Shown: one piece after another, positions 1 through 58,860 of the stretch
Numbering within the stretch: the stretch's first letter is position 1
Layout of the letters: each line of letters opens with the position of its first letter
From: a virus
Reading direction: 5' to 3' (one strand)
Length of the DNA: 58,860 bases
IMG/VR virus record: IMGVR_UViG_3300043137_000366
Notes under the pieces: generated by a model
The model's database searches: none
The model's input: only the letters and a program-made list of their open reading frames with translations
Told to the model about the DNA's origin: nothing
Made by a program: the position numbers and the translations under genes

Positions 1-124
1 AATTAAGAGGTGGAACAAGTAGCGGCAGACCAACCGGCGACCGCTCCGAGTTCCGAGTTTTCAGGTGTTAGGATGGTTGGTGAGAGTATCGGCGCTCGCC
101 CCCGTCGCCGGTGGCTGCGCATTG
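1..124 (+). repeat. Terminal overlap copy 1 (identical to 58737-58860)
   Basis: Read directly: aattaagaggtggaacaagtagcgg...ctgcgcattg occurs at both ends of the window. Confidence 0.95.
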
Positions 125-435
125 GCGTTGTCTGGAAATAGCGTCGGGTAGTTTTTGCGAGCGTGAGCATCACACCCACCATCTGCGCGGCAGTGGTCAC
201 ACAGACCGAGTCTCCACCAGTCGTTTGAGCAGCGGTCAAAGTCTGGGTGCTTCCAGTCGGGTTTTCCTTGTGGGTTGAGCGGCGGCGCATTTTCGGCGGT
301 AAGTCTGTCGTGTTCGGCGCATCGCTCATCAAAAGACAGACAACAAGCCGTCTCATCCAACCCCGAGGGGCTAGGTTGTTGTGCATTTTTCGCTCCGGCG
401 TGTATGTCTAGGCGTTTGGCGTGCATGGGTGTCAT
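61..435 (-). CDS. Hypothetical Cys/His-rich protein (cassette gene B1, contains GLDETAC motif)
   Basis: 124-aa ORF. Its ATG overlaps the stop of the upstream gene (ATGA). Composition is plausible compared with the 3..386 frame. Shares the GLDETACxxSF motif with 46038..46364. Confidence 0.55.
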   Translation of the reverse strand: MTPMHAKRLDIHAGAKNAQQPSPSGLDETACCLSFDERCAEHDRLTAENAPPLNPQGKPDWKHPDFDRCSNDWWRLGLCDHCRADGGCDAHARKNYPTLFPDNANAQPPATGASADTLTNHPNT

Positions 436-860
436 TCGGGGTGGATGGACTCGACGTTCTCACCAAGACCAGAAGAGCAGTGCATTCCGTGAGGCTCGCC
501 TCCGCAATCGCACTCCGGGCGATCCTCCTGCCATTCCATGACCGGCCCGTAAATTTTAGGCCCATCCCCTGCGATTGCCTGCATCAGCTTTTCGGCCAAA
601 TCATTGTGGACCTCGACGGTCATCGTGGCGGGCTTCCCTTTCTTGCCTTTTTGAATTCCTCGGATGCCGAATTCGCAGTGGAAGGTATTCCGCTGAGAAC
701 TAGGTAATAGCTTTTCGAGACGGGCCTTTAGTCTTCGATTCTCCGTCCGCTCCTCGGCCAATTCGCGGGCTGCGTTGTAGAGGTTTATCCTCAATGTCTC
801 TATGTCCATCCGGTGGACTTTTGGCATGTCGTCAAGGTCTGGGTCGATTGGTCGATTCAT
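432..860 (-). CDS. Hypothetical protein (cassette gene A1), C-terminal Cys cluster ending ESIHPE
   Basis: 142-aa ORF with ATGA overlap to its neighbour. Its C-terminus (EW.E..C.CG.EP...ESIHPE) resembles that of 46369..46674. Confidence 0.6.
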   Translation of the reverse strand: MNRPIDPDLDDMPKVHRMDIETLRINLYNAARELAEERTENRRLKARLEKLLPSSQRNTFHCEFGIRGIQKGKKGKPATMTVEVHNDLAEKLMQAIAGDGPKIYGPVMEWQEDRPECDCGGEPHGMHCSSGLGENVESIHPE

Positions 861-1066
861 GGCTTTGCGTTTCTAAGTTTCTGGTAGTGCTCTTCACAGA
901 GAAGGGTTGATCGTCGGCCAATCACTCGATCGGCCTTTGCTGTGCAATTCGGGTAGGAACAGGGGCGGCCAAGCTGGCAATCCATCGCGGCCTTTTCGTC
1001 TTCATCCATGCGGCGAGCGCCACCAGGTCGCTTGCGGAATGCGGGGTGTTTGATGATCTTTCCCAT
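857..1066 (-). CDS. Hypothetical small Cys-rich protein
   Basis: ATG at 1066; the track start at 1096 is TTG. Contains CSYPNC...LCEEH, which looks like a zinc-binding pattern. Confidence 0.5.
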   Translation of the reverse strand: MGKIIKHPAFRKRPGGARRMDEDEKAAMDCQLGRPCSYPNCTAKADRVIGRRSTLLCEEHYQKLRNAKP

Positions 1067-1113
1067 GGTAGTGACTGGTGCTTCTAGTGAGAACAAGAGG
1101 CGGGAGTTGACCG

Positions 1114-1398
1114 CTATCGCGGCACCTCCGCACGGTCGTTCGGCTTACTGATTTCGTCCCAAAAGACGCGCACGGGCTTGATCGTTCCGTCGAAAATTGA
1201 GCCCTTCGTTGCCGCGAGGTATGCCAGGCGGTCACTGCCTTTCGCGTATCCAGAGAAAGCGCACTCGCCGCGCCACATGCCCTGCGTGAGCAGATACCAT
1301 TGCAGGCGGACTTGAGCCCAAAAGAGCCGAACAAAGCGACAGAGCCAACGCCGGGGGCCATCAGTGAGCGTTCGAAGCATTTTAGCGGCGTGGCTCAT
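1114..1398 (-). CDS. Hypothetical protein
   Basis: ATG at 1398, 1 nt after the upstream stop. The longer track ORF starts at 1425. Confidence 0.45.
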   Translation of the reverse strand: MSHAAKMLRTLTDGPRRWLCRFVRLFWAQVRLQWYLLTQGMWRGECAFSGYAKGSDRLAYLAATKGSIFDGTIKPVRVFWDEISKPNDRAEVPR

Positions 1399-1399
1399 C

Positions 1400-1648
1400 T
1401 TAGACGTTCGGCGAGTGGTGGTCACAGCGGTCGTAGGACGTGCTAGCGATGTTGCAGCGGGTGCAGATGCCCACGTTGAAGGTTAGATGCAGGCGGTCCC
1501 GCTCGTCATCGCGCTGCTGCCAGTGCTGACAAGTAAGGCACCCTTTGAATGCGTGTTTCTCGTCACGCCGGAGCAGCCAACGCCGAACAAGGCGTCGCAC
1601 CCAACCGACGAATCGGTTGCCGTTTTCTGGAGGCGGTAGTCGGTTCAT
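1400..1648 (-). CDS. Hypothetical CxxC-containing (zinc-ribbon-like) protein
   Basis: Internal ATG at 1648 overlaps the stop of 1645..2271 (ATGA). Contains CLTCQHW...CTRCN. Confidence 0.5.
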   Translation of the reverse strand: MNRLPPPENGNRFVGWVRRLVRRWLLRRDEKHAFKGCLTCQHWQQRDDERDRLHLTFNVGICTRCNIASTSYDRCDHHSPNV

Positions 1649-2271
1649 TTCGTCGGTGTGTGGACTTGATCGTTCCAAATCGGATGCGGCACAATCAGCC
1701 CCGAAGGCGTGCGCCCCAAACTCGAAGCCCAAGCGCGAACGTCTTTCACGCCCTCGGGCTCCAGGTAATCGGCAACGGTGTCTTCATCCATCGGCAGCAG
1801 GCGACCGTCATCGCCACGAAGCCACCAGTCAGGGAAAGGGAGGATCGAAGGGGCCTCCATCTCTTCTTCCTCTTCGACAACCTGCGGACAGATCCACTCC
1901 TCGCGAGGGTGATACTCACCGGCGACGAGCTTGAGCTTGTTCCGCTCGATCATGCGACGCATGCGCGAAGGCCTCCAATCACTCAATTTCAAGAGCAGGG
2001 CCATTGGTGCTGGATCATACACGCGTTTGCCATCCTCCTCGCCAGTCGGCCAGAAGTCGGGAGCATCGGCGTACGGCTCGCGAGGCTTGATCTGACCAGG
2101 GCGGGCGACCAGCACCGTGCCGTTGGCGATCTCGATGATCAGCCTTCGGTAACTTGGCTCGCCGGATTTCGTGCCGGCCTTGGCAAAGCACCCGAGCTTT
2201 TCCGCCAGCGACTGAAGGGCGGCGTGCTGCTTGTCGGTCAGCGCAACGCTGTAGTGGGCGGCCTTGGTCAT
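1645..2271 (-). CDS. Hypothetical protein; N-terminal module paralogous to 3642..4010
   Basis: ATG at 2271 overlaps the stop of 2268..2552. Its N-terminus (YSVALTDKQHAALQSLAEKLG...AKAGTKSGEPS) resembles that of 3642..4010. Confidence 0.55.
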   Translation of the reverse strand: MTKAAHYSVALTDKQHAALQSLAEKLGCFAKAGTKSGEPSYRRLIIEIANGTVLVARPGQIKPREPYADAPDFWPTGEEDGKRVYDPAPMALLLKLSDWRPSRMRRMIERNKLKLVAGEYHPREEWICPQVVEEEEEMEAPSILPFPDWWLRGDDGRLLPMDEDTVADYLEPEGVKDVRAWASSLGRTPSGLIVPHPIWNDQVHTPTK

Positions 2272-2552
2272 GCTGGCACCTTTCCAAGTAGCTCGTTGAT
2301 GAGCTCGCGCCCTTTTTCCGTGGCTCCCCATCGGCGCAAGCGGTTCTCCTTCCCCATGGTGAAAACGAGGCCCTGCTGGACGAGGTTGACCATCGCTCGC
2401 GTGGGAAGCTCGCGCCCGACAATCCGCTCGACCTGCTTGCGGGTCACTCCATCGAATTGGAGTGCGTTGAGGAGGATCATACCGTCGTCGAGCGTCAGCG
2501 AGTGACGAGCGAGCAGAGTCAGGCCTTGGGTGAGGCATTCCATGCGGGTCAT
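2268..2552 (-). CDS. Winged-helix (MarR-like) DNA-binding protein, putative
   Basis: 94 aa. The pattern LTLDDGMILLNAL...GVTRKQVERIVG...VNLVQQGLV is typical of a wHTH. Confidence 0.5.
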   Translation of the reverse strand: MTRMECLTQGLTLLARHSLTLDDGMILLNALQFDGVTRKQVERIVGRELPTRAMVNLVQQGLVFTMGKENRLRRWGATEKGRELINELLGKVPA

Positions 2553-2974
2553 GACTTGCTCCCTTCTCGCGGCTGGTTCAGGTAGGCTAGGGCTGGAGCA
2601 ACAATGTCAGTAACATCCGTGTCGCCGTAGACGCCAACTCGGTAGCGTCCGCCTCGTTCATATGTGAGCTCCAGCAACGCCTCCGCGAGCCTGTCCCGCT
2701 GCTGTGCGGCTTCGTGCCATGCCTCGACCTGTGCGCCGAACGCTTCCCTTGCCTCGGCGAGCTGCTGGAGGTTGACGCTCCTAAGCGTGATTTGATCGTT
2801 TTCCCTCCTCTCGACGGATGCGAGCTTGGATCTCGCCTCGTCACGCTCATCCGCCATCTTGTTATGACGGCAAATGAGGTCTTCCAAGGACTCTCGGGCG
2901 CAAACGAAGACGGGGTCGCATTCTGCCAATGCCAACTTGCCGTCTCGGGTGCGGTGAATTATGGGATCGCTCAT
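2549..2974 (-). CDS. Hypothetical coiled-coil protein
   Basis: ATG at 2974 overlaps the stop of 2971..3645 (ATGA). The sequence is rich in E, R, A and L. Confidence 0.55.
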   Translation of the reverse strand: MSDPIIHRTRDGKLALAECDPVFVCARESLEDLICRHNKMADERDEARSKLASVERRENDQITLRSVNLQQLAEAREAFGAQVEAWHEAAQQRDRLAEALLELTYERGGRYRVGVYGDTDVTDIVAPALAYLNQPREGSKS

Positions 2975-3645
2975 GGCTGGACCCTCCTGAACTCCACGAC
3001 CCAGACGAAGGGATTGGTGTCCCAGCTTCCGGGGCCGTTGATGGAATTCCAAAGTTGGCGGTAGCTGATCGTTGCTGCCAGGCAAGCCACTTGGTTGGGA
3101 AATTTAGGATCGCGTTGATAAACCTGAAACAGTCCTCCTCCTATTGGTTCCACCCCCTCCGCCTTCGCATCCTCCTCGCTGATCTCCTGCAACCGCTCGA
3201 CGCGGACAGAGACGATTTCGAGGGTGATGCGGGAGGCCCAGCGGGGCATGTGGATGGACGGATGAAACTTTTCGTCCGTTGCCCAACAACGACTCCCGGC
3301 TGGCGCGGTCTTCCAATAGCACTCGCCTTGCTTGCCTCCATGGTCATCGGCCTTGTAAACGACTCCAAACTCAGTGTCTGAATCAAGCGGCTGCCCGTTC
3401 TCGACCCACTTCGAGCCAGCGTCGAAGATGCCCCAAGTTTCGCGCACGTAGAGTCGGTCGCCGGGTTGGCCGTAGGGGCATGCAAGAACAGCATTCGGAT
3501 CGTCCAAATGCCAGTTGCGGGCGCTGCCAGCAGCTTTTACTCGCCCCGAGTCCGTGAGCTTCACCACCCGCCGAGTCTGCGTCTTCGACCCATCGAGGAT
3601 CGCCCGGACCATCGCGCCCGAGAAAAGGATTGGCCGTGATTTCAT
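2971..3645 (-). CDS. ASCH-domain-like protein, putative
   Basis: N-terminus ILFSGAMVRAILDGSKTQTRR matches the pattern I associate with phage ASCH-domain proteins. Confidence 0.5.
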   Translation of the reverse strand: MKSRPILFSGAMVRAILDGSKTQTRRVVKLTDSGRVKAAGSARNWHLDDPNAVLACPYGQPGDRLYVRETWGIFDAGSKWVENGQPLDSDTEFGVVYKADDHGGKQGECYWKTAPAGSRCWATDEKFHPSIHMPRWASRITLEIVSVRVERLQEISEEDAKAEGVEPIGGGLFQVYQRDPKFPNQVACLAATISYRQLWNSINGPGSWDTNPFVWVVEFRRVQP

Positions 3646-4010
3646 GGCGCCACCTCCCTCTCAAACCACGCCCGCAAAGCCTCAGCCACCGACCCCTTAC
3701 CGGTCTTCGCCTCAACTTCATCCTCGACCCGCTGAGCGTCGGCCGCGCCCTGGGCTTTCGCCTCAGAAGCAAAGCCACGCAATACCGCGGTCGGTGTGGT
3801 GAATCCCCACGCACGTGAGCCCATCGGGCGCGCTTTGTAGTGGGTGACGATTTGGATCTCGCCGGCAGCGATCGCGCTCACCAATGCGTTGGGCGATGGC
3901 TCGCCAAAGGTTGGTCCGGCCTTCGCGGTCGCGCCGTGGATTCCGGCGAGCTGTTGGAGTCGTTGGAAGAGTGCGGGCTTCATCGTGAAGCAGTATTTTT
4001 TTGGTTTCAT
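3642..4010 (-). CDS. Hypothetical protein; N-terminal module paralogous to 1645..2271
   Basis: 122 aa containing LQQLAGIHGATAKAGPTFGEPS. A motif copy lies 7 nt upstream of its ATG. Confidence 0.55.
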   Translation of the reverse strand: MKPKKYCFTMKPALFQRLQQLAGIHGATAKAGPTFGEPSPNALVSAIAAGEIQIVTHYKARPMGSRAWGFTTPTAVLRGFASEAKAQGAADAQRVEDEVEAKTGKGSVAEALRAWFEREVAP

Positions 4011-4017
4011 GGAATGG

Positions 4018-4032
4018 TTCGCGTTACATCGA
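4018..4032 (-). promoter_or_regulatory. Dispersed motif copy TCGATGTAACGCGAA
   Basis: The TAA of the motif is the stop of 4024..4227. Lies 7 nt upstream of ATG 4010. Confidence 0.7.
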
Positions 4033-4227
4033 CATCACGATCAGTTTTCGGACCCGTGGGCGCGCCTTCAACACGCGCTCAGCAGCCTCGCGCATCCGCA
4101 CGGGCAATCCCGGAACCTGGCACTTCATGACCTCGCGGCAGCCCTTGGGTAGCGGCAGGCGGTTGTGGTGCTCGTCCGTCCAGTCTGACGCGGCCACCGC
4201 GCCTCCGAGGTGTTGGATGCGGTTCAT
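4024..4227 (-). CDS. Hypothetical protein
   Basis: 67-aa ORF with ATGA overlap upstream. Its TAA stop lies inside the dispersed motif copy at 4018-4032. Confidence 0.45.
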   Translation of the reverse strand: MNRIQHLGGAVAASDWTDEHHNRLPLPKGCREVMKCQVPGLPVRMREAAERVLKARPRVRKLIVMSM

Positions 4228-4679
4228 GATTGGAAGGGGGTGAGGGCCTGAAGGAGATCCAGTGATTGGTTCCGGGTCATGCCTTGACAGGCGTTTTTAG
4301 CAGCTACCACAAGCGCCCTGATTTCCTCCATCGTCGGCTCGTTGGGGAGGGTTTCGCGGACGCGGACCTTGGTCATCATCGCAAGGATTTCTCCATTCGG
4401 CTCGCAGCAATCGTAAACCTCGCCGTCGGTGCGCAAGTGAACATCCCACTCCCTCGCCTTGCGCGGCTCCGGCTTGTCGGCGGGCAAAGCCACCTCCTCC
4501 AAATACCCCATTTCCATCATCCAAGAGATCGCATCAATCGGAACCTTGGACGCCTGCCACCCCCTCACCGGGCTATTCCAGAACTCCACCGTCAGAGTCT
4601 TCCGGTCGGCCCTCCAGTAGTCGCCTCGGCGGTTGGTCCAGTGGTCTCGCGTTACGTCGATTTCAGGTGCAGCATTCAT
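4224..4679 (-). CDS. Hypothetical protein
   Basis: ATG at 4679 (MNAAPEIDV...). Two dispersed-motif copies flank this start. Confidence 0.55.
   Translation of the reverse strand: MNAAPEIDVTRDHWTNRRGDYWRADRKTLTVEFWNSPVRGWQASKVPIDAISWMMEMGYLEEVALPADKPEPRKAREWDVHLRTDGEVYDCCEPNGEILAMMTKVRVRETLPNEPTMEEIRALVVAAKNACQGMTRNQSLDLLQALTPFQS
4647..4660 (-). promoter_or_regulatory. Dispersed motif copy TCGACGTAACGCGA
   Basis: Lies 17 nt downstream of ATG 4679, inside the coding sequence. Confidence 0.65.
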
Positions 4680-4687
4680 TTCGGTTC

Positions 4688-4701
4688 TCGTGTTACGTCG
4701 A
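4688..4701 (-). promoter_or_regulatory. Dispersed motif copy TCGACGTAACACGA
   Basis: Followed by GAACCGAA and then ATG 4679. Confidence 0.7.
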
Positions 4702-4734
4702 CGCTCTGGCGCTGACAATTAAAAAAGCATGGGT

Positions 4735-4983
4735 TTATTGTTTTCGAGGACGTCCGCCCTTTTTCCCGTTCGCTCGGGCAGCCTCGGCCTTGCGCTCGGA
4801 GCGGATTGAGCCCATTGCGGCGGCCGGGGATTGTGGTGGCGCTCCCCTGACCTTGGCGACAGCAGCCGCATCCCCTTGAGCGTCCCGTTTCGTCCGGGCA
4901 AATCCGCCGGCCACGATCTCGGTGCCGTCGTTGATGGTCCACTCCCAGAGGTTGGGACTGGTTTTGGTGATGGTGGTTTTCAT
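4735..4983 (-). CDS. Hypothetical protein with basic C-terminal tail (GKKGGRPRKQ)
   Basis: ATG at 4983 (MKTTITKT...). Confidence 0.5.
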   Translation of the reverse strand: MKTTITKTSPNLWEWTINDGTEIVAGGFARTKRDAQGDAAAVAKVRGAPPQSPAAAMGSIRSERKAEAARANGKKGGRPRKQ

Positions 4984-5002
4984 TGATGTAGTTGTCAGAT
5001 CC

Positions 5003-5215
5003 TCAAGCCAGCCCATGCCGCTTCATGAGCACATGTGTAGCAGCTCTCGTCGGCCCGGTGACGTAATCGAGCAGGCTTTCCGCCTCGTCGTCTGTCACTT
5101 CCTCCTCAGCCTCCGCCGGCGTGATGCCGTAGTGGCTGGCGATGTTCTCGAGCACCGCGGCCTTGGTCTTGGCGTCGGTCGCTGCGAAGAATTTCTTGGT
5201 GATGGTGGCGTGCAT
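5003..5215 (-). CDS. Hypothetical small acidic protein (HYGITPAEAEEE motif)
   Basis: 70-aa ORF. Shares a G-I-T-x-A-E-A motif with 5449..5634. Confidence 0.55.
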   Translation of the reverse strand: MHATITKKFFAATDAKTKAAVLENIASHYGITPAEAEEEVTDDEAESLLDYVTGPTRAATHVLMKRHGLA

Positions 5216-5235
5216 TTTGGTGGGGGGTGGTGGGT

Positions 5236-5424
5236 TCAGGCGATAAACCCGTCGAGAGTTCCCTTGCCCTCGTCGTCGAGGATTTCGCGAGCCTCACCCA
5301 GGTTGCCCGGGCAGAGGTATTCGCGACCGAGCGGGCCATCGACTGGATCGACGGTGTAGGGATGGGCGTGGTGATCGCCCTTGGAGCAACCGCCGGTGCA
5401 GAATCGAATGGGGAGGATTTTCAT
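5236..5424 (-). CDS. Hypothetical protein
   Basis: 62-aa ORF with an ATG start, tightly packed in the operon. Confidence 0.45.
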   Translation of the reverse strand: MKILPIRFCTGGCSKGDHHAHPYTVDPVDGPLGREYLCPGNLGEAREILDDEGKGTLDGFIA

Positions 5425-5448
5425 GGTCGTTTTGGATTGGTTGAAGGT

Positions 5449-5634
5449 TTAGGCAAGGGTCGGAGCCATCTCCCGAAGCTTGTCCGGGTCAGCCTGAGAA
5501 AGCACCAGCAGGCTGATCACTTCGCGGGCGGATTCAAAATTCCGGTATCGTTCGGCGGCCTCGGCGATGGTGATTCCAAGCAACGAGGCGTAGGTTTCGA
5601 TCGCGTTTTTGACGGCGGATTGGAAGGCTTTCAT
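5449..5634 (-). CDS. Hypothetical small protein (LLGITIAEAAE motif); first gene of the leftward operon
   Basis: ATG at 5634 is preferred by analogy with paralog 5003..5215. The longer alternative starts at 5715. Confidence 0.45.
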   Translation of the reverse strand: MKAFQSAVKNAIETYASLLGITIAEAAERYRNFESAREVISLLVLSQADPDKLREMAPTLA

Positions 5635-5915
5635 GGTTGGTTTTCTGGCTGGCGTCGCTCTCAGCAACGTCCACACAATAAACCCAGCGTTGGGTTCTTC
5701 AACACTTTTTTGCATGGGTATCGTATTTTCCTCGCCAGTCCTTATTCCATATGGTTTCTAGCGGTTTTCTGTTAGGTCTGTTAGAGTTTCCCTCTTGGAA
5801 TAAACATGAGCACTCCAACTGTTCAAAGTATCACTATTGATTTTCAACGAGTTAAGCCCTGGATCACGTAGCATTTGAACACTACTTTTGACGTTTTAGC
5901 TCCGATGGCAAAAAT

Positions 5916-5933
5916 AATGAGCCCGTTATTTTC
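5916..5933 (+). repeat. 18-nt direct repeat AATGAGCCCGTTATTTTC, copy 1
   Basis: Exact repeat of 6022-6039, within an AT-rich non-coding region. Confidence 0.9.
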
Positions 5934-5982
5934 GGGAAATCGTCACAACCTATTGAACGTCAATTACTTCCAGCTTTTAAAA

Positions 5983-6000
5983 AATGAGCCCATTAAACGG
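5983..6000 (+). repeat. Variant repeat AATGAGCCCATTAAACGG (AGCCC-N7-GGGCT hairpin potential)
   Basis: Shares AATGAGCCC with the 18-nt repeats. Confidence 0.7.
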
Positions 6001-6012
6001 GCTTATTAAACA

Positions 6013-6029
6013 GGCTCATTTAATGAGCC
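6013..6029. repeat. Palindrome GGCTCATT-T-AATGAGCC
   Basis: 8-bp arms, read directly. Overlaps repeat copy 2. Confidence 0.9.
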
Positions 6030-6039
6030 CGTTATTTTC
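6022..6039 (+). repeat. 18-nt direct repeat AATGAGCCCGTTATTTTC, copy 2
   Basis: Exact repeat of 5916-5933. Confidence 0.9.
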
Positions 6040-6483
6040 CAGCAACCCTATACCCCGTATAGGTTGTAGCACATTTTGGAAAATTTCGGACGTTCCAAAC
6101 TTTCCTCTACGCGCGCACATGCGCACACACCTCTTCCCCTTTAGGGGAGAGGTATGCTGTGCGCGTGGAGGAAGCGTGGAGAAGGTTGGAGATGGGGGGG
6201 CACCCAGCAACACCCCTCGAAGCCCACGCTCGCCGACCACCAATCGCCAGGGTGAAATCTCATCGCCGAATCAGGTTGGGCGTGCTGGCTTGCAGGAGCC
6301 ACGCTAGGACGTTTTTGAGGGGTTGGGTGGGTGTTGGTGAGGGCCTGACCGGGAAAGGTCGCTGGAGGGGCCTTCTCGTTGAAAGTTAAACGAGCGTTTG
6401 AAGGTTGACAGTGGGTGGCGGTGGGGCTATCCCTGAAAACGTCCATCGGCTCGCCTGCGCGGGCGACAAAACCGACCCCAGCC

Positions 6484-6909
6484 ATGCAAGCCGTTGCCGA
6501 GATCGAGGCCGCCAACATCGAGATCCCTCGCCGCGACCGGGAGGCCACGAAAGTCACCGGCGACCGGTTGCGCTCGATCTCCGCTGACGTGGCCGCATCC
6601 ATCGCCGAGAGGTTCGGTGGCGGGAAGCTGGCCGACGTGCTCGCCGAGCTGCTCCAGGCCACGCACCTGACCAAGGGCGGGCAGATGATCGCCGACAACC
6701 GGACCCGGCTCGCGACCGTCGCGTTCATCCATGACCGGATTGTCGGCCTGCCGGTCCAGAAGATCGAGACCCTGAACGTCAACCTAGACGCCGACTCCGC
6801 GGTCGGGATGGAGGAGCGGTTGCGAAACTCCCCTGCCCTGCGACAGGCGCTCAAGGGGATTCTGGAAAAGGTCGAAAATGCGGAGGCGGTTGAAATCGAC
6901 CCGGCATAA
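6484..6909 (+). CDS. Putative terminase small subunit
   Basis: First rightward gene. The segment NRTRLATVAFIHDRIVGLPVQKIE resembles the R..A....DR..G.P.Q pattern of small terminases. An alternative GTG start lies at 6415. Confidence 0.4.
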   Translation: MQAVAEIEAANIEIPRRDREATKVTGDRLRSISADVAASIAERFGGGKLADVLAELLQATHLTKGGQMIADNRTRLATVAFIHDRIVGLPVQKIETLNVNLDADSAVGMEERLRNSPALRQALKGILEKVENAEAVEIDPA

Positions 6910-6943
6910 CTCGTCAAATTGATATGTTTTCGAGTTATGGAAA

Positions 6944-6954
6944 ACGTGGAACAC
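6944..6954 (+). repeat. ACGTGGAACAC direct repeat, copy 1
   Basis: Exact 11-mer repeated 30 bp downstream, in the AT-rich gap after the putative small terminase. Confidence 0.85.
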
Positions 6955-6973
6955 TGAAGGAATAAGGGAATTT

Positions 6974-6984
6974 ACGTGGAACAC
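6974..6984 (+). repeat. ACGTGGAACAC direct repeat, copy 2
   Basis: Exact 11-mer. Confidence 0.85.
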
Positions 6985-7070
6985 GACCCCGGATTATGTC
7001 TGTTGTAACAAGTTATTGAGCGCGAAATAATCGTAAGTCGCTGTTTTTGTTGGTTTTGCGCAATTTTGGG

Positions 7071-7084
7071 TCGCGTTACGAAAA
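7071..7084 (-). promoter_or_regulatory. Partial dispersed-motif copy (TTTTCGTAACGCGA)
   Basis: The GTAACGCGA core is present and the TTGAC part is absent. Orientation is opposite to the downstream + gene. Confidence 0.4.
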
Positions 7085-7091
7085 CACCCCA

Positions 7092-7120
7092 TTGACGCCC
7101 GCCGCCCCCAGCGGTAAAAA
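7092..7120 (+). promoter_or_regulatory. Candidate sigma70-like promoter (TTGACG-N17-TAAAAA)
   Basis: The hexamers have 17-nt spacing and end 9 nt before the ATG at 7130. This would give a nearly leaderless mRNA. Confidence 0.3.
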
Positions 7121-7129
7121 CGCGGCACC

Positions 7130-7744
7130 ATGAACGACGAGCTGATCCCCGACAAAGGAGGCGACCGCAAGCCACGCCCCGGCAACCTCCGCCTCCTCAA
7201 CGATGGCGGGTTTCTCCGCGCCTTGGACGCCAATGGGCGCAAGTATCGCCTTCAGGCCGAGCCTGGCACCCCGGTTTCCGGTGTTGCTGCCACCGGCACC
7301 TTGACGGTCGACACCAACCCGACCGCCGGTGACACGATGACGATCGGCGCGACAACCTACACCTTCCGCGCCACTGCCGCTGTGGCCGGGGAGATCACGA
7401 TCGGGGCCAACCTCGCCGCCACGAAGCCGCTGATCGTCTCCGCCATCAATGGCGATTCGCTCAATGCGGCCAATGCCAGCGTGTCGGCTGCCACGTTCTC
7501 CTCGAACAACTGCACCCTGACCGCTCGCGTCGTCGGAGCTGCTGCGAACTCGGTCGCCACGACCGAGACCTACACCGCCGGCACGAACGTGTTCGCCGCG
7601 GCAACGTTGTCCGGTGGCGTCGATGGCACGGTGGCAAGCCGTGGCGACCGCCTGTTTGACACGTCGTTCACCTACCTCGCCACCGCGAACCTCGAAGTGA
7701 CGAGCACGAGCGGGTGGTACAAGCAGGCGCTGACGGCGTTGTGA
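7130..7744 (+). CDS. Hypothetical protein (A/T/G-rich, beta-rich; possibly virion-associated)
   Basis: 204-aa ORF containing TGTLTVDTNPTAGDTMTIGATTYTF, a pattern seen in phage structural or decoration proteins. Function not established. Confidence 0.55.
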   Translation: MNDELIPDKGGDRKPRPGNLRLLNDGGFLRALDANGRKYRLQAEPGTPVSGVAATGTLTVDTNPTAGDTMTIGATTYTFRATAAVAGEITIGANLAATKPLIVSAINGDSLNAANASVSAATFSSNNCTLTARVVGAAANSVATTETYTAGTNVFAAATLSGGVDGTVASRGDRLFDTSFTYLATANLEVTSTSGWYKQALTAL

Positions 7745-7754
7745 TCCCCTCTCC

Positions 7755-8105
7755 GGGCCTGCAATGGTTTCGACTCCATTGGGCCGCTCCCGAATAGCAT
7801 GCCGAGGTTGACCGGTTGGCCTCGTAAAAAGCCGGTCACAACAACAAACGGCACCAACACTGCCCGCTCCCGCACCGAAATCGGCGAACTCGCCCTTCCT
7901 GCCTGAGCATCACGCCCCGCCGAACGCCCGATCCCGGCGGGGAAACAAACCGGGCACCAAACGGAACCCAGCGCCGCAAAGACTGGGTGGTGGAGGCGGT
8001 CTCCGGATCGCCCTACGGCATGGCCCACCGTAACGGGCCGATTAAGCATGTCGAAGTTCAGGAGCGGAGCAGTGAAGGACGGCGGTTCGATCCCGCCCAG
8101 GTCCA
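7755..8105 (+). ncRNA. ssrA: tmRNA (ssrA), one-piece, CCA not encoded
   Basis: 5' end GGGCCTGCAATGGTTTCGAC pairs 7/7 with 3' CAGGTCC, including the G3:U70 wobble. T-arm is GGCGG-TTCGATC-CCGCC. An H-type pseudoknot (CGAGG/CCTCG and GACCGG/CCGGTC) lies at 7803-7837. A short tag ORF ends at TGA 7904-7906. Confidence 0.8.
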
Positions 8106-8227
8106 CTCAATCAACGGGAGCGCAGAAACCATCCAGTCGGCGACTAAGACCCGCAGGACAGTGGCGGTAGGTGAGAAACCGACCCCTCCCACCTTTCCCA
8201 AGCCCCGAGGCACTCCCCCTCTCCACC

Positions 8228-8830
8228 ATGCCCAACATCCTCGCCGATCTCCCGATCCTCCTCCCCTGCTTGGTCCGACGGGAGTTCACCCAGAACTTCA
8301 ATCGAGGGCATGGCGAGCTCATCCCGGCGCATGTTCTCGGGATCCGCTGCCAGGAGGGGCACTCCCTCCAGTTCCAGGTCAGATTTGAGGGCTCAACCTA
8401 CGGTGGCGCGATGTTTTGCCTTCCGATCCAGGCGCTTTGCTGGAAGGAATGCGAGAGCCCGCCATCGGAGCTTGTGCAGCCGTGGGACACCTTTTCCGAG
8501 CACTTTGCGGTCCATGCCTTCGCCCTCCTCAAGAACTCGCGTGCATGGCTCCTGAATCACGGGGCTGAGGCCTTCCCGAAGCGGATGGAGTCGCGATACC
8601 TCTTCACCGTCGACTTCAGCGGCAACGCCCTCGCCGACTGTTTCGAGCAGCACAAGCAACTCCACGTTCTTCAGGTCGAGGCCGGGTGGTTTGCCGCGGT
8701 GCCGAACAACCGCATGCTGTCCGACGACAGCGCGTTCTCGAAGCTGCCCGACGAGCTTCCCCGGTTCGAGTCACTGGCGGCCGACTTCTGTGGCGAGGTT
8801 ACGTTTCATCTGCCGGTGACTGCCCGTTGA
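8228..8830 (+). CDS. Hypothetical protein
   Basis: ATG at 8228 (MPNILADLP...). No recognisable motif. Its TGA stop lies inside a dispersed-motif copy. Confidence 0.55.
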   Translation: MPNILADLPILLPCLVRREFTQNFNRGHGELIPAHVLGIRCQEGHSLQFQVRFEGSTYGGAMFCLPIQALCWKECESPPSELVQPWDTFSEHFAVHAFALLKNSRAWLLNHGAEAFPKRMESRYLFTVDFSGNALADCFEQHKQLHVLQVEAGWFAAVPNNRMLSDDSAFSKLPDELPRFESLAADFCGEVTFHLPVTAR

Positions 8831-8841
8831 CAAAACGCGAG
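8825..8841 (+). promoter_or_regulatory. Dispersed motif copy CGTTGACAAAACGCGAG
   Basis: Contains the stop codon of 8228..8830. Lies about 105 nt upstream of the large terminase ATG. Confidence 0.7.
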
Positions 8842-8946
8842 AACCACCCAACCCTTCAGTGCTCCTCCGCAGTCCGTGCGGGGCCTCTTGCGAGGATTCA
8901 TTTCAACCGGCACCGGCCAGGTTGCGGACGCCGGTAAATTTTCCCG

Positions 8947-10719
8947 ATGGACCTGAATGGAGTCATCCAAGAGGCGATCAAGTGGTCCCCGGCCGCGTGG
9001 CTCGAAAACTACGGCAAGATCGAGCGCAAGGGTGGCGAGTTGGTGCGGCCGAAGGTCAACGAATACCAGCGCAAGATTTCAGCCGTTGTCGAGTGGTGCC
9101 ACCAGCATGGACGTCCGTGCCGGATCGTGGCACTCAAGCCCCGCCAGAAGGGATCATCGACTTTTTCCGTTGCCACTGCCTATCGCCGCCTGCTTGCCAA
9201 GCGTGGCCGTGGCCTGATTGCCGGTGGCGCTCACTTCCAGGGAGCAAACCTGTTCCGCATCCTGCGCACGTACGCCGAGAACGACGAGCTTGACCCGAAG
9301 AAGTGCAAGGTCATGGACATGGATGCCCGGTTCACCAACGGGTCATCGATGGAGCGGATCACGCTCGCCAACTCGAATGCTGGACGATCAGGCACGTATC
9401 AGGTGCTTATCGTCACAGAAGTTGCGTATTTACAGGAGGAGGGCGTCGCCAATGCCACCAACGTCCTCAACGGCCTGCTGAAGTGCGTTCCCTACGAGGC
9501 AGATACCATCATCATCCAGGAGAGCACGGCCAAGGGTGCCTCCGGTGACTTCTACGAGACGTTCGAGGGCGGAGTCACCTTCGAGGAGTTCAAGGCAGGC
9601 CGGAATGGCTACATCAAGATTTTCAGCCCGTGGTATGAGTTCGAGGACTCGCGCATGCCAGCGGCCAGCGAAGACATCCATTCGGAGGCCGATCTGACCG
9701 AGCAGGAGCGCGAGCTTGCGGCCAAGTGGTCGCTCGACCTCGACCAAGTCGCATGGATGCGCTGGGCCATCCGGGAGGAGTGCAAAGGCGACTTTGATCG
9801 CTTCGTGCAGGATTACCCGTTCGACCCGGAGACGTGTTTCCTCAAATCCGGCCGTGGCCGCTTCAATGCCGATGGGTTGAAACACCAGAAGGAGATCGCC
9901 AAGATCCGCCCGCGCACGTTCGGAGTCGTCGAAATGAACTACCGGAGCGACGCCGTGTCATTCCGCCCGTGTGGTGAGGAAGAGGCAAAAGTTGTCATGT
10001 GGGAGAAGCCGCGGGTGGGCTGCCGCTATCTTGTGTCCGTCGACCCGATGACCGGCGCCAGTCAGACCGGCGGCATCGATCCGGACAGTCATTCCGTGTT
10101 CGTCCACCGTGCCGGCTACATCGATGCCGGGAATGGGAAGTGGGTCGAGCCCGCAGTGGTGATGCGCAACATGCTTTTCCACGACGGGCTCCGGTTCGGA
10201 TGCTGGTGGGACATCGATGTGCTGGAGGAGGAGATTTACCGGATGGCGCGCTACTACGGCGGGGCGCTGATCGTTCCGGAAATGAACATGGACCGTGGGC
10301 TTGTCGAGCTCCTGAAGCTCCGCCCGGACGCCAACGTCTACGAGCGCGAGATGTTCAACCGTCGCGAAGGCATCACCACAAACGCGCTCGGGTGGATGAC
10401 CGACACGAAGACGCGCCCGATGATCATCGAGAACCTGGCGCGGTCGGTGCGTGAGACTGGGCGCGGGGTTGCTGGCGTGGGATTCGAGATCCGATGTCCC
10501 TGGGCGATCAAGCAGCTCGAAAATTTTGTCGTGAAGACCAACGGGCGGGCAGAGGCGGCACAAGGGCACCATGACGACGACGTGTTGTCACTGGCGATCG
10601 GGCACCAGTTGATCGAGCAGGCGACCGTGTTCTTTGAAGAGACCCGGGACGAGTGGCTGCCGCCGGATTTGAGGCCGAAGACTGGAGCGAGGGCGATGGG
10701 GCGGGCGCAATATGGATAA
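8947..10719 (+). CDS. terL: Terminase large subunit
   Basis: 590 aa. Walker A-like KPRQKGSST, Walker B-like LIVTEVAY, and nuclease-type acidic motifs VSVDPMTG and HHDDDVLSLAIG. Confidence 0.9.
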   Translation: MDLNGVIQEAIKWSPAAWLENYGKIERKGGELVRPKVNEYQRKISAVVEWCHQHGRPCRIVALKPRQKGSSTFSVATAYRRLLAKRGRGLIAGGAHFQGANLFRILRTYAENDELDPKKCKVMDMDARFTNGSSMERITLANSNAGRSGTYQVLIVTEVAYLQEEGVANATNVLNGLLKCVPYEADTIIIQESTAKGASGDFYETFEGGVTFEEFKAGRNGYIKIFSPWYEFEDSRMPAASEDIHSEADLTEQERELAAKWSLDLDQVAWMRWAIREECKGDFDRFVQDYPFDPETCFLKSGRGRFNADGLKHQKEIAKIRPRTFGVVEMNYRSDAVSFRPCGEEEAKVVMWEKPRVGCRYLVSVDPMTGASQTGGIDPDSHSVFVHRAGYIDAGNGKWVEPAVVMRNMLFHDGLRFGCWWDIDVLEEEIYRMARYYGGALIVPEMNMDRGLVELLKLRPDANVYEREMFNRREGITTNALGWMTDTKTRPMIIENLARSVRETGRGVAGVGFEIRCPWAIKQLENFVVKTNGRAEAAQGHHDDDVLSLAIGHQLIEQATVFFEETRDEWLPPDLRPKTGARAMGRAQYG

Positions 10720-10720
10720 T

Positions 10721-10737
10721 CGTTGACGTAACGCGAG
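10721..10737 (+). promoter_or_regulatory. Dispersed motif copy CGTTGACGTAACGCGAG
   Basis: Starts 2 nt after the terL stop and lies 24 nt upstream of ATG 10761. Confidence 0.8.
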
Positions 10738-10760
10738 AGTGGTGATTGGGTGGCGGGGAA

Positions 10761-11048
10761 ATGAATGAAGTGATTGAATCGGGAAAGTCCGCACCCCTCT
10801 CCCAAGCCCAAAAGGCCGAGGCACTACGCCCCGACATGCCGCTTGAGGACTTGCTGGTGAAGCTGTGCGAGTTCGGCAAACCCCGCGTTGGTATGTATGG
10901 CTCAGGCTGGCATTGCCACATCGATATGCACGTTGCCTCGGTGGGCACCTCGTTTGAGGTCAAGTCGGAGTTTGGGCACGGAACCCCGCTGGTGGCTGCT
11001 CGTGAGTGTGCCAATCGCGTGATCGAGACTTTGAAGAGATTTGCGTGA
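10761..11048 (+). CDS. Hypothetical protein
   Basis: ATG at 10761; the track start at 10746 is TTG. Confidence 0.55.
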   Translation: MNEVIESGKSAPLSQAQKAEALRPDMPLEDLLVKLCEFGKPRVGMYGSGWHCHIDMHVASVGTSFEVKSEFGHGTPLVAARECANRVIETLKRFA

Positions 11049-11051
11049 GCC

Positions 11052-11282
11052 ATGACCATCAAAGAACTTGAATCGAAGGCCACCGCCGCTGAACTCTGCC
11101 TCATCCGTGAGGTTGCGTCGGCGTTGCGGCAGGAAATCGCAGAAGAAATCATCAGCAAGGCAATCAATTTTCTGCGATCTAACCATCCTCCTAATCCATC
11201 GCGATTTGCTGATCCCGTCGCAGGGACGCGGGAATATGTCGAGCGGCTGGTGGCAGCGGTGAAGAGTGAAACGGAAGACTGA
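11052..11282 (+). CDS. Hypothetical protein
   Basis: 76-aa ORF with an ATG start and tight spacing to its neighbours. Confidence 0.55.
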   Translation: MTIKELESKATAAELCLIREVASALRQEIAEEIISKAINFLRSNHPPNPSRFADPVAGTREYVERLVAAVKSETED

Positions 11283-11285
11283 CCC

Positions 11286-11510
11286 ATGAACCCCCTCCAA
11301 GAATGGACCTGCGGCAACACCCGCCCGCGCTGGTGGATGGGATACTCCCACTATTCCGCCGAGCGCGACCGATACCTCTACGTTGCGTTCCCGCTGAATC
11401 ACCTCGTCGCTGTGGCGTGGTGGGCGCACGACCTCTGGTGCCGGAAGCTACGGCATTCATCGTGGATTGATGGAGAGGTGGAGGAGAGAGCCGAAAGGAG
11501 GAGGCTGTGA
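11286..11510 (+). CDS. Hypothetical Trp-rich protein
   Basis: 74-aa ORF with an ATG start. Confidence 0.5.
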   Translation: MNPLQEWTCGNTRPRWWMGYSHYSAERDRYLYVAFPLNHLVAVAWWAHDLWCRKLRHSSWIDGEVEERAERRRL

Positions 11511-11953
11511 AAATCCTCTTCCTCGACGTCGATGGCGTCCTCAACCGCTGCGGGAAGTCCAATCAAGGGCTTGAAACAGACAAGTGCGACCTGCTGGCGG
11601 ATCTCTGCCGTCGCGTCGGGTGCAAGGTCGTGGTGTCCTCGACGTGGAGGAGATACCCTCACTTGATGGCGGATCGATTACTGCCAATGTTCCGCTCTCG
11701 CGGGATTGAGTGCGTGGGGCAGACTCCGATGCTGGAAAAGCCAAGCCCCGGCGGGCATGTCGTAGTCGCCGCCGCTCGCCACGAGGAAATCACCGCATGG
11801 CTCGCCGACCACGCCGAGGTTACGCAATACGCCATCGTGGATGATGACTCGGACGCCGACGACGGAACGGGCCGCTATGTGCGAACGGGGAGCTACGAGG
11901 GGATGACGGAGGCTCATGCCGCAAGAATCGAACAACTACTGAACCGACCATGA
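11507..11953 (+). CDS. HAD-superfamily phosphatase-like protein
   Basis: N-terminal ILFLDVDGVLN is the DxDx(T/V) HAD motif I. GTG start overlaps the upstream stop (GTGA). Confidence 0.65.
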   Translation: MKILFLDVDGVLNRCGKSNQGLETDKCDLLADLCRRVGCKVVVSSTWRRYPHLMADRLLPMFRSRGIECVGQTPMLEKPSPGGHVVVAAARHEEITAWLADHAEVTQYAIVDDDSDADDGTGRYVRTGSYEGMTEAHAARIEQLLNRP

Positions 11954-12096
11954 GCCTCTCCGTCTTCGTCTGGACCCTCGGTGATGTCATCGGGGTCGCC
12001 ACAATCGCCCTGTTTGTCCTCCTCTATGCCGGGATCCACGCATTCCTCGCATGGGAGAAGCTGGTGAGGTGGGTCAAATCCAAATTCAAGCCATGA
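11950..12096 (+). CDS. Small hydrophobic (single-TM) protein, 48 aa
   Basis: Not in the ORF track because it is under 60 aa. ATGA overlaps at both ends. Sequence begins MSLSVFVWTLGDVIGVATIALFVLLYAGIHAF... Confidence 0.4.
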   Translation: MSLSVFVWTLGDVIGVATIALFVLLYAGIHAFLAWEKLVRWVKSKFKP

Positions 12097-12467
12097 CCCC
12101 CACCGAACTCGAAGCCTACGACGCCATGATGCGCGACCGTGACCGGTGGCGTGAGAAGGCGGAGGGGTTGCACCCCGCTACCGAAAACGCCGTCGTCCAG
12201 ATGATCCGCCAGCGTGGCGAGGTTGGTCGTAAAAAATACGGCATTGGCATGGACCGGCGCGACCTGTCGCTGGCGCAGTGGATTCAGCACCTCCAGGAGG
12301 AGCTCGCCGACGGACTGCAGTACGCCGAGCGGATGAAGGGAGGCGCGAGCCTGCTAGATGAGGCCAGATCCATCATGGAGACGCTGGCGGACGAGCGGGG
12401 ATGGGAAGTGGCCGCTGATTGGGTGAAGAGGTTTGACGAGCAATTCCCCATCACCCCGTTGACGTAA
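12093..12467 (+). CDS. MazG-like nucleotide pyrophosphohydrolase, putative
   Basis: KKYGIGMDRRDLSLAQWIQHLQEELADGLQY resembles the all-alpha NTP-PPase pattern (DUF550 or MazG-like). Confidence 0.4.
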   Translation: MTPTELEAYDAMMRDRDRWREKAEGLHPATENAVVQMIRQRGEVGRKKYGIGMDRRDLSLAQWIQHLQEELADGLQYAERMKGGASLLDEARSIMETLADERGWEVAADWVKRFDEQFPITPLT

Positions 12468-12473
12468 CGCGAC
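12457..12473 (+). promoter_or_regulatory. Dispersed motif copy CGTTGACGTAACGCGAC
   Basis: The TAA of the motif is the stop codon of 12093..12467. Lies 21 nt upstream of ATG 12494. Confidence 0.8.
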
Positions 12474-12493
12474 CCGTCCGCTAGTTTCCCCGC

Positions 12494-13528
12494 ATGGACT
12501 ACCCGGAAGCCGCTGGATTCGCGTTGGCGCAAGATCGCCTGTTGGCCCAAGGCGGGCCGATGAAGAAGCCGAAACGCGGCATGATCGGGGAGACTTTTAC
12601 CAAGGGTGCGCTCAAGGGGAAGACCATCGACCAGGCGAACATGATGGCCCGCCAGAAGTGGTCGCAATCATCGCCGCAGCTCCGTGACGGGTATGCCAAT
12701 TCCGCGCGCAGAGGCATGATGTCGCCGTCGGAGTTGGCGGCAGAGGCCAAGCGCCAGCGTGAGGAGGAGATGATGCGCGGGCGGTCGATGATGCCTGCCG
12801 CAGCGCCCGCACCAGCCAAAACGACTCCGGCACTCACCAAGCCCGCCCCCAACCCGGTCGCCGCCCCGGCACCCGCGCCAAGTGGGCCGCAGAATGTGGC
12901 GATCACACCCCCATCCCCTCTCCAGCGCCCAACCATTCCCGCCGCACCGACAGCCCCGGCACCCGCACTGTCACCGATGGCCCAAGCGGAACTCGACAAG
13001 CGCCGAGCCGCCGCCGCCGCAACCCCGACCGGACAACCCGTCGTCAGCAACCCCGGCCAAGGCATCAATCGCCTGACCGGTCTTCCGTTCGGCTATCAGC
13101 CCGGTGACGTCATCCAGGGTGATTCGGCCATGCAGGGGCGTGCCGCGCAGTCGGTCAGCCGCCAGAACATCGCCGAGAGCCAAGCGGCATCGCGGCAGAT
13201 GGCGGGCAAGCCTGATCCGAATGCTGGCGACTACGAGGCCGCTGGCCGCGTGATGAAAAAGGACGCCGTTGTGGGTGCGAAATACCGCGCCCCAGCCGCT
13301 CCCGTCGTCAAGGCCCCGCAGATGCGCCCCGGCGTCTCCTTCGATCCCTCAAAAGGCTACCAAGCCGACCCGAAAGCCAAACCGACGCTCGCCAAGCCCG
13401 GTGACGTTTCGCTGGAGGAATACCAAACGGCCCGCACGCGCATGCGTTCGGCAGGCTCCACCTTGGAGCAGGACAAGAAAGACCAAGCCCTTCTCGCCAA
13501 ATTCGGCCGCCAAACTTCTGGATACTGA
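12494..13528 (+). CDS. Hypothetical Pro/Ala-rich protein
   Basis: 344-aa ORF with a long low-complexity PAPA region. Lies immediately upstream of the giant ORF. Confidence 0.55.
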   Translation: MDYPEAAGFALAQDRLLAQGGPMKKPKRGMIGETFTKGALKGKTIDQANMMARQKWSQSSPQLRDGYANSARRGMMSPSELAAEAKRQREEEMMRGRSMMPAAAPAPAKTTPALTKPAPNPVAAPAPAPSGPQNVAITPPSPLQRPTIPAAPTAPAPALSPMAQAELDKRRAAAAATPTGQPVVSNPGQGINRLTGLPFGYQPGDVIQGDSAMQGRAAQSVSRQNIAESQAASRQMAGKPDPNAGDYEAAGRVMKKDAVVGAKYRAPAAPVVKAPQMRPGVSFDPSKGYQADPKAKPTLAKPGDVSLEEYQTARTRMRSAGSTLEQDKKDQALLAKFGRQTSGY

Positions 13529-13534
13529 TCGACC

Positions 13535-16500
13535 ATGCCAAACGGACCCTTTCGTCAAATGGATCAAGGCGTTTTTCGCCGAGGTGTCAGTGAGCAGGCA
13601 GTCGGTGCAGATCCGAGTCCGGAAAGCGGCACGGTATCGCCATTGACGCGCCCGCCGGCGTGGAAGTCGCTTGCTGGAAACTCGCATTTCCAGCGCCTCA
13701 ACGAGGAGGGGATTCGCGCCGAACAGACACGGGTTCGCCAGAGTCAGCAGGACTCGCCGCGCGCCTCATCCACCCGCCAGCCAAAGTGGAAATCCGGCAT
13801 TGGCATCCTTCAGCGTGAGTTCCCCGACGGCAGCGTTGAAGATCACGACCCGGAGACCCTGCTTGACGATCCGGAAGTCGGCCAGATGGCCGCGCAGTCG
13901 CTTTATCTGCGTGACGTCAAGGCCGCCCAGGATGACGAGGCTGCGACCCGCCTTCGGCTTGACGACCCAAACGACCAGCGCAAGCTCGCCGACAAGAAGC
14001 GCGAGGAAATTCTTTCCATGGGCTCTGGCTTGGCAGAGACCGACCCGGAGCACCAGCGCCTCAAGAAGCAGCTCGTCGACCACGACGCTCGCATCCAAGA
14101 GGAACAAGACCTCTACCAGAAACGAGTTCGCCTCCAGCAGATCAAGCAAGGCGGCGTTTCCGGATGGCTTCAGCAGCGCCAGCAGGCGAAGCCGATCGAG
14201 CAGAAGGCACAGGAAGCCTCCCAGCAGGCCCAGGCCAACACCGCCCGCATCATCGCTGCCGAAGAGTCCGCCGCGCTTGAAGAGGAGCAGTTGAGCCAGC
14301 AAGCCCAGCAGGGCGTGCGTGGCAATGACCTGCCCGCGTTCCAACAACGCCAGCAGGAACTTGCCGCCGCGAAGACACAGATCGCCCAGCAGAAGGCACA
14401 GCCGGACGCGCAACTTCAGCAAGTCGCCACCGAGGCCGCGGGCAAGGCGGAGGTGATGGACGGTAAGCCGAAGCTCCCCAAGGCGGAATCGCTTGCCGCC
14501 GCGCTTCAGTCGGCCAAGCTCTACGGCTCCGCGACTGCCGCAATGGGCAATTCCAGCGACCAAGGCATCCGCCGGGGCGCGAACGGGAATTGGGATTTGC
14601 CGCTGATGATGCAGCAGCAGGACAATCCGATCATCAATGTCATCGGGAATCTCGCTGTCACCGGTGGCCAGAAGCTCGGGGCGCGACTTGAGTCCGGCGG
14701 CGTCCAGAAGGATGCCATCCAATCCGTTTTCCACAAGTTCCAGCAGGACAACAATCTCTCCGACGAGGAGGTCGCAACCGCGTGGTCGGACCTTGGCGCT
14801 CAATCCCGGAAGTGGGACACGGAGGAAAAGACCCGTGTGCTGTCTGACGGGCGCATCCTCCTCAATCCGCTTTCCAGCTACATCCTCGACACCAAGCAGG
14901 CGGAAGCGGTCATTGATGAGTCCTCCGCCACGCCGGAGCAGAAGGCCTACGCCAAGACTACTATCCAGGGCGTCCAGAACAACGTCGCCGCCGGGAAGCT
15001 GGAAGCGTACGAGGCTGCCGCGCAAATGCTGAACTCGAAGGAGGGCCAATCGACCCTTTCCGTTGGCATTGGTAGCGGTGGTGGCAGAAGCGGGCTCAAA
15101 TCTCCCTCCGAATGGGCGTCCGAAACCGGGCGCAAGGACACGATCACCGCCAAGTTCATCGCCGACTACGAGCGCGAGGTCATCGACAAGCAGTCGGGGC
15201 CGACCAAATGGGCGCGAGGGATCGCGACTGACTGGATGATGGGGAATCTCCAGAACGCCAACATGGTCCTCGGGCTTGGCGGCATGGCTGGCAGTGAAAC
15301 CATGGCGGAAATGGCCGCTCAGGGCGCAGAGGCCAGCAACCTCATTGGCCAAGGCAAGGCTGACACCGGGATCACCGGGCAGATTGTCCAGCAGGTGCCA
15401 CAGATGGCCGCGCAGATCGTCACCGGTCGCCTTCTTGGTGGTGCGGCAGCCATCACCGGTAAGGCCGCGCCAACGATCGCCAACATCGGCACTGTCTCGA
15501 TGGCTGGCGCTCAGTCGGCAGGCATGACCTACGCCCAGCAACGGGCAGCGGGCGACACCCACGAGGTTGCGTTCGACAAGGCCTACAAATCCGGCGTCTC
15601 CACGGCGGTCATCACTGGCATCATGCAGAAAATGGGGGCTGGCGGCGTGGAAAAGGTCGCCGCTGGCCGCAGCGTGGCCGACGTCACCGTGCGCGACTTG
15701 CTGAAGTCGGCCACGAAAAAGGAACTTCTCGAGAACACCCGGCGCTTTGCCGCCGACGTCATCAAGGCCTCCGGTGGTGAGTTCACCGAAGAATTTGCCG
15801 ATCAGCTCGCGCAGTCATTCCTGACCGCCGACCCCGACACCAATTTGGCAAACGCCTGGGAGGAAGCCGTGCAAGCCGGAACCGTTGGCGGCATCATGGG
15901 CGGAGGAACAAAGGTCTTGGAGGCCTCGTTCGACAACCACCCTCAGACCCCTGACGCTCAAGCCGCGCGCGTCACTGCCGAAACCCTCAAGACCGACCCG
16001 ACCGCCGCGCCGGTCACGCCGGAGGAAATCCGTGCCTCTCAGGATGTTGTGGGCGACTACCTCACTCCCGGCGAAACCCCTGACGAGGCAGCCGCGCGCG
16101 TGGCCGACGGGGTGAAGATCCACCGCGAGATCAGCCAGTTCGAGGAGCAAGCTGCCTCTGCCGTCAGCGATGCGCTGGCCGCGCTCGATGAGGCCACCGC
16201 TACCGGCGACAAGGTCGCGATCGAAGCGGCCAAACAGAATCTCGACAAGGCCTCTGCTGAGGCCACCAAGCCCCCGCGTGCGCGTGCCGTCGCCAAGATC
16301 GCCCGCGGTGAATCGCTCGATCTCCTCACCCACACAGAACTTCAGTCCCTCGGAATCCAGCGCACTGGCAAGCCATCCGACGCGAAGACCCTGGAAGCAC
16401 AAGGGCTCACTGCCCCACTTGTCGACATTGGCCCCGATGGACGCCCGATCTTGCTCGACGAGGCGATCAAACAAGCCGGCACCGTTTCTCCGACCGCTGC

Positions 16501-19500
16501 CGCTCGCGTCAAACAAACCGAGACGGAAGCCCGCAAGGCTGCTGCCGTTCGCGCCTCGAAGCCATGGACCGTCACCGGAGCCGCCGGAACGTCGGTCAAG
16601 GTGCAGGCGAAGACCCGGGAGGAAGCGGAGCGCATGGCCGTTGGTATGCCTCAGTGGAAGCTCGGGGAGACGGTGAAGACTGCGATTGAGGGTGCAAACT
16701 CCCAATCTACTCCTAATTCCTCCCAAGTTAGTAGTTTAGAGCCCGTTGTTGTGAACGAAACGCCGGTTGCTGAACAACAAGCACCGTTGCCCGTCACGGA
16801 TGCACCACAAGCCACCGACCCCGCCACCCTCAAGCGCAAGATCACCAAAGCCATCGCTGAGCGCAAGAAGGGCACGACCATCCCGATCGACATTCATGAT
16901 GGTCTTCACGCCACGGCCACCGAAAAAGGCGTTCGCATCAACCCATCACGATTGGCCGATATTGCCGCCAAGGCTGGATTCAGCGAAGACCAAGCCGGAG
17001 AATGGGTCGCCAGCGTCATTGACGAGGAAATCCGCCACGTCGCCCACCTCCGCGCGGCCCGTGCTGTCTTTGAGCAAGCGGGAAGCCCTGGCGGAAACTT
17101 TGACGCTTGGCTCATAAGTCACTACGGCCAGATGTGGCAGGGAGAGTTTTCTGCCGAGCAAAAGTCAGGCATCGAGGCCCTCTATGGAACAGGCTTCGAA
17201 AATCTGAAGCCTCATGAGAAGGCCATGGAAGGCCTCCGCATGCTTTCCCAGCAGATCGCCACCGGAAGTCCAACCGAGTCCGCCCGCCTGTGGAAGAAGC
17301 TCAGCCAGTCGATCCGCGACCACATCACTGCCGCCCTCGCCTCCCTGAAGGCGATGACCACCAGCCTCTCCCCCGTCCTGAAGGCGGAAGTGGACGCGCT
17401 GGAAGCTTTCCTTTCCCAGTATGCCACCCAGCCTCCAGCTACTCCAAATCGCAGCGAAAAGCCCGCTCCCGTCAAAGCGCCTGTTCGAGATGGCGAGGCA
17501 GGAAAGCCCAGTCGAAAAACTGACGGCGATGGCGGGGCTGTCGTGGGAGGACGCGCAGACCTTCCATCGATTGGTGATCGAGTCAGGACCGCCTCCGGCG
17601 TCGAGGGTGTCTATGTCGCGATCTCGGACAACAAGGAGCAGGCGCTGATCAAGACCGACGCCGGGAACAAGTTGGTCCCGGTTGGGGAGGTGGAGGTTTT
17701 GAGGGCTCCGGTCGATGAGGCATCGGACGCTCCGAAGGCGGAGGCTACTGCCGCAATCGAGCGGGAAGTTCCCAAGGACGACAATGCCCCGCTGGAGCTT
17801 GGGATCTACACGATCGACGGCGTGCGTTTTGAGTGGAAGCAGAACAGCGCCGGATACCGGTCCATCAACGCCGTTGATCCTGGATTCTTCCCTGTCTCGA
17901 CCACCGGTTACCGGTCAGTCATGAGCGGCTTCAACAAAGACGCCCAGCTCACTGTCAGCGAATACCGGAAGATCGCCAAAGAAAGTGAGAAAAGTGTCAA
18001 AGAACAGTTCATTCGCGAAAAGAAAGCGATCCTTTCAGCGCTCAAATCTGGGAGGTTAGAATGGATTTCAGGACTCCGGCAAAAGTTTGATTTCAACAAA
18101 TTCAAAGATGCGGAAATCACTCGCTGGCCGGTGAAGCTGCGCGATGAAATGCTGTCTCTAACCAAGCAGTTTCTTGACGCTATTGACAACGGAACGATCA
18201 AGCCTGATGGGGAAAACAAAGCGTTTGCCGCCGAATTGAAAAAGGCTTTTACCGCGCTTATGGGGACGATGGCGCCGGCGGAGTCTGCGGAGTCTGCGTA
18301 TGAGAAGGCCATAAGACAATCCGAAGAGGATAGAAAAGCCCGCGAAGACTGGATGAATAGTATCGCTCGCGAAAACACCATCGAAGCAATTTCCCGGCGC
18401 GATGATGTCCCCGCAGATCGAGTTGATGATTTCAAATTGGAACTGCCAAAAGGATACAAGCGCAGGGGCAAGGAGTATGTTTGGGTAGGGGAAGACGCTA
18501 TCGATCGCGAACAGCAGCAAGCCTCACTTACCACTCTTCCAACCCGCACGCTGTCATTTGATGAGGCGCTGGAAGAACTCGCGCCTGGCACCGACCTCGC
18601 CGACGATCCGCTTCCCTACTACGACTCGATCGAGCACGACATTTGGAATGGCGTAGATCCGGAGTCGCAGAAAAAGACCCCGATCTTCAAGAACGACCAG
18701 CTTCAGGGAATTTCAAATCCGCAATGGATGACGCCTGAAGAGGCCGAAGCCAAGCTCGCCGAGTGGAAGGCCCAGGCCAAGGCTGACGGTGCCAACAAGG
18801 ACAATCAGAACTCCGGGAAATACGTGGTTTCCCTCTTTGACTCGTCGGGAGTGTGGTCACAGCCGTGGGTGGATGCCGGTTACACCGTCATCCGCTTCGA
18901 CCTAGATGAAGACAGTGACTCGTGGAAAGAGGATGTTCAGAATCTCACCCGCGAGTTCATGGAGGACAATGGGCTCGACATGGTGGACATCGTGCTCGCG
19001 CAGCCGCCATGCACCGACTTCTCACTCGCCGGCAACCGGTGGTTCCACGACCCAGCCAAGGCTGAGCAAAAAAAAGCCAGCCTCGAGAAAAACACGCGCC
19101 TTGTCGATCACACGCTTGATCTCATCGGCTACCTCCGCCCGCTGATCTGGGGGCTCGAAAACCCGATTGGCACGATCAAAAAGCACACCAAGGTGGCCGA
19201 GCCCCGGCTCGTCTTCGACCCGTTCATGTACGGGGCCGACTACACCAAGCGCACGCAGATATTCGGCACGTTCAACGAGCAACTCCCAGAAGCGATGGTT
19301 TACCCCGCCCAGGGTTCGCGCATCCACAAGCTCTCCGGCAGCACGAAAGCCGGGAAAACCGCCCGCTCACTCACTCCGGAGCAGTTTGCCTACGCCTTCT
19401 ACATGGCAAACCGCGACTACGGCCAGTGGTCGGCCAAGCGCGCAATCGCACAGGAAGACGCTCCCGATCCGGTCAAACAGCGTGATCTGTTCTCTCCGGG

Positions 19501-22500
19501 TAATCCTGAATCCACAAGTGCCAAAGAAATTTCGGAAGCCGAAGTGAGGACTGCAAGGGTTCAGTCGGCCATTGCTGAAATCGAAGCTGACATCCAGTCC
19601 GGAACTATCCCCGACACCGTTCGCAGCTTCTCCGAGCTTGCTGACTACGTGGACGCAAATGAATACGTCAACGACGCCAACCGCGAAGACCGTTTGATCG
19701 GACCGCTTGGAAAGCGCCTCGGATGGAAAGCGCAGGATTTCACCGAGTTCACAAACATCATCATTCGGGATGTGGATTCTTGGCTGGCGTCGAGGTCGCC
19801 CGCCCAACCTGAAACAAGCGCCCCCGCTATTTCAGAAACCACCCCGAAGAAGAAACAAAAGCCCCGCACGATCGATACGCCCGCCCGTCGCGAGGCCTAC
19901 CGGATTCTTGATGCGACCGATTCGAGGCTGGCTTCAATCGCCAAGATTGTCGGTCAGAGAATCGAAGCGCCACCCGCTGGCATGCTGAGGATCATCAAGA
20001 ACCGCAGCAAGTCCGGGAGGATCACCGAAAACCAGCGTGCGCTTCTGGAAAAGTGGAAGGGCTTCGATGCTTACATGCCAAAGAGCGCGTTCGGCGACGA
20101 CTTCAACGGCAAAGTCGCGAAGGAGATCCACGGCATGCTCTTCAGCCAGGATCGCACCAACACAAAGGTCGACGACTGGGCAAAGCAGCTCGGAGACGTG
20201 ACCAACGACGAGGCGATGATCCTCGTCATGAACGAGCTGAACCAGATCGCTCGTGGGCAGGCCGACAAGGCTCTGAATCCCAATCGCGAATGGTCGGAGG
20301 CTGAGATCGCCGCCGAACAAGGCAAACTCGCCACCCCGACGCAGACCGCCGCATTCAAGGACGCCAACGAATACGATTTTGGCCGCAACGAGGTTGAAGT
20401 AGCTGACCTGAAGGTCGGCGACGTCGTCACAATCGACCGCGAGCCAATGACCGTAGAAGCGGTTGAGGACGACGGCACCGTCATCCTGCAAGATGGATCA
20501 CGGTTTGGACGTCAGGTCTTGGAGTCAGGAGAGACGCTTTACGTTGAGGCTTCCGAGGCAATTATTGAGCCGGAGCAAATTGAGGCTGAAGCCGAATGGC
20601 TAGTTGATGCGTCTGAGGAAATGGGGTATGAGTCCATTGATGAGCATGCCGCCACAGACCCAGCCGGATTCGAGCAAATTGCCAGTGAAGCGGAAGCTCT
20701 CGGACAAGGAGATTCATCGACTGGCGTTGCTGGCAGCAGCCAGAAGGATTCAGGCGAAGCGACGGGCGGCGAAGTAGCCGCCGAGCCCGTTTACTTCTAC
20801 GTCAAAGGCGACCGCGCCGAATACACAGGTGAAGTCCGGCAAGTGGCTGGAGTGCCGTTCCATATCGGCATTCTGAGGGAAGGTGCTCGAATCGGCCAAG
20901 AGGTCGGAACCTACACGCCTCCCGGCGGAACCAATCCGCTCCAAGATCAGTCGGCCAAGGACTACCGCGACCAGCAGGAGCAATTCAAGAGGCTGAAAAC
21001 CCCCGCCTCCAAAATGGACATCCGCAACGCGGACTCCAAGGAGTTGTTCGCCGACGATGGCGGGTTCAAGCTCGGGCAGGATACCACCGTTGACGGCGAC
21101 AAGGTCGCTGCCGACCGGAAGGCCAAGGAGGACGCGAAAGCCGCCCAGGATGCAGCGCAGGGGGATATGTTTGGGGCTCCCGCCCTCACCGAAGCCGAGC
21201 AAGCCCTGAAGGATGCTTTCGGCGACATGGTGGATGGGCTGAATGCAGCGGACCTTTCCGACAGCGCGCCCACCTACTCCCAAGGCATCCCGCCCGAGAA
21301 AATCGGCCAATTCATCGCCGCCGCGCAGAAGCTGATCGCCGAAGGGGTGAAGACCCCCAACGGGCTCGCCGCCGCCCTCGACAAGATTTCCCCCAAGCTC
21401 CGCGCCTACTCAGACGCCGTGTGGAGCGCGTTTCGGATGGTCGACCCATCGTTGCAGGCTTCGCCGGATTGGGCTGGAGTTTATTCAAAAATCAACGAAC
21501 CTACCTCAAATGACGGAAATCCCGGCACCCCTCTGGAATCAGATCGCGGAAACACAGTCGCTGGAAACCCCGGCGGCGAAAGTGGCGTTTCGACTGGATC
21601 AGCAGCAGATCGCGGAGATGGAGGACGAGTGGGCGAGGCTGGAAGCGGCAGCCGGGACGGACGAAGCAATCGTGTCCAGCCTGATAACGTGCTTGCCGAT
21701 GCTGGCGGAGCGCAGCGCGATTCAGGAGTTCGTGAATCAGCATCCGAATCTGGCCAGCGCCTTGCCGGAAATGAATCGACCCGAGGAAGCGGCCGACCTG
21801 ATGCAAATGGAGTGGAGGCTTTCCAGCGCGGAGAGAACGACACTCACGACGGCCTTGTCATCGCCAATTCACCTGAACCGGTGGCATCAAGCGGCGTTGA
21901 AGGCATCCGCGATGCAGCCGACATAAGGAAATCCGCTCCCGCTCTTACGATTGACCAGGCGGGCGATGTCGCATTCATAGAGAAGCGCCTTCTGGAGTCC
22001 GGAAAAACTGGTGTCTTGCTCACCAACGGAACCGGCACCGGAAAAACGTTCTCCGGACTTGGTGCCATCAAGCGGGCGCTTGATCGTGGCGAAAAGCACA
22101 TCATCATCGTCGCGCCATCCGACAAGATCGGAAGCGATTGGGCCGCCGCCGCAAAGAAGCATTTCGGCATCCAGGACATCGCTCAGCTCAACGACACCAA
22201 AGACCGCGGCGATGGGAATCGGGTCGTCGTCACTACCTACGCCAATTTCGGACAGAACAACGAACTGGTCTCACGCCCGTGGGGGATGGTCGTTACCGAC
22301 GAGGCCCACTACCTCTCCTCCTCCAAAGATGGATCGCCGACGCTGGCGCTCGCAACGCTCCGGGGACTGACTTGGCATCCAACCGAGGGTGTGAGGAGCC
22401 GTCTTGCAATGGAAATGGCGGATGAGTTCGCCGAGATTGCCGCCATCCGCGCAAGCATTGATTCCAACAGTCGCATCATCAATGGTTCTGATACCATGGA

Positions 22501-25500
22501 CCAAGTGCGGCAGGCACTTCAGGAGGAAAATAGGACGCTTGATCGTCGCTACGGAGTCCTTGATTTGAAGATCAATACCCGCCGGGAGGAGCTTTCCAAG
22601 ATCGCCGCCGGGATGAAGGAATCCGACCGCCCGAAGGCGCTGTTCCTTTCCGCAACGCCCTTCGCCTATCACTTCAGTCTCGACTACGCTGAGAGCTACC
22701 TTTTCGACCACCCGAAGGAGAATGAAAAGACCGTCGGCGGCTACAATCATGCGTCCTCGCGCTCGAAGTTCTTCATGGAGAATTTCGGCTACCGGATGCG
22801 CTACGGGAAGTTGACCCAGCCCGAGAATGCAACTGCCGCCGGCATGCTGGAGCGAATGTTCTCCGAGCGCCTGAAAAAAGAGGGCGCGATGCGTGGTAGG
22901 GCGCTCGACGTGCCATTCGATTACAGTCGCGAGTTCGTGCTGACCGAAAGCGCCATCGGAGCCAAGGTGGATGAGGTTTTCAACCTGATCAGCAACGAGG
23001 ACAAGTTCCGCGTGCTTCGCGACACAGATGCAATGGAGATCGGTGATTACCTCGCCCGCCGCTACCTGCTGGAAGGCATCAAGGCCCGTGAGGCAGTGAG
23101 TCGGATCAAGAAGCATCAGGCGCTTGGCCGCAAGGTCGTCATCTTCCACGATTACAAGAAGGGCGGAGCGATCAACCCGCTTCGATTGAAGTCATTCAGT
23201 CCAGAAGCGAAACTGGCCTACGACGAGTTGCGTGACATGGTCCCCGGCTTTGACAGCTTGGTAAAACTGCTCGATGGGCTCAGGTCTCCAATCGATGTCA
23301 TCGCTTCTGCATTTCCTGATGCCGGAATCTTCAACGGAGACGTGTCGGCCAAGAACCGCAGGAAAATTGTCGAGGACTTCAACACGTCCGGCGGAAAGAT
23401 GGACATCGTTCTTGTCCAGCGGGCCAGCGGCAAGGAAGGGATTTCCCTTCACGACATCGACGGTAAACACCAGCGCGTGTTCATGGATCTTGGTATCCCT
23501 GGTCGACCGACCGATGCCATCCAGAGCGAAGGCCGAATTTTCCGCCATGGGGTCAAGAGTAATGCCGTTCTCGAATATCTCACCACCGGAACCGACTTTG
23601 AGCGATGGACCTTTGCCCAGACGATCGCCAACCGCGCCAGCACCGCCGAAAACCTCGCGATGGGCGAAAAAGCCCGCGCCCTACTTCAGGCGTTCTCGAC
23701 TGGCTACAACGATGCACAGCCATCCACCCCTAGCGCCGAGCAGGGAAGCGGCGGAAAGCGTGCCGACCGCGCTCGTGACAATGGCAACCCCTTCGACAAC
23801 GCTGTCGCGCTCTACTACACCAACGAGAAAAAAACCAATCGGACCAAGGCGGCGGAGGGGATCGACTATTTCGCAACACCGGAGCCGCTTGGATTCAAGA
23901 TGGTCGAGTGGGCAAACGTGCGGCCTGGAGAAAAAATCCTAGAGCCTAGCGGTGGCCACGGCGCGATCGCCCGTTTCTTCCCTGACTCAACGATCCGCCA
24001 CGCTGTCGAGCCATCGTTCGAGCTTGCCGGACGCCTCGCGCTCAACTCGCCGGACACAAAAATCCACCAGACCACGTTCGAGAACTACGACATCGTCAAC
24101 AAGTTCGACGCGATCGTGATGAATCCGCCGTTCGGCACCGCAGGGAAAACGGCGATGGATCACCTCGAAAAGGCATTCAGGCACCTCAAGGACGGCGGGC
24201 GCATCGTTGCCTTAATCCCGAACGGGAGCTCAATGGGGAAACGCTTCGACAAGTGGTATGAGGAGACCGAGGGCGTGTTCATGGCCGGAGAGGTCATGCT
24301 GCCATCCGTGACGTTTGAGCGAGCCGGAACGTCGGTCTCCGCTCGCGTCGTCATCCTCGACAAAGTGAAGGCCGATGATGCTCGTCAGCCGGCATATCGC
24401 GACTTCACCGACGCCGGGAACATCAAGGATCTGTTCGCCAAACTTAAGGACTCCACAATCCCCGAGCGCCCGACTCCATCGGTTCAGAAATCTCCGTCCG
24501 AAATGATGGCAGAACTGATCAATGGCGGCCGCGGCGCGGTCTTGCCGGTCGCAACGGAAAACGCCGGGGATTTCTCTCCGATGGAGTTCACCCACACCCG
24601 GGACGGACATCAGGTGTTCGTTGCCAAGATCAATCGGAAACTTGATGACGTCGAATACTCCGCTGCGAAGGCGATGGCGAGACGCTACAACGGGAACTAC
24701 AGTTCATTCCGTGGTGCTGGCGCGATTCCCGGCTTCCATTTTAAGAGCGCGGATGACCGCGATGGTTTCATTGGGACGATGAGCGAGCGCGGCCAATCCC
24801 TCCAAGCCGCCGACCTCTCCGACAACGAAACCCTCCCCAACATCGCCGACCTCCGTGAAAAAGGCCGCGCGACGATGGCAGGCCCGGAAGTCGAGGCCGA
24901 AATCCGCGCCCAACAAGCCGCGTTCAAGCAGCAGGGCAAGGTCGCTGGTCGTCCGGACCTCGCGAACATTTCCGAGGACGAGGACGTTCGCGCTGAAATG
25001 GACGTCACCGATGAAATGCGGAAATGGGTCGCCGAGCGTCAGGAAAAGCAGCAGTGGGAGAACGAGGGCCGCCGACTCGTCGAAACCGACGCCGATGCGG
25101 TCGAGGAGAAGATTCTGGAGGCCGCCTACACCCGTGGCGGACAGAAGTTCACCGCCGCCGATGTGGTGGCTGGTCGCATCCTCGCCGAGAAGCGCACGAA
25201 GGAGGCCGGGAATGACAAGCAGAAGCATGCGGACGCCGCTGTGCTTCGCCATGGCTACCGCGAGGTTCGCTCCGAGCAGGCCCGCGTGCTTGCCGCTGGC
25301 ACCGACCCATTCAAGACCCCGGAAGAGCGCCATCGTGATTTCATCGCCGGTGCGCTCTACGAACTTCCGCAATCTCTCCTCAACGACATCGAGGGTCGCA
25401 GCCAGTCGCCCGCCCAGGCCCGTGCCGCCATCCGCAAAGCGGTCATTGAACGCCTGACCAAGATCGAGAAGGCGCTGAAGAAGATGGGCGTGACGCTGGA

Positions 25501-28123
25501 CGAAATCACCAGCGGCCAAGTCTCGCTTTCTCTCGCCAAGGAGAAGGTGATGAAAGACGCCATCGCCAAGCTCACCCAAGCGGAGAAGCTGGCCGTGGCT
25601 GCCATCCAGAAAGGTGGGGCACTGGCCGACATCCGCAAGCTCACCGGACTGAGCGATGCGAAGATTCAAGAACTCAACGCCCGCATCCGCCGCGAGCTTC
25701 GCGACAAGATCAAGGCCAAGGTGCAGGCCGGAATGAAGCTCGAAGACCTCAAGGGTAAGCTCGACGGGCTCCGTGCCGCCTCCATGCTTTCCGATGAGGA
25801 TGTGGAGGCTGAAATCGAGCGTATCCTGGCGGTTGGCTTTGGCATGCCCGCCGAAGTGCCGACGGTTAGAAAGTCGGTGAAGCGTGCCAAACCCAAGACC
25901 GTCGCTCCGATTGACGCCAACTGGTCCCGCCCCGAGTTCACCGACGGGCTCGCCTCTTACACCTTCAACGACACCGACCGAGCGGAGATCATGCGCAAGG
26001 TCGCGACGCTCCGGGATCTGGCCGGCGTGGAGGGCAAGGTTGCCACACTCACCGGCGACAAGAAGGCCAAGGGCGTGCGCCTGATCGCCGAGATCAACAG
26101 CATCCTCTCGAAATACGACACGTCGGTGGAAACGATCCTCCGCGAAGGCAAGGACATTGCCGACTATCGATTCGACATCAGCGACCGCAACCACGTTATG
26201 GTCGTTGCCCGCACGATCAATGCCATCGATGCTGACCTCCTCGACAAGGGCTCAGAGTATTACTACGCCAGCATCCTTTCCGGCCTTCAGACGATGATGG
26301 TTAACGCCTCCACGATCATCCCGAGCGTGTTGGACATGACGATTGGCCGTGGCTTCGAGATGGCGACCAACCTGCTTTTCCGCGACCCGATGGCCGCCAG
26401 CCTTGGCGAGATCAAATACATCCTGAAAGCCGCTGGTCCGTTCATGGCTCGCGCCTGGACGAACGCCGCTGCCGCCTGGGGAACGGAAATGCCGTTCTTC
26501 GAGGAGGACGTGCTTGGAAAGGCTCCCGACCTCGACGCCATCTTTGAAAGCCGCGGCATCTACCGCACCGGTTCGATTGGTGGCAACCTCGGGCGCATCA
26601 TCCGCACTCCCACCCGCCTGCTTCTCGCCACCGACGAGTTTGTCCGGACCGCGAACGCCTGCATGGAAGTCGGCGCAATGGCCTACCGCCTCGCTCGCCG
26701 CGAAGGTTTGACACCCGGCACGCCGAAGTTCGACACCTTCCTAAAACAACAGGTGAATCTCCCCGGTTCGCCCGCGTGGCAGCTCGCTGCAAAGAAAGCA
26801 GCCGACCGGATCTTTGCCGCTCCGCTGCCGGGTCAGACCGACATCACCACTGGGAAGGCAGTGCCGATCCGTGACATCGGCGACGTGGTTGGCGCGGGCG
26901 CGGCCCAGATGGGTAAATTCCTCAACCAGAAGACCGACAGCCTTGCAGCCAAGTCGACCCTCCTTGCGCTTCGCCTCCTCTTCTTCCCGTTCCAGAAGGT
27001 GCCTTTCAACATCGTGCGTCAGGCCGCCCGCCGGACGCTGAACCCGATCAGCCTCGTGGACATCGGCGTGCTCATCGGTCGCAACCTCCGCGTGATCGAC
27101 GGCAAATGGACGCTCAACGCCAAGGGTGGAAAAGCGGAGATCGCCGAACGACTCGCACAGCAGGCACAAGGCGCACTCCTCGTCATGCTGCTCGCTGCCT
27201 CCGGCGCGGGCGAGGGTGACGATGACGACTTGGACAAGCCGATCCTCATCACCGGATCCCGCCCGTATGGCGAGACAAAGAAGGGCGACCGCGAGCTTGG
27301 CTACCGCCTCGGGCTCGGCCCCTACGAAATTTCGATGAAGATGCCTGGCGGAAAGCGCGTGGGATTCTCCTACGGACGCCTTGAGCCCGCCGCCACCGTC
27401 CTGGGTGCCACGGTCGACACCATGCGCGAACTCGCCATGTATCGCCAAGGCAAGCAGTCGCTTGGCGAGGCTGGCGGCAAGATCATTGGCGCTCTTCGCT
27501 CGCAACTCACCGAAAAGACGTTCCTGCGCGGCTTCTCCGACGCGCAGCAGATCGCCTCCGGCGACTCCGATCTCTCTCGCTTCACTGCCGAACGGTTGGC
27601 CGTCGTCATCCCGAACATCATCCGCCAGCCGCTTCGCGAGGCCGACCCGTATTTCCGCGAGCGCAAGGATGGCTTCGTTGATAACCTCTCCGCCGCGCTC
27701 TGGCCTTACGGCCAAGGCGAAATCAAGCGCGACCTTTACGGCGACCCGCTGGAGAAGAAAGGCAACTCAGCGTCCCGCATCATCGACTTCACCGACTTTG
27801 GCGGGGATCAGGCGCAACCGCTCGATGAAATGCTCTGGCGCTATCGCCAGACGCATCCAAGCGACGCCTACGCCCCGCAGTCGCCGACCGCCAACTACAC
27901 CGACCCGGTCACGAAAAAGCCCGCGACGATGACCCCGGCGCAGTTGGCGAAATACAAGGAAATCTCCGGTCAAAAGATTCTGGCGTTGACGAAACGCGAG
28001 AGCTTCAACCTCAAGAACCCGACTGAATCCGACATCAAGCGTTTCAAGGCCGTCGTCGACGATGGCCGCGAGTTCGCTCGCCTCATGCTCTTCAAATCCC
28101 CCGCCTGGCGGAACCTCAAGTAA
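13535..28123 (+). CDS. Giant polyvalent protein (4,862 aa): C5-MTase-like + SNF2 ATPase + N6-MTase + long uncharacterised regions
   Basis: One uninterrupted ORF. C5-MTase motifs: SLFDSSG, PPCTDFS, ENP. SNF2 motifs: GTGTGKT, DEAH, SEGRIFRHG. N6-MTase motifs: EPSGGHG, NPPF. Ends 3 nt before the portal gene. Confidence 0.9.
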   Translation: MPNGPFRQMDQGVFRRGVSEQAVGADPSPESGTVSPLTRPPAWKSLAGNSHFQRLNEEGIRAEQTRVRQSQQDSPRASSTRQPKWKSGIGILQREFPDGSVEDHDPETLLDDPEVGQMAAQSLYLRDVKAAQDDEAATRLRLDDPNDQRKLADKKREEILSMGSGLAETDPEHQRLKKQLVDHDARIQEEQDLYQKRVRLQQIKQGGVSGWLQQRQQAKPIEQKAQEASQQAQANTARIIAAEESAALEEEQLSQQAQQGVRGNDLPAFQQRQQELAAAKTQIAQQKAQPDAQLQQVATEAAGKAEVMDGKPKLPKAESLAAALQSAKLYGSATAAMGNSSDQGIRRGANGNWDLPLMMQQQDNPIINVIGNLAVTGGQKLGARLESGGVQKDAIQSVFHKFQQDNNLSDEEVATAWSDLGAQSRKWDTEEKTRVLSDGRILLNPLSSYILDTKQAEAVIDESSATPEQKAYAKTTIQGVQNNVAAGKLEAYEAAAQMLNSKEGQSTLSVGIGSGGGRSGLKSPSEWASETGRKDTITAKFIADYEREVIDKQSGPTKWARGIATDWMMGNLQNANMVLGLGGMAGSETMAEMAAQGAEASNLIGQGKADTGITGQIVQQVPQMAAQIVTGRLLGGAAAITGKAAPTIANIGTVSMAGAQSAGMTYAQQRAAGDTHEVAFDKAYKSGVSTAVITGIMQKMGAGGVEKVAAGRSVADVTVRDLLKSATKKELLENTRRFAADVIKASGGEFTEEFADQLAQSFLTADPDTNLANAWEEAVQAGTVGGIMGGGTKVLEASFDNHPQTPDAQAARVTAETLKTDPTAAPVTPEEIRASQDVVGDYLTPGETPDEAAARVADGVKIHREISQFEEQAASAVSDALAALDEATATGDKVAIEAAKQNLDKASAEATKPPRARAVAKIARGESLDLLTHTELQSLGIQRTGKPSDAKTLEAQGLTAPLVDIGPDGRPILLDEAIKQAGTVSPTAAARVKQTETEARKAAAVRASKPWTVTGAAGTSVKVQAKTREEAERMAVGMPQWKLGETVKTAIEGANSQSTPNSSQVSSLEPVVVNETPVAEQQAPLPVTDAPQATDPATLKRKITKAIAERKKGTTIPIDIHDGLHATATEKGVRINPSRLADIAAKAGFSEDQAGEWVASVIDEEIRHVAHLRAARAVFEQAGSPGGNFDAWLISHYGQMWQGEFSAEQKSGIEALYGTGFENLKPHEKAMEGLRMLSQQIATGSPTESARLWKKLSQSIRDHITAALASLKAMTTSLSPVLKAEVDALEAFLSQYATQPPATPNRSEKPAPVKAPVRDGEAGKPSRKTDGDGGAVVGGRADLPSIGDRVRTASGVEGVYVAISDNKEQALIKTDAGNKLVPVGEVEVLRAPVDEASDAPKAEATAAIEREVPKDDNAPLELGIYTIDGVRFEWKQNSAGYRSINAVDPGFFPVSTTGYRSVMSGFNKDAQLTVSEYRKIAKESEKSVKEQFIREKKAILSALKSGRLEWISGLRQKFDFNKFKDAEITRWPVKLRDEMLSLTKQFLDAIDNGTIKPDGENKAFAAELKKAFTALMGTMAPAESAESAYEKAIRQSEEDRKAREDWMNSIARENTIEAISRRDDVPADRVDDFKLELPKGYKRRGKEYVWVGEDAIDREQQQASLTTLPTRTLSFDEALEELAPGTDLADDPLPYYDSIEHDIWNGVDPESQKKTPIFKNDQLQGISNPQWMTPEEAEAKLAEWKAQAKADGANKDNQNSGKYVVSLFDSSGVWSQPWVDAGYTVIRFDLDEDSDSWKEDVQNLTREFMEDNGLDMVDIVLAQPPCTDFSLAGNRWFHDPAKAEQKKASLEKNTRLVDHTLDLIGYLRPLIWGLENPIGTIKKHTKVAEPRLVFDPFMYGADYTKRTQIFGTFNEQLPEAMVYPAQGSRIHKLSGSTKAGKTARSLTPEQFAYAFYMANRDYGQWSAKRAIAQEDAPDPVKQRDLFSPGNPESTSAKEISEAEVRTARVQSAIAEIEADIQSGTIPDTVRSFSELADYVDANEYVNDANREDRLIGPLGKRLGWKAQDFTEFTNIIIRDVDSWLASRSPAQPETSAPAISETTPKKKQKPRTIDTPARREAYRILDATDSRLASIAKIVGQRIEAPPAGMLRIIKNRSKSGRITENQRALLEKWKGFDAYMPKSAFGDDFNGKVAKEIHGMLFSQDRTNTKVDDWAKQLGDVTNDEAMILVMNELNQIARGQADKALNPNREWSEAEIAAEQGKLATPTQTAAFKDANEYDFGRNEVEVADLKVGDVVTIDREPMTVEAVEDDGTVILQDGSRFGRQVLESGETLYVEASEAIIEPEQIEAEAEWLVDASEEMGYESIDEHAATDPAGFEQIASEAEALGQGDSSTGVAGSSQKDSGEATGGEVAAEPVYFYVKGDRAEYTGEVRQVAGVPFHIGILREGARIGQEVGTYTPPGGTNPLQDQSAKDYRDQQEQFKRLKTPASKMDIRNADSKELFADDGGFKLGQDTTVDGDKVAADRKAKEDAKAAQDAAQGDMFGAPALTEAEQALKDAFGDMVDGLNAADLSDSAPTYSQGIPPEKIGQFIAAAQKLIAEGVKTPNGLAAALDKISPKLRAYSDAVWSAFRMVDPSLQASPDWAGVYSKINEPTSNDGNPGTPLESDRGNTVAGNPGGESGVSTGSAADRGDGGRVGEAGSGSRDGRSNRVQPDNVLADAGGAQRDSGVRESASESGQRLAGNESTRGSGRPDANGVEAFQRGENDTHDGLVIANSPEPVASSGVEGIRDAADIRKSAPALTIDQAGDVAFIEKRLLESGKTGVLLTNGTGTGKTFSGLGAIKRALDRGEKHIIIVAPSDKIGSDWAAAAKKHFGIQDIAQLNDTKDRGDGNRVVVTTYANFGQNNELVSRPWGMVVTDEAHYLSSSKDGSPTLALATLRGLTWHPTEGVRSRLAMEMADEFAEIAAIRASIDSNSRIINGSDTMDQVRQALQEENRTLDRRYGVLDLKINTRREELSKIAAGMKESDRPKALFLSATPFAYHFSLDYAESYLFDHPKENEKTVGGYNHASSRSKFFMENFGYRMRYGKLTQPENATAAGMLERMFSERLKKEGAMRGRALDVPFDYSREFVLTESAIGAKVDEVFNLISNEDKFRVLRDTDAMEIGDYLARRYLLEGIKAREAVSRIKKHQALGRKVVIFHDYKKGGAINPLRLKSFSPEAKLAYDELRDMVPGFDSLVKLLDGLRSPIDVIASAFPDAGIFNGDVSAKNRRKIVEDFNTSGGKMDIVLVQRASGKEGISLHDIDGKHQRVFMDLGIPGRPTDAIQSEGRIFRHGVKSNAVLEYLTTGTDFERWTFAQTIANRASTAENLAMGEKARALLQAFSTGYNDAQPSTPSAEQGSGGKRADRARDNGNPFDNAVALYYTNEKKTNRTKAAEGIDYFATPEPLGFKMVEWANVRPGEKILEPSGGHGAIARFFPDSTIRHAVEPSFELAGRLALNSPDTKIHQTTFENYDIVNKFDAIVMNPPFGTAGKTAMDHLEKAFRHLKDGGRIVALIPNGSSMGKRFDKWYEETEGVFMAGEVMLPSVTFERAGTSVSARVVILDKVKADDARQPAYRDFTDAGNIKDLFAKLKDSTIPERPTPSVQKSPSEMMAELINGGRGAVLPVATENAGDFSPMEFTHTRDGHQVFVAKINRKLDDVEYSAAKAMARRYNGNYSSFRGAGAIPGFHFKSADDRDGFIGTMSERGQSLQAADLSDNETLPNIADLREKGRATMAGPEVEAEIRAQQAAFKQQGKVAGRPDLANISEDEDVRAEMDVTDEMRKWVAERQEKQQWENEGRRLVETDADAVEEKILEAAYTRGGQKFTAADVVAGRILAEKRTKEAGNDKQKHADAAVLRHGYREVRSEQARVLAAGTDPFKTPEERHRDFIAGALYELPQSLLNDIEGRSQSPAQARAAIRKAVIERLTKIEKALKKMGVTLDEITSGQVSLSLAKEKVMKDAIAKLTQAEKLAVAAIQKGGALADIRKLTGLSDAKIQELNARIRRELRDKIKAKVQAGMKLEDLKGKLDGLRAASMLSDEDVEAEIERILAVGFGMPAEVPTVRKSVKRAKPKTVAPIDANWSRPEFTDGLASYTFNDTDRAEIMRKVATLRDLAGVEGKVATLTGDKKAKGVRLIAEINSILSKYDTSVETILREGKDIADYRFDISDRNHVMVVARTINAIDADLLDKGSEYYYASILSGLQTMMVNASTIIPSVLDMTIGRGFEMATNLLFRDPMAASLGEIKYILKAAGPFMARAWTNAAAAWGTEMPFFEEDVLGKAPDLDAIFESRGIYRTGSIGGNLGRIIRTPTRLLLATDEFVRTANACMEVGAMAYRLARREGLTPGTPKFDTFLKQQVNLPGSPAWQLAAKKAADRIFAAPLPGQTDITTGKAVPIRDIGDVVGAGAAQMGKFLNQKTDSLAAKSTLLALRLLFFPFQKVPFNIVRQAARRTLNPISLVDIGVLIGRNLRVIDGKWTLNAKGGKAEIAERLAQQAQGALLVMLLAASGAGEGDDDDLDKPILITGSRPYGETKKGDRELGYRLGLGPYEISMKMPGGKRVGFSYGRLEPAATVLGATVDTMRELAMYRQGKQSLGEAGGKIIGALRSQLTEKTFLRGFSDAQQIASGDSDLSRFTAERLAVVIPNIIRQPLREADPYFRERKDGFVDNLSAALWPYGQGEIKRDLYGDPLEKKGNSASRIIDFTDFGGDQAQPLDEMLWRYRQTHPSDAYAPQSPTANYTDPVTKKPATMTPAQLAKYKEISGQKILALTKRESFNLKNPTESDIKRFKAVVDDGREFARLMLFKSPAWRNLK
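27984..28000 (+). promoter_or_regulatory. Dispersed motif copy CGTTGACGAAACGCGAG (intragenic)
   Basis: Lies within the last 140 nt of the giant ORF and 127 nt upstream of the portal ATG. Confidence 0.6.
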
Positions 28124-28126
28124 CCA

Positions 28127-30316
28127 ATGAACGAACAACTCGAACGTGTGATCGACCAGCCCGAGATCGGGATTGACCAGATCGACCCCTACGGCCCACG
28201 CATGCCGTTTCCGACCTCCTACGTGCTCACCCGCGAGCAGGAGGATGAATTGGTCGACCATGCGATGAAGCGCCTGGAGCAACTGGAGGACGAAACCGGG
28301 CGGAAGCGCACCGGGAAAGGCGACTGGTGGATGATGGGAGATCAGGGCATCGAGAGCAACGACCCGCTCAACACCAAGCGGGCATCGCGCACGTTCTTTG
28401 GCAAGCGTCGCCTCTACGACCTCGTCTATGACAACGACGTCGATCACCGCGCCGTCATCCTCGGTGGCATCTTTGCGGAGTCGAATCTTGTCGTGCCGTT
28501 GGCCCGCCGGATCGCCCGCCAGATGACTGCCCGCGCCACCAACTACTTTTTCAGCACCGACCCATGGTTCGCCGTTTATCCAGTCGGCGAGAACGATCGC
28601 GTGCGTGCCGACAAGGCTGGCCGATACACCCGCTGGAAGATGGAGCAGGCGCACATGAAGCGTGCCCTGGAGCTCGGCATCGAGCGGGCGTTTGTCGTCG
28701 GCGAGTCGGTCATCAAGACCTCCTGGAAATCTGACCAACAGGTTTACGTAACGCGAGCGACCGTCCTGGTGGATGCGCAAGGCAAGGACATCATCGCTGC
28801 CGATGGCGACTACATCCTGCCGACCGATCTCTGGATCCTGCCAATGGTGACGGACCCGGTGACGGGCGAGCCGGTGCAAGACCAGATCGCCGTGCTGAAG
28901 CGTGACGGACAGACCCAGCAGCCGGCGGAAATGCTTTGGGCGCCGAAGCTCGTCACCCGCCGCATCACCCACTACAACGGACCCGAGGCCAAAGTGGTTC
29001 ACTTCCTCGACTTCCTTTGCCCTCTAGAGGCTGCGAGCATCCAAGAGGCCGACTGTGTGTGCCACCTCTACGACATGCCAGTCATGGATCTGGCGGACCA
29101 GTGGAAGAAGCAAGAGGAGGGCATGGCCGCTGAGGAGGGGATGGAAAGCACCCGCAAGGCGATCAACTTGATTCGTGAGCTTTCCAACGCTACCGGCGAG
29201 CCCAAGAACGCCCAGACCGCCTACGACCCAAGCACGACCGGCGCGGACTCCCGTCAGGACCGCACCGACCCGGTGGTTTCCATCGTGGAGTTCCACCTTC
29301 GCTATGATGCCGACGGTGATGGCATGCTCGAAGACGTGATGCTGGTGGTCGACCGGAACAGCCGCACCCCGATCTTCTACGACTACGAGGCCAACGTCAC
29401 CCCCGACGGCAAGCGCCCGTTCTCGGTGGTGCGTGTCAACGAGCGCCCAGGCCGCTGGTATGGCATCGGTGCCTTGGAAATGTTCGAGACGACCCAGCAA
29501 ATCGTCGACCTCACGGTGAACCGCTGGAACTTCAGCCAGTCGCGCGCGTCCCGGGTCGATTTCTGGAGCCCGCACAACACGCTGGAAGGCCGCTCGAACC
29601 CGCACCTCACGCTCAACGGCGGGATGACCTACACCCCGCTTGGCAACAAGAAGGCGGCGGACTGCTTGGAGTCGGTCTATCTGAGCAACAACAAGGACGT
29701 CGAGCTCAAGGAGATGATCGACTTCTTCATGCAGCTCGCCATGAACGAATCCGGCGTGATGAACGCCAATGACACTGGCGCGGCCGGACTCGACACAGCG
29801 AAGCTGGCGACCGGCATCCGCAACATCGAGAAGAACGGACAAGAGATGTTCTCGCTCTACCTCGGCCACTTGGAGCCAGGGATTGCGAACGCACTTCAGA
29901 AGATGGTCATGCTGCTTTTCGCCAACATGGACCAGATGGAGGTCTATCGCTACTTCGAGGAGGGCGAGCCCGGAGGCGAAGGAGCGGAGGGCATGCAGGC
30001 GATCGACCCGGGCGAAATCTCCGACATGGAGATCGACACTCAGATCCTTCTCTCCCGCTACCGCGGTGAGCAGGTGTTGGAGGGATCGATGCGAGCGGCT
30101 GAGTTGGTGGAAAAATTCTACAACCTCCCCTACCCCGTCCAAATGACGACCGCGCAACTTTACCGCGACATGCTGAAAGCCCTTCAGGTGCAGAACGCGG
30201 ACAAGATCATCGTGCCAATCGACCTCGGCGGCATGGGCGGAGGCCCCGGCCAGCAACCGGGTGCATTGTCTGCCGCCGTCGCTCCGAAACCACGTCAAGC
30301 CACTCCAAACCTGTGA
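28127..30316 (+). CDS. Portal protein, putative
   Basis: 729 aa. Called from its size and its position upstream of scaffold and capsid. No motif-level proof. Confidence 0.6.
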   Translation: MNEQLERVIDQPEIGIDQIDPYGPRMPFPTSYVLTREQEDELVDHAMKRLEQLEDETGRKRTGKGDWWMMGDQGIESNDPLNTKRASRTFFGKRRLYDLVYDNDVDHRAVILGGIFAESNLVVPLARRIARQMTARATNYFFSTDPWFAVYPVGENDRVRADKAGRYTRWKMEQAHMKRALELGIERAFVVGESVIKTSWKSDQQVYVTRATVLVDAQGKDIIAADGDYILPTDLWILPMVTDPVTGEPVQDQIAVLKRDGQTQQPAEMLWAPKLVTRRITHYNGPEAKVVHFLDFLCPLEAASIQEADCVCHLYDMPVMDLADQWKKQEEGMAAEEGMESTRKAINLIRELSNATGEPKNAQTAYDPSTTGADSRQDRTDPVVSIVEFHLRYDADGDGMLEDVMLVVDRNSRTPIFYDYEANVTPDGKRPFSVVRVNERPGRWYGIGALEMFETTQQIVDLTVNRWNFSQSRASRVDFWSPHNTLEGRSNPHLTLNGGMTYTPLGNKKAADCLESVYLSNNKDVELKEMIDFFMQLAMNESGVMNANDTGAAGLDTAKLATGIRNIEKNGQEMFSLYLGHLEPGIANALQKMVMLLFANMDQMEVYRYFEEGEPGGEGAEGMQAIDPGEISDMEIDTQILLSRYRGEQVLEGSMRAAELVEKFYNLPYPVQMTTAQLYRDMLKALQVQNADKIIVPIDLGGMGGGPGQQPGALSAAVAPKPRQATPNL
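28743..28757 (+). promoter_or_regulatory. Dispersed motif copy TTTACGTAACGCGAG (intragenic)
   Basis: Lies within the portal coding sequence (encodes VYVTRA). Confidence 0.5.
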
Positions 30317-30618
30317 ACCCACATCAGCAAAACATTGAGGCCGGGAAGTTCGCCTTTGAGGCCATCAGCAAGCTCCGCGAGCTGGTGAAGGATCAGAACT
30401 TTCAATACTTCATGGGCCGACTTGGCCAGCGGGCGGACCTCATGGCCGACGCCATCCTGCACGACGAATCGTTGTCACCGGAGGAACGCGAGAAGACCCG
30501 CCAGAAGCGCCTCGAACTACTGGAAATTATGGCGTATCCCGAGGAGCAGATCACCACCCAGGAGCGCATCATCAAGGCCATCAAGGGTGATGCACACGGG
30601 ACGGATTTGCCGGACTAA
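30313..30618 (+). CDS. Hypothetical protein
   Basis: GTG start overlaps the portal stop (GTGA). 101 aa. Confidence 0.5.
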   Translation: MNPHQQNIEAGKFAFEAISKLRELVKDQNFQYFMGRLGQRADLMADAILHDESLSPEEREKTRQKRLELLEIMAYPEEQITTQERIIKAIKGDAHGTDLPD

Positions 30619-30989
30619 CTCTGCGTCCCGAAAATCTCATAGACCGGGTATTCATCCAGCCACTCGTCAGGGACAAGTGGTGCCTGATTCGTGTCTTGGA
30701 AGGCGATAATAGTGCCGTCCAAGACATACATCAGGAATTGGCCGTTGGGGTTCACCAGGACGCCGTCATCAGCCACTGACCAACGGTTGATGCGAAGCAA
30801 GAATGTCGCGGAGTCAAGCAGGCCACTCAGCACCCCGAGCACTTCGATGCGGGCGCGCCCAACGCCTTCAAGGTTGGCAAGCAGCACTTGTGGCCGCCCC
30901 GACACAAAGGCAGACTCCAGGCTTTCCGCTCTTGTCTTGAGCGACTTTGAATCGCTCCCCATTCCTCGGTTGATTGACTTCAGGGCCAT
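30615..30989 (-). CDS. Hypothetical protein, reverse-oriented inside the late operon (moron-like)
   Basis: 124-aa ORF with ordinary protein composition. The overlapping + frame (30691-31053) has junk-like composition. Confidence 0.55.
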   Translation of the reverse strand: MALKSINRGMGSDSKSLKTRAESLESAFVSGRPQVLLANLEGVGRARIEVLGVLSGLLDSATFLLRINRWSVADDGVLVNPNGQFLMYVLDGTIIAFQDTNQAPLVPDEWLDEYPVYEIFGTQS

Positions 30990-30990
30990 A

Positions 30991-31009
30991 GATGCACCTT
31001 TATTGCATC
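30991..31009. promoter_or_regulatory. Palindrome GATGCA-N7-TGCATC (operator candidate)
   Basis: Perfect 6-bp arms, 2 nt upstream of the ATG of the reverse gene. A third ATGCA box follows at about 31026. Confidence 0.5.
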
Positions 31010-31035
31010 AGCACCCTATTGACAAATGCAATCCG

Positions 31036-31052
31036 TTCGCGTTTTGTCGACG
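31036..31052 (-). promoter_or_regulatory. Dispersed motif copy CGTCGACAAAACGCGAA
   Basis: Oriented with the reverse-strand gene 30615..30989, about 47 nt upstream of its ATG. Confidence 0.65.
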
Positions 31053-31053
31053 C

Positions 31054-32061
31054 ATGGCAGACGAGCATCAGGCGCAAGCCGATCCCCAAGTCGAATCGAC
31101 GGTCGCTACTTCCATCCCGGAACAGGCGAATGACCCCAACTTAGGGGCGACCAACGTGGCGGACTACCACGCGATGATCGCAAGGCTGGCACAAGGCGAA
31201 GAGCCTGCTGTCAACCCGACCGACTCAGAAGCGGAACAGGACGCACCGAATGGAGAGGAAGAGGTGCCTACCGAGGCGGTCGAAGAGGCCGCGCAGGAGG
31301 AACCCGAAGAACCGACCGACGAGGACGGACAGGAAGCGCCCGAGCAATCGAAGCGTTACCGGTTCAAAGACCCTGATGACGTCGCCATCGCTGCCATCGC
31401 CAAGGCCAACGGGATTTCCCTTTTGGAAGCGGCCAAGCAGTTCGAGGCCACGAAGCCAGCCAAAGCGGAAGTGTCTGAGGAGGAGGCCCCGTCCCGGACG
31501 TCTGATGGCATTACTGAAGAGCTCTTGAGCCTTCAGGAAGAGCTTGATGGCGCATTCCGAAACATTGAACTCGATAAGGTTGCGGATCTCAATAAGCAGA
31601 TTTTCAAGCTGATGGATGAGCGCGAGGCTCTCCGTGTTCAAGAACGGGAACAGGCCAGCACGCGGAAGAACAAGGCGCAAGCCGACTTCGACCAAGCGTA
31701 TGACGCCAGCCTCCAACAGGCATGCGGATTCTACCCGGACTTGCTCGACCCGAACTCGGCCTTGTCGAAAGAGGTTTACAGCCTCGATCAGAGGGCAATG
31801 AGCCTCGGTGATCCCCTTTTCAACTCTCCAGACAAACCTCTCACCATCGCCAAAAAGGCGGCGCTAAAACTCGGCATTCTCATGGCCGATCCAGCCGACC
31901 CCAAGACAGCGGTGAAGAAGGCCCACGTTAGTCGCCCCGTCACACCCGCAAGCGGAAACGCTCGCACAACCCCCGCCGCGCCAGCACCGAAGCTGGATGC
32001 GCAGCTTGGGAAGGTGAAATCGGTGGCCGACTACGAGCGGCTTATCGGTGCCAACTTCTAA
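31054..32061 (+). CDS. Scaffolding protein, putative
   Basis: ATG at 31054 (MADEHQAQ...). Acidic, helical and coiled-coil-like, and located between portal and capsid. Confidence 0.55.
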   Translation: MADEHQAQADPQVESTVATSIPEQANDPNLGATNVADYHAMIARLAQGEEPAVNPTDSEAEQDAPNGEEEVPTEAVEEAAQEEPEEPTDEDGQEAPEQSKRYRFKDPDDVAIAAIAKANGISLLEAAKQFEATKPAKAEVSEEEAPSRTSDGITEELLSLQEELDGAFRNIELDKVADLNKQIFKLMDEREALRVQEREQASTRKNKAQADFDQAYDASLQQACGFYPDLLDPNSALSKEVYSLDQRAMSLGDPLFNSPDKPLTIAKKAALKLGILMADPADPKTAVKKAHVSRPVTPASGNARTTPAAPAPKLDAQLGKVKSVADYERLIGANF

Positions 32062-32103
32062 GGCAGCGTTCCATCTCCGGCCCTGGGTATCCGTGGCGGT
32101 TTT

Positions 32104-32120
32104 CGTTGACGTAACACGAA
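32104..32120 (+). promoter_or_regulatory. Dispersed motif copy CGTTGACGTAACACGAA
   Basis: Lies 22 nt upstream of the capsid ATG at 32142. Confidence 0.8.
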
Positions 32121-32141
32121 CACCACCAACCACCCGCCAAT

Positions 32142-33608
32142 ATGGCCGAAGACATCACACCCGTAATCACCGGGTCATCGCTCGCTGCGATGGCTCCCGG
32201 TGCCGTCCGTCAGCTCTGGGAAACCGGAGTCCACGTTGCCGAGCAGGAAGAGGACTTCTTCCAGCAGATGGAGACCACCTCCAAGACCGGCATCATCGTC
32301 GCCAAGTCCGATACCTCCAAGGGTAAGGGCCAGAAAATCACGTTCACCAACATGAGCGGGTTCTACGATGAACCCCACATCGGTGACGCCCGGTTCGATG
32401 GCCCCGAAGACTTCGAGGAAATCAACATCAGCTCCTACGACCTCGATGTCGACTGGCTCCGCCACGCCTACTCCAAGAATGACCGCGCCGAAGAGGTGAT
32501 GGGCATGCGCGGGGAAATCCTGAGCGGTGCCAACGTCGAGCTTGGGAAGTGGCTGGGCCGCCAGAAGTCCGAGCAGATGTTCGGTATCTTCAAGCTCCAG
32601 CTGAACTCCGCAAACGTGTTCTATGCTTCCGGCAAGACCCTCGACACCCTGACCAGCGCCGACACGCTGACCTGGGATGAGATCGTCACCGGCGGTCAGG
32701 CCATGAAGCCCCTCGGTGGACTTCCTGCCAACGTCTCGCGTGCCGGCGGCATGCCGATCTGGTCGCAGACCGTGATCCCGACTGAAGCGGCCCTCACGTC
32801 GCTGAAGCTCGATCCGGACTACAAGACCGTCCTCCAGAATGCCGGAGTCCGTGGCGAGCAGAACACTCTGTTCAACGGCGGCTACCCCGACATCGACGGC
32901 CACACGATCGTTCCCTACAACCCGATTGACCACGACGGCATCGGCTCGGTTGGCTCGTTCCTCAACCCCAAGGCCTTTCTTGGAGTCGCGGTCACGGCTG
33001 GCACGACCGCCATCGAGATCAAGGGTGGCGGCAACGCGACCGACGCGGCGAAGACCAAGAAGAAATACTTCAAGTTCTTCCCGAACTACGCCTACGAGTT
33101 CCTTGGCACCGGCGTCATCACCCCGTCCTCCGACACCCGCTACTTCCTGATCTACAACGTCAGTGGTGCGGATGCTGGCAAGGCTGGCATGTACTCCTAC
33201 ACCACCGGCAACGATGGCAACAAGATCACCATCGTCAACCGGCTTGGCTCGGCTGCCTCTGGCGCTCGCGTTACCACCCTTGGTGGCGTGACCTGGAACA
33301 CCGGCGTCTGGTCCGGCAAGCACACCGACGCTCACCCGATCGGTTCGCTCATCATTCCGTGCAACTCCCTCGGAGTGCCGATTGGTGACACCCTCATGCT
33401 CGGCCGCATGGCTGCATTCCGTGGATACGGCAAGTATCGCGGCATGCGCTCGCAGCAGGAGCTCGAAGGCGGATTCATCCAGCAGAACTACATCACCAGT
33501 GTGTTCGGCCAGAAGCTCCGTCAGGACCGTCTCGGACGCCACCCCGGCGTCATCCGCATCACGCATGCGATCAGCTACCCAGGCGTCAACCTCCCGGTTG
33601 TCTCCTAA
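32142..33608 (+). CDS. Major capsid protein, putative
   Basis: 488 aa. Follows the scaffold gene and is followed by a strong hairpin with a T-run. Confidence 0.65.
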   Translation: MAEDITPVITGSSLAAMAPGAVRQLWETGVHVAEQEEDFFQQMETTSKTGIIVAKSDTSKGKGQKITFTNMSGFYDEPHIGDARFDGPEDFEEINISSYDLDVDWLRHAYSKNDRAEEVMGMRGEILSGANVELGKWLGRQKSEQMFGIFKLQLNSANVFYASGKTLDTLTSADTLTWDEIVTGGQAMKPLGGLPANVSRAGGMPIWSQTVIPTEAALTSLKLDPDYKTVLQNAGVRGEQNTLFNGGYPDIDGHTIVPYNPIDHDGIGSVGSFLNPKAFLGVAVTAGTTAIEIKGGGNATDAAKTKKKYFKFFPNYAYEFLGTGVITPSSDTRYFLIYNVSGADAGKAGMYSYTTGNDGNKITIVNRLGSAASGARVTTLGGVTWNTGVWSGKHTDAHPIGSLIIPCNSLGVPIGDTLMLGRMAAFRGYGKYRGMRSQQELEGGFIQQNYITSVFGQKLRQDRLGRHPGVIRITHAISYPGVNLPVVS

Positions 33609-33614
33609 ACACCC

Positions 33615-33655
33615 GCCGCGCGGGGGTGAAAGCTCCCGCGCGGCCTCCCTTTTTT
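33615..33655 (+). terminator. Rho-independent terminator candidate
   Basis: 10-bp GC stem GCCGCGCGGG/CCCGCGCGGC with a 10-nt loop, followed by CTCCC and TTTTTT. Confidence 0.5.
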
Positions 33656-33657
33656 GA

Positions 33658-33912
33658 ATGAAGCCTCTCTTCATCATCTACCTCCAGACGAAGGCCCGTC
33701 GCGTCCCCAAGATCGGCGGATACATCTTCAACGAGCGCCATGGGAAATACCTATGGAAAGGCCGACCCCTCACCGCTGAGGAGTTCAACGCCGCTGCTGA
33801 GGAGGTCTTTGACCGGGAGCAACCGCACATCACCTACAAGCCGACTGTGCGAATTCTCCACGCCGAAAAGAAGGCTGAGGCCAAAACTGAACTTCAACTC
33901 GCCAGCTCATGA
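33658..33912 (+). CDS. Hypothetical protein
   Basis: 84-aa ORF with an ATG start. ATGA overlap with the next gene. Confidence 0.5.
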   Translation: MKPLFIIYLQTKARRVPKIGGYIFNERHGKYLWKGRPLTAEEFNAAAEEVFDREQPHITYKPTVRILHAEKKAEAKTELQLASS

Positions 33913-34721
33913 GCGCCCTTTCAAACGATCTCGAAAACAAGCTCCTCGACCACCTCGTCAAGGCGACGAGCTATTCCGTCCCGGCCACCCTCTACGTCGG
34001 GCTCTTCACTGCTGATCCAGGAGAAAGCGGCGTCACTGGCGAGCTTGCGCTTGGCACCGGTGCCTATGCTCGCGCGGCAGTGTCAAACAACAACATCAAC
34101 TTCCCGATCTGCCCGTTTGGATCTGCGCCGGTGAAAACCAACGGCGCGGTGATCCAGTTTCCGACGGCTACCACAAATTGGGGAACCATTACCCATTGGG
34201 CCATCTATGACGATGACGGCAGCCCGGCAGGCAACATGCTTGCTCATGGCGCGTTCTCTCGCTCCTACTCGGCAGTCATCGGCGATTCACCCAAGATCGC
34301 GGTCGGCGGGCTTGCACTCAACTTCACGAAATCAACGGCAGGCGGATTGACCGAGTATGCCCAACGGGCGCTGCTCGACATGGTGTTTGGCAACACCACC
34401 TTCACCTCGCCCGCGGCTGTCTATGTTGGCGTCGGCACCGCTCTGACCGTGGAAACGATCACCGAGTGGACCGAGTCCAGCTATTCGCGCCAAGCGATCG
34501 AGTTTGGATCCGCCTCCGGCGGAGTTTCGACCAACTCCAACTTGGAGACACTCACCGCAAGCGTCGCCGACGGAACGGCCACCCTTACGAATTTCGGCCT
34601 TTGGGATGACCCGTCCGCCGGAAATCTCCTTGTCGTCGGTCCAGTCTCGACTTCCCGCGTGGTGATCAATAGCGACACCGTCACCTTCCCTGCTTCTTCC
34701 CTCACTGTGGCCCTCCAGTAA
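33909..34721 (+). CDS. Virion structural protein with internal two-fold domain duplication, putative
   Basis: Both halves share the pattern LLD..(F/V)......P...YVG(L/V).T. Located in the structural module. Confidence 0.55.
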   Translation: MSALSNDLENKLLDHLVKATSYSVPATLYVGLFTADPGESGVTGELALGTGAYARAAVSNNNINFPICPFGSAPVKTNGAVIQFPTATTNWGTITHWAIYDDDGSPAGNMLAHGAFSRSYSAVIGDSPKIAVGGLALNFTKSTAGGLTEYAQRALLDMVFGNTTFTSPAAVYVGVGTALTVETITEWTESSYSRQAIEFGSASGGVSTNSNLETLTASVADGTATLTNFGLWDDPSAGNLLVVGPVSTSRVVINSDTVTFPASSLTVALQ

Positions 34722-34727
34722 CCGATC

Positions 34728-35765
34728 ATGGCAATCGAGCTCAACGCGGCCCCGCAGTCATTCCTTGTCTCGGAGGCGGATCTTTCAGGATTTGCGGTGA
34801 AGTTTTCCGCTTCGCCAGCATCCGCGTTGGTTGCATCTGCTGCCCTGATTGGAAAGACCGCCAAGCTCGCTGCCTATCCATCGTCATCGCTGGTGGCGAC
34901 CGTGACCTTGAGCGGAAAAACGGCTCAGTTGTCCGCCCGCCCAACCTCGGCCCTGATCGGCACGGTGACGCTCTCGGGGCGCACCGCGCGATTCGCCGCT
35001 AGCCCCGCCAGCGCCCTGCAAGCCAGCATGGCATTGAGCGGCATTGGCGCGGATCGCGGCATGTCTCTCTGCGACGTCGTCAACGAGGTGTTGCTGGTCT
35101 GGGGCGTCGAGGGGAAATGCTCCGCACCCAGCTTCGCCCTGGCCCGTGCCGTCAATGATGTCAACGGAGCCCTGCAAACGATCTGGAATCAGGCCAATGA
35201 TCGCAACTACTGGACAAGCTCCACCGTCACGGTCGTCTTTGCCGATGGCGAATCAGAGAAGGCCCTGGCCAACGACATCCAGAACGTCGTCGGCCCCTGT
35301 CGTCTCGCCTCCAACAATCGGGTGCTTACGACCGTCGGCACCATCGGCGAGATTGAGAACTTCGCCGACTTGTTCCTCGATGGCGCGATTGCCAGCGGTC
35401 CCGTCGGCTATCACATCAGCCGCGAGCGCCAGAGCGAAGATGATCCAGCGAAATGCACCCTCATCATCGCGCCGGCAGCATCCGGATCGACGAGCATCCT
35501 GTTGGAAGTCGTCAAGGAAGCACCGCGCTACACCGTCGCCGACCTCAACTCCTGCCCGCTGATCCCGATCCCGCACAAGTACGCGGAGTCACTTCTTCTG
35601 CCCGTTGCTCGCTACATGGCGACCTCGTTTTTCCTCTTCTCCAATCAGGAGGCCAAGGAGTCGATTGATGCCGAATACGCCATCGCTCGCAAGGCGCTCG
35701 GCACGGCTGATCCGCTGCCAGGCAAGGCTGGTGACAACCTCAACCGGAGGGAAGCACAATCATGA
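34728..35765 (+). CDS. Structural protein with four N-terminal 21-aa tandem repeats
   Basis: Repeats of the form LSGKTAQLSARPTSALIGTVT occur four times (nt 34782-35033). Confidence 0.55.
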   Translation: MAIELNAAPQSFLVSEADLSGFAVKFSASPASALVASAALIGKTAKLAAYPSSSLVATVTLSGKTAQLSARPTSALIGTVTLSGRTARFAASPASALQASMALSGIGADRGMSLCDVVNEVLLVWGVEGKCSAPSFALARAVNDVNGALQTIWNQANDRNYWTSSTVTVVFADGESEKALANDIQNVVGPCRLASNNRVLTTVGTIGEIENFADLFLDGAIASGPVGYHISRERQSEDDPAKCTLIIAPAASGSTSILLEVVKEAPRYTVADLNSCPLIPIPHKYAESLLLPVARYMATSFFLFSNQEAKESIDAEYAIARKALGTADPLPGKAGDNLNRREAQS

Positions 35766-36625
35766 AACCCTTCGCCCTCGCCAACCGGCTTTCCCGCGAC
35801 CTCAGCGAAAAGAGCCTGAGCGACCTTACTGCCGACGTCCTTCTTGAAATCGCCGACGCGATCAATGGGGCACTCCAGAAGATGGACGCCATCGCGCCGT
35901 TTCATTCAAAAACGACGACCGCTAGCATCGCACTCGATGCGCCCGTGACCGTCACCATCGGAGTGACCAACGGCAGCACGACGATCACCGGAGCGACATT
36001 CACGGAATCGCAGTTCGGCCGCACGATCCGTATTGGTGGCGACGACATCGACAACCAGGTCATCGGCACCACCGATCTACTTCATCCGTTCTCCGGCACC
36101 ACCGGCACCGTCTCTGCGGTCATCTACGGCGACGCGACTCCGCTGCCGGAGTCGTATGCGGGCATCACGTCCGATCCGATCGTGCTCGAGACTCGCCGAT
36201 TCCTTGGCCACCAGAAAATCCCGCGCACACCGACCCGCAAGAAGCTGGTCGATCAACCGCGGTTCTACTGGGTCGAGTCGAACGCCCGGAACCAAAACCC
36301 GAGCGCCCCGGCGATCGTGCGTGTCGATTCGCTGCCCGATCAGGTTTACCGACTGGAGTTCGAGGCGGAGATGGCACCCGTGCGCGTCACCATCGCTGAC
36401 TTCCACGCCCCCGGCGACGACCTCCCGGTTCGCGCCCAGCACATCGAGCTCTACCTGCTCCCGATTGCTCGCGGGCTCCTCACCACGTCGTCGCTGTGGC
36501 GCGACAAGGACACGAAGTCAAAGGCGTCCGCCGACGGCGAAACCGCTGAGATGAAATACGAGGCCCTTGTTCCGCGCCATCTCGCTACCCCTTCAAACCA
36601 AGTTCACACCCGCCCGGGATTCTAA
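35762..36625 (+). CDS. Structural protein, putative
   Basis: 287 aa with ATGA overlap, in the structural module. Confidence 0.5.
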   Translation: MKPFALANRLSRDLSEKSLSDLTADVLLEIADAINGALQKMDAIAPFHSKTTTASIALDAPVTVTIGVTNGSTTITGATFTESQFGRTIRIGGDDIDNQVIGTTDLLHPFSGTTGTVSAVIYGDATPLPESYAGITSDPIVLETRRFLGHQKIPRTPTRKKLVDQPRFYWVESNARNQNPSAPAIVRVDSLPDQVYRLEFEAEMAPVRVTIADFHAPGDDLPVRAQHIELYLLPIARGLLTTSSLWRDKDTKSKASADGETAEMKYEALVPRHLATPSNQVHTRPGF

Positions 36626-36628
36626 GCC

Positions 36629-37015
36629 ATGGCCATCACCAACATCGTCAATCTTGAGGAAATTGAAACGTGCGTCGCGCGCGCGCTTCAGGGGCTTCGT
36701 GACGGCGTAGCTGCTGCCCGCAAGGCTGGAGTGAGCGCGATGATGCCCGACGAAGTGGAGTTCCGCATGACCGTCATCAAGGACTGGCAGAAACTCGAAA
36801 TCGTCACCAACGAAAGCGGCTCGAACAACGAGACCCAAGGCGGAAGCACGACCGAGACCACCACCGAGAAAGAGTCCCGCAAAGGCACCGAGAAGTCGGT
36901 CCGCGACGAGACGTCCGATACGAACGACACCGACAGCAAGACCGGCACCGACGAGACCTCGACGCTCGGAAGAAACACTCACAATGGGAAGAAAACCCAA
37001 AAGACCGACAGCTAA
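36629..37015 (+). CDS. Hypothetical protein with T/S/E/K-rich disordered C-terminal half
   Basis: 128-aa ORF with low-complexity composition. Confidence 0.5.
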   Translation: MAITNIVNLEEIETCVARALQGLRDGVAAARKAGVSAMMPDEVEFRMTVIKDWQKLEIVTNESGSNNETQGGSTTETTTEKESRKGTEKSVRDETSDTNDTDSKTGTDETSTLGRNTHNGKKTQKTDS

Positions 37016-37317
37016 TGGCTAGACTCTCCATCTCCCAGGTCGAGACAGACCAGTTCGATCAGGTCCAAAGTGAGGACCGGAAATCGACCAGCAAGTCCGA
37101 AGGAAAGTCGGCCCGCAAGGGCGTTTCCAAGGCTGTTTCCGATTCGTCGAGCGATAGCGTTGGCGACTCAAGCCGTGTGTCGACCAGCCAGCGGAACCTT
37201 AGCGGCGGATCAAGCACTGTGCGGAAGTCGTCCGAGCTGGCGAACATTGGTTTTGAAATGTCCTTCACGGTGAAGATCGACACCAAGTATCCAACCAAAC
37301 CCGGAGCCTCCTGCTGA
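37015..37317 (+). CDS. Hypothetical Ser-rich protein
   Basis: 100 aa. TAATG overlap at the start and ATGA-type overlap at the end. Confidence 0.45.
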   Translation: MARLSISQVETDQFDQVQSEDRKSTSKSEGKSARKGVSKAVSDSSSDSVGDSSRVSTSQRNLSGGSSTVRKSSELANIGFEMSFTVKIDTKYPTKPGASC

Positions 37318-37952
37318 TGAGCCTTAGAAATCGCATCACTGAATTTGTCCGCAACGTCGCATTTTCTGGCGTCCAGTTTGCCACGTCGGCGCGTCTGCTT
37401 GGTCGGGCATCGAGCGGTGCCGGGGACGGGCAAGAGATTTCGCTTGGGACCGGGCTTGGCTTCACGGGCATGACGTTGAATGTCACGTTGGTGGCGGGGG
37501 CGGATTACCTGACTCCTGGAGGAGCGGCGGCGGCGTATCAGCCACTTGATTCTGATCTAACGGCAATTGCTGCACTTTCAACCACCACCTACGGACGCAG
37601 CTTTCTTACGCTTGCGGATGAATCGGCAGCCAGGGATTTTTTGAAGATACTTTCGATTCCGACCGCTCCTGTATCTGGGTTTGGTGGAGTGAGTTTCAAC
37701 GCCACGGCCGTGGCCTACCACACATTGACGGGAAATAGCACCGTTACGTTTACAGACCTCGCTCCGGGCAAGGTTGTAGAGGTCTTGATCACAGAGCCTA
37801 ACGGCTCGGGCTGGGGCATCAACTGGCCAGCAGGCGTTACATGGCTGCCTGGAGCGCCCGGGAACCCGACCCCCCTTGCGCCAAAGTATCTTCGACTGAT
37901 CTCCACAACGAGTTCGGCCAGTGGAGTGATTGGCCTTGTCCTTAGTAACTGA
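37317..37952 (+). CDS. Tail fibre protein, putative
   Basis: YQPLDSDLTAIAALSTTTYGRSFLTL resembles the conserved L..L(A/T)ALA...G motif of phage tail fibres. Confidence 0.5.
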   Translation: MSLRNRITEFVRNVAFSGVQFATSARLLGRASSGAGDGQEISLGTGLGFTGMTLNVTLVAGADYLTPGGAAAAYQPLDSDLTAIAALSTTTYGRSFLTLADESAARDFLKILSIPTAPVSGFGGVSFNATAVAYHTLTGNSTVTFTDLAPGKVVEVLITEPNGSGWGINWPAGVTWLPGAPGNPTPLAPKYLRLISTTSSASGVIGLVLSN

Positions 37953-37988
37953 ACGGCATCTGCCTAACCATATTCCAGACCCACCCTC

Positions 37989-38228
37989 ATGACCCCGCAA
38001 TTCACCAAAGACCAACTCGGAAACAAGGGATTCGACACGATCTCCGACACCACCGCCCGCACGAACCTTAACTACCGCGTGATCCAGATCGTCAGTGACG
38101 CCGTGTTCACCACGCTCGCCAGTGCGACCGGATTCTCAGGAATCACCTACCCCGCTGGTATGATCCTGCGCGGAAACTTCACCAGCATCACCCTCGCCTC
38201 CGGCACCATCAACTGCTACGCGGAATGA
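37989..38228 (+). CDS. Hypothetical protein
   Basis: 79-aa ORF with ATGA overlap to the next gene. Confidence 0.45.
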   Translation: MTPQFTKDQLGNKGFDTISDTTARTNLNYRVIQIVSDAVFTTLASATGFSGITYPAGMILRGNFTSITLASGTINCYAE

Positions 38229-40132
38229 ATCTTGGACTTGGCATCGGGTTGACGAATCCTTCTTTGCTTGGAGGGGCTGCATGGCCATTTCCGAGCATCC
38301 TCCCAGACGTTTGGATCAATCCGCAGGACCGGTCGAGTTTGTCGACCGCAACATCAGGAGGAACAAAGCCTGCCTATGGCGTCTCAGTAGCCTTGGCGAG
38401 GGACAAGAGTGGCAATGATCGAAACGCCACCCAATCCACAGCGTCCGCCCGCCCAGTCCTCCGGGGAAAAGCCATTCTCGGCCGCGATGCGTTGGAGTTC
38501 AACATCAACACCGACATCATGGCGTTCCCGAGCGTGACCGGGAAAACCTTCGTCACGATCATGATGGCCGGATCCTTCGGGCGGGTCGACGGTGACCAGG
38601 GAGAACTTGTGTCAATCAACGGCTCCGGCGGATTCATGGTAGGAGTAAACAACTCCCGCAGCCGAACAGGCCGAAGCTTGGTCGCATGGGACGCAACAGC
38701 TAACAGCCCGACTTTCACCCGTGACCAAATGGTGGTCTTAACAGCGACCGCCTCCGCCTCTGGTCAATCGATCGCCACGGGCAGCGGCACCGCGGCCACG
38801 ACCGGCACCGTACCCACGTTCAACGGCATCCTAGAAATCGGATACCAGGGGGCTCTCAATAATGTCGCGCCGTGGAACATGGTGGAACTGGCAATCTTCT
38901 ATCGTGCCCTCACCACAGAAGAGAAAACCACCATCCGCAACTACCTCGCCCGCACCAAAACAGCGGAGACCGTAACCAGCTATTTGAAGAGCACCACGGA
39001 CCGGGTGATCCGCACCGCGAAAACCACCTTCACAGCGGGCAGTCTTGCTGGCCAACTGATGATGCGGCCAGGAACCAGCTATCCACAGGAGTTTCTCCGG
39101 GATTCGGCCATGGCAATGCGGTCTCGTCCGGAAATGTTTACCGCCAGTGAAATGGCGGACCGCGTCACATGGTTTCTAGCCAAGCGAATTGACGGGATCA
39201 TGCCTGAAGGGATTCAGGTTTCAGACAGCCAAGGCATCGTCGCAGGAGGCGCGATCATGACCACCCTGAACAAAGGGCTCGCCGCCGCTGACAGTCCCTA
39301 CGAGCTGGTTGACATTATTTATTCCCACTACCTAAAGACAGGCTCCCCCTCGCTCTACGTTGCGACCAAGAGCGACACTGATGCCGTGCTGGCATCCGTT
39401 ACCATCACGAATCACCTAGTATTCATCGCGGACAATGTCACTCCGTCTGCCATCCAGCCAGGCTTTGGATTTCAAGACTCAATCGCGTCCAGTGGCTACG
39501 AACTTATGTGTTCAGTTCTACGATACAGGGCACACTCCCAGCTTGCAGCCCTCGCCATCGCCGCCGGGGATTCTGCATCTGCCACCACCTACGCTGCTGC
39601 CCTGCCACTGATCCAAACGTCTCTTGATACCTACCTCTGGGACAATAGCACCGGCCTTTATAAAAATGCCAGTATCCGGAACCAGCAACACGCCATCGCC
39701 GGAAATCTATATGCAGTCGTCACGGGTGCAGCCGGATCACGGGCCGCAACCATCATGGCGCTACTTGCTGCCGACTACACCGGCGCGCCGTTTACGCTCA
39801 ACGGTGCCGTCCGGCATCTCCGCGCAGGAGTCTACTGGTCGGATTTCCGCTTTTTCCCTGGCTATGCGGACTACTACCAAAACGGCCCTTTCTGGGCCAC
39901 GTTCACCGGATGGCTCGAAAAGGCCTTCCGCCTCACTGGCTACACCAGCCTTGCGGAAGACGTCCGCACAAAAATCAAGACGTTCCAAACAGGCACCAGC
40001 GATGCAAATTTCCCAATAGAGGCCTATCACCCAGCATCCAGCTATCTGAGCGGAGCTCCCTATAATGGATCGGTCAATTACGTGGCATCCATTTGCATGC
40101 CGCTTGTAGGAAACAACTCAGAACTCCGATAA
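38225..40132 (+). CDS. Tailspike or receptor-binding protein with possible glycosidase domain
   Basis: 635 aa. The N-terminus (DKSGNDRNATQSTASARPVL) matches the concanavalin/LamG-like pattern common in tail proteins. GC is lower than the flanks by eye. Confidence 0.5.
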   Translation: MNLGLGIGLTNPSLLGGAAWPFPSILPDVWINPQDRSSLSTATSGGTKPAYGVSVALARDKSGNDRNATQSTASARPVLRGKAILGRDALEFNINTDIMAFPSVTGKTFVTIMMAGSFGRVDGDQGELVSINGSGGFMVGVNNSRSRTGRSLVAWDATANSPTFTRDQMVVLTATASASGQSIATGSGTAATTGTVPTFNGILEIGYQGALNNVAPWNMVELAIFYRALTTEEKTTIRNYLARTKTAETVTSYLKSTTDRVIRTAKTTFTAGSLAGQLMMRPGTSYPQEFLRDSAMAMRSRPEMFTASEMADRVTWFLAKRIDGIMPEGIQVSDSQGIVAGGAIMTTLNKGLAAADSPYELVDIIYSHYLKTGSPSLYVATKSDTDAVLASVTITNHLVFIADNVTPSAIQPGFGFQDSIASSGYELMCSVLRYRAHSQLAALAIAAGDSASATTYAAALPLIQTSLDTYLWDNSTGLYKNASIRNQQHAIAGNLYAVVTGAAGSRAATIMALLAADYTGAPFTLNGAVRHLRAGVYWSDFRFFPGYADYYQNGPFWATFTGWLEKAFRLTGYTSLAEDVRTKIKTFQTGTSDANFPIEAYHPASSYLSGAPYNGSVNYVASICMPLVGNNSELR

Positions 40133-40133
40133 A

Positions 40134-40712
40134 ATGAGAGCCATCGCCACCCACCAAGGATACACCGAAGGCCTGGAGCATAGCTCTGGGACTGAGCGGC
40201 TGTTCCGTGAGGTGGTTCGGAAATTTGCCAGCCCTGAGATGCTGTGTTTAGATCCTCGACAGTGGGATTCCGACCCGAAGTCAGTTGTCGGCTATCTCGC
40301 TCGCTCCAAAGTGACTGAGGTGGCATCCATCGGTTATTCCTACGGCGGTGGCTATGCCGCACAGCGGTTCGCTCGCGAGTGCATGAAACAAGGCATCACG
40401 ATCAAGCTGATGCTCCTTTGCGATCCAGTCTATCGCCCGCTCTGGCTCCCGCCATGGCATATCCTCCAGCCCTTCGCGATCCGGTCGCTGATGCCGAAGG
40501 CCGCGACGATCGACATCCCACGCTCGGTCGAAGAAGTCCATTGGGCCCGGCAGCGGCTCAGTCTGCCGATGGCGCACGACCTCCGCAACGAGTGGTCGCA
40601 GACGGTGATTCATCCGCCACAGGTTCTGCCCTACGGCCACACGGCCATCGACGAAAGCCCGGAATGGTTCCGCCTCGTTCGGGAAAAACTCACCAAGTTT
40701 GCCTCATCATGA
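40134..40712 (+). CDS. Alpha/beta-hydrolase-like protein (GYSYGG nucleophile elbow)
   Basis: GxSxG motif with downstream D (LLCDPV) and H (YGHTAID) as triad candidates. ATGA overlap with the amidase gene. Confidence 0.5.
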   Translation: MRAIATHQGYTEGLEHSSGTERLFREVVRKFASPEMLCLDPRQWDSDPKSVVGYLARSKVTEVASIGYSYGGGYAAQRFARECMKQGITIKLMLLCDPVYRPLWLPPWHILQPFAIRSLMPKAATIDIPRSVEEVHWARQRLSLPMAHDLRNEWSQTVIHPPQVLPYGHTAIDESPEWFRLVREKLTKFASS

Positions 40713-41290
40713 ACATCACCCCCGACCATTGGCTCGATACAGCCAAGCGAGTTCCCCTCGAAGGCGGCAGCCCGATGGGAACCCGCCGATTCCTCGTGAT
40801 TCACTTCACCTCTGGTGCGACAGGACTCTCGAGCATCAACTTCTGGAAGACTCCGGAGGCCAAAGGCGCATCCGCTCACATTGTGATCGACCGTGACGGC
40901 ACCGTTTACCAGTGCCGACCATTTAACCGGACCTGCGGCCATGCCGGGAAATCCTCGTGGAAAGGCTTCTCTGGCCTGAACTCCTGCTCGATCGGCATCG
41001 AACTTGCCAACGCCGGGGACAACCCGACTCTCGCTCGCAAGTGGTCCAAGCTGCCATTGGTGAAGGCGCGGCACAAAAACGGCGGGCCGGAGAAGGAGTG
41101 GGAAGCCTACACACCCGAGCAAATCGCCGCATGCGAAGCGGTGAGCAAGGCGCTCGTTGCCCGCTACAATCTGGACGACGTCGTTGGTCACGATGACATC
41201 GCGCCATCGAGGAAGGTTGATCCCGGCCCAGCATTCCCCATGGAAACACTCCGCGAGGCCTGCGGATTCAAGGGAATGCCCAATCAATGA
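40709..41290 (+). CDS. N-acetylmuramoyl-L-alanine amidase (Amidase_2/PGRP-type endolysin)
   Basis: VIHFTSG...ASAHIVIDRDGTVYQC...CGHAG...HDDIAPSRKVDPGPAFP is the typical T7-lysozyme-like pattern. Confidence 0.85.
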   Translation: MNITPDHWLDTAKRVPLEGGSPMGTRRFLVIHFTSGATGLSSINFWKTPEAKGASAHIVIDRDGTVYQCRPFNRTCGHAGKSSWKGFSGLNSCSIGIELANAGDNPTLARKWSKLPLVKARHKNGGPEKEWEAYTPEQIAACEAVSKALVARYNLDDVVGHDDIAPSRKVDPGPAFPMETLREACGFKGMPNQ

Positions 41291-41931
41291 CCCCGGATCA
41301 CTGGATTTCATTGGCCAAGGTTTTCGGGGGTGCCCTCGGGGCGATCATCACCGCCGGGATTCCCGGCTTGATGTACCTCTCAAAGATCCGGCGCGAGGAC
41401 ATGGCCAAGCTCGAAGCCGATGCCGCACGTCGCCGTGATGACCTGATGAATCACGTCACGAAGGAATGCTTCCGCCTGATCAGGGCCAGCATGGAACAGG
41501 CTGCTGAGGAGGCAGGAGTCCTTGAAACTTACGTGATCCGACTGATGTTTGCGACCGGCTTCTCGGTTTCAGCACCACTCGTTCGCCGACAAGTCATGGT
41601 GGACACCTCCGGGGCGTCCATTGCCCTAATGCAGTCCGATGATCAAAAGACGAGATACCAACTCACGGCTCCAGCGCCTTACGAGATCCAGACGCACAGC
41701 CACCCGGAGGCGGAAGAGGTGACTGTCGTTTACGGAATGATGGAAGACCTCGACAGCGGAAAAGTTTACTACCCTGGCGATATTTGGACGATTCCGCCAA
41801 ACACCGCGCACCGGGTTCTCTTCTACTCAGGCACGACGGTCTGCATCGAGGTCCGTCCGCCGCTGCCGCTCCTTCGCGACGTTCCTCTCGATCTTGAGCA
41901 TCTCCACCTCATCGGTGGCGGCAGACCCTAA
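41287..41931 (+). CDS. Membrane-anchored cupin-domain protein
   Basis: N-terminal TM segment WISLAKVFGGALGAIITAGIPGLMYL. Cupin motifs HSHPEAEEVTVVYG and PGDIWTIPPNTAHRV. Confidence 0.6.
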   Translation: MTPDHWISLAKVFGGALGAIITAGIPGLMYLSKIRREDMAKLEADAARRRDDLMNHVTKECFRLIRASMEQAAEEAGVLETYVIRLMFATGFSVSAPLVRRQVMVDTSGASIALMQSDDQKTRYQLTAPAPYEIQTHSHPEAEEVTVVYGMMEDLDSGKVYYPGDIWTIPPNTAHRVLFYSGTTVCIEVRPPLPLLRDVPLDLEHLHLIGGGRP

Positions 41932-42317
41932 AGCTTATCCGCAGCGCGCTTCGCGGCTTTGACGATGAAGTCGACCTCGATGGGGTTTCGCTCGCGGATG
42001 ATCTTCCGGAAAGTCGCCATCGCGGTCAGTTCGTGCGTAGGCGCTTTCACTCTTGCGTAGTCGTCCGGAAGAGCGTTCGCCTTCTTGACCTTGTCCTCGG
42101 TCCATAGCGCGTAGATCGCCTTGTAGACGTCGCTCGCAGGCTTGAGTCCAAGCCCTTTGGTGAGGATGACGGAAACCGTCTCCCATCGCACGCGCCTGTT
42201 ATTCGTGACCTTCCAGACGGTCGATTTCGACATTTTGAGCGCCTTCCCAACATCGCCCAGGGTCAGGCCCTTGCCTTCGATGAGCGCCAGCACTTCACTT
42301 CCGTAGGTAGCCTTCAT
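41928..42317 (-). CDS. Helix-turn-helix DNA-binding protein
   Basis: ATG at 42317; the track start at 42359 is TTG. HTH segment LTLGDVGKALKMSKSTVWKV. Its stop overlaps the stop of the convergent + gene. Confidence 0.55.
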   Translation of the reverse strand: MKATYGSEVLALIEGKGLTLGDVGKALKMSKSTVWKVTNNRRVRWETVSVILTKGLGLKPASDVYKAIYALWTEDKVKKANALPDDYARVKAPTHELTAMATFRKIIRERNPIEVDFIVKAAKRAADKL

Positions 42318-42377
42318 TTCGTCGAGAAGCCTGCGCTCGCGCTCGCGTTTCGGCAACAATAAAGATGGGCACTAAAA

Positions 42378-44489
42378 TCATCCCTTCTTCCACCGATCAT
42401 CCTTCACCCGCTGGATGCGGTTCATTTTTGCCAGCGCGGCAAGCCCTCGCTTGGCCTCCGCGCTGGTGGTGCCGAACTTCTGACGAATCCACTTCACCCC
42501 GTCGGCATAGGCGAACTCGTCAGGAAGGGCTGACAGGTAGGTGGTGGCGTCGACAATCTCCTCGCCCTCTTCCTCCGGCTCCGGGCATTGGTCCCACGCG
42601 AGACCGTCGCCAGGCTTGCCGTGCGACAAGAAGATGGAGGTGACATTCTGGTGAGGATCGACCCCGTATTGCCACTTCATCCCCGCCCTCTTGCCACGCT
42701 TCGAGATTGTGAAACGGAACTTCCCGGGGTGCTTGGCGAGCGGCTGAAGGACAGCAATCGCTCGCGCCCAGTTGACGAGCTCCGACGAGCCAAGACCGGA
42801 ATAAGAAAGGTCGGACTCCGCCCAGCCGGATCGCGCCTTGGCGTCGGTCGGTGGCTTCCCGGTGTGATGGATGCAGACGAGGATTGCGCCCGTGCGCTTC
42901 AGAACTGGATTGAGCCAGTTTCTCAGGAATTGAGAGGCGACTTTCTGGAGGCTGATGTCGTCGCCGACGTAGGAGAGGAGCGGGTCGATGAACACGACTT
43001 CCGAGCCCGTCTCGATGATCATTTGCTCCAGCCACTTGCAGAACTCCTCACCCGTGCGCGTGGTTTCCTCTTGGAACACGATGTTGTTCACCATCGCCGT
43101 CAGCGCGGGCCTGCCGAAATACCGCTTCGCCGCCTTCTCGACGCCCAGCAGCATCTCCTTGAGGTCGCCGGGATCGTTCTCCGCTTGCACGATCAGGGTC
43201 TTGAGCGGTCGCCGGAACGTGATCCCATGCCATGGCTCGCCAGCGGCAGCGTGCAGGGCGAACGAGGTCGTAAGCGTGCTCTTGCCGATACCGGAAGGCC
43301 CGATCACCACGAATGAGCCGCCTTTGCCAAGGAAGCGCCCTTGGTGGCCGATGAGGGAGGTTGGGTCGTCGTCGATGTTGACGTCATAGACGTCGGCAAA
43401 CGTGCGGAGGGTGGCGAGGATAGGGTTGCGGGCGACGTCGAGCAGCTTGTTGACTGTCGCGCGCCCTGGGGACTCCGCCCGCACGAAGTCGTTGAAATCC
43501 TTGTGGGCTGCCGGGACGTTGGCGACAAGCAGGCGAGTCGATGCCTTCTTGGTCGAGCGGATCCGCTCCAGCCATTCCTCCGCCGGCGTGCGCCCGGTCG
43601 TCTTGTGCTTCTTTTCCGCCGGGTCGTTTTGAGGGACGGCGATGATTTGCGGGAGGTCGTAGCCGGAAAAGTCGGTGTTGGAGTTTGCGCCCCGGGTGAT
43701 TATCGCGGCCGCATGGCCTTCGCCCTCATGCCAGCCGATGGCGTCGAGCATCGCGAAAGCGTCCCATTGGGATTCGAACGCCATGACGCGCCCCGCTGTC
43801 GCGAGGTCGCCAACGATCAGGGGCGTATTGTTGTCACCCTTGGGGTGGTAGGCCCAGCCCTTGCCGTCGCTGAACCGATAGTGGCACCGGATCACAACTC
43901 CGGCGGCGTCCTTAACCGGGAGGGCAAAATTCCCACGGTGCAGCCCGATCAGGCCCTCGGCGTGGAGCTGAAGTACAAACTCGGGAGAGAACCCGCGCCA
44001 TGCCGCCAGTTCGGCGGCTTTCTCCGGCGTGAAGGCGTTGAGGCAGGCTTGCCAGTCGAAGGCGGGCGCGGCGGCAGGCGGTTGATCGTCATTCACTGGC
44101 GGGCGGGCGGCGGGCGGTTCGCAATTCCCGGACATTCGAAAGTTCCGGAGATCGATCACGCGCGCGGCGGGCGGTTGGTCCGATACCATGCCGATGTGGT
44201 CGCCGATCTGGCGGATGGCCTCCTTGAAGTCGACCCCGTGGACGAGTTCCCAAAGTCGGATCAGGTCGCCGCCTTCGCCGGTGGCTCGGTCCATCCAGAT
44301 GCCTGCTTTTTCGCCCTCAAGCTCGACATCCATCGAATCACCCGGCCCGCCGTCAATGCCTCCAACGACGTATTTCTTGCCCCGGAACTTGCCGCCGGGA
44401 AGGAGCGTCGGGAGGAGTTCGCGGATGCGCGAAATCAGACCTTCGCGGAGGTCGGGGATGCGTGTGTCAGGGTTCACAGCGAGATTCAT
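42378..44489 (-). CDS. Primase-helicase (N-terminal primase-like region + RepA/DnaB-like AAA ATPase)
   Basis: Walker A GPSGIGKST and Walker B VVFIDPL. The N-terminal WMDRATGEGGDLIRLW pattern is seen in phage and plasmid primases. Confidence 0.75.
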   Translation of the reverse strand: MNLAVNPDTRIPDLREGLISRIRELLPTLLPGGKFRGKKYVVGGIDGGPGDSMDVELEGEKAGIWMDRATGEGGDLIRLWELVHGVDFKEAIRQIGDHIGMVSDQPPAARVIDLRNFRMSGNCEPPAARPPVNDDQPPAAAPAFDWQACLNAFTPEKAAELAAWRGFSPEFVLQLHAEGLIGLHRGNFALPVKDAAGVVIRCHYRFSDGKGWAYHPKGDNNTPLIVGDLATAGRVMAFESQWDAFAMLDAIGWHEGEGHAAAIITRGANSNTDFSGYDLPQIIAVPQNDPAEKKHKTTGRTPAEEWLERIRSTKKASTRLLVANVPAAHKDFNDFVRAESPGRATVNKLLDVARNPILATLRTFADVYDVNIDDDPTSLIGHQGRFLGKGGSFVVIGPSGIGKSTLTTSFALHAAAGEPWHGITFRRPLKTLIVQAENDPGDLKEMLLGVEKAAKRYFGRPALTAMVNNIVFQEETTRTGEEFCKWLEQMIIETGSEVVFIDPLLSYVGDDISLQKVASQFLRNWLNPVLKRTGAILVCIHHTGKPPTDAKARSGWAESDLSYSGLGSSELVNWARAIAVLQPLAKHPGKFRFTISKRGKRAGMKWQYGVDPHQNVTSIFLSHGKPGDGLAWDQCPEPEEEGEEIVDATTYLSALPDEFAYADGVKWIRQKFGTTSAEAKRGLAALAKMNRIQRVKDDRWKKG

Positions 44490-44496
44490 TTCAAGG

Positions 44497-44513
44497 TTCG
44501 TGTTACGTCAACG
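44497..44513 (-). promoter_or_regulatory. Dispersed motif copy CGTTGACGTAACACGAA
   Basis: The TGA of the motif is the stop codon of the helicase gene. Lies 7 nt upstream of the primase ATG. Confidence 0.8.
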
Positions 44514-46028
44514 ACCCGTGCGAGAGCGACTAAATTTTTCATCAAGGAATGCTTTTGCCTCCTTGGCCGTGCATGTGACGGGGTCGGGGTGGCGGAATTT
44601 TTGCAAAAGCGCGACCTGGCCAACGGTGGCGAGTTTTTCTTTTGAGCGGTTGAACAGGCGGTCGAGCAGCATCGACGCCTCCCCCATCGTGGGTGGGCAT
44701 TTGATGTGGAAGCGTTCCAGCGTCGTCCGCTGGCCCTGGGTGGCGGGCTTGGTTTCCCAGCCCATCACCGGGGCATACTCGCGCATCTTAGTGTCCTTCA
44801 GCAGAGCGGCCACGTTCTCAAGCGAAACGTATCGCTCCTTCCGTCGGACGCCCTCAGCAAGTTCGCGGATCAACGCGGCCTCGCGCTCGGCCTCAGCGGT
44901 GCCAACAGCCTCGGCGAGGTCAGTTTCGTCGCCGTTCTCCAGCACCTTCGTGATCGATTCCTCTTCCGCTTCACTCTTGGCGACAAGAGACGCCGCTTTT
45001 GCGAGGTTGTGTTTCCCGTGGAGCCAGAGGAAGTCGAGGAACAGTAGATCCTTCTTGCCAGGGTACAGGCGCGTGCCACGTCCGACCATCTGGGCGAGCA
45101 GCCCGCGAGACTTCGTCGGACGGAGAACCACGACGCAATCGATCGAGGGTTCGTCATACCCTTCGGTGAGCAGCATCGCGTTACACAGACACCTGAACTC
45201 GCCCTTTCCGTACTTGGCGAGAATTTCGGAGCGGTCTGGAGAATTGCCGTCGACATGGCAGGCCGACACGCCGGCACGCTCGCACGCGGCCACGAATTTC
45301 TTGGAGGTTTCGACCAGCGGTAGAAAGACGAGGATTTTCCGGTCAGGCAGCGTGGCGAGACATTCGGCAATCGTGTCCAGGTAAGGCTCGATGGCGCTGG
45401 CGATGCCGCCTGAGTCGAGATCGCCCGCCAGTTGCGCAATCTGGGAAATGTCGATCTTGAGCGGGATCGACTTCACCATGACCGGCGCAAGATACCCCTG
45501 CTTGATCAGGTCCAGAATCGTGCATTCGTAGGCGAGGTTGTCAAAGAAAGCGGCCAGCGACCGCTTGTCGCCGCGGTCGGGCGTGGCGGTGACTCCGAGC
45601 ACACGGGCATCGAAGTAGTTGATCGTCGTCTGCCACTGGTCAGCGAGCGCGTGGTGGGCCTCGTCCGCTACCACGAGCCCAAAGTGATCTTTCGGCCACG
45701 ATTCAAGGCGAGCACGCTGGAGCGTCTGCACGGATGCCACGACAACGTCAGCGTCACGGGTGGCGCGTTGATCCGCCTTCTCGATCTCCACGCACAGGCC
45801 CGTGACTTTGTGGACCTTGTCGGCGGCCTGATTCACCAATTCCTCCCGGTGAGCGAGGATCAGGGATCGCTCGTTGCGCTTTTTATGGAAGCGGTGGGCG
45901 ATTCCGGCGAAACAGAGCGTTTTGCCCCCTCCGGTCGGAAGGACTCCGAGTTGTCGCCGGAAGCCGTCGGCAAAGCCCTTGGCGACGGCCGCGATGAAGT
46001 TGTTTTGGTAGGGGCGAAATTCGATCAT
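44508..46028 (-). CDS. SF2 DEAD/DEAH-box helicase
   Basis: LPTGGGKT (motif I), VVADEAHH (motif II), GVTATP (motif III), QMVGRGTR (motif VI). Confidence 0.85.
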   Translation of the reverse strand: MIEFRPYQNNFIAAVAKGFADGFRRQLGVLPTGGGKTLCFAGIAHRFHKKRNERSLILAHREELVNQAADKVHKVTGLCVEIEKADQRATRDADVVVASVQTLQRARLESWPKDHFGLVVADEAHHALADQWQTTINYFDARVLGVTATPDRGDKRSLAAFFDNLAYECTILDLIKQGYLAPVMVKSIPLKIDISQIAQLAGDLDSGGIASAIEPYLDTIAECLATLPDRKILVFLPLVETSKKFVAACERAGVSACHVDGNSPDRSEILAKYGKGEFRCLCNAMLLTEGYDEPSIDCVVVLRPTKSRGLLAQMVGRGTRLYPGKKDLLFLDFLWLHGKHNLAKAASLVAKSEAEEESITKVLENGDETDLAEAVGTAEAEREAALIRELAEGVRRKERYVSLENVAALLKDTKMREYAPVMGWETKPATQGQRTTLERFHIKCPPTMGEASMLLDRLFNRSKEKLATVGQVALLQKFRHPDPVTCTAKEAKAFLDEKFSRSRTGR

Positions 46029-46037
46029 GGGGGATAA

Positions 46038-46364
46038 TTATTGGAGGCTTGGTTGGGATAATTCACTGTTCTCGCGATATGAGATTTTCCAGTCCACCAC
46101 GTCGGTTCGCGTCCCGATCCGGTATTCGTAATGGCCTCCGACCTCGATCCACATCTTGCAAGACGCCTTCCATTCTTCGGGAGTCGTGCCGTATTTTTTG
46201 CGGAGCTTGAAGCCTTCCACTTCCTCCCATTCGGTCCACTTGTCCCACTGCTTGTCATACCATCGCATCTCCAGAAAAGAGCGAGAACAAGCCGTCTCAT
46301 CCAACCCCTTCCCGCTTTCTTGTTCGGCGTCGGCTGGCTTCGATTCTATCTGATTTTTTGGCAT
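46038..46364 (-). CDS. Hypothetical Trp-rich protein (cassette gene B2, contains GLDETAC motif)
   Basis: ATG at 46364, 4 nt after the stop of 46369..46674. An alternative start is MRWYDK at about 46271. Confidence 0.5.
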   Translation of the reverse strand: MPKNQIESKPADAEQESGKGLDETACSRSFLEMRWYDKQWDKWTEWEEVEGFKLRKKYGTTPEEWKASCKMWIEVGGHYEYRIGTRTDVVDWKISYRENSELSQPSLQ

Positions 46365-46368
46365 AGTC

Positions 46369-46674
46369 TTAGGGCTTCGATTCGGGGTGGATGGACTCAG
46401 CGTTCGGCCAACCAATAGCATCGAAATCGTGAGAGCATGGTTCATCATCCCCACACACGATGCACTTTTCAGGCTCGTCCCATTCGCGGGGGTCGCCGTA
46501 TTCCGAGATTGCGGAAGTTCGGGAGCGTTGCTCGGATTGGCACACAGCGCGAAGCCGTTTCTCTGCCTCTCCATTTTCGGCGCGAACCTCTTGGTTTATC
46601 CGTCTAGTTTCGTCGGAAACAATAGCCGAACAATGAGTGAGAGGCAACGCCTCGGAGTTGGTTGGTGTATTCAT
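46369..46674 (-). CDS. Hypothetical protein (cassette gene A2), C-terminus ...CIVCGDDEPC...ESIHPESKP
   Basis: 101 aa. Its C-terminus is paralogous to that of 432..860. Confidence 0.55.
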   Translation of the reverse strand: MNTPTNSEALPLTHCSAIVSDETRRINQEVRAENGEAEKRLRAVCQSEQRSRTSAISEYGDPREWDEPEKCIVCGDDEPCSHDFDAIGWPNAESIHPESKP

Positions 46675-46677
46675 GAT

Positions 46678-46917
46678 TTATTTGGGGCATGCCTCCACAG
46701 AGGCGTTCCCACCACGCATATTCCAGCGGGCGATTGCCGCTTCTTTGCTGGCACTTGGCCTTTGTTGAATCGCGCACGCTCCACCGAGGTTGATGGTGTT
46801 GCGACATACGACGCCCCACCACCGTCTTTCACCCATGATCCTGTCACGGGTTCGCTCCGCCTCCTCAAGCTTCACCTCGCCTCCACAAAACGGGCACGGA
46901 AGGAGTTTTTCGCTCAT
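46678..46917 (-). CDS. Lar-family restriction-alleviation-like protein
   Basis: MSEKLLPCPFCGGE...VVC...C...EAAIARWNMR matches the Lar family pattern. ATGA overlap upstream. Confidence 0.6.
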   Translation of the reverse strand: MSEKLLPCPFCGGEVKLEEAERTRDRIMGERRWWGVVCRNTINLGGACAIQQRPSASKEAAIARWNMRGGNASVEACPK

Positions 46918-47192
46918 AGTCCAACCTCCCCAACTTTCTCCAATAGTTCCCGCCCATCCGGCGTGATCTCGACCCACTGCTTGCGACGGTCGGACAGCGA
47001 GCGAACGCGCACAGCAAGCCCGCTTTCTCCAAGTCGGTCCACAATGTCAGTCGCCATCGCGGTTGACACCCCGACTTTTCCAGCAAGCTCGCTGATCAAG
47101 AGGGATGTTTTTGAAAGCTCCTCCAAGGCGATTGCCTGGTTGAAGCTGGTGATCCCCCGCTCGCGCAGGATGGTGATGATGGCGGCGATCAT
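46914..47192 (-). CDS. MarR-type winged-helix transcription regulator
   Basis: LLISELAGKVGVSTAMATDIVDRLGESGLAVRVRSLSDRRKQWVEITPDGRELL. Confidence 0.6.
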   Translation of the reverse strand: MIAAIITILRERGITSFNQAIALEELSKTSLLISELAGKVGVSTAMATDIVDRLGESGLAVRVRSLSDRRKQWVEITPDGRELLEKVGEVGL

Positions 47193-47623
47193 ACCTCTTC
47201 ATCGTAAGGGGTGAAATTTCCAAGCAGGTAGTTCCGCAAAACCGAGACCGCGACCGTTGGGCAGTTGATGACGCGGACGAAATACCCGTCGGCGTGCAAC
47301 TCCTCCATGCGGTCCCACTGCTCGGCCTTGATGGCTCCGGTGGAGGTCTTCAGTTCGATCCAGCATCCGTGGTAGCCGTTGCGCGGGACTGGAAGACAAA
47401 GGTCGGGGACGCCACTCGTGACTCCCTCGGCCTTCATCTTCTTGGCGACCGCCATGTGACGCTTGCCGCCGTTCGGGACCGCAAACAACTTCAGGATGTC
47501 AGGCACCTCGAAGGCGAACAGCAGCACGTCGGAGATGACCTTGATCTGCATGTCGGACTCCTTCCCCTGCCACGCCTCCCTGAAGGGCTTGCGGATGTCG
47601 ATGATGCCTCTACTGCTTCCCAT
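47189..47623 (-). CDS. VRR-NUC domain nuclease
   Basis: GVPDLCL...GCWIELKT gives the D...E.K catalytic pattern. The start is uncertain (47623 or 47551). Confidence 0.65.
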   Translation of the reverse strand: MGSSRGIIDIRKPFREAWQGKESDMQIKVISDVLLFAFEVPDILKLFAVPNGGKRHMAVAKKMKAEGVTSGVPDLCLPVPRNGYHGCWIELKTSTGAIKAEQWDRMEELHADGYFVRVINCPTVAVSVLRNYLLGNFTPYDEEV

Positions 47624-47852
47624 GGTGGCGCGGATGTTTGGTGGCTGCGGCGGAGATCGCCTGATCGGGGTCGCGGAGCTGGCTCTTGTGTCGCCATACC
47701 TCGTGACCATTCCCGACGCGAACGACGGCATAGTTCGTGCCGCGGAATTGAGTGATCGCACGTTCAAGCAATTCCTGCTCGTCGGCGGTGTAGGTGGAGG
47801 TCACGGATTTGTAGCCGGCGGCCTGGGCCTCTTCTTGACTGAATGTCTTCAT
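47610..47852 (-). CDS. Hypothetical protein
   Basis: ATG at 47852 overlaps the upstream stop (ATGA). Confidence 0.5.
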   Translation of the reverse strand: MKTFSQEEAQAAGYKSVTSTYTADEQELLERAITQFRGTNYAVVRVGNGHEVWRHKSQLRDPDQAISAAATKHPRHHGKQ

Positions 47853-48649
47853 CGTGGGGTTGGGGCGTAGTCCTTTTCGTAGCACCAGAGTCCAAAGGCA
47901 TGCTTGAAGGCGTGCCATGCCTGCTCGCCGTTGTCCCAGACCTTCGCCTGCACCTTGTCGGGGCGGTCGGACGGGATGATGAGCGAGACTAGCAGCGGGA
48001 GATTTCCAGCGGCGTCGCGGTCGTTGTCAGCGTAGGCGGCAAGCTGCATCGGCCATTCCTTGTAGAACGTGCCCTTGGGCTTGTTTTTGAGCTTCTGCGA
48101 TTTGAAGTCGATGATCGCCAGTCGCTCACGCCCTTCGTGGCGGATGATCGCCTTGAGGTCGCGGCGTCCGGCGAATCCCATCGGGTGAACGATCTTGTCC
48201 TCAGCGGCAATTACCTCGACGACATTCTCGCGAAACCACTCGTCGTAGCCTGCCACGTAGTCGAGGATCTCCCCCTTCCCCATGAAGCACCCGAGCGTGT
48301 TGCGCTGCTCGCATTGCTCATGGAGGAGTTCGCCCCATTCGGCGGCCTCGCGCCCGATGCGTTCGGACTCGTCGGCAATCCGGGTGTGCCAGTCGGATTC
48401 AGCCTCGCCGGGATTCCTTGGGGTGTTGAGAGCGGCCATGATCGCGTTGTCCTGCATCCAGGTGATGAGCGCGGGCTTGGCCTTGACGGCGAGGATGTTG
48501 GTGACGGACGGAACAAGGTCGAGCTTGCGGGCGTCGGTGACGATCGTGGGCCGTGGGAGCCCGGTCGTCTTGGCGATGACCGTGTGGCATGGCGTGCCGT
48601 CGCGGTGATACCAGTGCGACGACTTTTCGGCGCGGTTGATGAGGGCCAT
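47849..48649 (-). CDS. PD-(D/E)XK family exonuclease (YqaJ/Cas4-like recombination exonuclease), putative
   Basis: FAGRRDL...LAIIDFKSQK gives the D...(D/E)xK motif. Located in the recombination module. Confidence 0.6.
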   Translation of the reverse strand: MALINRAEKSSHWYHRDGTPCHTVIAKTTGLPRPTIVTDARKLDLVPSVTNILAVKAKPALITWMQDNAIMAALNTPRNPGEAESDWHTRIADESERIGREAAEWGELLHEQCEQRNTLGCFMGKGEILDYVAGYDEWFRENVVEVIAAEDKIVHPMGFAGRRDLKAIIRHEGRERLAIIDFKSQKLKNKPKGTFYKEWPMQLAAYADNDRDAAGNLPLLVSLIIPSDRPDKVQAKVWDNGEQAWHAFKHAFGLWCYEKDYAPTPR

Positions 48650-48651
48650 GG

Positions 48652-49278
48652 TTATTTCAGGTCAGATTTCCGAAACACCACGCCCACGCAGTAGAGTTCG
48701 CCATCCTCAAGGATGCGGAACTCCGCGTGCGGCATCGTCAGCTTGTAGTGCCAGGACGGCTTGCGCCCATCGGGCATCTCTTTGTCCCACACGGCCTCGA
48801 TCTGGTTGACGTGCGGGCGGGACATCGTTCCGTCGGCCACAAGCTTGTCGATGGCGTTCAACGCGCCCTCGTCGAAGATTTTGCCGGACTTGGAGAAGTA
48901 GGTGACGCCGCCTCCGCTTTCCTCAAACATCGCACCCCGGAACTCGGTGCAGTCGTCCGAGTAGCCGAAGACGATGATGAATCCCTTATCCTTGGCCTCT
49001 GCCTCAAGCTCCTTCGTGGTCTCGTTGCCGGTTTCCCGGCCGTCGAGCTTGGCGGCGAACTCTTCAAGCTCGGCCATTCCAGGATCAGGCGGCGGGAGGT
49101 AGATGCTCGGGTAGGAGACAACCAACCGGAATTTCCCGGCGGAGATTGGGGCCAGCCCGGAGTCGAGGGCCTGCTTCAGTGTTGCCGCGTCGTTTCCGAT
49201 CAGCAAGAAGTCGGGTCCGTCTTCGGTGAATCGGATGAGGCAGCCTGTGCCTGTGAGTCCGTTGGTGGTAGTGCTCAT
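48652..49278 (-). CDS. Hypothetical protein
   Basis: 208-aa ORF. A motif copy abuts its ATG. Confidence 0.55.
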   Translation of the reverse strand: MSTTTNGLTGTGCLIRFTEDGPDFLLIGNDAATLKQALDSGLAPISAGKFRLVVSYPSIYLPPPDPGMAELEEFAAKLDGRETGNETTKELEAEAKDKGFIIVFGYSDDCTEFRGAMFEESGGGVTYFSKSGKIFDEGALNAIDKLVADGTMSRPHVNQIEAVWDKEMPDGRKPSWHYKLTMPHAEFRILEDGELYCVGVVFRKSDLK

Positions 49279-49280
49279 GG

Positions 49281-49295
49281 TTCGCGTTACGTTGA
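49281..49295 (-). promoter_or_regulatory. Dispersed motif copy TCAACGTAACGCGAA
   Basis: Followed by CC and then ATG 49278. Confidence 0.7.
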
Positions 49296-49310
49296 TGGTT
49301 TGTCCAAGAG

Positions 49311-49619
49311 TTAGAGACCGTTGATGGCCTTGATGACGGCGGCGAGGTCGAGCGTCTCGACGTTCTGCTTGAGGATCTCGACCTCACGCTCCTCAGTGGA
49401 GGTGGTGTTCGGCGCGTAGCCTTTGATCTCCTTGAGTGGGTTCTCTTTCAGGAAGGAATCTCCCTTTGGGCTGTCGTAGACCGAGCCTTGAAGCTCCTTG
49501 GGAGTCCACGGGCGCTGTTCGAGCGTGACCCAGTTTCCTTGGCGCTCGACGCGCTTCTCTTCGACTTTGGTGATGGTGATGCGATACATGATGTTGTTGA
49601 TAGTTGGGATGCGATTCAC
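49311..49619 (-). CDS. Hypothetical protein
   Basis: 102-aa ORF with ATGA overlap upstream. Confidence 0.55.
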   Translation of the reverse strand: MNRIPTINNIMYRITITKVEEKRVERQGNWVTLEQRPWTPKELQGSVYDSPKGDSFLKENPLKEIKGYAPNTTSTEEREVEILKQNVETLDLAAVIKAINGL

Positions 49620-50905
49620 TCCGCCGAAACAGCCTGCCCGTCCTCAAACGCAACCGCGCCATCGACGATGTGCAGCCCGGTTTCTCCCGGCTCCTCTTGG
49701 AACTTCTCGACCCAGAGTTGGTAATCTCGGTCTTTCGCGAGATCGACGATGAGCTTGAAGTTTGCCCGGTTGATCAGAGCGCCCTCGCGAATCAGGATGA
49801 TCTTGAGTTCGGGGTTCTGTGCCATGGCCACCAGCGTCGAGATCCGAATCTGCTCGGCGGTGCTGAGTTGCTTGAAGAACGTGCCGTTGTAGAGCACGCC
49901 GTCGTCAGTGAGTTCCAGCCCGTCGAGGGGGAGGTCGGCATTCTTGACCGCCTCGATCTTCGCCTCGTCGATTTCCTCGATCCGTCGCGTGAGCGTTTCG
50001 TATTTGGCGCGGAGTTCCGTCACCTCCTTCGACTTCGCCTGATAGGCGGCTTTGTTGCGCACGGCCGCGTTGGTCTTATCGACCTGCTCGATGGCTTCGC
50101 GGGCGGCAGCGAGAGCTTCGGGGGTGGGGGCGGCGGCGAGCGCGTTGGTGAGCGCCCTGTCCATTTCCGTGACCATTTCTCCGGCTTTGCTCGCGACTGC
50201 TCTGGCAGATTCGAGGAGAGCAAGAAGCCTGGAGACTTCGGCATCGGCCGCGCGCGCTTTTTCTTCCGCGTCCTGGACCTGACGGCGGGCAGTGGAAACG
50301 AAAGCATCTGCCTCCTCCAATTCCCTCAAAGACGCCATCAGCGCACTTGCCGACAACTCCTCCGCTGGAACCCCCTCGCCGGGTTCGATCATCCCGTCGA
50401 GCTGCGCCTTGGCATCCTTTCCGTGCCGGCCAACGTCGGTGCGCTCGTTGAAGAATCCGACACGCCGCGCATCCAACTCAGTGAAGTCGAGGCCTGCCGC
50501 CTTCTTCAGGGCTTCGACCTGGGGCTTGGGAGCGAGCTCCGCAAACGCAACCGGGTCGAAGGCGTAATTGCCAAGAAGGCCATTCAGGAACGTCTGAGGC
50601 TTTTCGACCTTCACGCCACGGGCATCGGTGAGGGTCAGGTAGCGCCCCTTCTTCGTGATGTTGATGTCGAGGTTGTATTCGGCCTTGTCGGCACCGAGCA
50701 CGATCTTGATCGACCCACTCGGGCGTCCGTGGCGGATAGGATCGTCGAGGCCCGTGTTGGAGAGGGCGTAAACGATAGAGTCGAGCACCGAGCTTTTCCC
50801 TTGGGCGTTGTCGCCGGTGAGAATGATGGGCTCGTTGGTGGCCGGGTCGATTTCAATGGCGCGGATGCGCTTGACGTCTGCGATTTCGAGATGGAGGAGT
50901 TTCAT
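49616..50905 (-). CDS. SMC/SbcC-like AAA ATPase with central coiled coil
   Basis: ATG at 50905 (MKLLHLEIADVKRI...). Walker A GDNAQGKSS, a long coiled-coil middle, and a C-terminal ILIREGA segment resembling the D-loop region. Confidence 0.7.
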   Translation of the reverse strand: MKLLHLEIADVKRIRAIEIDPATNEPIILTGDNAQGKSSVLDSIVYALSNTGLDDPIRHGRPSGSIKIVLGADKAEYNLDINITKKGRYLTLTDARGVKVEKPQTFLNGLLGNYAFDPVAFAELAPKPQVEALKKAAGLDFTELDARRVGFFNERTDVGRHGKDAKAQLDGMIEPGEGVPAEELSASALMASLRELEEADAFVSTARRQVQDAEEKARAADAEVSRLLALLESARAVASKAGEMVTEMDRALTNALAAAPTPEALAAAREAIEQVDKTNAAVRNKAAYQAKSKEVTELRAKYETLTRRIEEIDEAKIEAVKNADLPLDGLELTDDGVLYNGTFFKQLSTAEQIRISTLVAMAQNPELKIILIREGALINRANFKLIVDLAKDRDYQLWVEKFQEEPGETGLHIVDGAVAFEDGQAVSAE

Positions 50906-51012
50906 GGATATAGTTCTGACTTTTGTAGGTGAAATTGTGCCGTCTCTCCGGCTGTCACGGTGGTTGTCATTTTTGAGGGCCAGTCGCACACCGTTTGGGA
51001 AGGCCGCAAATT

Positions 51013-51390
51013 TCAGGCCCGTAGTGGCTTTTTCCACTTCTGGGCTGGCTGGCGTTGCGCCAGGCGACCGTCGTTTTTCCAGTCGCCATGTTTGCCCTGC
51101 TGGCAGGCTTCAAGGAACAACTTGAATTGGAGTCCCTGCTTGACGCAGCGGGTCCAGATCATGCGATTGAGGGTGACTTTCCCTCCAAGCTCGCGCTTCT
51201 TCCGGCGAAGTGACGCCTTGATGCGCTGGCGACGGGTGGGCTTACGTGGCTTGGAGTGATGCTTGCGGCCTTGTGGCTCATGTGGTGGCTCCAAGACGAT
51301 TTCTCGGCTCGATTGACCAAAGGCATTTCCAACGCTGGCGAGGCAGGCTATTGCTGCGGCAAGGATGCCGCTCCTGTTTCTGAATCTCAT
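51013..51390 (-). CDS. Hypothetical very basic protein with signal-peptide-like N-terminus
   Basis: Begins MRFRNRSGILAAAIACLASVGNAFGQ, followed by K/R-rich sequence. It is the only sizeable ORF in a 500-nt gap. Confidence 0.4.
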   Translation of the reverse strand: MRFRNRSGILAAAIACLASVGNAFGQSSREIVLEPPHEPQGRKHHSKPRKPTRRQRIKASLRRKKRELGGKVTLNRMIWTRCVKQGLQFKLFLEACQQGKHGDWKNDGRLAQRQPAQKWKKPLRA

Positions 51391-51401
51391 GGCCGTAGGG
51401 G

Positions 51402-51887
51402 TCAGAATGGAATGTCGTCCTCTTCCAGTTTCTCCTCAGCCACCGGAGGCGCTGACGCCTTGGTGGTCTTGGACGACTCATAGACGTAGCGGTCGAGGTC
51501 GTTGCGCTCGTACTGCTTGCCTGACTGCTTGGCCGTGGCCATCTCCACCTTGACGGTGCAGCGGCCTTCGCGGGTCATGAGCCACTTCTTGAAGTCGCCG
51601 GACGTGAAATCGATCGCCTTCTCGATGCCGCCAGGGCAGAGCGACTTGAGGAACGAGTTGACGCGCCACTCGGTGGCCTCGGTGAAGACCAGCCAGTCCT
51701 TGAGCTTCACGACTCCGGTTTGGCGGTCGCCGACCTCGATGTCGATTGGGATCATCGGGTTGCCATTTCTGGACTGCTCTTCGTCGTAAACGGCGACAAC
51801 GCGGAATGGGTATTCGCCTTTCGGCAGGCACACGAACTCCTTTTCGACGGGTTCGCTGTATTTGAAGTTGGATGGGGATTGGCTCAT
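51402..51887 (-). CDS. SSB-like single-stranded DNA-binding protein (DUF669-like) with acidic DDIPF tip
   Basis: C-terminus ...KLEEDDIPF matches the canonical bacterial SSB tip. Sits beside the AAA_24-type ATPase module. Confidence 0.6.
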   Translation of the reverse strand: MSQSPSNFKYSEPVEKEFVCLPKGEYPFRVVAVYDEEQSRNGNPMIPIDIEVGDRQTGVVKLKDWLVFTEATEWRVNSFLKSLCPGGIEKAIDFTSGDFKKWLMTREGRCTVKVEMATAKQSGKQYERNDLDRYVYESSKTTKASAPPVAEEKLEEDDIPF

Positions 51888-52708
51888 GCCTTGTGTTGGT
51901 CGAGGATTTCGAGTGGGGTTTTGGTGATGCAGCCGTCGGTGACGGGGATGTCAATCGACTCGGCTTTGAAGCGTTCGCGGACGGAATCGACGATGGCCCG
52001 GAAAGCCACGTCAGCGACCTTGTCGGCATGCAGCAGCTTCACCTCAAAGGAGAGCGCGCCGTTGTCGATGCGGTAGCGGAACAGCGCCTTGATCTCCATC
52101 GTGGTGTCCTCTTCCGCGCCGAAGAAAATCGGCACGCGAAGTTTGATTTCCGATGGCACGCGCTTGTCGCCAGCCGACTTGGCATCGGTGGTTTCCTCCC
52201 ACTGAAGTTGCCGGTCGCCATTGGCCAGCACGACGACGTTGGTGAACTTCACGTTGCGCATGCCGGAGATCGTGGTGACGATCGTGAGCATTTCGGCGGC
52301 GGATGGCTCCTGAATGGTGTCCAGATGCTCCTCGACGAACTCGGCGAAATGCCGCTGGCTGATGGCCTTGCCGCTGATCGCCAGCCAATCCCGCCAGTCG
52401 TCGGTGATCCTGAGCGGCATGACGGCGCGGTGGTTGGCCCATCCGCCATCCCCCTCCTCCACGCTTGACTCGTTCCAGTCGTGGATCAGGGTGAGCTTCT
52501 GCTGGGAGCGCGAGGCGAAGAGCCGCGAGCGATAAGATTTGAAATCCTCGGCATAGGCGACAAGCGACTCGATAGAGTCAACGTCGATGTGGCCGCGATG
52601 TGTTGGGGTTTCCGCAAATCGCTCCAGCGGAATCAGGCGGTTGTTGATGGCGATGGCATTGCCGACGATGCGCGGTTGCGCGGCTTCGAGTAGTGGAGTA
52701 AGGTCCAT
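51884..52708 (-). CDS. Hypothetical protein (possibly DUF2303/YfdQ-like)
   Basis: 274 aa. Size and context fit the common phage recombination-module protein. Motif evidence is weak. Confidence 0.4.
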   Translation of the reverse strand: MDLTPLLEAAQPRIVGNAIAINNRLIPLERFAETPTHRGHIDVDSIESLVAYAEDFKSYRSRLFASRSQQKLTLIHDWNESSVEEGDGGWANHRAVMPLRITDDWRDWLAISGKAISQRHFAEFVEEHLDTIQEPSAAEMLTIVTTISGMRNVKFTNVVVLANGDRQLQWEETTDAKSAGDKRVPSEIKLRVPIFFGAEEDTTMEIKALFRYRIDNGALSFEVKLLHADKVADVAFRAIVDSVRERFKAESIDIPVTDGCITKTPLEILDQHKA

Positions 52709-52712
52709 GGGA

Positions 52713-53072
52713 TCAGGCGTCGTTGGTTCCGGTTTTGGTGCCCTTCACGACACGGGGCATGTCCCCGAGTTTGAGTTGGGCCTGGTTGGGGTTTTCGCGC
52801 TGGAGGTCGCCGTCTTCGGTGACGAACAGCATCGAGGGTGAGACGTCCGGGATCGGGCACTTGGGTGCCACGGTGCCGGTGATTTCCACTTGGCCGGAGT
52901 CACGGCCGCGTGGCTTGATTTCGAGAGTCAGGGTCAATGCCCCTTTCTTTCCGGTTTCGCGCACGGCCTTGAGGACGTTGCACAACTCTTCTGAGGCTTG
53001 GCCGGCGAGATCGCCGTATCCAACCTCGTTGACAGCCTTCATGAAAAGGCAGGACGTGGGGTCAGTTTCCAT
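52713..53072 (-). CDS. Hypothetical protein
   Basis: 119-aa ORF. Start is uncertain (53072 or 53042). Confidence 0.5.
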   Translation of the reverse strand: METDPTSCLFMKAVNEVGYGDLAGQASEELCNVLKAVRETGKKGALTLTLEIKPRGRDSGQVEITGTVAPKCPIPDVSPSMLFVTEDGDLQRENPNQAQLKLGDMPRVVKGTKTGTNDA

Positions 53073-54033
53073 CGGTGGTTTCTGTTGGTGATTCGGCCTC
53101 TTCAGCCGTGGGATTGGAAAACTCTTTGACCGCGGCGAGGAAGGCGTCGCGCTTGGCGGCGACCTGTTTCCGGTAGGTGGCTTTCAGGTCGGTGAGCTGC
53201 TGGCCCTCGGTCAGCCAGCGGATCGAAATGAGGTAGGCGAGCGCCTGCGCCTCGATGCCCTTGAAGATGACCGCCATTTCGTCTTCACTGACGACCGGCT
53301 TGGCGGTTTCCGTGGCAGCAGCAAATGCCTCCCACGAAAGATCCATCTTGAAAGGCAGGGCGAAGCGGGACTTGGCGGCAAACGCGGGGCGTTCCTCGGT
53401 GAACATGATCCGGCGACCGTCACCAAACGCCCGGGCTTTCTTCGCGCCCTTCTCCTTGCTGGTCTTGATCTCGTAGGTGGCGAAGAACATGCAGTCCATC
53501 GCCTCGATCCAGAGGGCGCTCGCCTGCTCGTTCATTTTGATGATGTGCTTGTCAAAACGCTCGCCCTCGTAGGGATCATCGAACGCCTTGATCTTGGAGT
53601 GCCCCAAGCAAATGACGCTCATCTTATTGCGGAGGGTCTTGAGTGTCTGGAAGAACACGACCCACTCCTCGGCAGCTCGCACATAGCCCTTGCCAAATCC
53701 GCCGTCGACTTCCTCGATGGAGGACACGCGGGCCTCCTTGATGATGTGCGCCCACAGCAGCGGCTCCAGACCGTTGACGGTGTCGATGACGAGGGTTTCG
53801 TATTCGTGGCTCTCGGTGGTGAGCGCGTGAATCGCGGCTTTCACTTCCGCCCATGTCTTCGGGATCGGGAAGCTGGCGGCGTCGATCATCCCGAGTCCGT
53901 CGTCGGTCCCGAGGAAAATGGGCTTGGGGGCGGATGCGGCAAAGGTCGATTTGCCGACTCCGCCAGGGCCGTAGAGCCCGATGAGGTGGGGGCGCTTTTT
54001 CGCGCCTTTCTGGATTTGATTGAGGATGCTCAT
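53062..54033 (-). CDS. AAA_24/Sak4-like RecA-fold ATPase
   Basis: ATG at 54033. Walker A LYGPGGVGKST and Walker B LVIDTV. Confidence 0.7.
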   Translation of the reverse strand: MSILNQIQKGAKKRPHLIGLYGPGGVGKSTFAASAPKPIFLGTDDGLGMIDAASFPIPKTWAEVKAAIHALTTESHEYETLVIDTVNGLEPLLWAHIIKEARVSSIEEVDGGFGKGYVRAAEEWVVFFQTLKTLRNKMSVICLGHSKIKAFDDPYEGERFDKHIIKMNEQASALWIEAMDCMFFATYEIKTSKEKGAKKARAFGDGRRIMFTEERPAFAAKSRFALPFKMDLSWEAFAAATETAKPVVSEDEMAVIFKGIEAQALAYLISIRWLTEGQQLTDLKATYRKQVAAKRDAFLAAVKEFSNPTAEEAESPTETTDGN

Positions 54034-54052
54034 GTGATGAGAAGTTGCGCCC

Positions 54053-54079
54053 AAAAAACCCGACCCCCTCGCGAGGGTC
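54053..54079 (-). terminator. Terminator-like hairpin + U-run (minus strand)
   Basis: On the minus strand, GACCC...GGGTC stem with TCGCGAGG loop, followed by GG then TTTTTT. Lies between a motif copy and the ATPase ATG. Confidence 0.35.
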
Positions 54080-54097
54080 AGGTGATTCGGTGCGGTG

Positions 54098-54114
54098 TTC
54101 GCGTTACGTCAACG
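54098..54114 (-). promoter_or_regulatory. Dispersed motif copy CGTTGACGTAACGCGAA
   Basis: The TGA of the motif is the stop codon of 54109..54297. Confidence 0.8.
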
Positions 54115-54297
54115 CCTGGAGCGATAGTAAGCGACCTTACGATGGTGCTTCATCGACCAGAGAGAAAAGCCCGCGCTAACAAGGAAAGAAGCAGCGGCGG
54201 CCCACGGTGCCGTCATCAAGACGAGAAAGCCGGGAATCGCGAACGCGAACGCGGCCAGAAGAAGCAACCTTGCGCAGAAGCGGTGGTTCTTCTCCAT
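54109..54297 (-). CDS. Small two-TM membrane protein
   Basis: MEKNHRFCARLLLLAAFAFAIPGFLVLMTAPWAAAASFLVSAGFSLW. An alternative start lies at 54339. Confidence 0.4.
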   Translation of the reverse strand: MEKNHRFCARLLLLAAFAFAIPGFLVLMTAPWAAAASFLVSAGFSLWSMKHHRKVAYYRSRR

Positions 54298-54311
54298 GAG
54301 TTCGTAGTAGG

Positions 54312-54530
54312 TCACTTGACACCTCCCTTCTTCACGCACTTCGGGCAGTTTCCCAAGCGCCAGCCCTTGCGGGTCATTTCGAGTTTAACGGCCTTGTCGA
54401 TCTTGTCGCCAATCTCGGATTTCTCCGCCGTGACGACTGCCGGGGTAATCACAAGGTCCAGCTTGCAAGTCCGGCAGTGCCTCACGGCCCCCGCCCTGAC
54501 AGTGAAAAGATTTCCAACGATGGTGCTCAT
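54312..54530 (-). CDS. Zinc-ribbon protein (CxxC...CxxC)
   Basis: Contains CRTC...CPKC. 72 aa. Confidence 0.5.
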   Translation of the reverse strand: MSTIVGNLFTVRAGAVRHCRTCKLDLVITPAVVTAEKSEIGDKIDKAVKLEMTRKGWRLGNCPKCVKKGGVK

Positions 54531-54781
54531 GCTTCGTTTTCTGCGAGGTGCTGTTTGATGACAGATGCCCGGTAGCGATAAACCTTGCCGGGGATGATGG
54601 TGATTTTCGGGATCTGGAGATTGGTCAGGGTGTTGGCCGAGACATCCAGGATGCCACAGACCTGAGCCGGAGAAAGGAGATCAAGATTGTCGCGGTGCTC
54701 GGCAAGCAGGTGCTCGATCGTTCCGGTAATGACCCGGTCAATGACCTCCTTGCGCTCGGTCGGTGTCAGGTCGAGGTGCAT
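54527..54781 (-). CDS. Excisionase/MerR-like HTH protein, putative
   Basis: ATG at 54781 (TGATG overlap). Contains LSPAQVCGILDVSANTLTNL...GKVYRY. Confidence 0.5.
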   Translation of the reverse strand: MHLDLTPTERKEVIDRVITGTIEHLLAEHRDNLDLLSPAQVCGILDVSANTLTNLQIPKITIIPGKVYRYRASVIKQHLAENEA

Positions 54782-54975
54782 CAGACGGATGCCTTGAGCT
54801 TTGAGCGGACGAGTTGCTCCAGCCATGCCGATGCGGAAAGACCAGCATTAAAAGCCGCTTTTTGAGTCGCTTCCCAAATAGCTGGATCAATCGTGATTGA
54901 TGGCCTCGTTTTGAGGATCTTCTTCGGCGGTTGTCCTCGTCCTCTTTTGGGTTTAGGGGTCGCTGGTTTGTTCAT
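54781..54975 (-). CDS. Ribbon-helix-helix regulator (Cro-like position)
   Basis: PSITIDPAIWEATQKAAFNAGLSASAWLEQLV fits an RHH pattern. First gene of the leftward replication operon. ATG at 54975. Confidence 0.55.
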   Translation of the reverse strand: MNKPATPKPKRGRGQPPKKILKTRPSITIDPAIWEATQKAAFNAGLSASAWLEQLVRSKLKASV

Positions 54976-54977
54976 GC

Positions 54978-54996
54978 GTGGGTATTTCTTACCCAC
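54978..54996. promoter_or_regulatory. Operator-like palindrome GTGGGTA-N5-TACCCAC
   Basis: Perfect 7-bp arms just upstream of ATG 54975. Further ACCCAC-like half-sites lie at 55002-55007 and 55071-55076. Confidence 0.55.
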
Positions 54997-55091
54997 TAAA
55001 AACCCACCGACAATAAAATTCTAATAGGGGAATAAAAATACCTACGAAAAATGCACTTGTGATGCTGTTTCACCCATGCGATCATCAAGCC

Positions 55092-55319
55092 ATGAGCGAA
55101 GAACAACAAAAGCCAGGACGTCCAAAAACGGGCTCCAAGAAGATTCGCCCAAACTTCTCATTATCGCCCGAGACCTTTGAAATGCTGAAGGCCGAGGCAG
55201 AACGAAAAGACGTCAGCATGTCGGCGCTTTTGACGCTTTGGATCAGAGAAAAAATCGGGCGTGATCTGAGGGTTGTAGAGTCTCGAGAAGCAAAGTCATC
55301 CCGCTCAGGTCAAGCATGA
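55092..55319 (+). CDS. Ribbon-helix-helix regulator (repressor candidate)
   Basis: RPNFSLSPETFEMLKAEAERKDVSMSALLTLWI fits an RHH pattern. First gene of the integrase-containing operon. Confidence 0.6.
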   Translation: MSEEQQKPGRPKTGSKKIRPNFSLSPETFEMLKAEAERKDVSMSALLTLWIREKIGRDLRVVESREAKSSRSGQA

Positions 55320-55332
55320 ATTTCCAATCGGA

Positions 55333-55377
55333 TTCTAACAGATAACGCCGATTTGTCCCGTAAAATTTCTGTTAGAA
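55333..55377. repeat. 10-bp perfect inverted repeat TTCTAACAGA-N25-TCTGTTAGAA
   Basis: Read directly, in the gap between the RHH gene and the membrane-protein gene. Confidence 0.85.
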
Positions 55378-55389
55378 AAAACGCACCCC

Positions 55390-55647
55390 ATGAAAGTTTT
55401 CCTTTGCCTCATTGTGTCGGGGATTGGCTTCGCGGGTTGCATCTATGCCGCCAGCGCCATTGCGTTGCTCTGCCGCCGTGAATGGAGGGACGGCACATCG
55501 GCACTTGCCCTGTGCCTCATCCCGCTCGGGGTTTATGCCGTCGCCTGGCGCATCTTGCCGCTGGAGAACTGGCTGATCCTTCCCGGTGCGCTCGCCGCAA
55601 TTTTCAGCGCAATTACATTTGCCTTGGTCCTCAAAAATGGAGCCTGA
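55390..55647 (+). CDS. Small three-TM membrane protein (superinfection-exclusion candidate)
   Basis: 85 aa and strongly hydrophobic, located between the repressor candidate and the integrase. Confidence 0.55.
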   Translation: MKVFLCLIVSGIGFAGCIYAASAIALLCRREWRDGTSALALCLIPLGVYAVAWRILPLENWLILPGALAAIFSAITFALVLKNGA

Positions 55648-55649
55648 CC

Positions 55650-56822
55650 ATGAAAGTCAAATTCGGAAGTGTGGAGCTTTCCGGCTACCCGTGGAAACAC
55701 CACTCCGGGAAGACCTACTTCCGGTTCGATTGGTTCGATGGCAGGCGCAAGCGCCACATCACGCGGGCGAGTGAAGCCAAGGCGAAGAAGGCCGCTTACG
55801 AGAAGGCGAAGGAACTGCATCGGCAGACAAAGGATCTCAACGCGCTGCCCGATCACCAGCAACGCGCCATCCAGCGCCTGCTCGACGTCGATCCGTCGCT
55901 TCAGGTCATCGACGAGTTCTTGCTATGGCGGGCGCGAGAAAGGCCAGAGACCGTCATCGAGGACGTCATTGCCGCCTTCATGGAGTCGGTGGCGCTGAAC
56001 AAGGGTCAATCCGCCCAGAATGAAAAGACGCTCAAGGTTCACACAGGGGCGCTCCTCAAGGCCTTCTCGGGTCGCTCGGTGTCGTCGATCTCAACCGCCG
56101 AGCTTAACGCTCACATCGGCCGAAATCCGAAGCACTCGCCGCGCACCCGGGCAAATTGCCGTGGGGCCCTGATCCGGATCTGGAATTGGTGCCAGGCCAA
56201 CGGCCACATTCCCCAGGGCGAGAAGACTGCCGCGGCACTGACGATGGCTCCGATCGTAGCTCGCAAGACGCCGGAGACTTACTCGCCCGACGAGCTGGCG
56301 GAAATGCTCCTCTACGTCCAGCCGCGCTACTTTCCATGGCTGGCTGCATGCGCCTTCGGTGGATTTCGGACGGATGAGATTTACCCGCTCGCCGGCGGCA
56401 CCAAGTCGCCCCTCGACTGGTCGGATTTCAAATGGGATCGAGACGTCGTTGTGGTGCGCCCTGAAACAGGCAAGACCGGTCGGCGCATCGTCCCGATCCT
56501 CCCGGCGCTCCGGCGGTGGCTGGAGCCTATCAAAAAGCCGTCCGGACCGGTTGGCGAAGGAGTGGCCCCGTCGATGAAACCAGGGCGCGGCAGGCTGCCC
56601 CAGACGGTTCTCCTCGGCGACCTCGTGGGCGGATGGCGACCAAACGCCCTGCGTCACTCGTGGATCTCCTACCGGGCCGCGCTTGTCGGCATCGGTCAGA
56701 CCTCGATGGAGGCCGGGAACAGCGAGAGCGAGGCGAAGCGTTCCTACAACGACGCGATGTCACGCGCCGAAGCTGAGGCCTGGTTCTCACTCCAGCCGGA
56801 GAACTTTGGAGAACCTGCCTGA
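55650..56822 (+). CDS. int: Tyrosine recombinase (phage integrase)
   Basis: ATG at 55650. C-terminal NALRHSWISY...SY.. gives the R-H-Y catalytic pattern. R (FGGFRTDE) lies upstream. Confidence 0.85.
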   Translation: MKVKFGSVELSGYPWKHHSGKTYFRFDWFDGRRKRHITRASEAKAKKAAYEKAKELHRQTKDLNALPDHQQRAIQRLLDVDPSLQVIDEFLLWRARERPETVIEDVIAAFMESVALNKGQSAQNEKTLKVHTGALLKAFSGRSVSSISTAELNAHIGRNPKHSPRTRANCRGALIRIWNWCQANGHIPQGEKTAAALTMAPIVARKTPETYSPDELAEMLLYVQPRYFPWLAACAFGGFRTDEIYPLAGGTKSPLDWSDFKWDRDVVVVRPETGKTGRRIVPILPALRRWLEPIKKPSGPVGEGVAPSMKPGRGRLPQTVLLGDLVGGWRPNALRHSWISYRAALVGIGQTSMEAGNSESEAKRSYNDAMSRAEAEAWFSLQPENFGEPA

Positions 56823-56839
56823 AAATCACTGGAAATACG

Positions 56840-56864
56840 GTGGGCCCGGTGGGGTTCGAACCCT
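56840..56864 (-). other. attP core candidate: tRNA 3'-end-like fragment
   Basis: The minus strand reads GGGTTCGAACCCCACCGGGCCCACC. That is a T-loop, the 3' T-stem, a 7-nt acceptor strand, discriminator A and CC. No 5' half of a tRNA is present. Confidence 0.4.
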
Positions 56865-56921
56865 GTTTCCCCGAATTGCTCGCGTTGCGTGAATGATTCT
56901 AGAGTCCTTTACTGAAACCTT

Positions 56922-56937
56922 TTGGCGTAACGCGAAC
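56922..56937 (+). promoter_or_regulatory. Dispersed motif copy TTGGCGTAACGCGAAC
   Basis: Lies in the gap between the attP candidate and the convergent gene. Confidence 0.6.
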
Positions 56938-56990
56938 GCTTGACGGATTGTCAGGCATTCAAGGTTCTGGAGAACCTTTGGAGCACCCGA

Positions 56991-57344
56991 TCAAAACTTT
57001 CTCCCCGCCAAGAACCCGCGCAGTTGGTCGAGAATCCATGTCCAACCGGCCGACTTGGTCGTCCTTCCATCCGGAAAGTGCATGGTCATCCGGTCGGCCC
57101 GATCGCCGATCCGGATCACCCAGCGTCGTACGCGGCCGGTTCGGAAATCCGTCCACTGGAGACAGCCAAGGGCGTCACCCTGCTTGCGTGGCAGGTTGGT
57201 CGCTTCGATCTCGGCGAGTTCGCGAATGCGCTCTGGCATTTCAGCGTCGCGGCGTGCTCGGTCCGCCTTCCAACGAGCTTCAGCCATTCGGCGTCCACGC
57301 TCGCTCAAGGCCTTCGCTTTCTGGCGGCTGAAGCCACCACGCAT
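56991..57344 (-). CDS. Hypothetical basic protein
   Basis: ATG at 57344 (MRGGFSRQKAKAL...). The longer alternative at 57398 would overlap the upstream gene by 25 nt. Confidence 0.5.
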   Translation of the reverse strand: MRGGFSRQKAKALSERGRRMAEARWKADRARRDAEMPERIRELAEIEATNLPRKQGDALGCLQWTDFRTGRVRRWVIRIGDRADRMTMHFPDGRTTKSAGWTWILDQLRGFLAGRKF

Positions 57345-57373
57345 GTTTCCAAACCTTGCCACGGGTGGGATAA

Positions 57374-57577
57374 CTACTTGTTCTGTGAAGAAAGCCACTC
57401 ATCGGTGTAGCCGTCCGACTCGCATCCGTCGTCTTCCATCACGCGGTATTCGTGCTGGTTATATTTCGAGCACCACCAGACGGCGCTGACCGTGGCGGGG
57501 AATGGCACGCCGGGATATGCATCGCATCGGACGCTCACCTTGTCGGCCACGTTGTATTTTGATTTCGGTATTTCCAT
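57374..57577 (-). CDS. Hypothetical protein
   Basis: 67-aa ORF with an ATG start. Confidence 0.45.
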   Translation of the reverse strand: MEIPKSKYNVADKVSVRCDAYPGVPFPATVSAVWWCSKYNQHEYRVMEDDGCESDGYTDEWLSSQNK

Positions 57578-57607
57578 GATCGTTAGAAGACAGAGAACTA
57601 GGGCACT

Positions 57608-57626
57608 GCTGGCAACCCCTGCCAGC
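57608..57626. repeat. Hairpin GCTGGCA-ACCCC-TGCCAGC
   Basis: Perfect 7-bp stem, followed by AGTTCTAT. A related module occurs at 57662-57685. Confidence 0.8.
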
Positions 57627-57687
57627 GGCCAAGTTCTATTTTGAATCGGAGTCTGTTTTCGCTGGCTGGGTTGCCAGAGTTCTATCG

Positions 57688-57924
57688 TTAGCCCTCTTCA
57701 TCGTCCTCTTGGGGAGCGGGTTTGACTCGCGAGGCAAGATCGCGGAGGCGCGACATTTCACGGGTCAGAGCACAGGCCACATTGGCAGGCATCTCTGATT
57801 TGTGCTTTTCGTAGTAGCTCGCGATGATGTTCGCGGAGCGGCTTAGTTCTTCGGCGATTTGCTCGCCAACGCGAGGGCTAACAAGCCGCTGCTGTCCAAC
57901 TGTCGGGGCGGTGGTGTCGTTCAT
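57688..57924 (-). CDS. Hypothetical protein
   Basis: ATG at 57924 overlaps the upstream stop (ATGA). Confidence 0.5.
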   Translation of the reverse strand: MNDTTAPTVGQQRLVSPRVGEQIAEELSRSANIIASYYEKHKSEMPANVACALTREMSRLRDLASRVKPAPQEDDEEG

Positions 57925-58352
57925 GGTTTCGATGTCGGTTGCGCCCCGCCAGTGGCAGAGCTTGTTTCGTTCTGCCCAGGAACCGGATCGCTGACGATTT
58001 TGATCGTCGTTTTCTCCCATGGCGTCTCGTTCTTGTTCGACGGCGACAGGTTCTTGATCGCCTTCACCTCGAACTCCGACGCCTCGGTCAGCGTGATGTC
58101 CAGTATCCAGAACTCCTTTTCGTCCGGCGTCCCCATGCCGATCCGGAGGTTTCCGTTCGGAGCGTTCCCCACCGCATAGAAGCCCATGCGGCGGCCAGTC
58201 TCCGGCGATGTCATCAGCAAGTGATACAGCGAGTCCGCGAAGCCTCGTTTTTGCTTGTTGGATACGACCGATCGCCCGCCCCTCGAAGAGGCAGAACCAG
58301 TGCGTGGTGGCAACCCGCCATCACTTGCTTCGTCAACGTTGTTTTTACTCAT
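57921..58352 (-). CDS. Hypothetical protein
   Basis: ATG at 58352 (MSKNNVDE...). Confidence 0.5.
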   Translation of the reverse strand: MSKNNVDEASDGGLPPRTGSASSRGGRSVVSNKQKRGFADSLYHLLMTSPETGRRMGFYAVGNAPNGNLRIGMGTPDEKEFWILDITLTEASEFEVKAIKNLSPSNKNETPWEKTTIKIVSDPVPGQNETSSATGGAQPTSKP

Positions 58353-58448
58353 AGCTTTCAGTCTGGTTAGATTGGTTTTCGTCGGCGGTTGCCACACGAC
58401 CGGCGTTCCACCAAGAAAGGGATCGGACCCTCCGCGGTGGTAATTCGA

Positions 58449-58736
58449 TCACGCGGGGCTGTATCCCTCCTCGAATGCGGCGGCGGGCGAGAACGACTTG
58501 TAGCCGTCACGATATTGCACGAAGTACCCACCGACTTCCGGCTTGTGCTTGTGCATGAACTGGTGATCCACCTTGAAGGGGGCATAGCCTTCCTCCGCTG
58601 GGGTTATCATCGCGCTGCCGTCGGTTTCCCTGTCCGGCTCGCCTTCTCCGTCGCGTTTGATTGCCGCGATCTTCAGTGCCCACACTTGCTTGTGGCAGAT
58701 GTAGCGTGGCATTTCTCGTTGTGCTTCGTCGCCCAT
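58449..58736 (-). CDS. Hypothetical protein (YICHKQVWALKI motif)
   Basis: ATG at 58736 or 58712. The gene lies directly downstream of 61..435 once the contig is circularised. Confidence 0.55.
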   Translation of the reverse strand: MGDEAQREMPRYICHKQVWALKIAAIKRDGEGEPDRETDGSAMITPAEEGYAPFKVDHQFMHKHKPEVGGYFVQYRDGYKSFSPAAAFEEGYSPA

Positions 58737-58860
58737 AATTAAGAGGTGGAACAAGTAGCGGCAGACCAACCGGCGACCGCTCCGAGTTCCGAGTTTTCAG
58801 GTGTTAGGATGGTTGGTGAGAGTATCGGCGCTCGCCCCCGTCGCCGGTGGCTGCGCATTG
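58737..58860 (+). repeat. Terminal overlap copy 2 (identical to 1-124)
   Basis: Exact 124-nt identity with the start of the window. Confidence 0.95.

Follow-up and report, generated by a model that had tools for sequence, protein, structure and literature searches.

An oriented 17-base motif at gene starts of a temperate Verrucomicrobia podophage and its possible role as a site for a phage-encoded regulator

To our knowledge, "stoperator" and "start-associated" motifs have hitherto been known from mycobacteriophages only. In Cluster A mycobacteriophages the sites lie in promoters and short intergenic gaps and are oriented with transcription, and the stoperator motif drifts together with the repressor (PMC9283540; PMC6550527). 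In Cluster K phages the gene upstream has its stop codon within the start-associated sequence (SAS, PMC3203893). The phage described here shows the same general pattern as Cluster A and shares the internal stop codon with Cluster K. Both analogies, drawn in the preliminary description, are indeed the closest known systems, while defining features of both are missing. L5 gp71 acts at Pleft, whereas the int-proximal switch here carries no motif copy; the Shine-Dalgarno core of the SAS is absent; and copies are found in structural and non-structural genes, some of them intragenic.

The window, i.e. the whole stretch of DNA that was analysed, represents a complete temperate phage of 58.7 kb, a podophage of Verrucomicrobia whose host is of Luteolibacter type. 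Gene starts in it are marked by a directional 17-base sequence, CGTTGACGTAACRCGAR, present in 14 strong and three weaker copies (Table 1). The motif is real, oriented, biased towards gene junctions, under purifying selection and kept in position throughout its uncultured phage family, with phage-specific variants. Its likeliest docking partner may, tentatively, be a regulator made by the phage, in likeness to the stoperator and start-associated systems. The exact 14-mer TTGACGTAACRCGA occurred five times, as reported before, against 0.00 in 100 dinucleotide shuffles, and the 17-mer with <=3 mismatches gave 16 matches against 0.56 expected (shuffle maximum 3). The PWM scan of the window was bimodal, with 14 sites at 22-30 bits, three at 14-15 bits (7070-7086 (-), 56879-56895 (-) and 56920-56936 (+)) and none between 10 and 14 bits. 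At >=14 bits, chance alone would give about 0.29 sites, and overall about 0.3-0.6 were expected against the 14 strong copies. All copies in the earlier list exist; two had been missed (42342-42358 (-) and 56879-56895 (-)), and the best register of four others is 4646-4662, 28741-28757, 49281-49297 and 56920-56936.

Each of the 14 strong copies runs in the direction of the genes around it (p = 6e-5), as had been claimed. Strict sense orientation needs a special mechanism if the reader is bound to DNA, and is automatic for an RNA-level element. The claimed placement at gene boundaries stands for 11 of the 14 strong copies, which fall in, or extend into, the 8% of the genome outside purely coding sequence (8.3% expected, p = 4e-10); the other three (4646, 27984 and 28741) are wholly intragenic. 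To some extent the motif has to sit in minimal junctions, as a stop codon occurs in two of its three sense reading frames. The antisense strand is open in all three frames, therefore antisense copies could sit freely in genes, and none does. The five reported overlaps with the stop codon of the upstream gene (4024-26, 8828-30, 12465-67, 44508-10 and 54109-11) match ORF ends, and an ATG follows after 2-24 nt in the eight cases described (4018, 4687, 10721, 12457, 32104, 42342, 44497 and 49281), four strong copies ending only 2-7 nt 5' of it. Copies were found at the module starts of terminase, portal, scaffold, capsid, recombination and primase genes; the 8 kb that encode tail and lysis functions hold none, a point against the DNA-bound reader proposed below. 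All motif-associated genes start with ATG and have no Shine-Dalgarno sequence, which is also lacking in most genes of the phage, motif-bearing or not. Beyond the 17-19 nt there is no conserved sequence, and flanking repeats are also absent.

Table 1. Motif copies and related features in the window
Feature	Position	Strand	Sequence	Description
Strong copy	4018..4034	-	TGTCGATGTAACGCGAA	23.4 bits; TAA is stop of gene 4024-4227; ATG of gene 3642-4010 7 nt on
Strong copy	4646..4662	-	AATCGACGTAACGCGAG	within codons 6-11 of gene 4224-4679; second of tandem pair, 41 nt after copy 4687
Strong copy	4687..4703	-	CGTCGACGTAACACGAG	intergenic; ATG at 4679, 7 nt on; first of tandem pair
Weak copy	7070..7086	-	TGTTTTCGTAACGCGAC	14.9 bits; only 3' half kept; antisense to local genes
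Strong copy	8825..8841	+	CGTTGACAAAACGCGAG	TGA is stop of gene 8171-8830; terminase large subunit gene 105 nt on
Strong copy	10721..10737	+	CGTTGACGTAACGCGAG	begins 1 nt past terminase stop; ATG 10761 after 23 nt
Strong copy	12457..12473	+	CGTTGACGTAACGCGAC	TAA is stop of gene 12051-12467
Strong copy	27984..28000	+	CGTTGACGAAACGCGAG	in 3' end of 4862-aa gene, codons ALTKRE (relatives use own variant spelling at same codons); portal ATG 127 nt on
Strong copy	28741..28757	+	GGTTTACGTAACGCGAG	within portal gene; encodes Y-V-T-R, family consensus Y-K-T-x
Strong copy	31036..31052	-	CGTCGACAAAACGCGAA	in 64-bp divergent gap; points at single reverse gene 30615-30989
Strong copy	32104..32120	+	CGTTGACGTAACACGAA	major capsid ATG 32142, 21 nt on
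Intrinsic terminator	33615..33644	+		strong; after capsid gene; 13-bp stem, 11 G-C pairs
Candidate reader	41928..42317	-		XRE-type HTH protein, 129 aa, C-terminal helical domain; last early-arm gene
Strong copy	42342..42358	-	TGTTGCCGAAACGCGAG	XRE-HTH gene 24 nt on; identical in relative L070, consensus deviations included
Strong copy	44497..44513	-	CGTTGACGTAACACGAA	TGA is stop of helicase gene 44508-46028; primase ATG 44489, 7 nt on
Strong copy	49281..49297	-	CATCAACGTAACGCGAA	ATG 49278 2 nt on; L070 homology starts directly 5' of copy
Intrinsic terminator	54058..54083	-		11-bp stem + T6; strongest of early arm; 14 nt after copy 54098
Strong copy	54098..54114	-	CGTTGACGTAACGCGAA	TGA is stop of gene 54109-54339
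attP core	about 56842-56868			tRNA 3'-end-like stretch
Weak copy	56879..56895	-	CATTCACGCAACGCGAG	adjoins attP core; forms inverted repeat TCGCGTTGCG / CGTAACGCGA with copy 56920
Weak copy	56920..56936	+	TTTTGGCGTAACGCGAA	inverted partner of copy 56879

Some motif copies overlap promoter-like elements. In its 5' half, TTGACR, the motif is identical to the -35 hexamer of sigma-70-like promoters in this phage, and copy 12457 has the geometry of a leaderless sigma-70-type promoter, with its own TTGACG followed by 17 nt, TAGTTT, 6 nt and ATG 12494. The scaffold-gene promoter (TTGACA 31019-24, 17 nt, TTTTGT 31042-47, 6 nt, ATG 31054) has its spacer, -10 and discriminator under copy 31036. Weak copy 7070 is followed after 5 nt by the -35 of the sigma-70-like promoter of gene 7130 (TTGACG 7092-97, 17 nt, TAAAAA 7115-20, 9 nt, ATG 7130). 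In 12 lineages a TTGACA-like hexamer, mostly the motif 5' half itself, begins 35-37 nt before the scaffold ATG, and, counted from the motif start, the ATG is 35-36 nt away at 12457, 32104 and the scaffold genes of 12 lineages. In Akkermansia (Verrucomicrobia), promoters are canonical -35/-10 ones and about 10% of TSS are leaderless (PMC4782308). The capsid gene is bracketed by the motif upstream and a strong terminator downstream. An ordinary sigma-70 promoter, already doubted in the preliminary description, was rejected, as a clear -10-like hexamer at the right spacing follows only copy 12457 among the 14 strong copies and four copies lie 2-7 nt from an ATG. A promoter for a phage RNA polymerase and an RNA hairpin were also discarded.

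All seven sites common to the window and its closer relatives L006 and L070 are kept, with 4 changes in 119 nt (3.4%) against 123 in 989 nt (12.4%) in the flanks (p = 0.001), and the slower change holds also for copies deviating from the consensus. Within genes the motif is recreated by synonymous and even non-synonymous codon choices, and the intragenic copies 27984 and 28741 appear to be selected at the nucleotide level. Every relative examined has its own spelling of the same element, with the core AC-RDAAC-RY.AR, at homologous positions before the scaffold, portal, capsid, primase and family-specific XRE-HTH genes, even across lineages with portals only 45-65% identical. The window and a Luteolibacter pohnpeiensis prophage spell it T(T/C)GAC-RWAAC-GCGAR, and other phages ..AC-RAAAC-RTRAAG, CCCCAAC-GAAAC-GTRAAG (L162/L022, where the 5' half is not -35-like), ..AGAAC-ATCRAG or TAAAC-GACAA. 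Since spellings vary even among Luteolibacter prophages, the reader is more arguably encoded by the phage than by the host. Of 80 family core matches, 31 end <=30 nt before the first ATG of an ORF (5% expected, p = 6e-20), and the spacing to the ATG across the family clusters at about 4 nt (main mode) and about 20 nt, a pattern not expected from a pure roadblock. A hairpin whose stem shows compensatory changes has the capsid-leader copy as its loop and closing pairs in at least 6 lineages, therefore the motif is transcribed there; such an RNA-type hairpin, seen in several relatives, speaks against a DNA-bound reader. The capsid genes of L021, L027 and L023 are preceded by the hairpin without the motif, thus the two are separable.

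Two RHH proteins, two MarR-like proteins and the HTH protein had been named as candidate binding factors. Only the last was retained, being conserved family-wide; the gene tables for the early arms of the relatives contain no entry with a MarR domain. The XRE-HTH gene occupies the same position in every relative covering that region, always with a motif copy just upstream, and its family, which is confined to this group of phages, is tiny, with 48 representatives in a set of 1.8 billion proteins. Its AF2 model (pLDDT 96) has XRE repressors and antitoxins as nearest folds and does not resemble sigma region 4. We infer that this protein is the prime candidate reader of the motif. XRE proteins are usually dimers on palindromes, unlike which the motif is asymmetric, and among six phages compared, the recognition-helix residue (W, H or L) did not cleanly track the motif 3' half. 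The int-proximal divergent control region (54976-55058), between two RHH genes, has its own palindromes (GTGGGTA-N5-TACCCAC) and no motif copy, therefore the motif reader is not the repressor of that switch. Region 5716-5983 is also free of copies.

With a probability of roughly 40%, the motif is an asymmetric site of a DNA-binding protein that the phage encodes and that co-evolves with it; the site would serve as operator at promoters and as stoperator-like block inside operons. It would then be this phage's spelling of a family-wide cis-regulatory site read on double-stranded DNA, with the 129-aa XRE-HTH protein as prime candidate. Where a copy lies over the core of a sigma-70-type promoter of leaderless geometry, binding would block initiation, as may happen at 12457 and 31036, and in relatives with copies over the -35 of the scaffold promoter. 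At the remaining sense copies, in minimal gene junctions of long operons, the bound protein would affect elongating RNA polymerase in an orientation-dependent manner, as at a stoperator. In this case the terminase, giant protein, portal, capsid, recombination and primase modules and the regulator's own gene could be silenced or timed. We infer that the reader binds DNA, and likewise its identity, its action as a repressor and not an activator, and the block to elongation. Such a network fits the added evidence somewhat better than the alternatives, because of the family-wide conservation with own spellings, the core-promoter overlap of some copies, and the motif always preceding the family-specific HTH gene.

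A doubtful alternative, with perhaps one chance in a few, is a start-associated element in the mRNA, marking cistron starts in a mostly Shine-Dalgarno-less genome and bound by a phage-encoded RNA-binding factor, which would stimulate or repress initiation, shield the message or guide its processing. It would account for the sense orientation of all strong copies, the spacing before ATG with its main mode about 4 nt, the ATG-started genes without Shine-Dalgarno, the SAS-like internal stop codon (PMC3203893) and the covarying hairpin. Against it, the strong copies 27984, 28741 (mid-portal) and 4646 are far from starts, the first two apparently selected nonetheless; the promoter of the reverse gene seems to be downstream of copy 31036, which would be untranscribed in its own sense; and weak copies 7070 and 56879 run antisense or fall in non-genic DNA. 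In addition, the window variant has neither anti-SD complementarity nor stable structure, Shine-Dalgarno absence is common to most genes, no RNA-binding protein was identified in the phage, and hairpins also precede motif-less capsid genes. Somewhat less probable still, the motif could be a promoter element particular to the phage, as a single-block promoter or as a -35-region activator box comparable to the T4 MotA box, at which host RNA polymerase with a phage factor would start middle and late transcripts per module with a very short leader or none. The module starts, the bracketed capsid gene, the -35-like 5' half and the 35-36 nt to ATG agree with it; homology breakpoints are placed just 5' of the motif, which thus travels with the downstream gene, and phage-specific spellings suit a phage-encoded specificity factor. 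However, no conserved -10 follows the motif; for copies of the 2-7 nt class, a sigma-70-type start would be located within the gene downstream, the N-terminus of which is conserved; neither an RNA polymerase nor a sigma gene was found among the phage genes, and the HTH protein has an XRE fold. The CCCCAAC half of L162/L022 is not -35-like, copy 31036 covers a -10 where an activator cannot work, a motif inside capsid-leader hairpins implies a start site upstream of it, and a start at copy 54098 would lead directly into a terminator.

Returning to that copy, its position after three or four small immediate-early genes and before the strongest early terminator resembles nutR followed by tR1, and copy 32104 stands before the capsid terminator, which transcription of the tail genes has to get through. 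Together with the orientation dependence this recalls a nut-like or ops-like site at which a processive antiterminator loads; it would be recognised in the transcript or on the non-template strand, and RNA polymerase could then run past terminators. We consider this improbable, since most of the 14-17 copies have no terminator downstream, no boxB-like structure is present in the window, no NusG-like, N-like or Q-like protein was recognised in the phage, and one copy overlaps the -10 of an opposite-strand promoter. Equally improbable is a motif with no regulatory role, that is, a conserved linker or microhomology spread by inter-module recombination, or the relic of a mobile mini-element. The homology breakpoint exactly at the 5' edge of copy 49281 and the location at module boundaries would suit it, but nothing is conserved outside the 17-19 nt and no repeats flank it, orientation is strictly sense, copies change less than their flanks even where they deviate from the consensus, codon choices of both kinds recreate the motif in genes, and its positions are kept across the lineages with divergent portals.

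The motif of the preliminary description was confirmed, and it was present in the window in real excess. The exact 14-mer occurred five times and never in shuffled sequences, and 16 sites matched the 17-mer with at most three mismatches against 0.56 expected. A weight-matrix scan was bimodal, with 14 strong copies at 22-30 bits, three weak copies at 14-15 bits (7070-7086 and 56879-56895 on the minus strand, 56920-56936 on the plus strand) and none at 10-14 bits; by chance about 0.29 sites would reach 14 bits. The copies listed earlier were real, with a few coordinates off by 1-2 nt, and the list had missed 42342-42358 and 56879-56895. All 14 strong copies, named here by their start coordinates, were oriented with the local genes (p = 6e-5), which bears out the orientation first reported. 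The placement at gene boundaries held for the 11 strong copies lying outside or partly outside genes (8.3% expected, p = 4e-10) and not for 4646, 27984 and 28741, which were inside genes. The five overlaps with a stop codon had been given correctly, as had the eight cases with an ATG shortly downstream; in total four strong copies ended 2-7 nt and five 20-24 nt before an ATG, one each at 46 and 105 nt, and three were intragenic.

The window motif was an asymmetric 17-mer, and no consistent dyad symmetry or fold was found among its copies. In the sense direction two of its three reading frames contain a stop (TGA, TAA), and this coding constraint would gather sense copies at gene ends. All three antisense frames are open, yet antisense copies were absent from genes, which argues that the orientation rule is a product of selection. 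Copies preceded the terminase, portal and capsid genes and, in relatives, the scaffold gene, and the strongest early terminator followed copy 54098 after 14 nt.

Selection was also visible against two close relatives, L006, which covers the late region and has a portal 99% identical to that of the window, and L070, an early-region contig with a nucleotide identity of about 85-92%. All seven copies common to the window and these contigs were kept, including those deviating from the consensus, with 4 of 119 nt changed in the motif and 123 of 989 nt in the flanks (p = 0.001). At copy 49281, L070 became homologous to the window precisely where the motif starts on its 5' side; the gene upstream has been replaced. 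Intragenic copies appear to be under selection as well: a conserved A-L-x-K-R-E was found at the 3' end of the 4862-aa gene, where the codons spelled each phage's own motif variant, and at the portal-gene copy the window had Y-V-T-R against the family consensus Y-K-T-x, whereby GTAAC-GCGAG was recreated.

The window 17-mer was absent from relatives with 45-67% identical portals. Each relative carried its own spelling of the element (Table), with the core AC-RDAAC-RY.AR, at homologous places: upstream of the genes for scaffold, portal, capsid and the small HTH protein, and downstream of the helicase gene or upstream of the primase gene. The same module starts are marked throughout by one short oriented word whose spelling differs from phage to phage. 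The 12-nt core matched 80 times in about 60 loci of the family, and 31 of these matches ended within 30 nt before the first ATG of a same-strand ORF (5% expected, p = 6e-20), with spacing modes of about 4 nt and about 20 nt. Relatives too had their copies oriented with the genes; by strand the core matches numbered six plus against no minus in the related locus L007 and seven against one in L028/L155. The spelling was uniform inside one genome and different between phages, even among Luteolibacter prophages, which points to a reader that is most likely phage-encoded and co-evolving.

Location and description of features in the window and in related phage loci
Feature	Location	Strand	Description
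Leftward arm	5715 to 1	-	small genes
Late operon, rightward	about 5984-41931	+	terminase, 4862-aa protein, portal, scaffold, capsid, tail, lysis
Early/replication arm, leftward	54975 to 41928	-	
Integrase	55482-56822		attP core resembling tRNA 3' end
Ribbon-helix-helix gene	54781-54975	-	64 aa
Ribbon-helix-helix gene	55059-55319	+	86 aa, adjoining integrase
Scaffold-gene promoter (putative)	within 30990-31053		TTGACA / 17 nt / TTTTGT / 6 nt / ATG
Single reverse gene's promoter (putative)	within 30990-31053		TTGTCA / 17 nt / TAAAGG / 7 nt / ATG
HAD_SAK_2 domain protein	window 11507-11953	+	
RNA ligase	L072 1487-2140		
RNase T-like exonuclease	L073 814-1380		
Capsid-leader hairpins	L001 8749; L007 15308; L008 ~15240; L011 15200; L032 ~14760; L035, L021, L027, L023		
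Spelling T(T/C)GAC-RWAAC-GCGAR	window; Luteolibacter pohnpeiensis KCTC 22041 prophage		
Spelling ..AC-RAAAC-RTRAAG	L011 / L072		
Spelling CCCCAAC-GAAAC-GTRAAG	L021 / L162		
Spelling ..AGAAC-ATCRAG	L028 / L155 / L076		
Spelling TAAAC-GACAA	L010		

A related prophage adjoining a tRNA-Phe gene was found in the cultured strain Luteolibacter pohnpeiensis KCTC 22041 (loci L071 5933-6196 and L008, contig NZ_JAENIJ010000025.1), with the motif TCGAC-AAAAC-GCGAA. Host genes directly abut its helicase gene, so this prophage may be rearranged or defective; with nearly the same spelling in a cultured strain, it offers an experimental route. Searches of larger collections gave little more: an exact 16-mer scan of IMG/VR returned four single matches in unrelated contigs, at chance level, the integrase query found no match in IMG/VR, the XRE-HTH alignment search found one locus and the XRE-HTH word-index protein search only the identical protein. 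A single metagenome scan with the primase profile found mostly distant AAA_25 proteins and about eight family loci.

The candidate reader is an XRE-HTH protein of 129 aa (41928-42317, minus strand), encoded by the last gene of the early arm. Its gene was present in every relative covering the region, always with a motif copy just upstream. A single-sequence AF2 model was too poor (pLDDT 54) and was replaced by one built on a 39-sequence alignment (pLDDT 96), which gave an XRE-type HTH and, C-terminal to it, three helices. The nearest folds were XRE repressors and antitoxins with weak scores, the best Foldseek matches being HigA, C.Esp1396I and Stl (E about 0.006 or weaker). A Sigma70_r4 match was weak (E = 0.005) and outweighed by the XRE fold. 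The protein family is small, with only 48 representatives among 1.8 billion proteins. Comparison of the recognition helix with the 3' half of the motif, in six phages only, gave no clean residue-to-base correlation.

The statement in the preliminary description that the motif is not a plain sigma-70 promoter was upheld. A -10 element at 16-18 bp failed at nearly all copies, being clear only at copy 12457 (one of the 14 strong copies), and a consensus scan found no sigma-70 promoter at the copies. Canonical -35/-10 elements are used in Akkermansia, a verrucomicrobium (PMC4782308). Copy 12457 reads TTGACG / 17 nt / TAGTTT / 6 nt / ATG, a leaderless geometry. At the scaffold ATG of 12 lineages a TTGACA-like hexamer started 35-37 nt upstream and in most of them was the 5' half of the motif. 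The stoperator site of phage L5 also holds a -35-like TTGACA. Shine-Dalgarno sequences were absent from most window genes, whose leaders are rich in C and A and poor in G (caccaccaaccacccgccaatATG is one such leader), and several promoter-like elements stopped 6-9 nt short of the ATG, which suggests that leaderless or near-leaderless mRNAs are frequent.

At the window scaffold gene the -35 stood alone, and the motif (31036-31052) lay inverted over the spacer, the -10 and the discriminator. The segment 30990-31053 contained two back-to-back promoters of leaderless geometry with overlapping -35 hexamers, one for the scaffold gene and one for the single reverse gene, with copy 31036 located 10 nt upstream of the -35 of the latter. 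The back-to-back geometry was kept in L006, where the reverse gene begins with GTG. Judged from this arrangement, a protein bound at copy 31036 could only repress the scaffold promoter.

The three weak copies retained only the 3' half of the motif (CGYAACGCGA), and all were in non-coding control DNA. One was 5 nt upstream of the -35 in the promoter of gene 7130, and the other two, in the attP arm beyond the attP core, formed the inverted pair TCGCGTTGCG / CGTAACGCGA. The attP core (56842-56936 region) directly follows the integrase stop and resembles a tRNA 3' end, GGGTTCGAACCCCACCGGGCCCACC on the minus strand. Integration would part the attP inverted repeat from int, which recalls the sib retroregulation of lambda. 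Neither 54976-55058 nor 5716-5983, the two large divergent control regions and the expected sites of an early lytic promoter, contained a copy. The former region, 83 bp long and flanked by the two ribbon-helix-helix genes, holds the palindrome GTGGGTA-N5-TACCCAC and related half-sites, and is probably the lysogeny switch.

RNA structure was associated with the motif in some relatives. For nine window copies folding gave z-scores of -1 to +1.1, with one at -2.3, and no consistent structure; pairings seen by eye (CGT/RCG, CGTT/AACG) were broken in several copies, and an RNA hairpin in the window was rejected. In most members of the family a hairpin of 5-6 bp, with an A-rich loop of 4-5 nt, precedes the capsid ATG by 25-35 nt (z about -3), its stems varying between lineages by compensatory changes. 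The capsid-leader copy supplied the loop and closing pairs of such a hairpin, of 6 bp, in at least six relatives; among these 96% of cells were paired, 18 cells were changed on both sides and none of 500 shuffles reached this level, in a covariation test biased upward since the sequences were chosen for folding. The hairpin occurred without the motif in other relatives and the motif without the hairpin in the window and L028, so the two are separable features. The hairpin is probably an mRNA 5' stabiliser or processing site. A second, unrelated repeat family was observed in nearly every gap between small early genes of two relatives (L072 2547-4969; L073 4680-9444), consisting of a weak hairpin, (C/T)TTGTT, and then CTTnCGAA a few nt before the ATG, an arrangement that recalls the promoter-stem-loop cassettes of T4-like phages.

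The mechanism would lie among a reader acting on DNA, an element acting in RNA and an activator or promoter box. A phage-encoded protein reading the motif on DNA is the main reading, to which we give a probability of roughly 0.4. A copy overlapping a promoter would then serve as operator, and a copy inside an operon as an orientation-dependent block. This reading covers more observations than any other, accounting for the orientation, the junction bias (through the frame constraint), the intragenic copies, the promoter overlap in both configurations, the weak copies in control DNA, the phage-specific spellings and the conserved HTH candidate, while the spacing modes and the missing copy at the switch are left unexplained. 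A start-associated element working in RNA would explain the orientation and the 4-nt spacing class naturally, but not the intragenic, untranscribed and antisense copies, and is held to be rather unlikely. A special form of it, in which a phage-encoded factor would read AC-RDAAC-RY.AR on the mRNA immediately before AUGs without Shine-Dalgarno sequence and direct or gate translation initiation or message processing for each module, is doubtful; if true, this 'cistron start' code would provide this Verrucomicrobia phage family with an alternative to the Shine-Dalgarno signal that is its own and co-evolves. The module logic and the 35-nt class would be explained by an activator or promoter box, which fails on the missing -10, the class close to the ATG, copy 31036 and the transcribed hairpins (a hairpin overlapping the motif means that the motif is transcribed there), and we regard it as improbable.

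An antitermination site is very unlikely. The lambda nut sites (boxA/boxB) and RfaH ops are likewise orientation-dependent elements inside transcription units, and one copy directly upstream of a terminator and the pentaloop hairpins in relatives fit this comparison; those systems, however, use only a few sites in each genome and contain a well-defined hairpin or pause element, whereas the 14-17 window copies are unstructured and hairpins occur only at some relatives' capsid-leader copies. A neutral linker is very unlikely as well. A promoter for a phage RNA polymerase of T7 or N4 type was rejected as no polymerase or sigma gene was detected: Pfam and PHROG scans of about 60 proteins and of the 4862-aa protein revealed no such domain, and no PDB sequence match to one was found. 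A link with the tmRNA, by cleavage at stop-overlapping motifs and then ribosome rescue, was also discarded; tmRNA was found in none of ten relatives' terminase-upstream regions, so that motif and tmRNA are not coupled. The sequence fits neither an IHF site nor an ECF-sigma reading (AAC...CGT), and a Chi-like site is contradicted by the orientation, which flips with the single reverse gene and not with the direction of replication or packaging.

The analogies drawn in the preliminary description, to L5-type stoperators and to Cluster K start-associated sequences (SAS), were apt. In its behaviour the motif system most resembles the stoperator/operator network of Cluster A (PMC9283540, PMC6550527), and in its placement the Cluster K SAS (PMC3203893, PMC12699233). 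The motif system is a member of neither family, because sequences and proteins are unrelated and defining features (a gp71-type repressor, a Shine-Dalgarno core, restriction to non-structural genes) were looked for and not found. As for the repressors of L5 (gp71), Bxb1 and TipsytheTRex, the sites are asymmetric (13-17 bp), present in many copies per genome and oriented with transcription. They lie in short gaps between genes, often in contact with a stop or start codon, and over promoters, here promoter-like cores. The motif varies from a phage to its relatives, the gene of the regulator (here the candidate) lies in the early arm in the orientation of the early genes, and the phage is temperate (PMC9283540, PMC6550527). 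Unlike in Cluster A, the host belongs to Verrucomicrobia, the virion is that of a podophage, the site sequence is unrelated and the number of copies is 14-17 rather than the roughly 20-30 sites of 13-14 bp. The Cluster A reader is an immunity repressor, a monomer with an HTH and a second DNA-binding domain, whereas the candidate has an XRE fold and no detectable similarity to gp71-type repressors, and no L5 gp71 homologue was found. The int-proximal switch, with palindromes of its own and two ribbon-helix-helix proteins, has no copy. Cluster A phages lack a divergent switch of CI/Cro type. In Cluster A the bound protein blocks elongation in one orientation; here both binding and such a block are predicted. 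If the stoperator-like reading were true, genome-wide orientation-dependent silencing would have evolved independently of the actinobacteriophages of Cluster A with a different fold, and asymmetric-site silencing would be a general strategy and not a mycobacteriophage curiosity.

Like the SAS, the motif is asymmetric, stands a few nt before the ATG (the preferred start) of a subset of genes, sometimes includes the upstream stop codon, has rare reverse copies unlinked to genes and is conserved throughout a phage group; the function of SAS and ESAS is still unexplained (PMC3203893; PMC12699233). The SAS lies 3-7 nt from the start, a distance at which only 4 of 14 window copies lie, and is confined to non-structural genes, whereas copies here also precede terminase, portal, scaffold and capsid genes, and there are intragenic copies and another class spaced at about 20 nt. 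It also holds the Shine-Dalgarno core AGGAG, which can pair with the 16S rRNA 3' end and is absent here: the window variant CGTTGACGTAACRCGAR has no GGAG or AGGA, and some relatives' motifs end in TAAAGG(AG), only partly Shine-Dalgarno-like. If the RNA reading were true, it would give the first mechanistic explanation of SAS-type motifs.

In T4 middle promoters, which depend on sigma appropriation, an asymmetric MotA box of about 10 nt at -30 replaces or overlaps the -35; dozens of such boxes are found inside operons, oriented with transcription, and their reader is a phage-encoded, two-domain protein. The motif resembles them as an oriented, operon-internal, asymmetric box, with some copies over a -35, and differs in that the good sigma-70 -10 at fixed distance is missing and many copies are too near the start codon. 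No MotA or AsiA homologues were found. To our knowledge, gene regulation in Verrucomicrobia phages is almost entirely unexplored. What is new here is the host phylum and the conservation over a whole uncultured phage family, for which, abundant as it is, the motif gives a clear and testable regulatory grammar. It also helps to locate start codons and the borders of modules on metagenomic contigs, and it offers orthogonal site/reader pairs.

Bases 1-124 of the window were identical to 58737-58860; with this terminal overlap of 124 bp the window is a complete genome of about 58.7 kb, assembled as a closed circle. Among 50,697 GenBank phage records neither its nucleotide sequence nor its portal protein had a match. 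That it is a podophage is indicated by a portal of the SU10_portal family together with adaptor and fibre proteins. Portal relatives were plentiful in metagenomes, many of the contigs listed being about 60 kb long, and, among genomes, were restricted to Verrucomicrobiota (Luteolibacter, Akkermansiaceae, Chthoniobacterales, Methylacidiphilales and Cerasicoccus). A single ORF of 4862 aa (13535-28123, plus strand) takes up 25% of the genome; it is DarB-like, with SNF2/DEAD helicase and methyltransferase domains, and about 3500 of its residues had no recognisable domain and no PDB sequence match. Its homologue in L007, the sole relative checked, matched DarA_C, DUF8437 and Helicase_dom. A full-length tmRNA gene (7755-8108, plus strand; Rfam RF00023, 109.5 bits, E = 7e-42; ARAGORN tag peptide GTNTARSRTEIGELALPA) was located after gene 7130-7744 and before the gene that precedes the terminase gene, a site which in two relatives holds tRNA-Met instead. 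Genes for RNA repair or RNA handling were recurrent in the phage family (Table).

Follow-up and report, generated by a model that had tools for sequence, protein, structure and literature searches.

The window, i.e., the whole stretch of DNA analysed here, is 58,860 nucleotides long and carries an exact 124-nt terminal repeat (1-124 = 58737-58860). This makes the contig circular, and 58,736 of its bases are unique. In the window ARAGORN detects one RNA gene, a tmRNA on the plus strand (7755-8106) with the tag GTNTARSRTEIGELALPA*, and no tRNA genes. The Rfam model RF00023 matches positions 7755-8108 with 109.5 bits (E 6.6e-42, gathering score 47) over model positions 1-374, untruncated; the window has no above-threshold match to any other Rfam family. 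The gene is thus placed among one-piece tmRNAs by a covariance-model score above the gathering threshold over the full model, and ARAGORN concurs. A sequence-only reading of this DNA had proposed a complete one-piece tmRNA at 7755-8105 and had suggested a check with covariance models; both programs call the full-length gene, and the score is not below threshold. A two-piece (permuted) tmRNA was also considered and is ruled out by the colinearity of the match with the standard model from 1 to 374.

The mature body of the gene (7755-8105, plus strand) folds better than 100 of 100 shuffled sequences (z = -3.2). The 5' strand of its acceptor stem, GGGCCTG (7755-7761), forms 7 bp with CAGGTCC (8098-8104) and includes the alanine identity pair G3:U70 (G7757:T8102). 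The D-loop analogue GGTTTCGAC (7766-7774) is a part of the SmpB-binding tRNA-like domain and is nearly invariant in the alignment of homologues. An H-type pseudoknot, PK1, occupies positions 7803-7837: its first stem is CGAGG (7803-7807) with CCTCG (7820-7824), and its second stem is GACCGG (7810-7815) with CCGGTC (7832-7837); both the sequence and covariation speak for the pseudoknot. The tag reading frame called by ARAGORN (7850-7906, plus strand) consists of the GGC resume codon at the head of 18 codons and an in-frame TGA (7904-7906). PK2 (7915-7955) is formed by CCCCGCCG (7915-7922) with CGGCGGGG (7935-7942) and by GCCCG (7926-7930) with CGGGC (7951-7955). The first stem of PK3 (7966-7988) pairs ACCCAG (7966-7971) with CTGGGT (7983-7988), as judged from the sequence and from covariation assessed by eye; the remainder of PK3, and PK4, are by-eye readings. 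The T-arm (8081-8097) reads GGCGG (8081-8085), TTCGATC (8086-8092) and CCGCC (8093-8097), and the discriminator A is at 8105. Positions 8106-8108 are CTC in place of CCA. Thus CCA is not encoded and must be added post-transcriptionally.

These elements agree with the sequence-only reading, which had listed the 7-bp acceptor stem with G3:U70, the D-loop analogue, the short tag ORF, the T-arm and the discriminator A, all of which are found where it put them, and had located PK1 at exactly the same coordinates. One structural detail is peculiar to the window and its closest relative, contig L030. In both, helix 2a carries a C-A mismatch, and a hairpin CAAUGG/CCAUUG (7762-7767 / 7776-7781) competes with helix 2a and is preferred by MFE folding. 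In other family members helix 2a is canonical and the competing hairpin is absent. Two ORFs that overlap the tmRNA, 7672-8106 (minus strand) and 7987-8388 (plus strand), are not accepted as genes, since JGI does not call them and their GC3 shows no coding-type signal.

The tmRNA is surrounded by phage genes. Upstream lies an ORF of 204 aa (7130-7744, plus strand; phrog_28344, function unknown), whose stop is 10 nt before the tmRNA and whose homologue directly precedes the terminase in relatives. Downstream, after 122 nt, comes the plus-strand ORF 8228-8830 (phrog_3704; 200 aa as called by JGI, or 219 aa if GTG 8171 is the start), which precedes the terminase gene. The JGI gene calls leave exactly the tmRNA gap between these two ORFs. 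The gene for the large terminase subunit, TerL (8947-10719, plus strand; phrog_24361), starts approximately 840 nt after the tmRNA; by tblastn its product has 23-26% identity to annotated TerL genes. Further along are the genes for an SU10-type portal (28127-30316) and a major head protein (32142-33608), and the window also encodes a Gp80-type podophage fibre protein and an amidase. A minus-strand block at 41.9-54.8 kb contains helicase, primase, exonuclease, SSB and Sak4-like annealing genes, and an integrase gene (phrog_1) is located at 55482-56822 on the plus strand.

On the plus strand the tmRNA is not followed by a terminator-like site, nor is it immediately preceded by a promoter-like one; the closest match of sigma-70 type (7003-7031) lies ahead of ORF 7130-7744. 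Since the tmRNA also starts 10 nt after the stop of that ORF, it would be co-transcribed with the rightward packaging and structural genes.

Several other features of the genome were observed. Directly upstream of the portal gene is a plus-strand gene (13535-28123) for a giant protein of 4,862 residues with SF2 helicase (ResIII/DEAD/Helicase_C) and methyltransferase domains. It resembles phage giant polyvalent proteins, and its homologues are present in all related contigs. The ORF 11507-11953 (plus strand), 3.4 kb downstream of the tmRNA, has a HAD_SAK_2 domain (E 1e-26), the type of HAD phosphatase found in 'Swiss Army Knife' proteins of RNA repair; the phage thus has a second gene of RNA-maintenance type in the same arm as the tmRNA. 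A 16-nt motif, CGTTGACGTAACGCGA, has 17 sites in the window with at most three mismatches, against 0.64 expected (e.g., 10721-10736, 12457-12472 and 32104-32119 on the plus strand, 44498-44513 and 54099-54114 on the minus strand). The sites checked against gene calls have the orientation of the gene and end from less than 10 to about 40 nt before its start codon, in the position where a Shine-Dalgarno sequence would be. Possibly the motif serves as a promoter or 5'-leader element specific to the phage; immediately upstream of the tmRNA it has no site.

The status of the gene as phage-encoded follows from a circular contig with terminase, portal, capsid, replication and integrase genes, and from phage ORFs on both sides of the tmRNA. 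The window has an integrase, and tmRNA genes are classic attB sites. It was therefore considered that the tmRNA is an attP or other integration element, or that an assembly chimera has joined phage and host DNA. Fragments of ssrA in the attP of prophages and islands are indeed, like the window gene, tmRNA-derived sequences on temperate elements with an integrase, but they are partial 3' fragments adjoining the integrase. The window gene, in contrast, is complete, and no stretch of it of 13 nt or longer recurs elsewhere in the genome, near the integrase included. Flanking repeats that might mark a cassette were searched for around the tmRNA, and none were found. The G+C content of the gene (0.64) matches its surroundings (0.60-0.635; the whole window has 60%). 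The first 20,719 bases, the tmRNA included, are identical in a second metagenome record, JGI 3300036944. The neighbourhood of the tmRNA and TerL is also conserved in relatives, an isolate genome among them. We regard an integration element or a chimera as very improbable and in effect already refuted.

The earlier reading had come to the same view, arguing that the gene is no attP remnant because it lies 48 kb from the integrase. That argument overlooks the circularity of the genome: across the circle junction the integrase is about 9.7 kb from the tmRNA. The conclusion itself stands on other grounds: the gene is single-copy and does not adjoin the integrase, and its counterpart is internal in a related Luteolibacter element. 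The chimeric contig that the same reading had named as a danger is countered by the phage ORFs on both flanks and the identical DNA in the second contig. A look-up of the exact integrase protein gave no match on record, and no integrated copy or att site was found. The tmRNA is internal to a circular temperate phage genome, among its DNA-packaging genes.

Relatives of this phage were sought through its terminase, which has matches in 11 IMG/VR contigs (59-69% identity) and in a 63-kb scaffold of Luteolibacter pohnpeiensis KCTC 22041 (Verrucomicrobiota; 73% identity), the sole match in 185,579 species genomes. No cultured phage terminase is closer than approximately 25% identity. The tmRNA itself has no blastn match in 50,697 phage records, and megablast of 25 kb gives only a 100-nt match to Pseudomonas phages. 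The Luteolibacter scaffold also encodes homologues of four further window proteins, including the giant protein. Its element (L031, NZ_JAENIJ010000025.1, 33969-51735) has a tmRNA at L031:5926-6292, upstream of the terminase and with genes for tRNA-Met, Gln, Glu and Pro nearby. This tmRNA is flanked on both sides by homologues of window phage genes and is not located at a boundary or junction of the element; its tag is read as GKQNASFSRSRVVSDDLVLSN. The element suggests, from gene similarity, that Verrucomicrobiota is the host phylum of the window phage, and also that L. pohnpeiensis carries a second tmRNA besides its own. The phage group is temperate and apparently uncultured, with its sole isolate-genome relative in Verrucomicrobiota.

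The position of the tmRNA differs among these relatives. In the window and the Luteolibacter element it precedes the terminase gene; in contigs L001, L013, L021, L024 and L025 it follows that gene, with a tRNA-Arg gene adjoining in the last four. No tmRNA was found within 6 kb of the terminase in L002-L011. Its absence near TerL in several relatives means that the tmRNA is dispensable; it is an accessory gene with a variable position in this phage group. A tRNA-Met gene recurs near the terminase or the tmRNA (L001:2144-2217, L006:2765-2838, L030:4766-4842, L031:5385-5460), and the surroundings of the terminase seem to be a hot spot for the gain and loss of small RNA genes.

To compare the tmRNA with others we used an exact 20-nt PK1 motif, GAGGTTGAYCGGYTGGCCTC, and the comparison set is limited to tmRNAs that share it. 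The motif occurs in 17 IMG/VR contigs and in at least 120 metagenome contigs. Rfam finds the homologues in L001, L014, L018, L029 and L031 that were missed by ARAGORN. Fourteen aligned tmRNAs with the motif served for the analysis of covariation. Taken together, the acceptor stem, the T-arm and both PK1 stems have standard pairs in 98.8% of cells, and double-sided changes are seen in 14 of 23 pairs; none of 500 shuffles reaches the observed values. In a control in which the partners were slid by 1-3 columns, pairing was 38-56%. The acceptor stem is 100% paired in all 14 homologues with four of seven pairs covarying, and so is the T-arm, with four of five. PK1 has compensatory changes in 6 of its 11 pairs, with 96-99% of cells paired. 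The G3:U70 pair is invariant (14 of 14 homologues); the alignment also shows no variation in the resume-codon G or in the A at -4. RNAalifold gives 30 pairs for the tRNA-like domain with helix 2, of which 19 are compensatory, and the PK2 stems and the first stem of PK3 covary among homologues when judged by eye. As far as these alignments tell, the structure of the tmRNA is under selection.

The tag peptide is unusual. It has 18 residues, starts with Gly and ends in Pro-Ala (...ALPA), and so does not have the Ala-Ala-COOH (LAA) degron ending. Such an ending is a typical but not a defining property of tmRNAs; accepted ones such as that of Bxz1 (...ALV) are without it. The end of the window tag, ...GELALPA, resembles the common cellular ...ELALAA with the penultimate Ala changed to Pro. 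The L-A-L-P-A codons are CTC GCC CTT CCT GCC in the window and L030, and CTC GCT CTC CCA GCC in L001 and L029. There are thus three synonymous differences (GCC/GCT, CTT/CTC and CCT/CCA) and no replacement between tmRNAs that are only about 60% identical overall, a pattern indicative of selection on the peptide. These codons argue for peptide-level selection on the C-terminal LALPA, although the constraint on this part could also act at the RNA level. Between the window and L030, its closest relative, all four tag differences are non-synonymous. By this comparison the N-terminal part of the tag is freer, and only the C-terminal part is clearly constrained. A degenerate L-A-L-P-A-stop pattern gave 42 matches in IMG/VR, with tmRNAs only in three that were already known, and in the literature nothing relevant was found that mentions these tag strings.

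A passage of PMC12493166 that cites Flynn et al. 2001 describes the last two Ala of ssrA tags as conserved and crucial for ClpX docking. If docking needs Ala-Ala as that passage states, the Pro-Ala end is expected to weaken the ClpX route, and the window tag is most likely a poor ClpX degron.

The window is not alone in having such a tag. Among the matches listed, we compared 68 distinct complete tmRNAs with the same PK1 motif in a simple neighbour-joining tree; the metagenome part of this set carries no taxonomy. Among these matches the window clusters in an 11-member group that forms one clade and that also includes the Luteolibacter element, other viral contigs and a few short unclassified metagenome contigs. 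The tags of all 11 members start with Gly, have 18-30 residues and an open frame, and none of them ends in LAA; the endings are ALPA, ALVA, ALV, ELV, LSN and AAA. L030 and L029 are without the exact PK1 motif, but their tags are of the same kind. Identity to the window tmRNA is 57-64% for other members of the group and 79% for L030, against 46-54% for cellular-type tmRNAs with the same PK1 motif among the matches listed.

The cellular-type tags are of another kind. Among the 56 distinct ones listed, the length is 9-11 residues in 52, the first residue is Ala in 54 and the ending is LAA or MAA in 52. Most of the listed metagenome copies have canonical tags (ADSNELALAA, ANSNELALAA, ANNEPELALAA, ANQELALAA and similar), and listed copies are found on contigs of up to 610 kb beside cellular genes, among them those for histidine kinase, P-type ATPase, carbonic anhydrase and RibBA. 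The contrast between the window tag and host tags is therefore one with metagenomic cellular tmRNAs that carry no taxonomy.

Two further patterns were seen among the tags. An acidic motif (...AEADEILARF...ALV, ...AEADAILARF..., ...EEADAILAFHGY...) occurs in the long tags of tmRNAs on the viral contigs L026, L018 and L013 and on the unclassified metagenome contigs L103 and L119. It is not present in the window tag. It resembles the tag of Bxz1, ...DAEIEAFFAEEAAALV (L193:60-494), and this likeness may be due to convergence or to shared function. The tag GNNVIRGNFGSNTVALVA is common to L014, L016, L017, L027, L096, L110 and L167, whose tmRNAs are 346-395 nt long and whose contigs have 45-61% G+C. 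Its coding bases are identical in L014, L016, L017 and L027, in which other parts of the RNA differ considerably.

The clade may be phage-specific, judging from where it occurs: every member is on a viral contig, next to phage-type genes or on a short metagenome contig without classification. It includes phages linked to a Verrucomicrobial host and contigs without detected gene similarity to the window near the tmRNA. On other viral contigs, PHROG scans of ORFs near the tmRNAs were mostly uninformative, and the large ORFs next to those tmRNAs show no relationship to TerL of the window. A bolder reading is that a phage-specific lineage has diverged within phages, without repeated capture, with a systematic loss of the Ala-Ala ClpX degron from its tags, which end in ALPA, ALVA, ALV, ELV or LSN. 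We find this possible but tend to doubt it. If it were true, a phage-specific lineage of tmRNAs would rescue stalled ribosomes without host ssrA proteolysis, or would mark the products for a different fate. It could also counter host nucleases that cut mRNA or tRNA in abortive infection, a point on which the HAD gene downstream of the window tmRNA would bear.

The position and the relationships of the gene bear on another origin, namely the recent capture of a host ssrA that now travels as a passenger without a selected phage function, for example after imprecise excision of an ssrA-integrating ancestor. The phage is temperate and has an integrase, ssrA is a common integration target (PMC9004378, PMC3146451), several relatives have no tmRNA near TerL, and the tag end ...ELAL-A resembles the widespread cellular ...ELALAA. 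Yet the gene is complete and does not adjoin the integrase, no duplicate fragment accompanies it, and the tmRNA of the Luteolibacter element is internal. Moreover, its closest tmRNAs are those with non-canonical tags (57-79% identity), while cellular-type tmRNAs among the matches listed are at most 54% identical, and the compensatory and synonymous tag changes show that it has been maintained while diverging within the group. We consider a recent passenger quite unlikely.

The absence of an SmpB domain from the approximately 60 phage ORFs scanned raises another alternative. The phage must compete for the host protein, and its tmRNA might act as a decoy or inhibitor that shuts down or skews host trans-translation, by titrating SmpB, AlaRS or EF-Tu of the host or by competing with the tmRNA of the host. 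The tag is non-canonical, and in phage DS6A the copy comprises nothing but the tRNA-like domain, a kind of molecule that inhibits tmRNA (PMC4131195). In the window and its group, however, the mRNA-like domain is conserved, with the context of the resume codon, an open tag frame in 11 of 11 members, a stop codon and four pseudoknots, the fourth of them read by eye, and the synonymous changes preserve a tag end for which a pure decoy would have no need. A decoy is rather unlikely.

We thus favour a working phage tmRNA that adds ribosome-rescue capacity and whose products are not fed, or are fed inefficiently, to canonical ssrA proteolysis; this is probably what the gene does, though its expression and charging, its reliance on SmpB of the host and what becomes of tagged proteins are all inferred here. 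The transcript would be excised in the manner of a phage tRNA, by RNase P at the 5' end and then by 3' trimming and CCA addition. Host AlaRS would charge it with alanine via G3:U70. Host SmpB and EF-Tu would then bring it to ribosomes that have stalled on broken mRNAs, during infection or possibly in a lysogen. A phage without SmpB would have to use host SmpB, AlaRS and EF-Tu, as expected from established tmRNA biology (PMC8012679). Translation would resume at GGC 7850 and append A-GTNTARSRTEIGELALPA. If Ala-Ala matters for docking as the passage cited above has it, rescue would probably be partly uncoupled from ClpXP proteolysis or redirected away from it. The phage could benefit from extra recycling of ribosomes while late translation runs at high volume, or when mRNAs are cleaved by host nucleases. 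Ribosome rescue and redirected tagging, the two roles that the earlier reading had put forward, are both plausible, and the unusual tag would fit either.

The gene shares the plan of bacterial one-piece ssrA (RF00023): an acceptor stem with G3:U70, the D-loop analogue, the T-arm and the discriminator A, together with helix 2, PK1 before the tag ORF and pseudoknots after it. Its PK1 and the ...ELAL-A end of its tag resemble those of cellular tmRNAs encoding A(D/N)SNELALAA. Unlike bacterial ssrA, it is encoded by a phage, has an 18-residue tag with Gly first and Pro-Ala last, has no smpB in the same genome and does not encode CCA.

Known phage tmRNAs offer other parallels. They are present in 402 of 18,146 phage genomes (2.3%, PMC9004378), a figure that bears out the earlier statement that tmRNA genes are uncommon in phages. 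A listing of 2014 named eight mycobacteriophages, Bacillus phage G and DS6A (PMC4131195). The first to be described were those of the Bxz1 type (Bixzunavirus; PMC4131195), which, like the window gene, are complete one-piece tmRNAs inside a phage genome. The Bxz1 tag, re-derived here as ATDTDATVTDAEIEAFFAEEAAALV, is likewise long and does not end in LAA, and in both cases the host must supply SmpB. Bxz1, however, is a 156-kb lytic myovirus of Actinobacteria with its tmRNA within a cluster of about 30 tRNAs, whereas the window phage is temperate, has a 58.7-kb genome without tRNA genes, and has a tag without the acidic AEI..A.F motif. The tmRNAs of marine myophages (OM43 phage Melnitz and pelagimyophages; PMC9004378) are, as in the group studied here, carried by only some members. 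They are circularly permuted two-piece molecules, one of them coupled to a glutamine riboswitch, while that of the window is one-piece; the roles proposed for them are the maintenance of hijacked translation or the tagging of proteins (PMC9004378).

Phage tmRNAs are thus already known, and the window gene, which passes the structural tests for a one-piece tmRNA, is an addition to them. Our literature searches found no experimental test of phage tmRNA function. The relatives described here give a testable contrast between the cellular-type ...ELALAA and the phage ...ELALPA, the latter held by synonymous changes. Therefore, the question of whether phage tmRNAs uncouple rescue from proteolysis becomes directly testable. 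For the phages themselves, a poorly known group, the finding means one more accessory gene related to translation.

Follow-up and report, generated by a model that had tools for sequence, protein, structure and literature searches.

What does a temperate phage do with a single protein of 4,862 amino acids whose gene directly precedes that of the portal? The window, by which we mean the whole 58,860-nt stretch of viral DNA analysed here, begins and ends with the same 124 nt, which indicates that the assembly is circular and comprises 58,736 unique nt. The giant open reading frame takes up 24.8% of this unique genome, the quarter that an earlier note on this DNA, made from the letters alone, had ascribed to it. 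The gene lies in a late operon that starts with the terminase gene, and its surroundings are as follows.

8947..10719, + strand: probable large terminase, TerL (phrog_24361)
12494..13528, + strand: 344-aa protein directly upstream of the giant (ORF listing)
13535..28123, + strand: giant ORF, 4,862 aa, ATG start, one stop, at its end only (ORF listing and translation)
28127..30316, + strand: portal protein, SU10-type (Pfam SU10_portal 4e-23; phrog_1216)

The giant gene is therefore placed between TerL and the portal. The stop of the 344-aa ORF, whose counterpart in a sibling phage (L079) is partly mosaic and 496 aa long, lies 6 nt before its ATG, and the portal gene begins 4 nt past its stop, in agreement with the position directly upstream of the portal reported before. 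No other + strand ORF from TerL to about 42 kb exceeds 729 aa.

The giant ORF is a real gene. The GC1>GC2<GC3 periodicity is even across it, being present in 10 of 10 blocks of 1.5 kb, and with the base composition of the 58,860-nt window a stop-free run of 4,862 codons has a chance probability of about 1e-69. Two copies of the locus in other assemblies, one from JGI (3300036944) and one from Logan (SRR11805346), match the window over 20,565 nt with 100% identity. Frames of at least 4,000 aa are open in at least 13 related loci, and the full-length relatives measure 4,339-6,807 aa, including WP_200272050.1 (4,339 aa), which comes from an isolate genome. It is encoded in a related prophage on scaffold_25 of Luteolibacter pohnpeiensis KCTC 22041, and by tblastn its module shows 70% identity to that of the giant. 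Gene callers use the ATG at 13559, and the resulting product of 4,854 aa (P0010, the giant protein from residue 9 on) is recorded on four contigs.

The genome is that of a circularly closed, 58.7-kb, integrase-bearing podophage, probably with a host among the Verrucomicrobia. The integrase (phrog_1, 2e-22) and a related prophage found inside a 442-kb contig of a Verrucomicrobiae MAG bear out the temperate lifestyle that the earlier note had proposed, and its podovirus-like virion is supported by the SU10-type portal, a GP4 gp80 fiber (1.7e-58) and the C-terminal module of the giant described below. As the note had stated, tape-measure, tube and sheath families gave no match among the structural-module ORFs scanned with Pfam and PHROGs. 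Against deposited phages, neither the giant ORF by megablast nor aa 1-1750, aa 4131-4862 and the portal by tblastn had any match.

The first ~3,750 aa of the protein are built of constant scaffold segments with variable blocks between them, and these are followed by a constant C-terminal module. The features, all on the same strand, are listed here, with MTase standing for methyltransferase.

13535..14401, + strand: constant segment at the N-terminus, aa 1-289, rich in Q/A, shared by about 23 giants of the family
15260..15652, + strand: Gly/Ala-rich segment, aa ~576-706, mildly hydrophobic, within variable block A (aa 290-994)
16517..17707, + strand: constant scaffold block, aa 995-1391, with a conserved 'DExIRH' region, common to 19-24 family giants
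18797..19435, + strand: cargo 1, a compact C5-cytosine-MTase-like domain, aa ~1755-1967 (phrog_757 1e-38)
20999..21484, + strand: constant linker domain, aa 2489-2650, shared by about 23 giants of the family
21932..23554, + strand: cargo 2a, an SF2 helicase, aa ~2800-3340 (ResIII and Helicase_C)
23852..24394, + strand: cargo 2b, an N6-adenine DNA MTase, aa ~3440-3620, homologous by sequence to the P1 DarB MTase
24797..28120, + strand: constant C-terminal module, aa 3755-4862, nearly all alpha-helical in an AF2 model with pLDDT 82.7
26072..27754, + strand: module core, aa ~4180-4740, homologous by sequence to aa ~600-1190 of internal virion protein D

The order given in the earlier note, a Q-rich N-terminus (18% Q in aa 201-400), a Gly/Ala segment, three enzymes and a C-terminal region, was essentially retained, and it was the details of the Gly/Ala and C-terminal parts that had to be revised. 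The former (30% G+A in aa 601-800) had been called hydrophobic but is only mildly so, with a 19-residue Kyte-Doolittle maximum of 1.09 and no classical transmembrane helix, and the latter, described as a region of roughly 1,900 nt with hydrophobic stretches, is instead a conserved module of about 3.3 kb whose hydrophobic windows are modest (1.38 and 1.25). In the sibling phage the constant segments are retained at 85-94% nucleotide identity (87% for aa 1-289, 85% for aa 995-1391 and 91-94% for the linker domain, which in other giants is interrupted by further insertions), while three blocks are replaced, a Sno helicase being found at the place of the ResIII helicase and MTase. Variable blocks are exchanged between otherwise closely similar phages. 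The GC content of the enzyme blocks is 0.565 (block B, aa 1392-2488) and 0.581, against 0.62-0.64 in the constant parts.

All three enzyme domains have intact catalytic motifs. The C5-MTase-like domain, located in block B, carries PCTDFS (aa 1825) and ENP (aa 1875). The helicase carries GTGKT, DEAH (aa 2922) and QSEGRIFR (aa 3330), and scores 41.7 bits with ResIII and 22.8 bits with SNF2-rel_dom, which is under the cut-off of 24.9. The (N/D)PP(F/Y) motif of the N6-MTase is NPPF (aa 3530), and its best PDB sequence match, a weak one, is TaqI; PDB searches with the helicase-MTase core and with the C5-like domain found nothing. When ten segments of the protein were compared with Pfam at E<=1, nothing credible was obtained besides the enzymes, and no Pfam family was found for the block at aa 995-1391. 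The protein had no NCBIfam match above cut-off, and self-BLAST detected neither internal repeats nor repeated small domains. The small beta-barrel-like inserts of the earlier note are thus best taken as putative.

The chief finding lies in the C-terminal ~1,100 aa, the constant module. Internal virion protein D, or IVP-D, is the third and largest core or ejection protein of T7-like phages, at the position of T7 gp16. The module core has IVP-D homologues in such phages, namely ProddE gp34, HTVC025P gp39 and Syn5 gp45. A shallow profile made from the window and only four close relatives reached HTVC025P gp39 at 5e-20, ProddE gp34 at 5e-18 and Syn5 gp45 at 2e-5, and a deeper module profile reached them at 1.4e-36, 1.9e-44 and 7.8e-27. 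By BLASTP, ProddE IVP-D was matched by 122 of 153 family members, and by tblastn members of the family matched genes annotated as 'internal virion protein D'. The PHROG family phrog_6651, 'internal virion protein', was matched by 34 of 40 module sequences, the window's own copy, taken alone, being below threshold. In Foldseek the AF2 model matched with prob 1.0 the predicted internal virion proteins of pelagiphage EXVC018P, S-RIP1 and S-CBP2, as well as terminal pieces of 'ART-PolyVal' and 'LPD' proteins in BFVD. (An earlier AF2 model, from 7 sequences, had a pLDDT of 58 and was too poor for use.) Profile, alignment and predicted fold together indicate that the module is homologous to the proteins of marine and environmental T7-like phages called IVP-D, a name given largely through synteny, and this homology supports the earlier suggestion that the giant may take the place of internal or ejected core proteins.

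The homology detected is confined to one branch. Against the PDB, the module had no match by profile and a best E of 0.047 by fold search, and T7 gp16 was matched neither by hmmsearch nor by PDB profile nor by fold search, with an hhalign probability of 0.2%. The module profile had no significant match to P1 DarB, Bcep22 gp75, Parlo gp81, the ZX1 giant, the phi24B giant, N4 gp50 or T7 gp14/15/16, and hhalign of the module with the Bcep22 gp75 C-terminus gave a probability of at most 0.4%. Since the profiles miss N4 gp50, Bcep22 gp75 and the phi24B giant, the anchor would belong to the branch of the marine T7-like phages and not to that of F116/Bcep22 or N4. No IVP-B or IVP-C partner was identified. 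A fused ejectosome was considered and rejected, as jackhmmer profiles of aa 1-330, 330-820, 800-1420 and 2480-2700 gave nothing significant against IVP-B/C proteins, to which the N-terminal scaffold has no similarity. The sole weak match of these profiles was that of the G/A-rich region to aa 536-608 of ZX1 (domain E 5e-4), which may be compositional.

An exhaustive HMMER search found the module as the C-terminal end of 7,522 representative proteins, each standing for a cluster at 50% identity; among the 150 best matches, nearly all have it at the extreme C-terminus. Word-index searches had returned only 6 matches with the C-terminal part and a single one with the N-terminal part, and single-sequence locus scans for relatives none; the rarity that the word-index searches suggested was overturned, and the family is evidently one that is easily missed. 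Lengths of 4,000-6,807 aa occur in 39 of 146 top module proteins. The claim that size and domain combination are exceptional could therefore not be upheld, given these thousands of module proteins and the published giants of JC1 and Bcep22. The order of module and then SU10-type portal is kept in more than 20 related loci, while the cargo is quite unrelated, comprising InPase, RadC-JAB, Strawberry-notch helicase, Eco57I MTase and DarB-type cores as well as ART and nuclease domains. It is because the module alone is conserved across thousands of proteins with unrelated cargo that we argue for a function in delivery.

Thus we hypothesize, with fair though not full confidence, that the giant is a polyvalent ejection protein of a temperate podophage, in which an anchor of the IVP-D type brings in a cargo of exchangeable anti-restriction domains. 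While the head assembles, the C-terminal module would lodge the protein, in a few copies, inside the capsid at the portal or above it. Upon infection the protein, in unfolded form, would be threaded through portal and tail, either before the DNA or together with it, as for N4 gp50 and T7 gp16, and the module would form part of a trans-envelope ejection conduit. The enzyme domains would then refold in the cytoplasm, where the helicase could translocate on the entering genome and the two MTases, acting in cis, could modify this DNA or shield it from restriction by the host, prior to any phage gene expression. We infer the anti-restriction role from the types of domain and from the genetics of P1 DarB, though the domain order is unlike that of DarB; alternatively, the MTases could have progeny DNA as their target, late in infection.

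A broader proposal, which we put forward tentatively and would not yet favour, is that the IVP-D-type module constitutes a very large and essentially undescribed delivery platform, acting as a single-polypeptide carrier in a portal-adjacent lineage that includes the Verrucomicrobia phages. In such a platform aa 1-289, 995-1391 and 2489-2650 would be fixed junctions at which anti-defence cassettes are exchanged between siblings by homologous recombination, a phage counterpart of effector swapping in polymorphic toxins or the T6SS, and cassettes of the DarB, Parlo and phi24B types would move between this module and the unrelated-looking anchors of the Bcep22 and phi24B types.

It seems unlikely to us that the giant truly belongs to the DarB family of antirestriction proteins, as an orthologue of P1 DarB and Bcep22 gp75 packaged in the Dar manner, with the remainder as lineage-specific decoration. 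The DarB-type pair consists of an EcoKI/TaqI-like N6-MTase followed by an SF2 helicase of the SWI2/SNF2 type, with an LPD36 domain N-terminal, and it is packaged in the virion and shields incoming DNA in cis from type I restriction (Iyer 2017, PMC5512222). The earlier note had likened the giant to P1 DarB, and two parts of this analogy stand: darB also adjoins the portal gene of P1, and the N6-MTase (aa 3446-3618) aligns with DarB 91-282 at 26% identity (1.5e-7). The closest deposited relatives of the giant are moreover labelled 'DarB-like antirestriction'. The two share nothing else. DarB and Bcep22 gp75 are colinear with each other, MTase then helicase, whereas in the giant the order is inverted; its helicase gave no BLASTP or phmmer alignment with that of DarB, and Bcep22 gp75 aligns with the giant over 165 aa only. 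No LPD family, LPD36 included, was matched in Pfam by the whole protein or its segments at E<=1, with the qualification that the Pfam copy used may lack LPD36. Finally, true DarB-type cores are joined to the same C-terminal module in other proteins (P0074, P0016 and P0018), which makes the two cores alternative cargoes. On these alignments, in which only the MTase takes part, the giant is not a DarB family member.

We also give little credence to the possibility that the giant stays outside the virion and works in the cytoplasm as a late enzyme, methylating or remodelling phage DNA, replicating or progeny, ahead of packaging, its helical C-terminus being a scaffold unrelated to ejection. Two DNA MTases and a helicase in one protein would suit such an enzyme, and in Bcep22, too, the stretch from terminase to portal includes a small DNA MTase gene. 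However, the C-terminal module has internal proteins of virions as its homologues and is the sole part conserved over thousands of proteins with unrelated cargo, and analogous giants do occur in virions. A structural role, as a tape-measure-like tail component or a central fibre and not a carrier of effectors, is very unlikely: great length, a mostly helical C-terminus, a place in the late operon and the lack of another long structural gene would fit it, but the giant has three enzyme domains with intact active-site motifs and an exchangeable cargo, the other signatures of the genome are of podophage type, and the relatives of the module are internal proteins, not tail proteins. There is practically no chance that genes were fused by misassembly or missing stops, since only the unusual length speaks for this artefact, and it is excluded by the uniform periodicity, the chance value, the identical JGI and Logan copies and the related open frames.

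The general design of a polyvalent ejection protein is already known in other phages with short tails and is published (Hardies 2016, Iyer 2017, Bcep22 gp75 and N4 gp50), and it is the present version, with its very large uncultured family, that was previously undescribed. The entry of polyvalent anti-defence proteins into virion and cell has so far been mostly inferred, from MuF and portal fusions, P1 DarB and N4 gp50. A large set of them is now tied to a single recognisable anchor at the C-terminus, a relative of the ejection protein at the gp16 position of T7-like phages, and a shared IVP-D-type anchor suggests a concrete and testable mechanism of packaging and delivery. The natural pair formed by the window and its sibling, about 90% identical with different cargo blocks, is a ready-made experiment on the role of the cargo and on cassette exchange, and with the module profile metagenomes can be mined for injected effector domains by the thousand. 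The label 'DarB-like' is also corrected for the helicase-then-MTase core, which is common to Parlo and Lastavirus phages.

In Serratia phage Parlo (gp81, 3,764 aa) and Klebsiella phage ZX1 of the Lastavirus group (3,867 aa), this core is colinear with that of the giant. Only aa 2641-3672 align, at 40-43% identity over ~1,040 aa. The giants of these phages belong to phrog_10691 and phrog_5143, the former matched by the helicase-MTase core at E=0. Both are, like the phage studied here, podophages with genomes of about 60 kb. Their giants differ in having no C-terminal module, and their genes close the tail module, before the lysis cassette. The PLxRFG motif, as in the 'PLxRFG protein' giants of these phages, is absent from the giant of the window.

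With the IVP-D of Syn5, HTVC025P and ProddE the giant shares a module that is homologous by profile, by BLASTP through its relatives and by predicted fold, extensively helical and borne by podophages. T7 gp16 has an N-terminal transglycosylase, and an enzyme part thus precedes the helical part in both proteins. The giant is 3.5-4 times longer than IVP-D and carries DNA enzymes directed to the cytoplasm, and its gene lies between terminase and portal, whereas the IVP-D gene follows those of tail-tube B, IVP-B and IVP-C. In Syn5, gp43/44/45 are described as forming the capsid core, the counterpart of T7 gp14/15/16 (PMC5850374).

The extended IVP-D family of Hardies et al. 2016 (PMC4819975) comprises the N4 gp50 vRNAP, H66 gp60, BcepMigl gp69 and VT2-Sakai orf71, and homologues such as the N4 vRNAP and Pseudomonas phage H66 gp60, with its methylase site, host domains destined for the cytoplasm (PMC4819975). 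In this family as in the giant, an IVP-D-like part is joined, in a giant protein that is ejected or, here, predicted to be so, to domains that work in the cell. An ejection model exists for N4 gp50 (3,500 aa, ~4 copies; PMC13434306), and phi24B gp47 has been proposed as an ejection protein. The gene position differs, and N4 gp50, Bcep22 gp75 and the phi24B giant are, as described above, unmatched by the module profiles.

P1 DarB, Bcep22 gp75 and JC1 gp69 resemble the giant in combining an N6-adenine MTase of the same family with an SF2 helicase in one giant protein, packaged in those phages and predicted to be packaged here, and they differ from it in their C-terminal anchor. Giant DarB-like virion proteins take up 22% of the ~61-kb podophage genomes of JC1 and Bcep22, where their presence in the virion was established by MS (PMC9144972), and the share in JC1 is thus close to the 25% observed here. 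The polyvalent proteins described by Iyer, Burroughs, Anand, de Souza and Aravind (2017, PMC5512222) have many effector domains per polypeptide, are encoded by genes linked to portal and terminase, and packaging followed by injection is predicted for them. Neither 'internal virion protein' nor 'ejection protein' occurs as a term in that paper, where the packaging link discussed is that of MuF and portal fusions. The giant differs from these proteins in having no Pfam LPD domain. It resembles them in its three effectors (C5-MTase-like, SF2 helicase and N6-MTase), in the place of its gene among the late and packaging genes and in the repertoire and shuffling of its domains, as relatives carry InPase, RadC, Sno helicase, Eco57I MTase and ART domains and the cargo is swapped in the sibling phage.

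The giant gene lies exactly where the earlier note had placed it: ORF listing and translation both give an uninterrupted frame, with an ATG start and one terminal stop. Given the base composition of the window, chance would produce so long a stop-free run with a probability of about 1e-69, the GC1>GC2<GC3 coding signature is present in all of its 1.5-kb blocks, and the gene occupies 24.8% of the 58,736 unique bases. The relevant features of the phage genome are the following.

8947-10719, probable large terminase (TerL)
12494-13528, gene upstream of the giant, its stop 6 nt before the giant ATG
13535..28123, + strand, giant ORF, 4,862 codons
start 4 nt past the giant stop, portal (Pfam SU10_portal 4e-23, phrog_1216)
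32142-33608, downstream of the portal, capsid protein (phrog_334)
downstream of the portal, homolog of the podophage GP4 fiber protein gp80 (1.7e-58)
minus strand of the window, replication module
55482-56822, + strand, integrase-like gene (phrog_1 2e-22)

Because the upstream gene stops only 6 nt before 13535, the arrangement suggests that the giant is translationally coupled to it; no obvious Shine-Dalgarno sequence precedes the ATG at 13535 or that at 13559. The latter, the second ATG, 8 codons past the first, is the start used in public gene calls, and the resulting 4,854-aa product (P0010), found on four contigs, equals the giant from residue 9 on. An assembly artefact is excluded by matching assemblies, open frames in related loci and full-length relatives. 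Loci from JGI sample 3300036944 and Logan assembly SRR11805346 match the window at 100% identity across 20.6 kb, although they possibly share one source sample and thus count as independent assemblies, not certainly as independent reads. In at least 13 related loci the fetched DNA shows frames that stay open to its edge, for at least 4,000 codons, and full-length relatives measure 4,339-6,807 aa, one of them coming from an isolate genome.

The two ends of the window (1-124 and 58737-58860) form an exact 124-nt direct repeat, and the assembly is therefore circularly closed. From TerL to about 42 kb on the + strand all ORFs other than the giant have at most 729 aa, and none of the structural-module ORFs scanned matched a tape-measure, tube or sheath family. 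Together with the integrase-like gene, which has no Pfam match, and the GP4-type fiber, this supports the temperate podovirus-like phage that had been proposed. The nearest cellular loci belong to Luteolibacter pohnpeiensis and Verrucomicrobiae MAGs, one within a 442-kb contig, and a verrucomicrobium is the probable host. Against 50,697 deposited phage records, the portal and the giant gave no nucleotide or tblastn match outside the enzyme core.

Several other genes deserve mention. A serine recombinase (Resolvase, PF00239) lies at the locus edge (positions 1-248) of L079, a sibling phage about 90% identical to ours, so the two may use different integration enzymes. A full-length tmRNA gene occupies 7755-8108 on the + strand; it scores 109.5 bits with Rfam RF00023, whose gathering score is 47, and spans all 374 model positions (1-374), with the tag peptide GTNTARSRTEIGELALPA* according to ARAGORN; its neighbourhood (7071-8217) has 89% nucleotide identity to L079, and it could be functional or related to integration at the host ssrA. 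Between terminase and giant, at 11507-11953 (+), is a HAD_SAK_2 protein ('HAD domain in Swiss Army Knife RNA repair proteins', 1.1e-26), conserved on both identical contigs, L077 and L078. The structural module closes, at 38225-41931 (+), with genes for a protein of 635 aa that has an MGH1-like glycoside hydrolase domain (1.9e-9), for a small alpha/beta-hydrolase-like product and for a cupin-like one, which may be tail-associated functions that degrade polysaccharides.

Pfam and PHROGs matched the giant in three parts only, all with intact catalytic motifs.

aa 1755-1967, compact C5-cytosine-methyltransferase-like domain (phrog_757 1e-38; motifs PCTDFS and ENP)
aa ~2820-3340, SF2 helicase (ResIII and Helicase_C; GTGKT, DEAH, QSEGRIFR)
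aa ~3440-3620, N6-adenine methyltransferase (NPPF motif)

Outside these domains no Pfam family was found, even in segment-wise scans at E<=1. The small beta-barrel-like inserts noted earlier stay putative, and self-BLAST revealed no internal repeats. The Gly/Ala-rich hydrophobic segment noted earlier does exist (30% G+A in aa 601-800), but its hydrophobicity is only mild, the 19-residue Kyte-Doolittle score peaking at 1.09. The Gly/Ala-rich N-terminal region (aa 330-820, nt 14522-15994) has weak profile similarity to aa 536-608 of the Klebsiella phage ZX1 giant (domain E 5e-4) and to aa 470-602 of Bcep22 gp75 (domain E 0.05), regions similarly placed in otherwise unrelated giants; the likeness may reflect a common membrane-interacting element or composition only.

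The C-terminal module (aa 3755-4862) is very probably homologous to IVP-D (internal virion protein D), in keeping with the suggestion that the giant may replace internal or ejected core proteins; profiles, tblastn and predicted fold all point this way. The PHROG 'internal virion protein' family phrog_6651 was matched by 34 of 40 module sequences, and by tblastn two family members match 'internal virion protein (D)' genes of marine T7-like phages. A shallow profile, made from the window and four close relatives only, found HTVC025P gp39 (5e-20), ProddE gp34 (5e-18) and Syn5 gp45 (2e-5), and a deeper one the same proteins at 1.4e-36, 1.9e-44 and 7.8e-27, window aa ~4180-4740 corresponding to their aa ~600-1190. 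In its IVP cluster each of these is the third gene and the largest, in the position of T7 gene 16; Syn5 gp43/44/45 are described as the capsid core, the counterpart of T7 gp14/15/16 (PMC5850374). The predicted fold (40-sequence alignment, pLDDT 82.7, pTM 0.71) is nearly all helices. Foldseek found no resembling solved structure (best E 0.047), while 37 predicted viral structures matched at E<=1e-3, among them internal virion proteins from a pelagiphage (EXVC018P) and two cyanophages (S-RIP1, S-CBP2), as well as the final segments of proteins that bear the names 'ART-PolyVal-like', 'Large polyvalent protein associated domain', 'PolyVal ADP-ribosyltransferase' and 'MuF C-terminal domain'. By module profiles, hhalign or fold search, the module was undetected in T7 gp16, N4 gp50, Bcep22 gp75, Parlo gp81, P1 DarB and the ZX1 and phi24B giants.

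A word-index homology search with the module gave six relatives, whose alignment recovered 60 viral contigs and four genome loci. At more than 20 loci conservation covers the final ~1,100 residues, and the next gene is an SU10-type portal; among these, the helicase-MTase core occurs only in the two Verrucomicrobia loci. HMMER against 1.84 billion representatives gave 7,522 module-bearing proteins, 1,282 of them at E<=1e-30, with the module nearly always at the extreme C-terminus, and the best 146 have a median of 2,504 aa and a maximum of 6,807 aa, with 39 of at least 4,000 aa. The gap between six relatives and the 7,522 of the exhaustive profile search illustrates that k-mer prefilters miss most of these fast-diverging helical ejection proteins.

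When 153 family proteins were aligned to the giant, constant segments (aa 1-~220, ~800-1400, ~2500-2700 and 3750-4862) alternated with variable stretches, inside which both enzyme blocks lie. Elsewhere in the family the cargo is InPase, RadC-JAB, Strawberry-notch helicase, Eco57I methylase or DUF3293; 41 proteins carry true DarB-type cores colinear with Bcep22 gp75, 28 a Parlo/ZX1-type core, and six share cargo with the phi24B giant. The metagenomic proteins P0074 (3,764 aa), P0016, P0018 and P0029 join a DarB-type core (MTase then helicase, ~30% identity to Bcep22 gp75 over ~1,900 aa) to the IVP-D-type module; on one anchor, DarB-type and Parlo-type cores thus alternate as cargo. The clearest case of cargo exchange is L079 (59,015-bp contig, gene order as in the window), which has 85-94% nucleotide identity over 9.3 kb in total, covering aa 1-289, 995-1391 (two pieces), 2489-2650 and the stretch from aa 3758 to the portal and capsid genes, these included, and no similarity in the three blocks between. 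Its 5,174-aa giant lacks the C5-MTase-like domain and has a Strawberry-notch helicase in place of our ResIII helicase and N6-MTase. The GC of the window's enzyme blocks (0.565 and 0.581) is below that of the constant parts (0.62-0.64).

We consider it likely that the giant is packaged and ejected, delivering enzyme cargo. Through the module, a small number of copies would enter the capsid close to the portal; on infection the giant would thread the tail unfolded, may form part of the ejection conduit, and would carry its enzyme domains into the cytoplasm, where the helicase-MTase pair and C5-MTase-like domain could shield entering DNA from restriction, a specific role towards which we lean only slightly.

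Precedents for this reading are T7 gp16, P1 DarB, phi24B gp47, itself a proposed ejection protein, N4 gp50 and the DarB-like giants of Bcep22-like phages. N4 gp50 (3,500 aa, ~4 copies) is stored as 'beads on a string' and refolds in the cytoplasm (PMC13434306), and the DarB-like giants are virion-associated (PMC9144972). The design principle is already published: Hardies et al. (2016, PMC4819975) showed that homologs of IVP-D 'variably host ... domains destined for the cytoplasm', with N4 gp50, H66 gp60 (methylase site), BcepMigl gp69 and VT2-Sakai orf71 as examples, and polyvalent proteins were defined by Iyer et al. (2017, PMC5512222). The earlier note's view that size and domain combination are exceptional is not supported, since JC1 gp69 is reported to take up 22% of its genome (PMC9144972) and module proteins reach 6,807 aa.

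The analogy with DarB holds in part. In P1 DarB and Bcep22 gp75, which are colinear, the MTase precedes the helicase, the rule for the DarB pair (Iyer et al. 2017, PMC5512222). The N6-MTase of our giant is homologous to that of P1 DarB (26% identity, 1.5e-7), but it follows the helicase and nothing else aligns; the giant thus works with DarB-like parts but falls outside the architecture that defines the DarB family. The helicase and N6-MTase core (aa 2641-3672) is instead colinear, at 40-43% identity, with those of the Serratia phage Parlo (3,764 aa) and ZX1 (3,867 aa) giants, which align nowhere else; the core has further protein matches in Pseudomonas phage Skulduggery, Ruegeria phage 45A6 and some Vibrio phages. 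The Parlo and ZX1 giants are annotated 'DarB-like antirestriction' or 'PLxRFG', and for this core the label 'DarB-like' is equally loose. Their genes stand at the end of the tail module, ahead of the lysis genes, whereas ours is directly upstream of the portal. What is new against these systems is the architecture, with only ~1,040 of 4,862 residues alignable with any deposited phage protein, an anchor that belongs to the marine T7-like branch of IVP-D, the conserved placement of the gene immediately upstream of the portal, a core in inverted order, helicase then MTase, combined with a second MTase of C5 type, how large the uncultured module family is, and the natural cargo-swap pair formed with L079.
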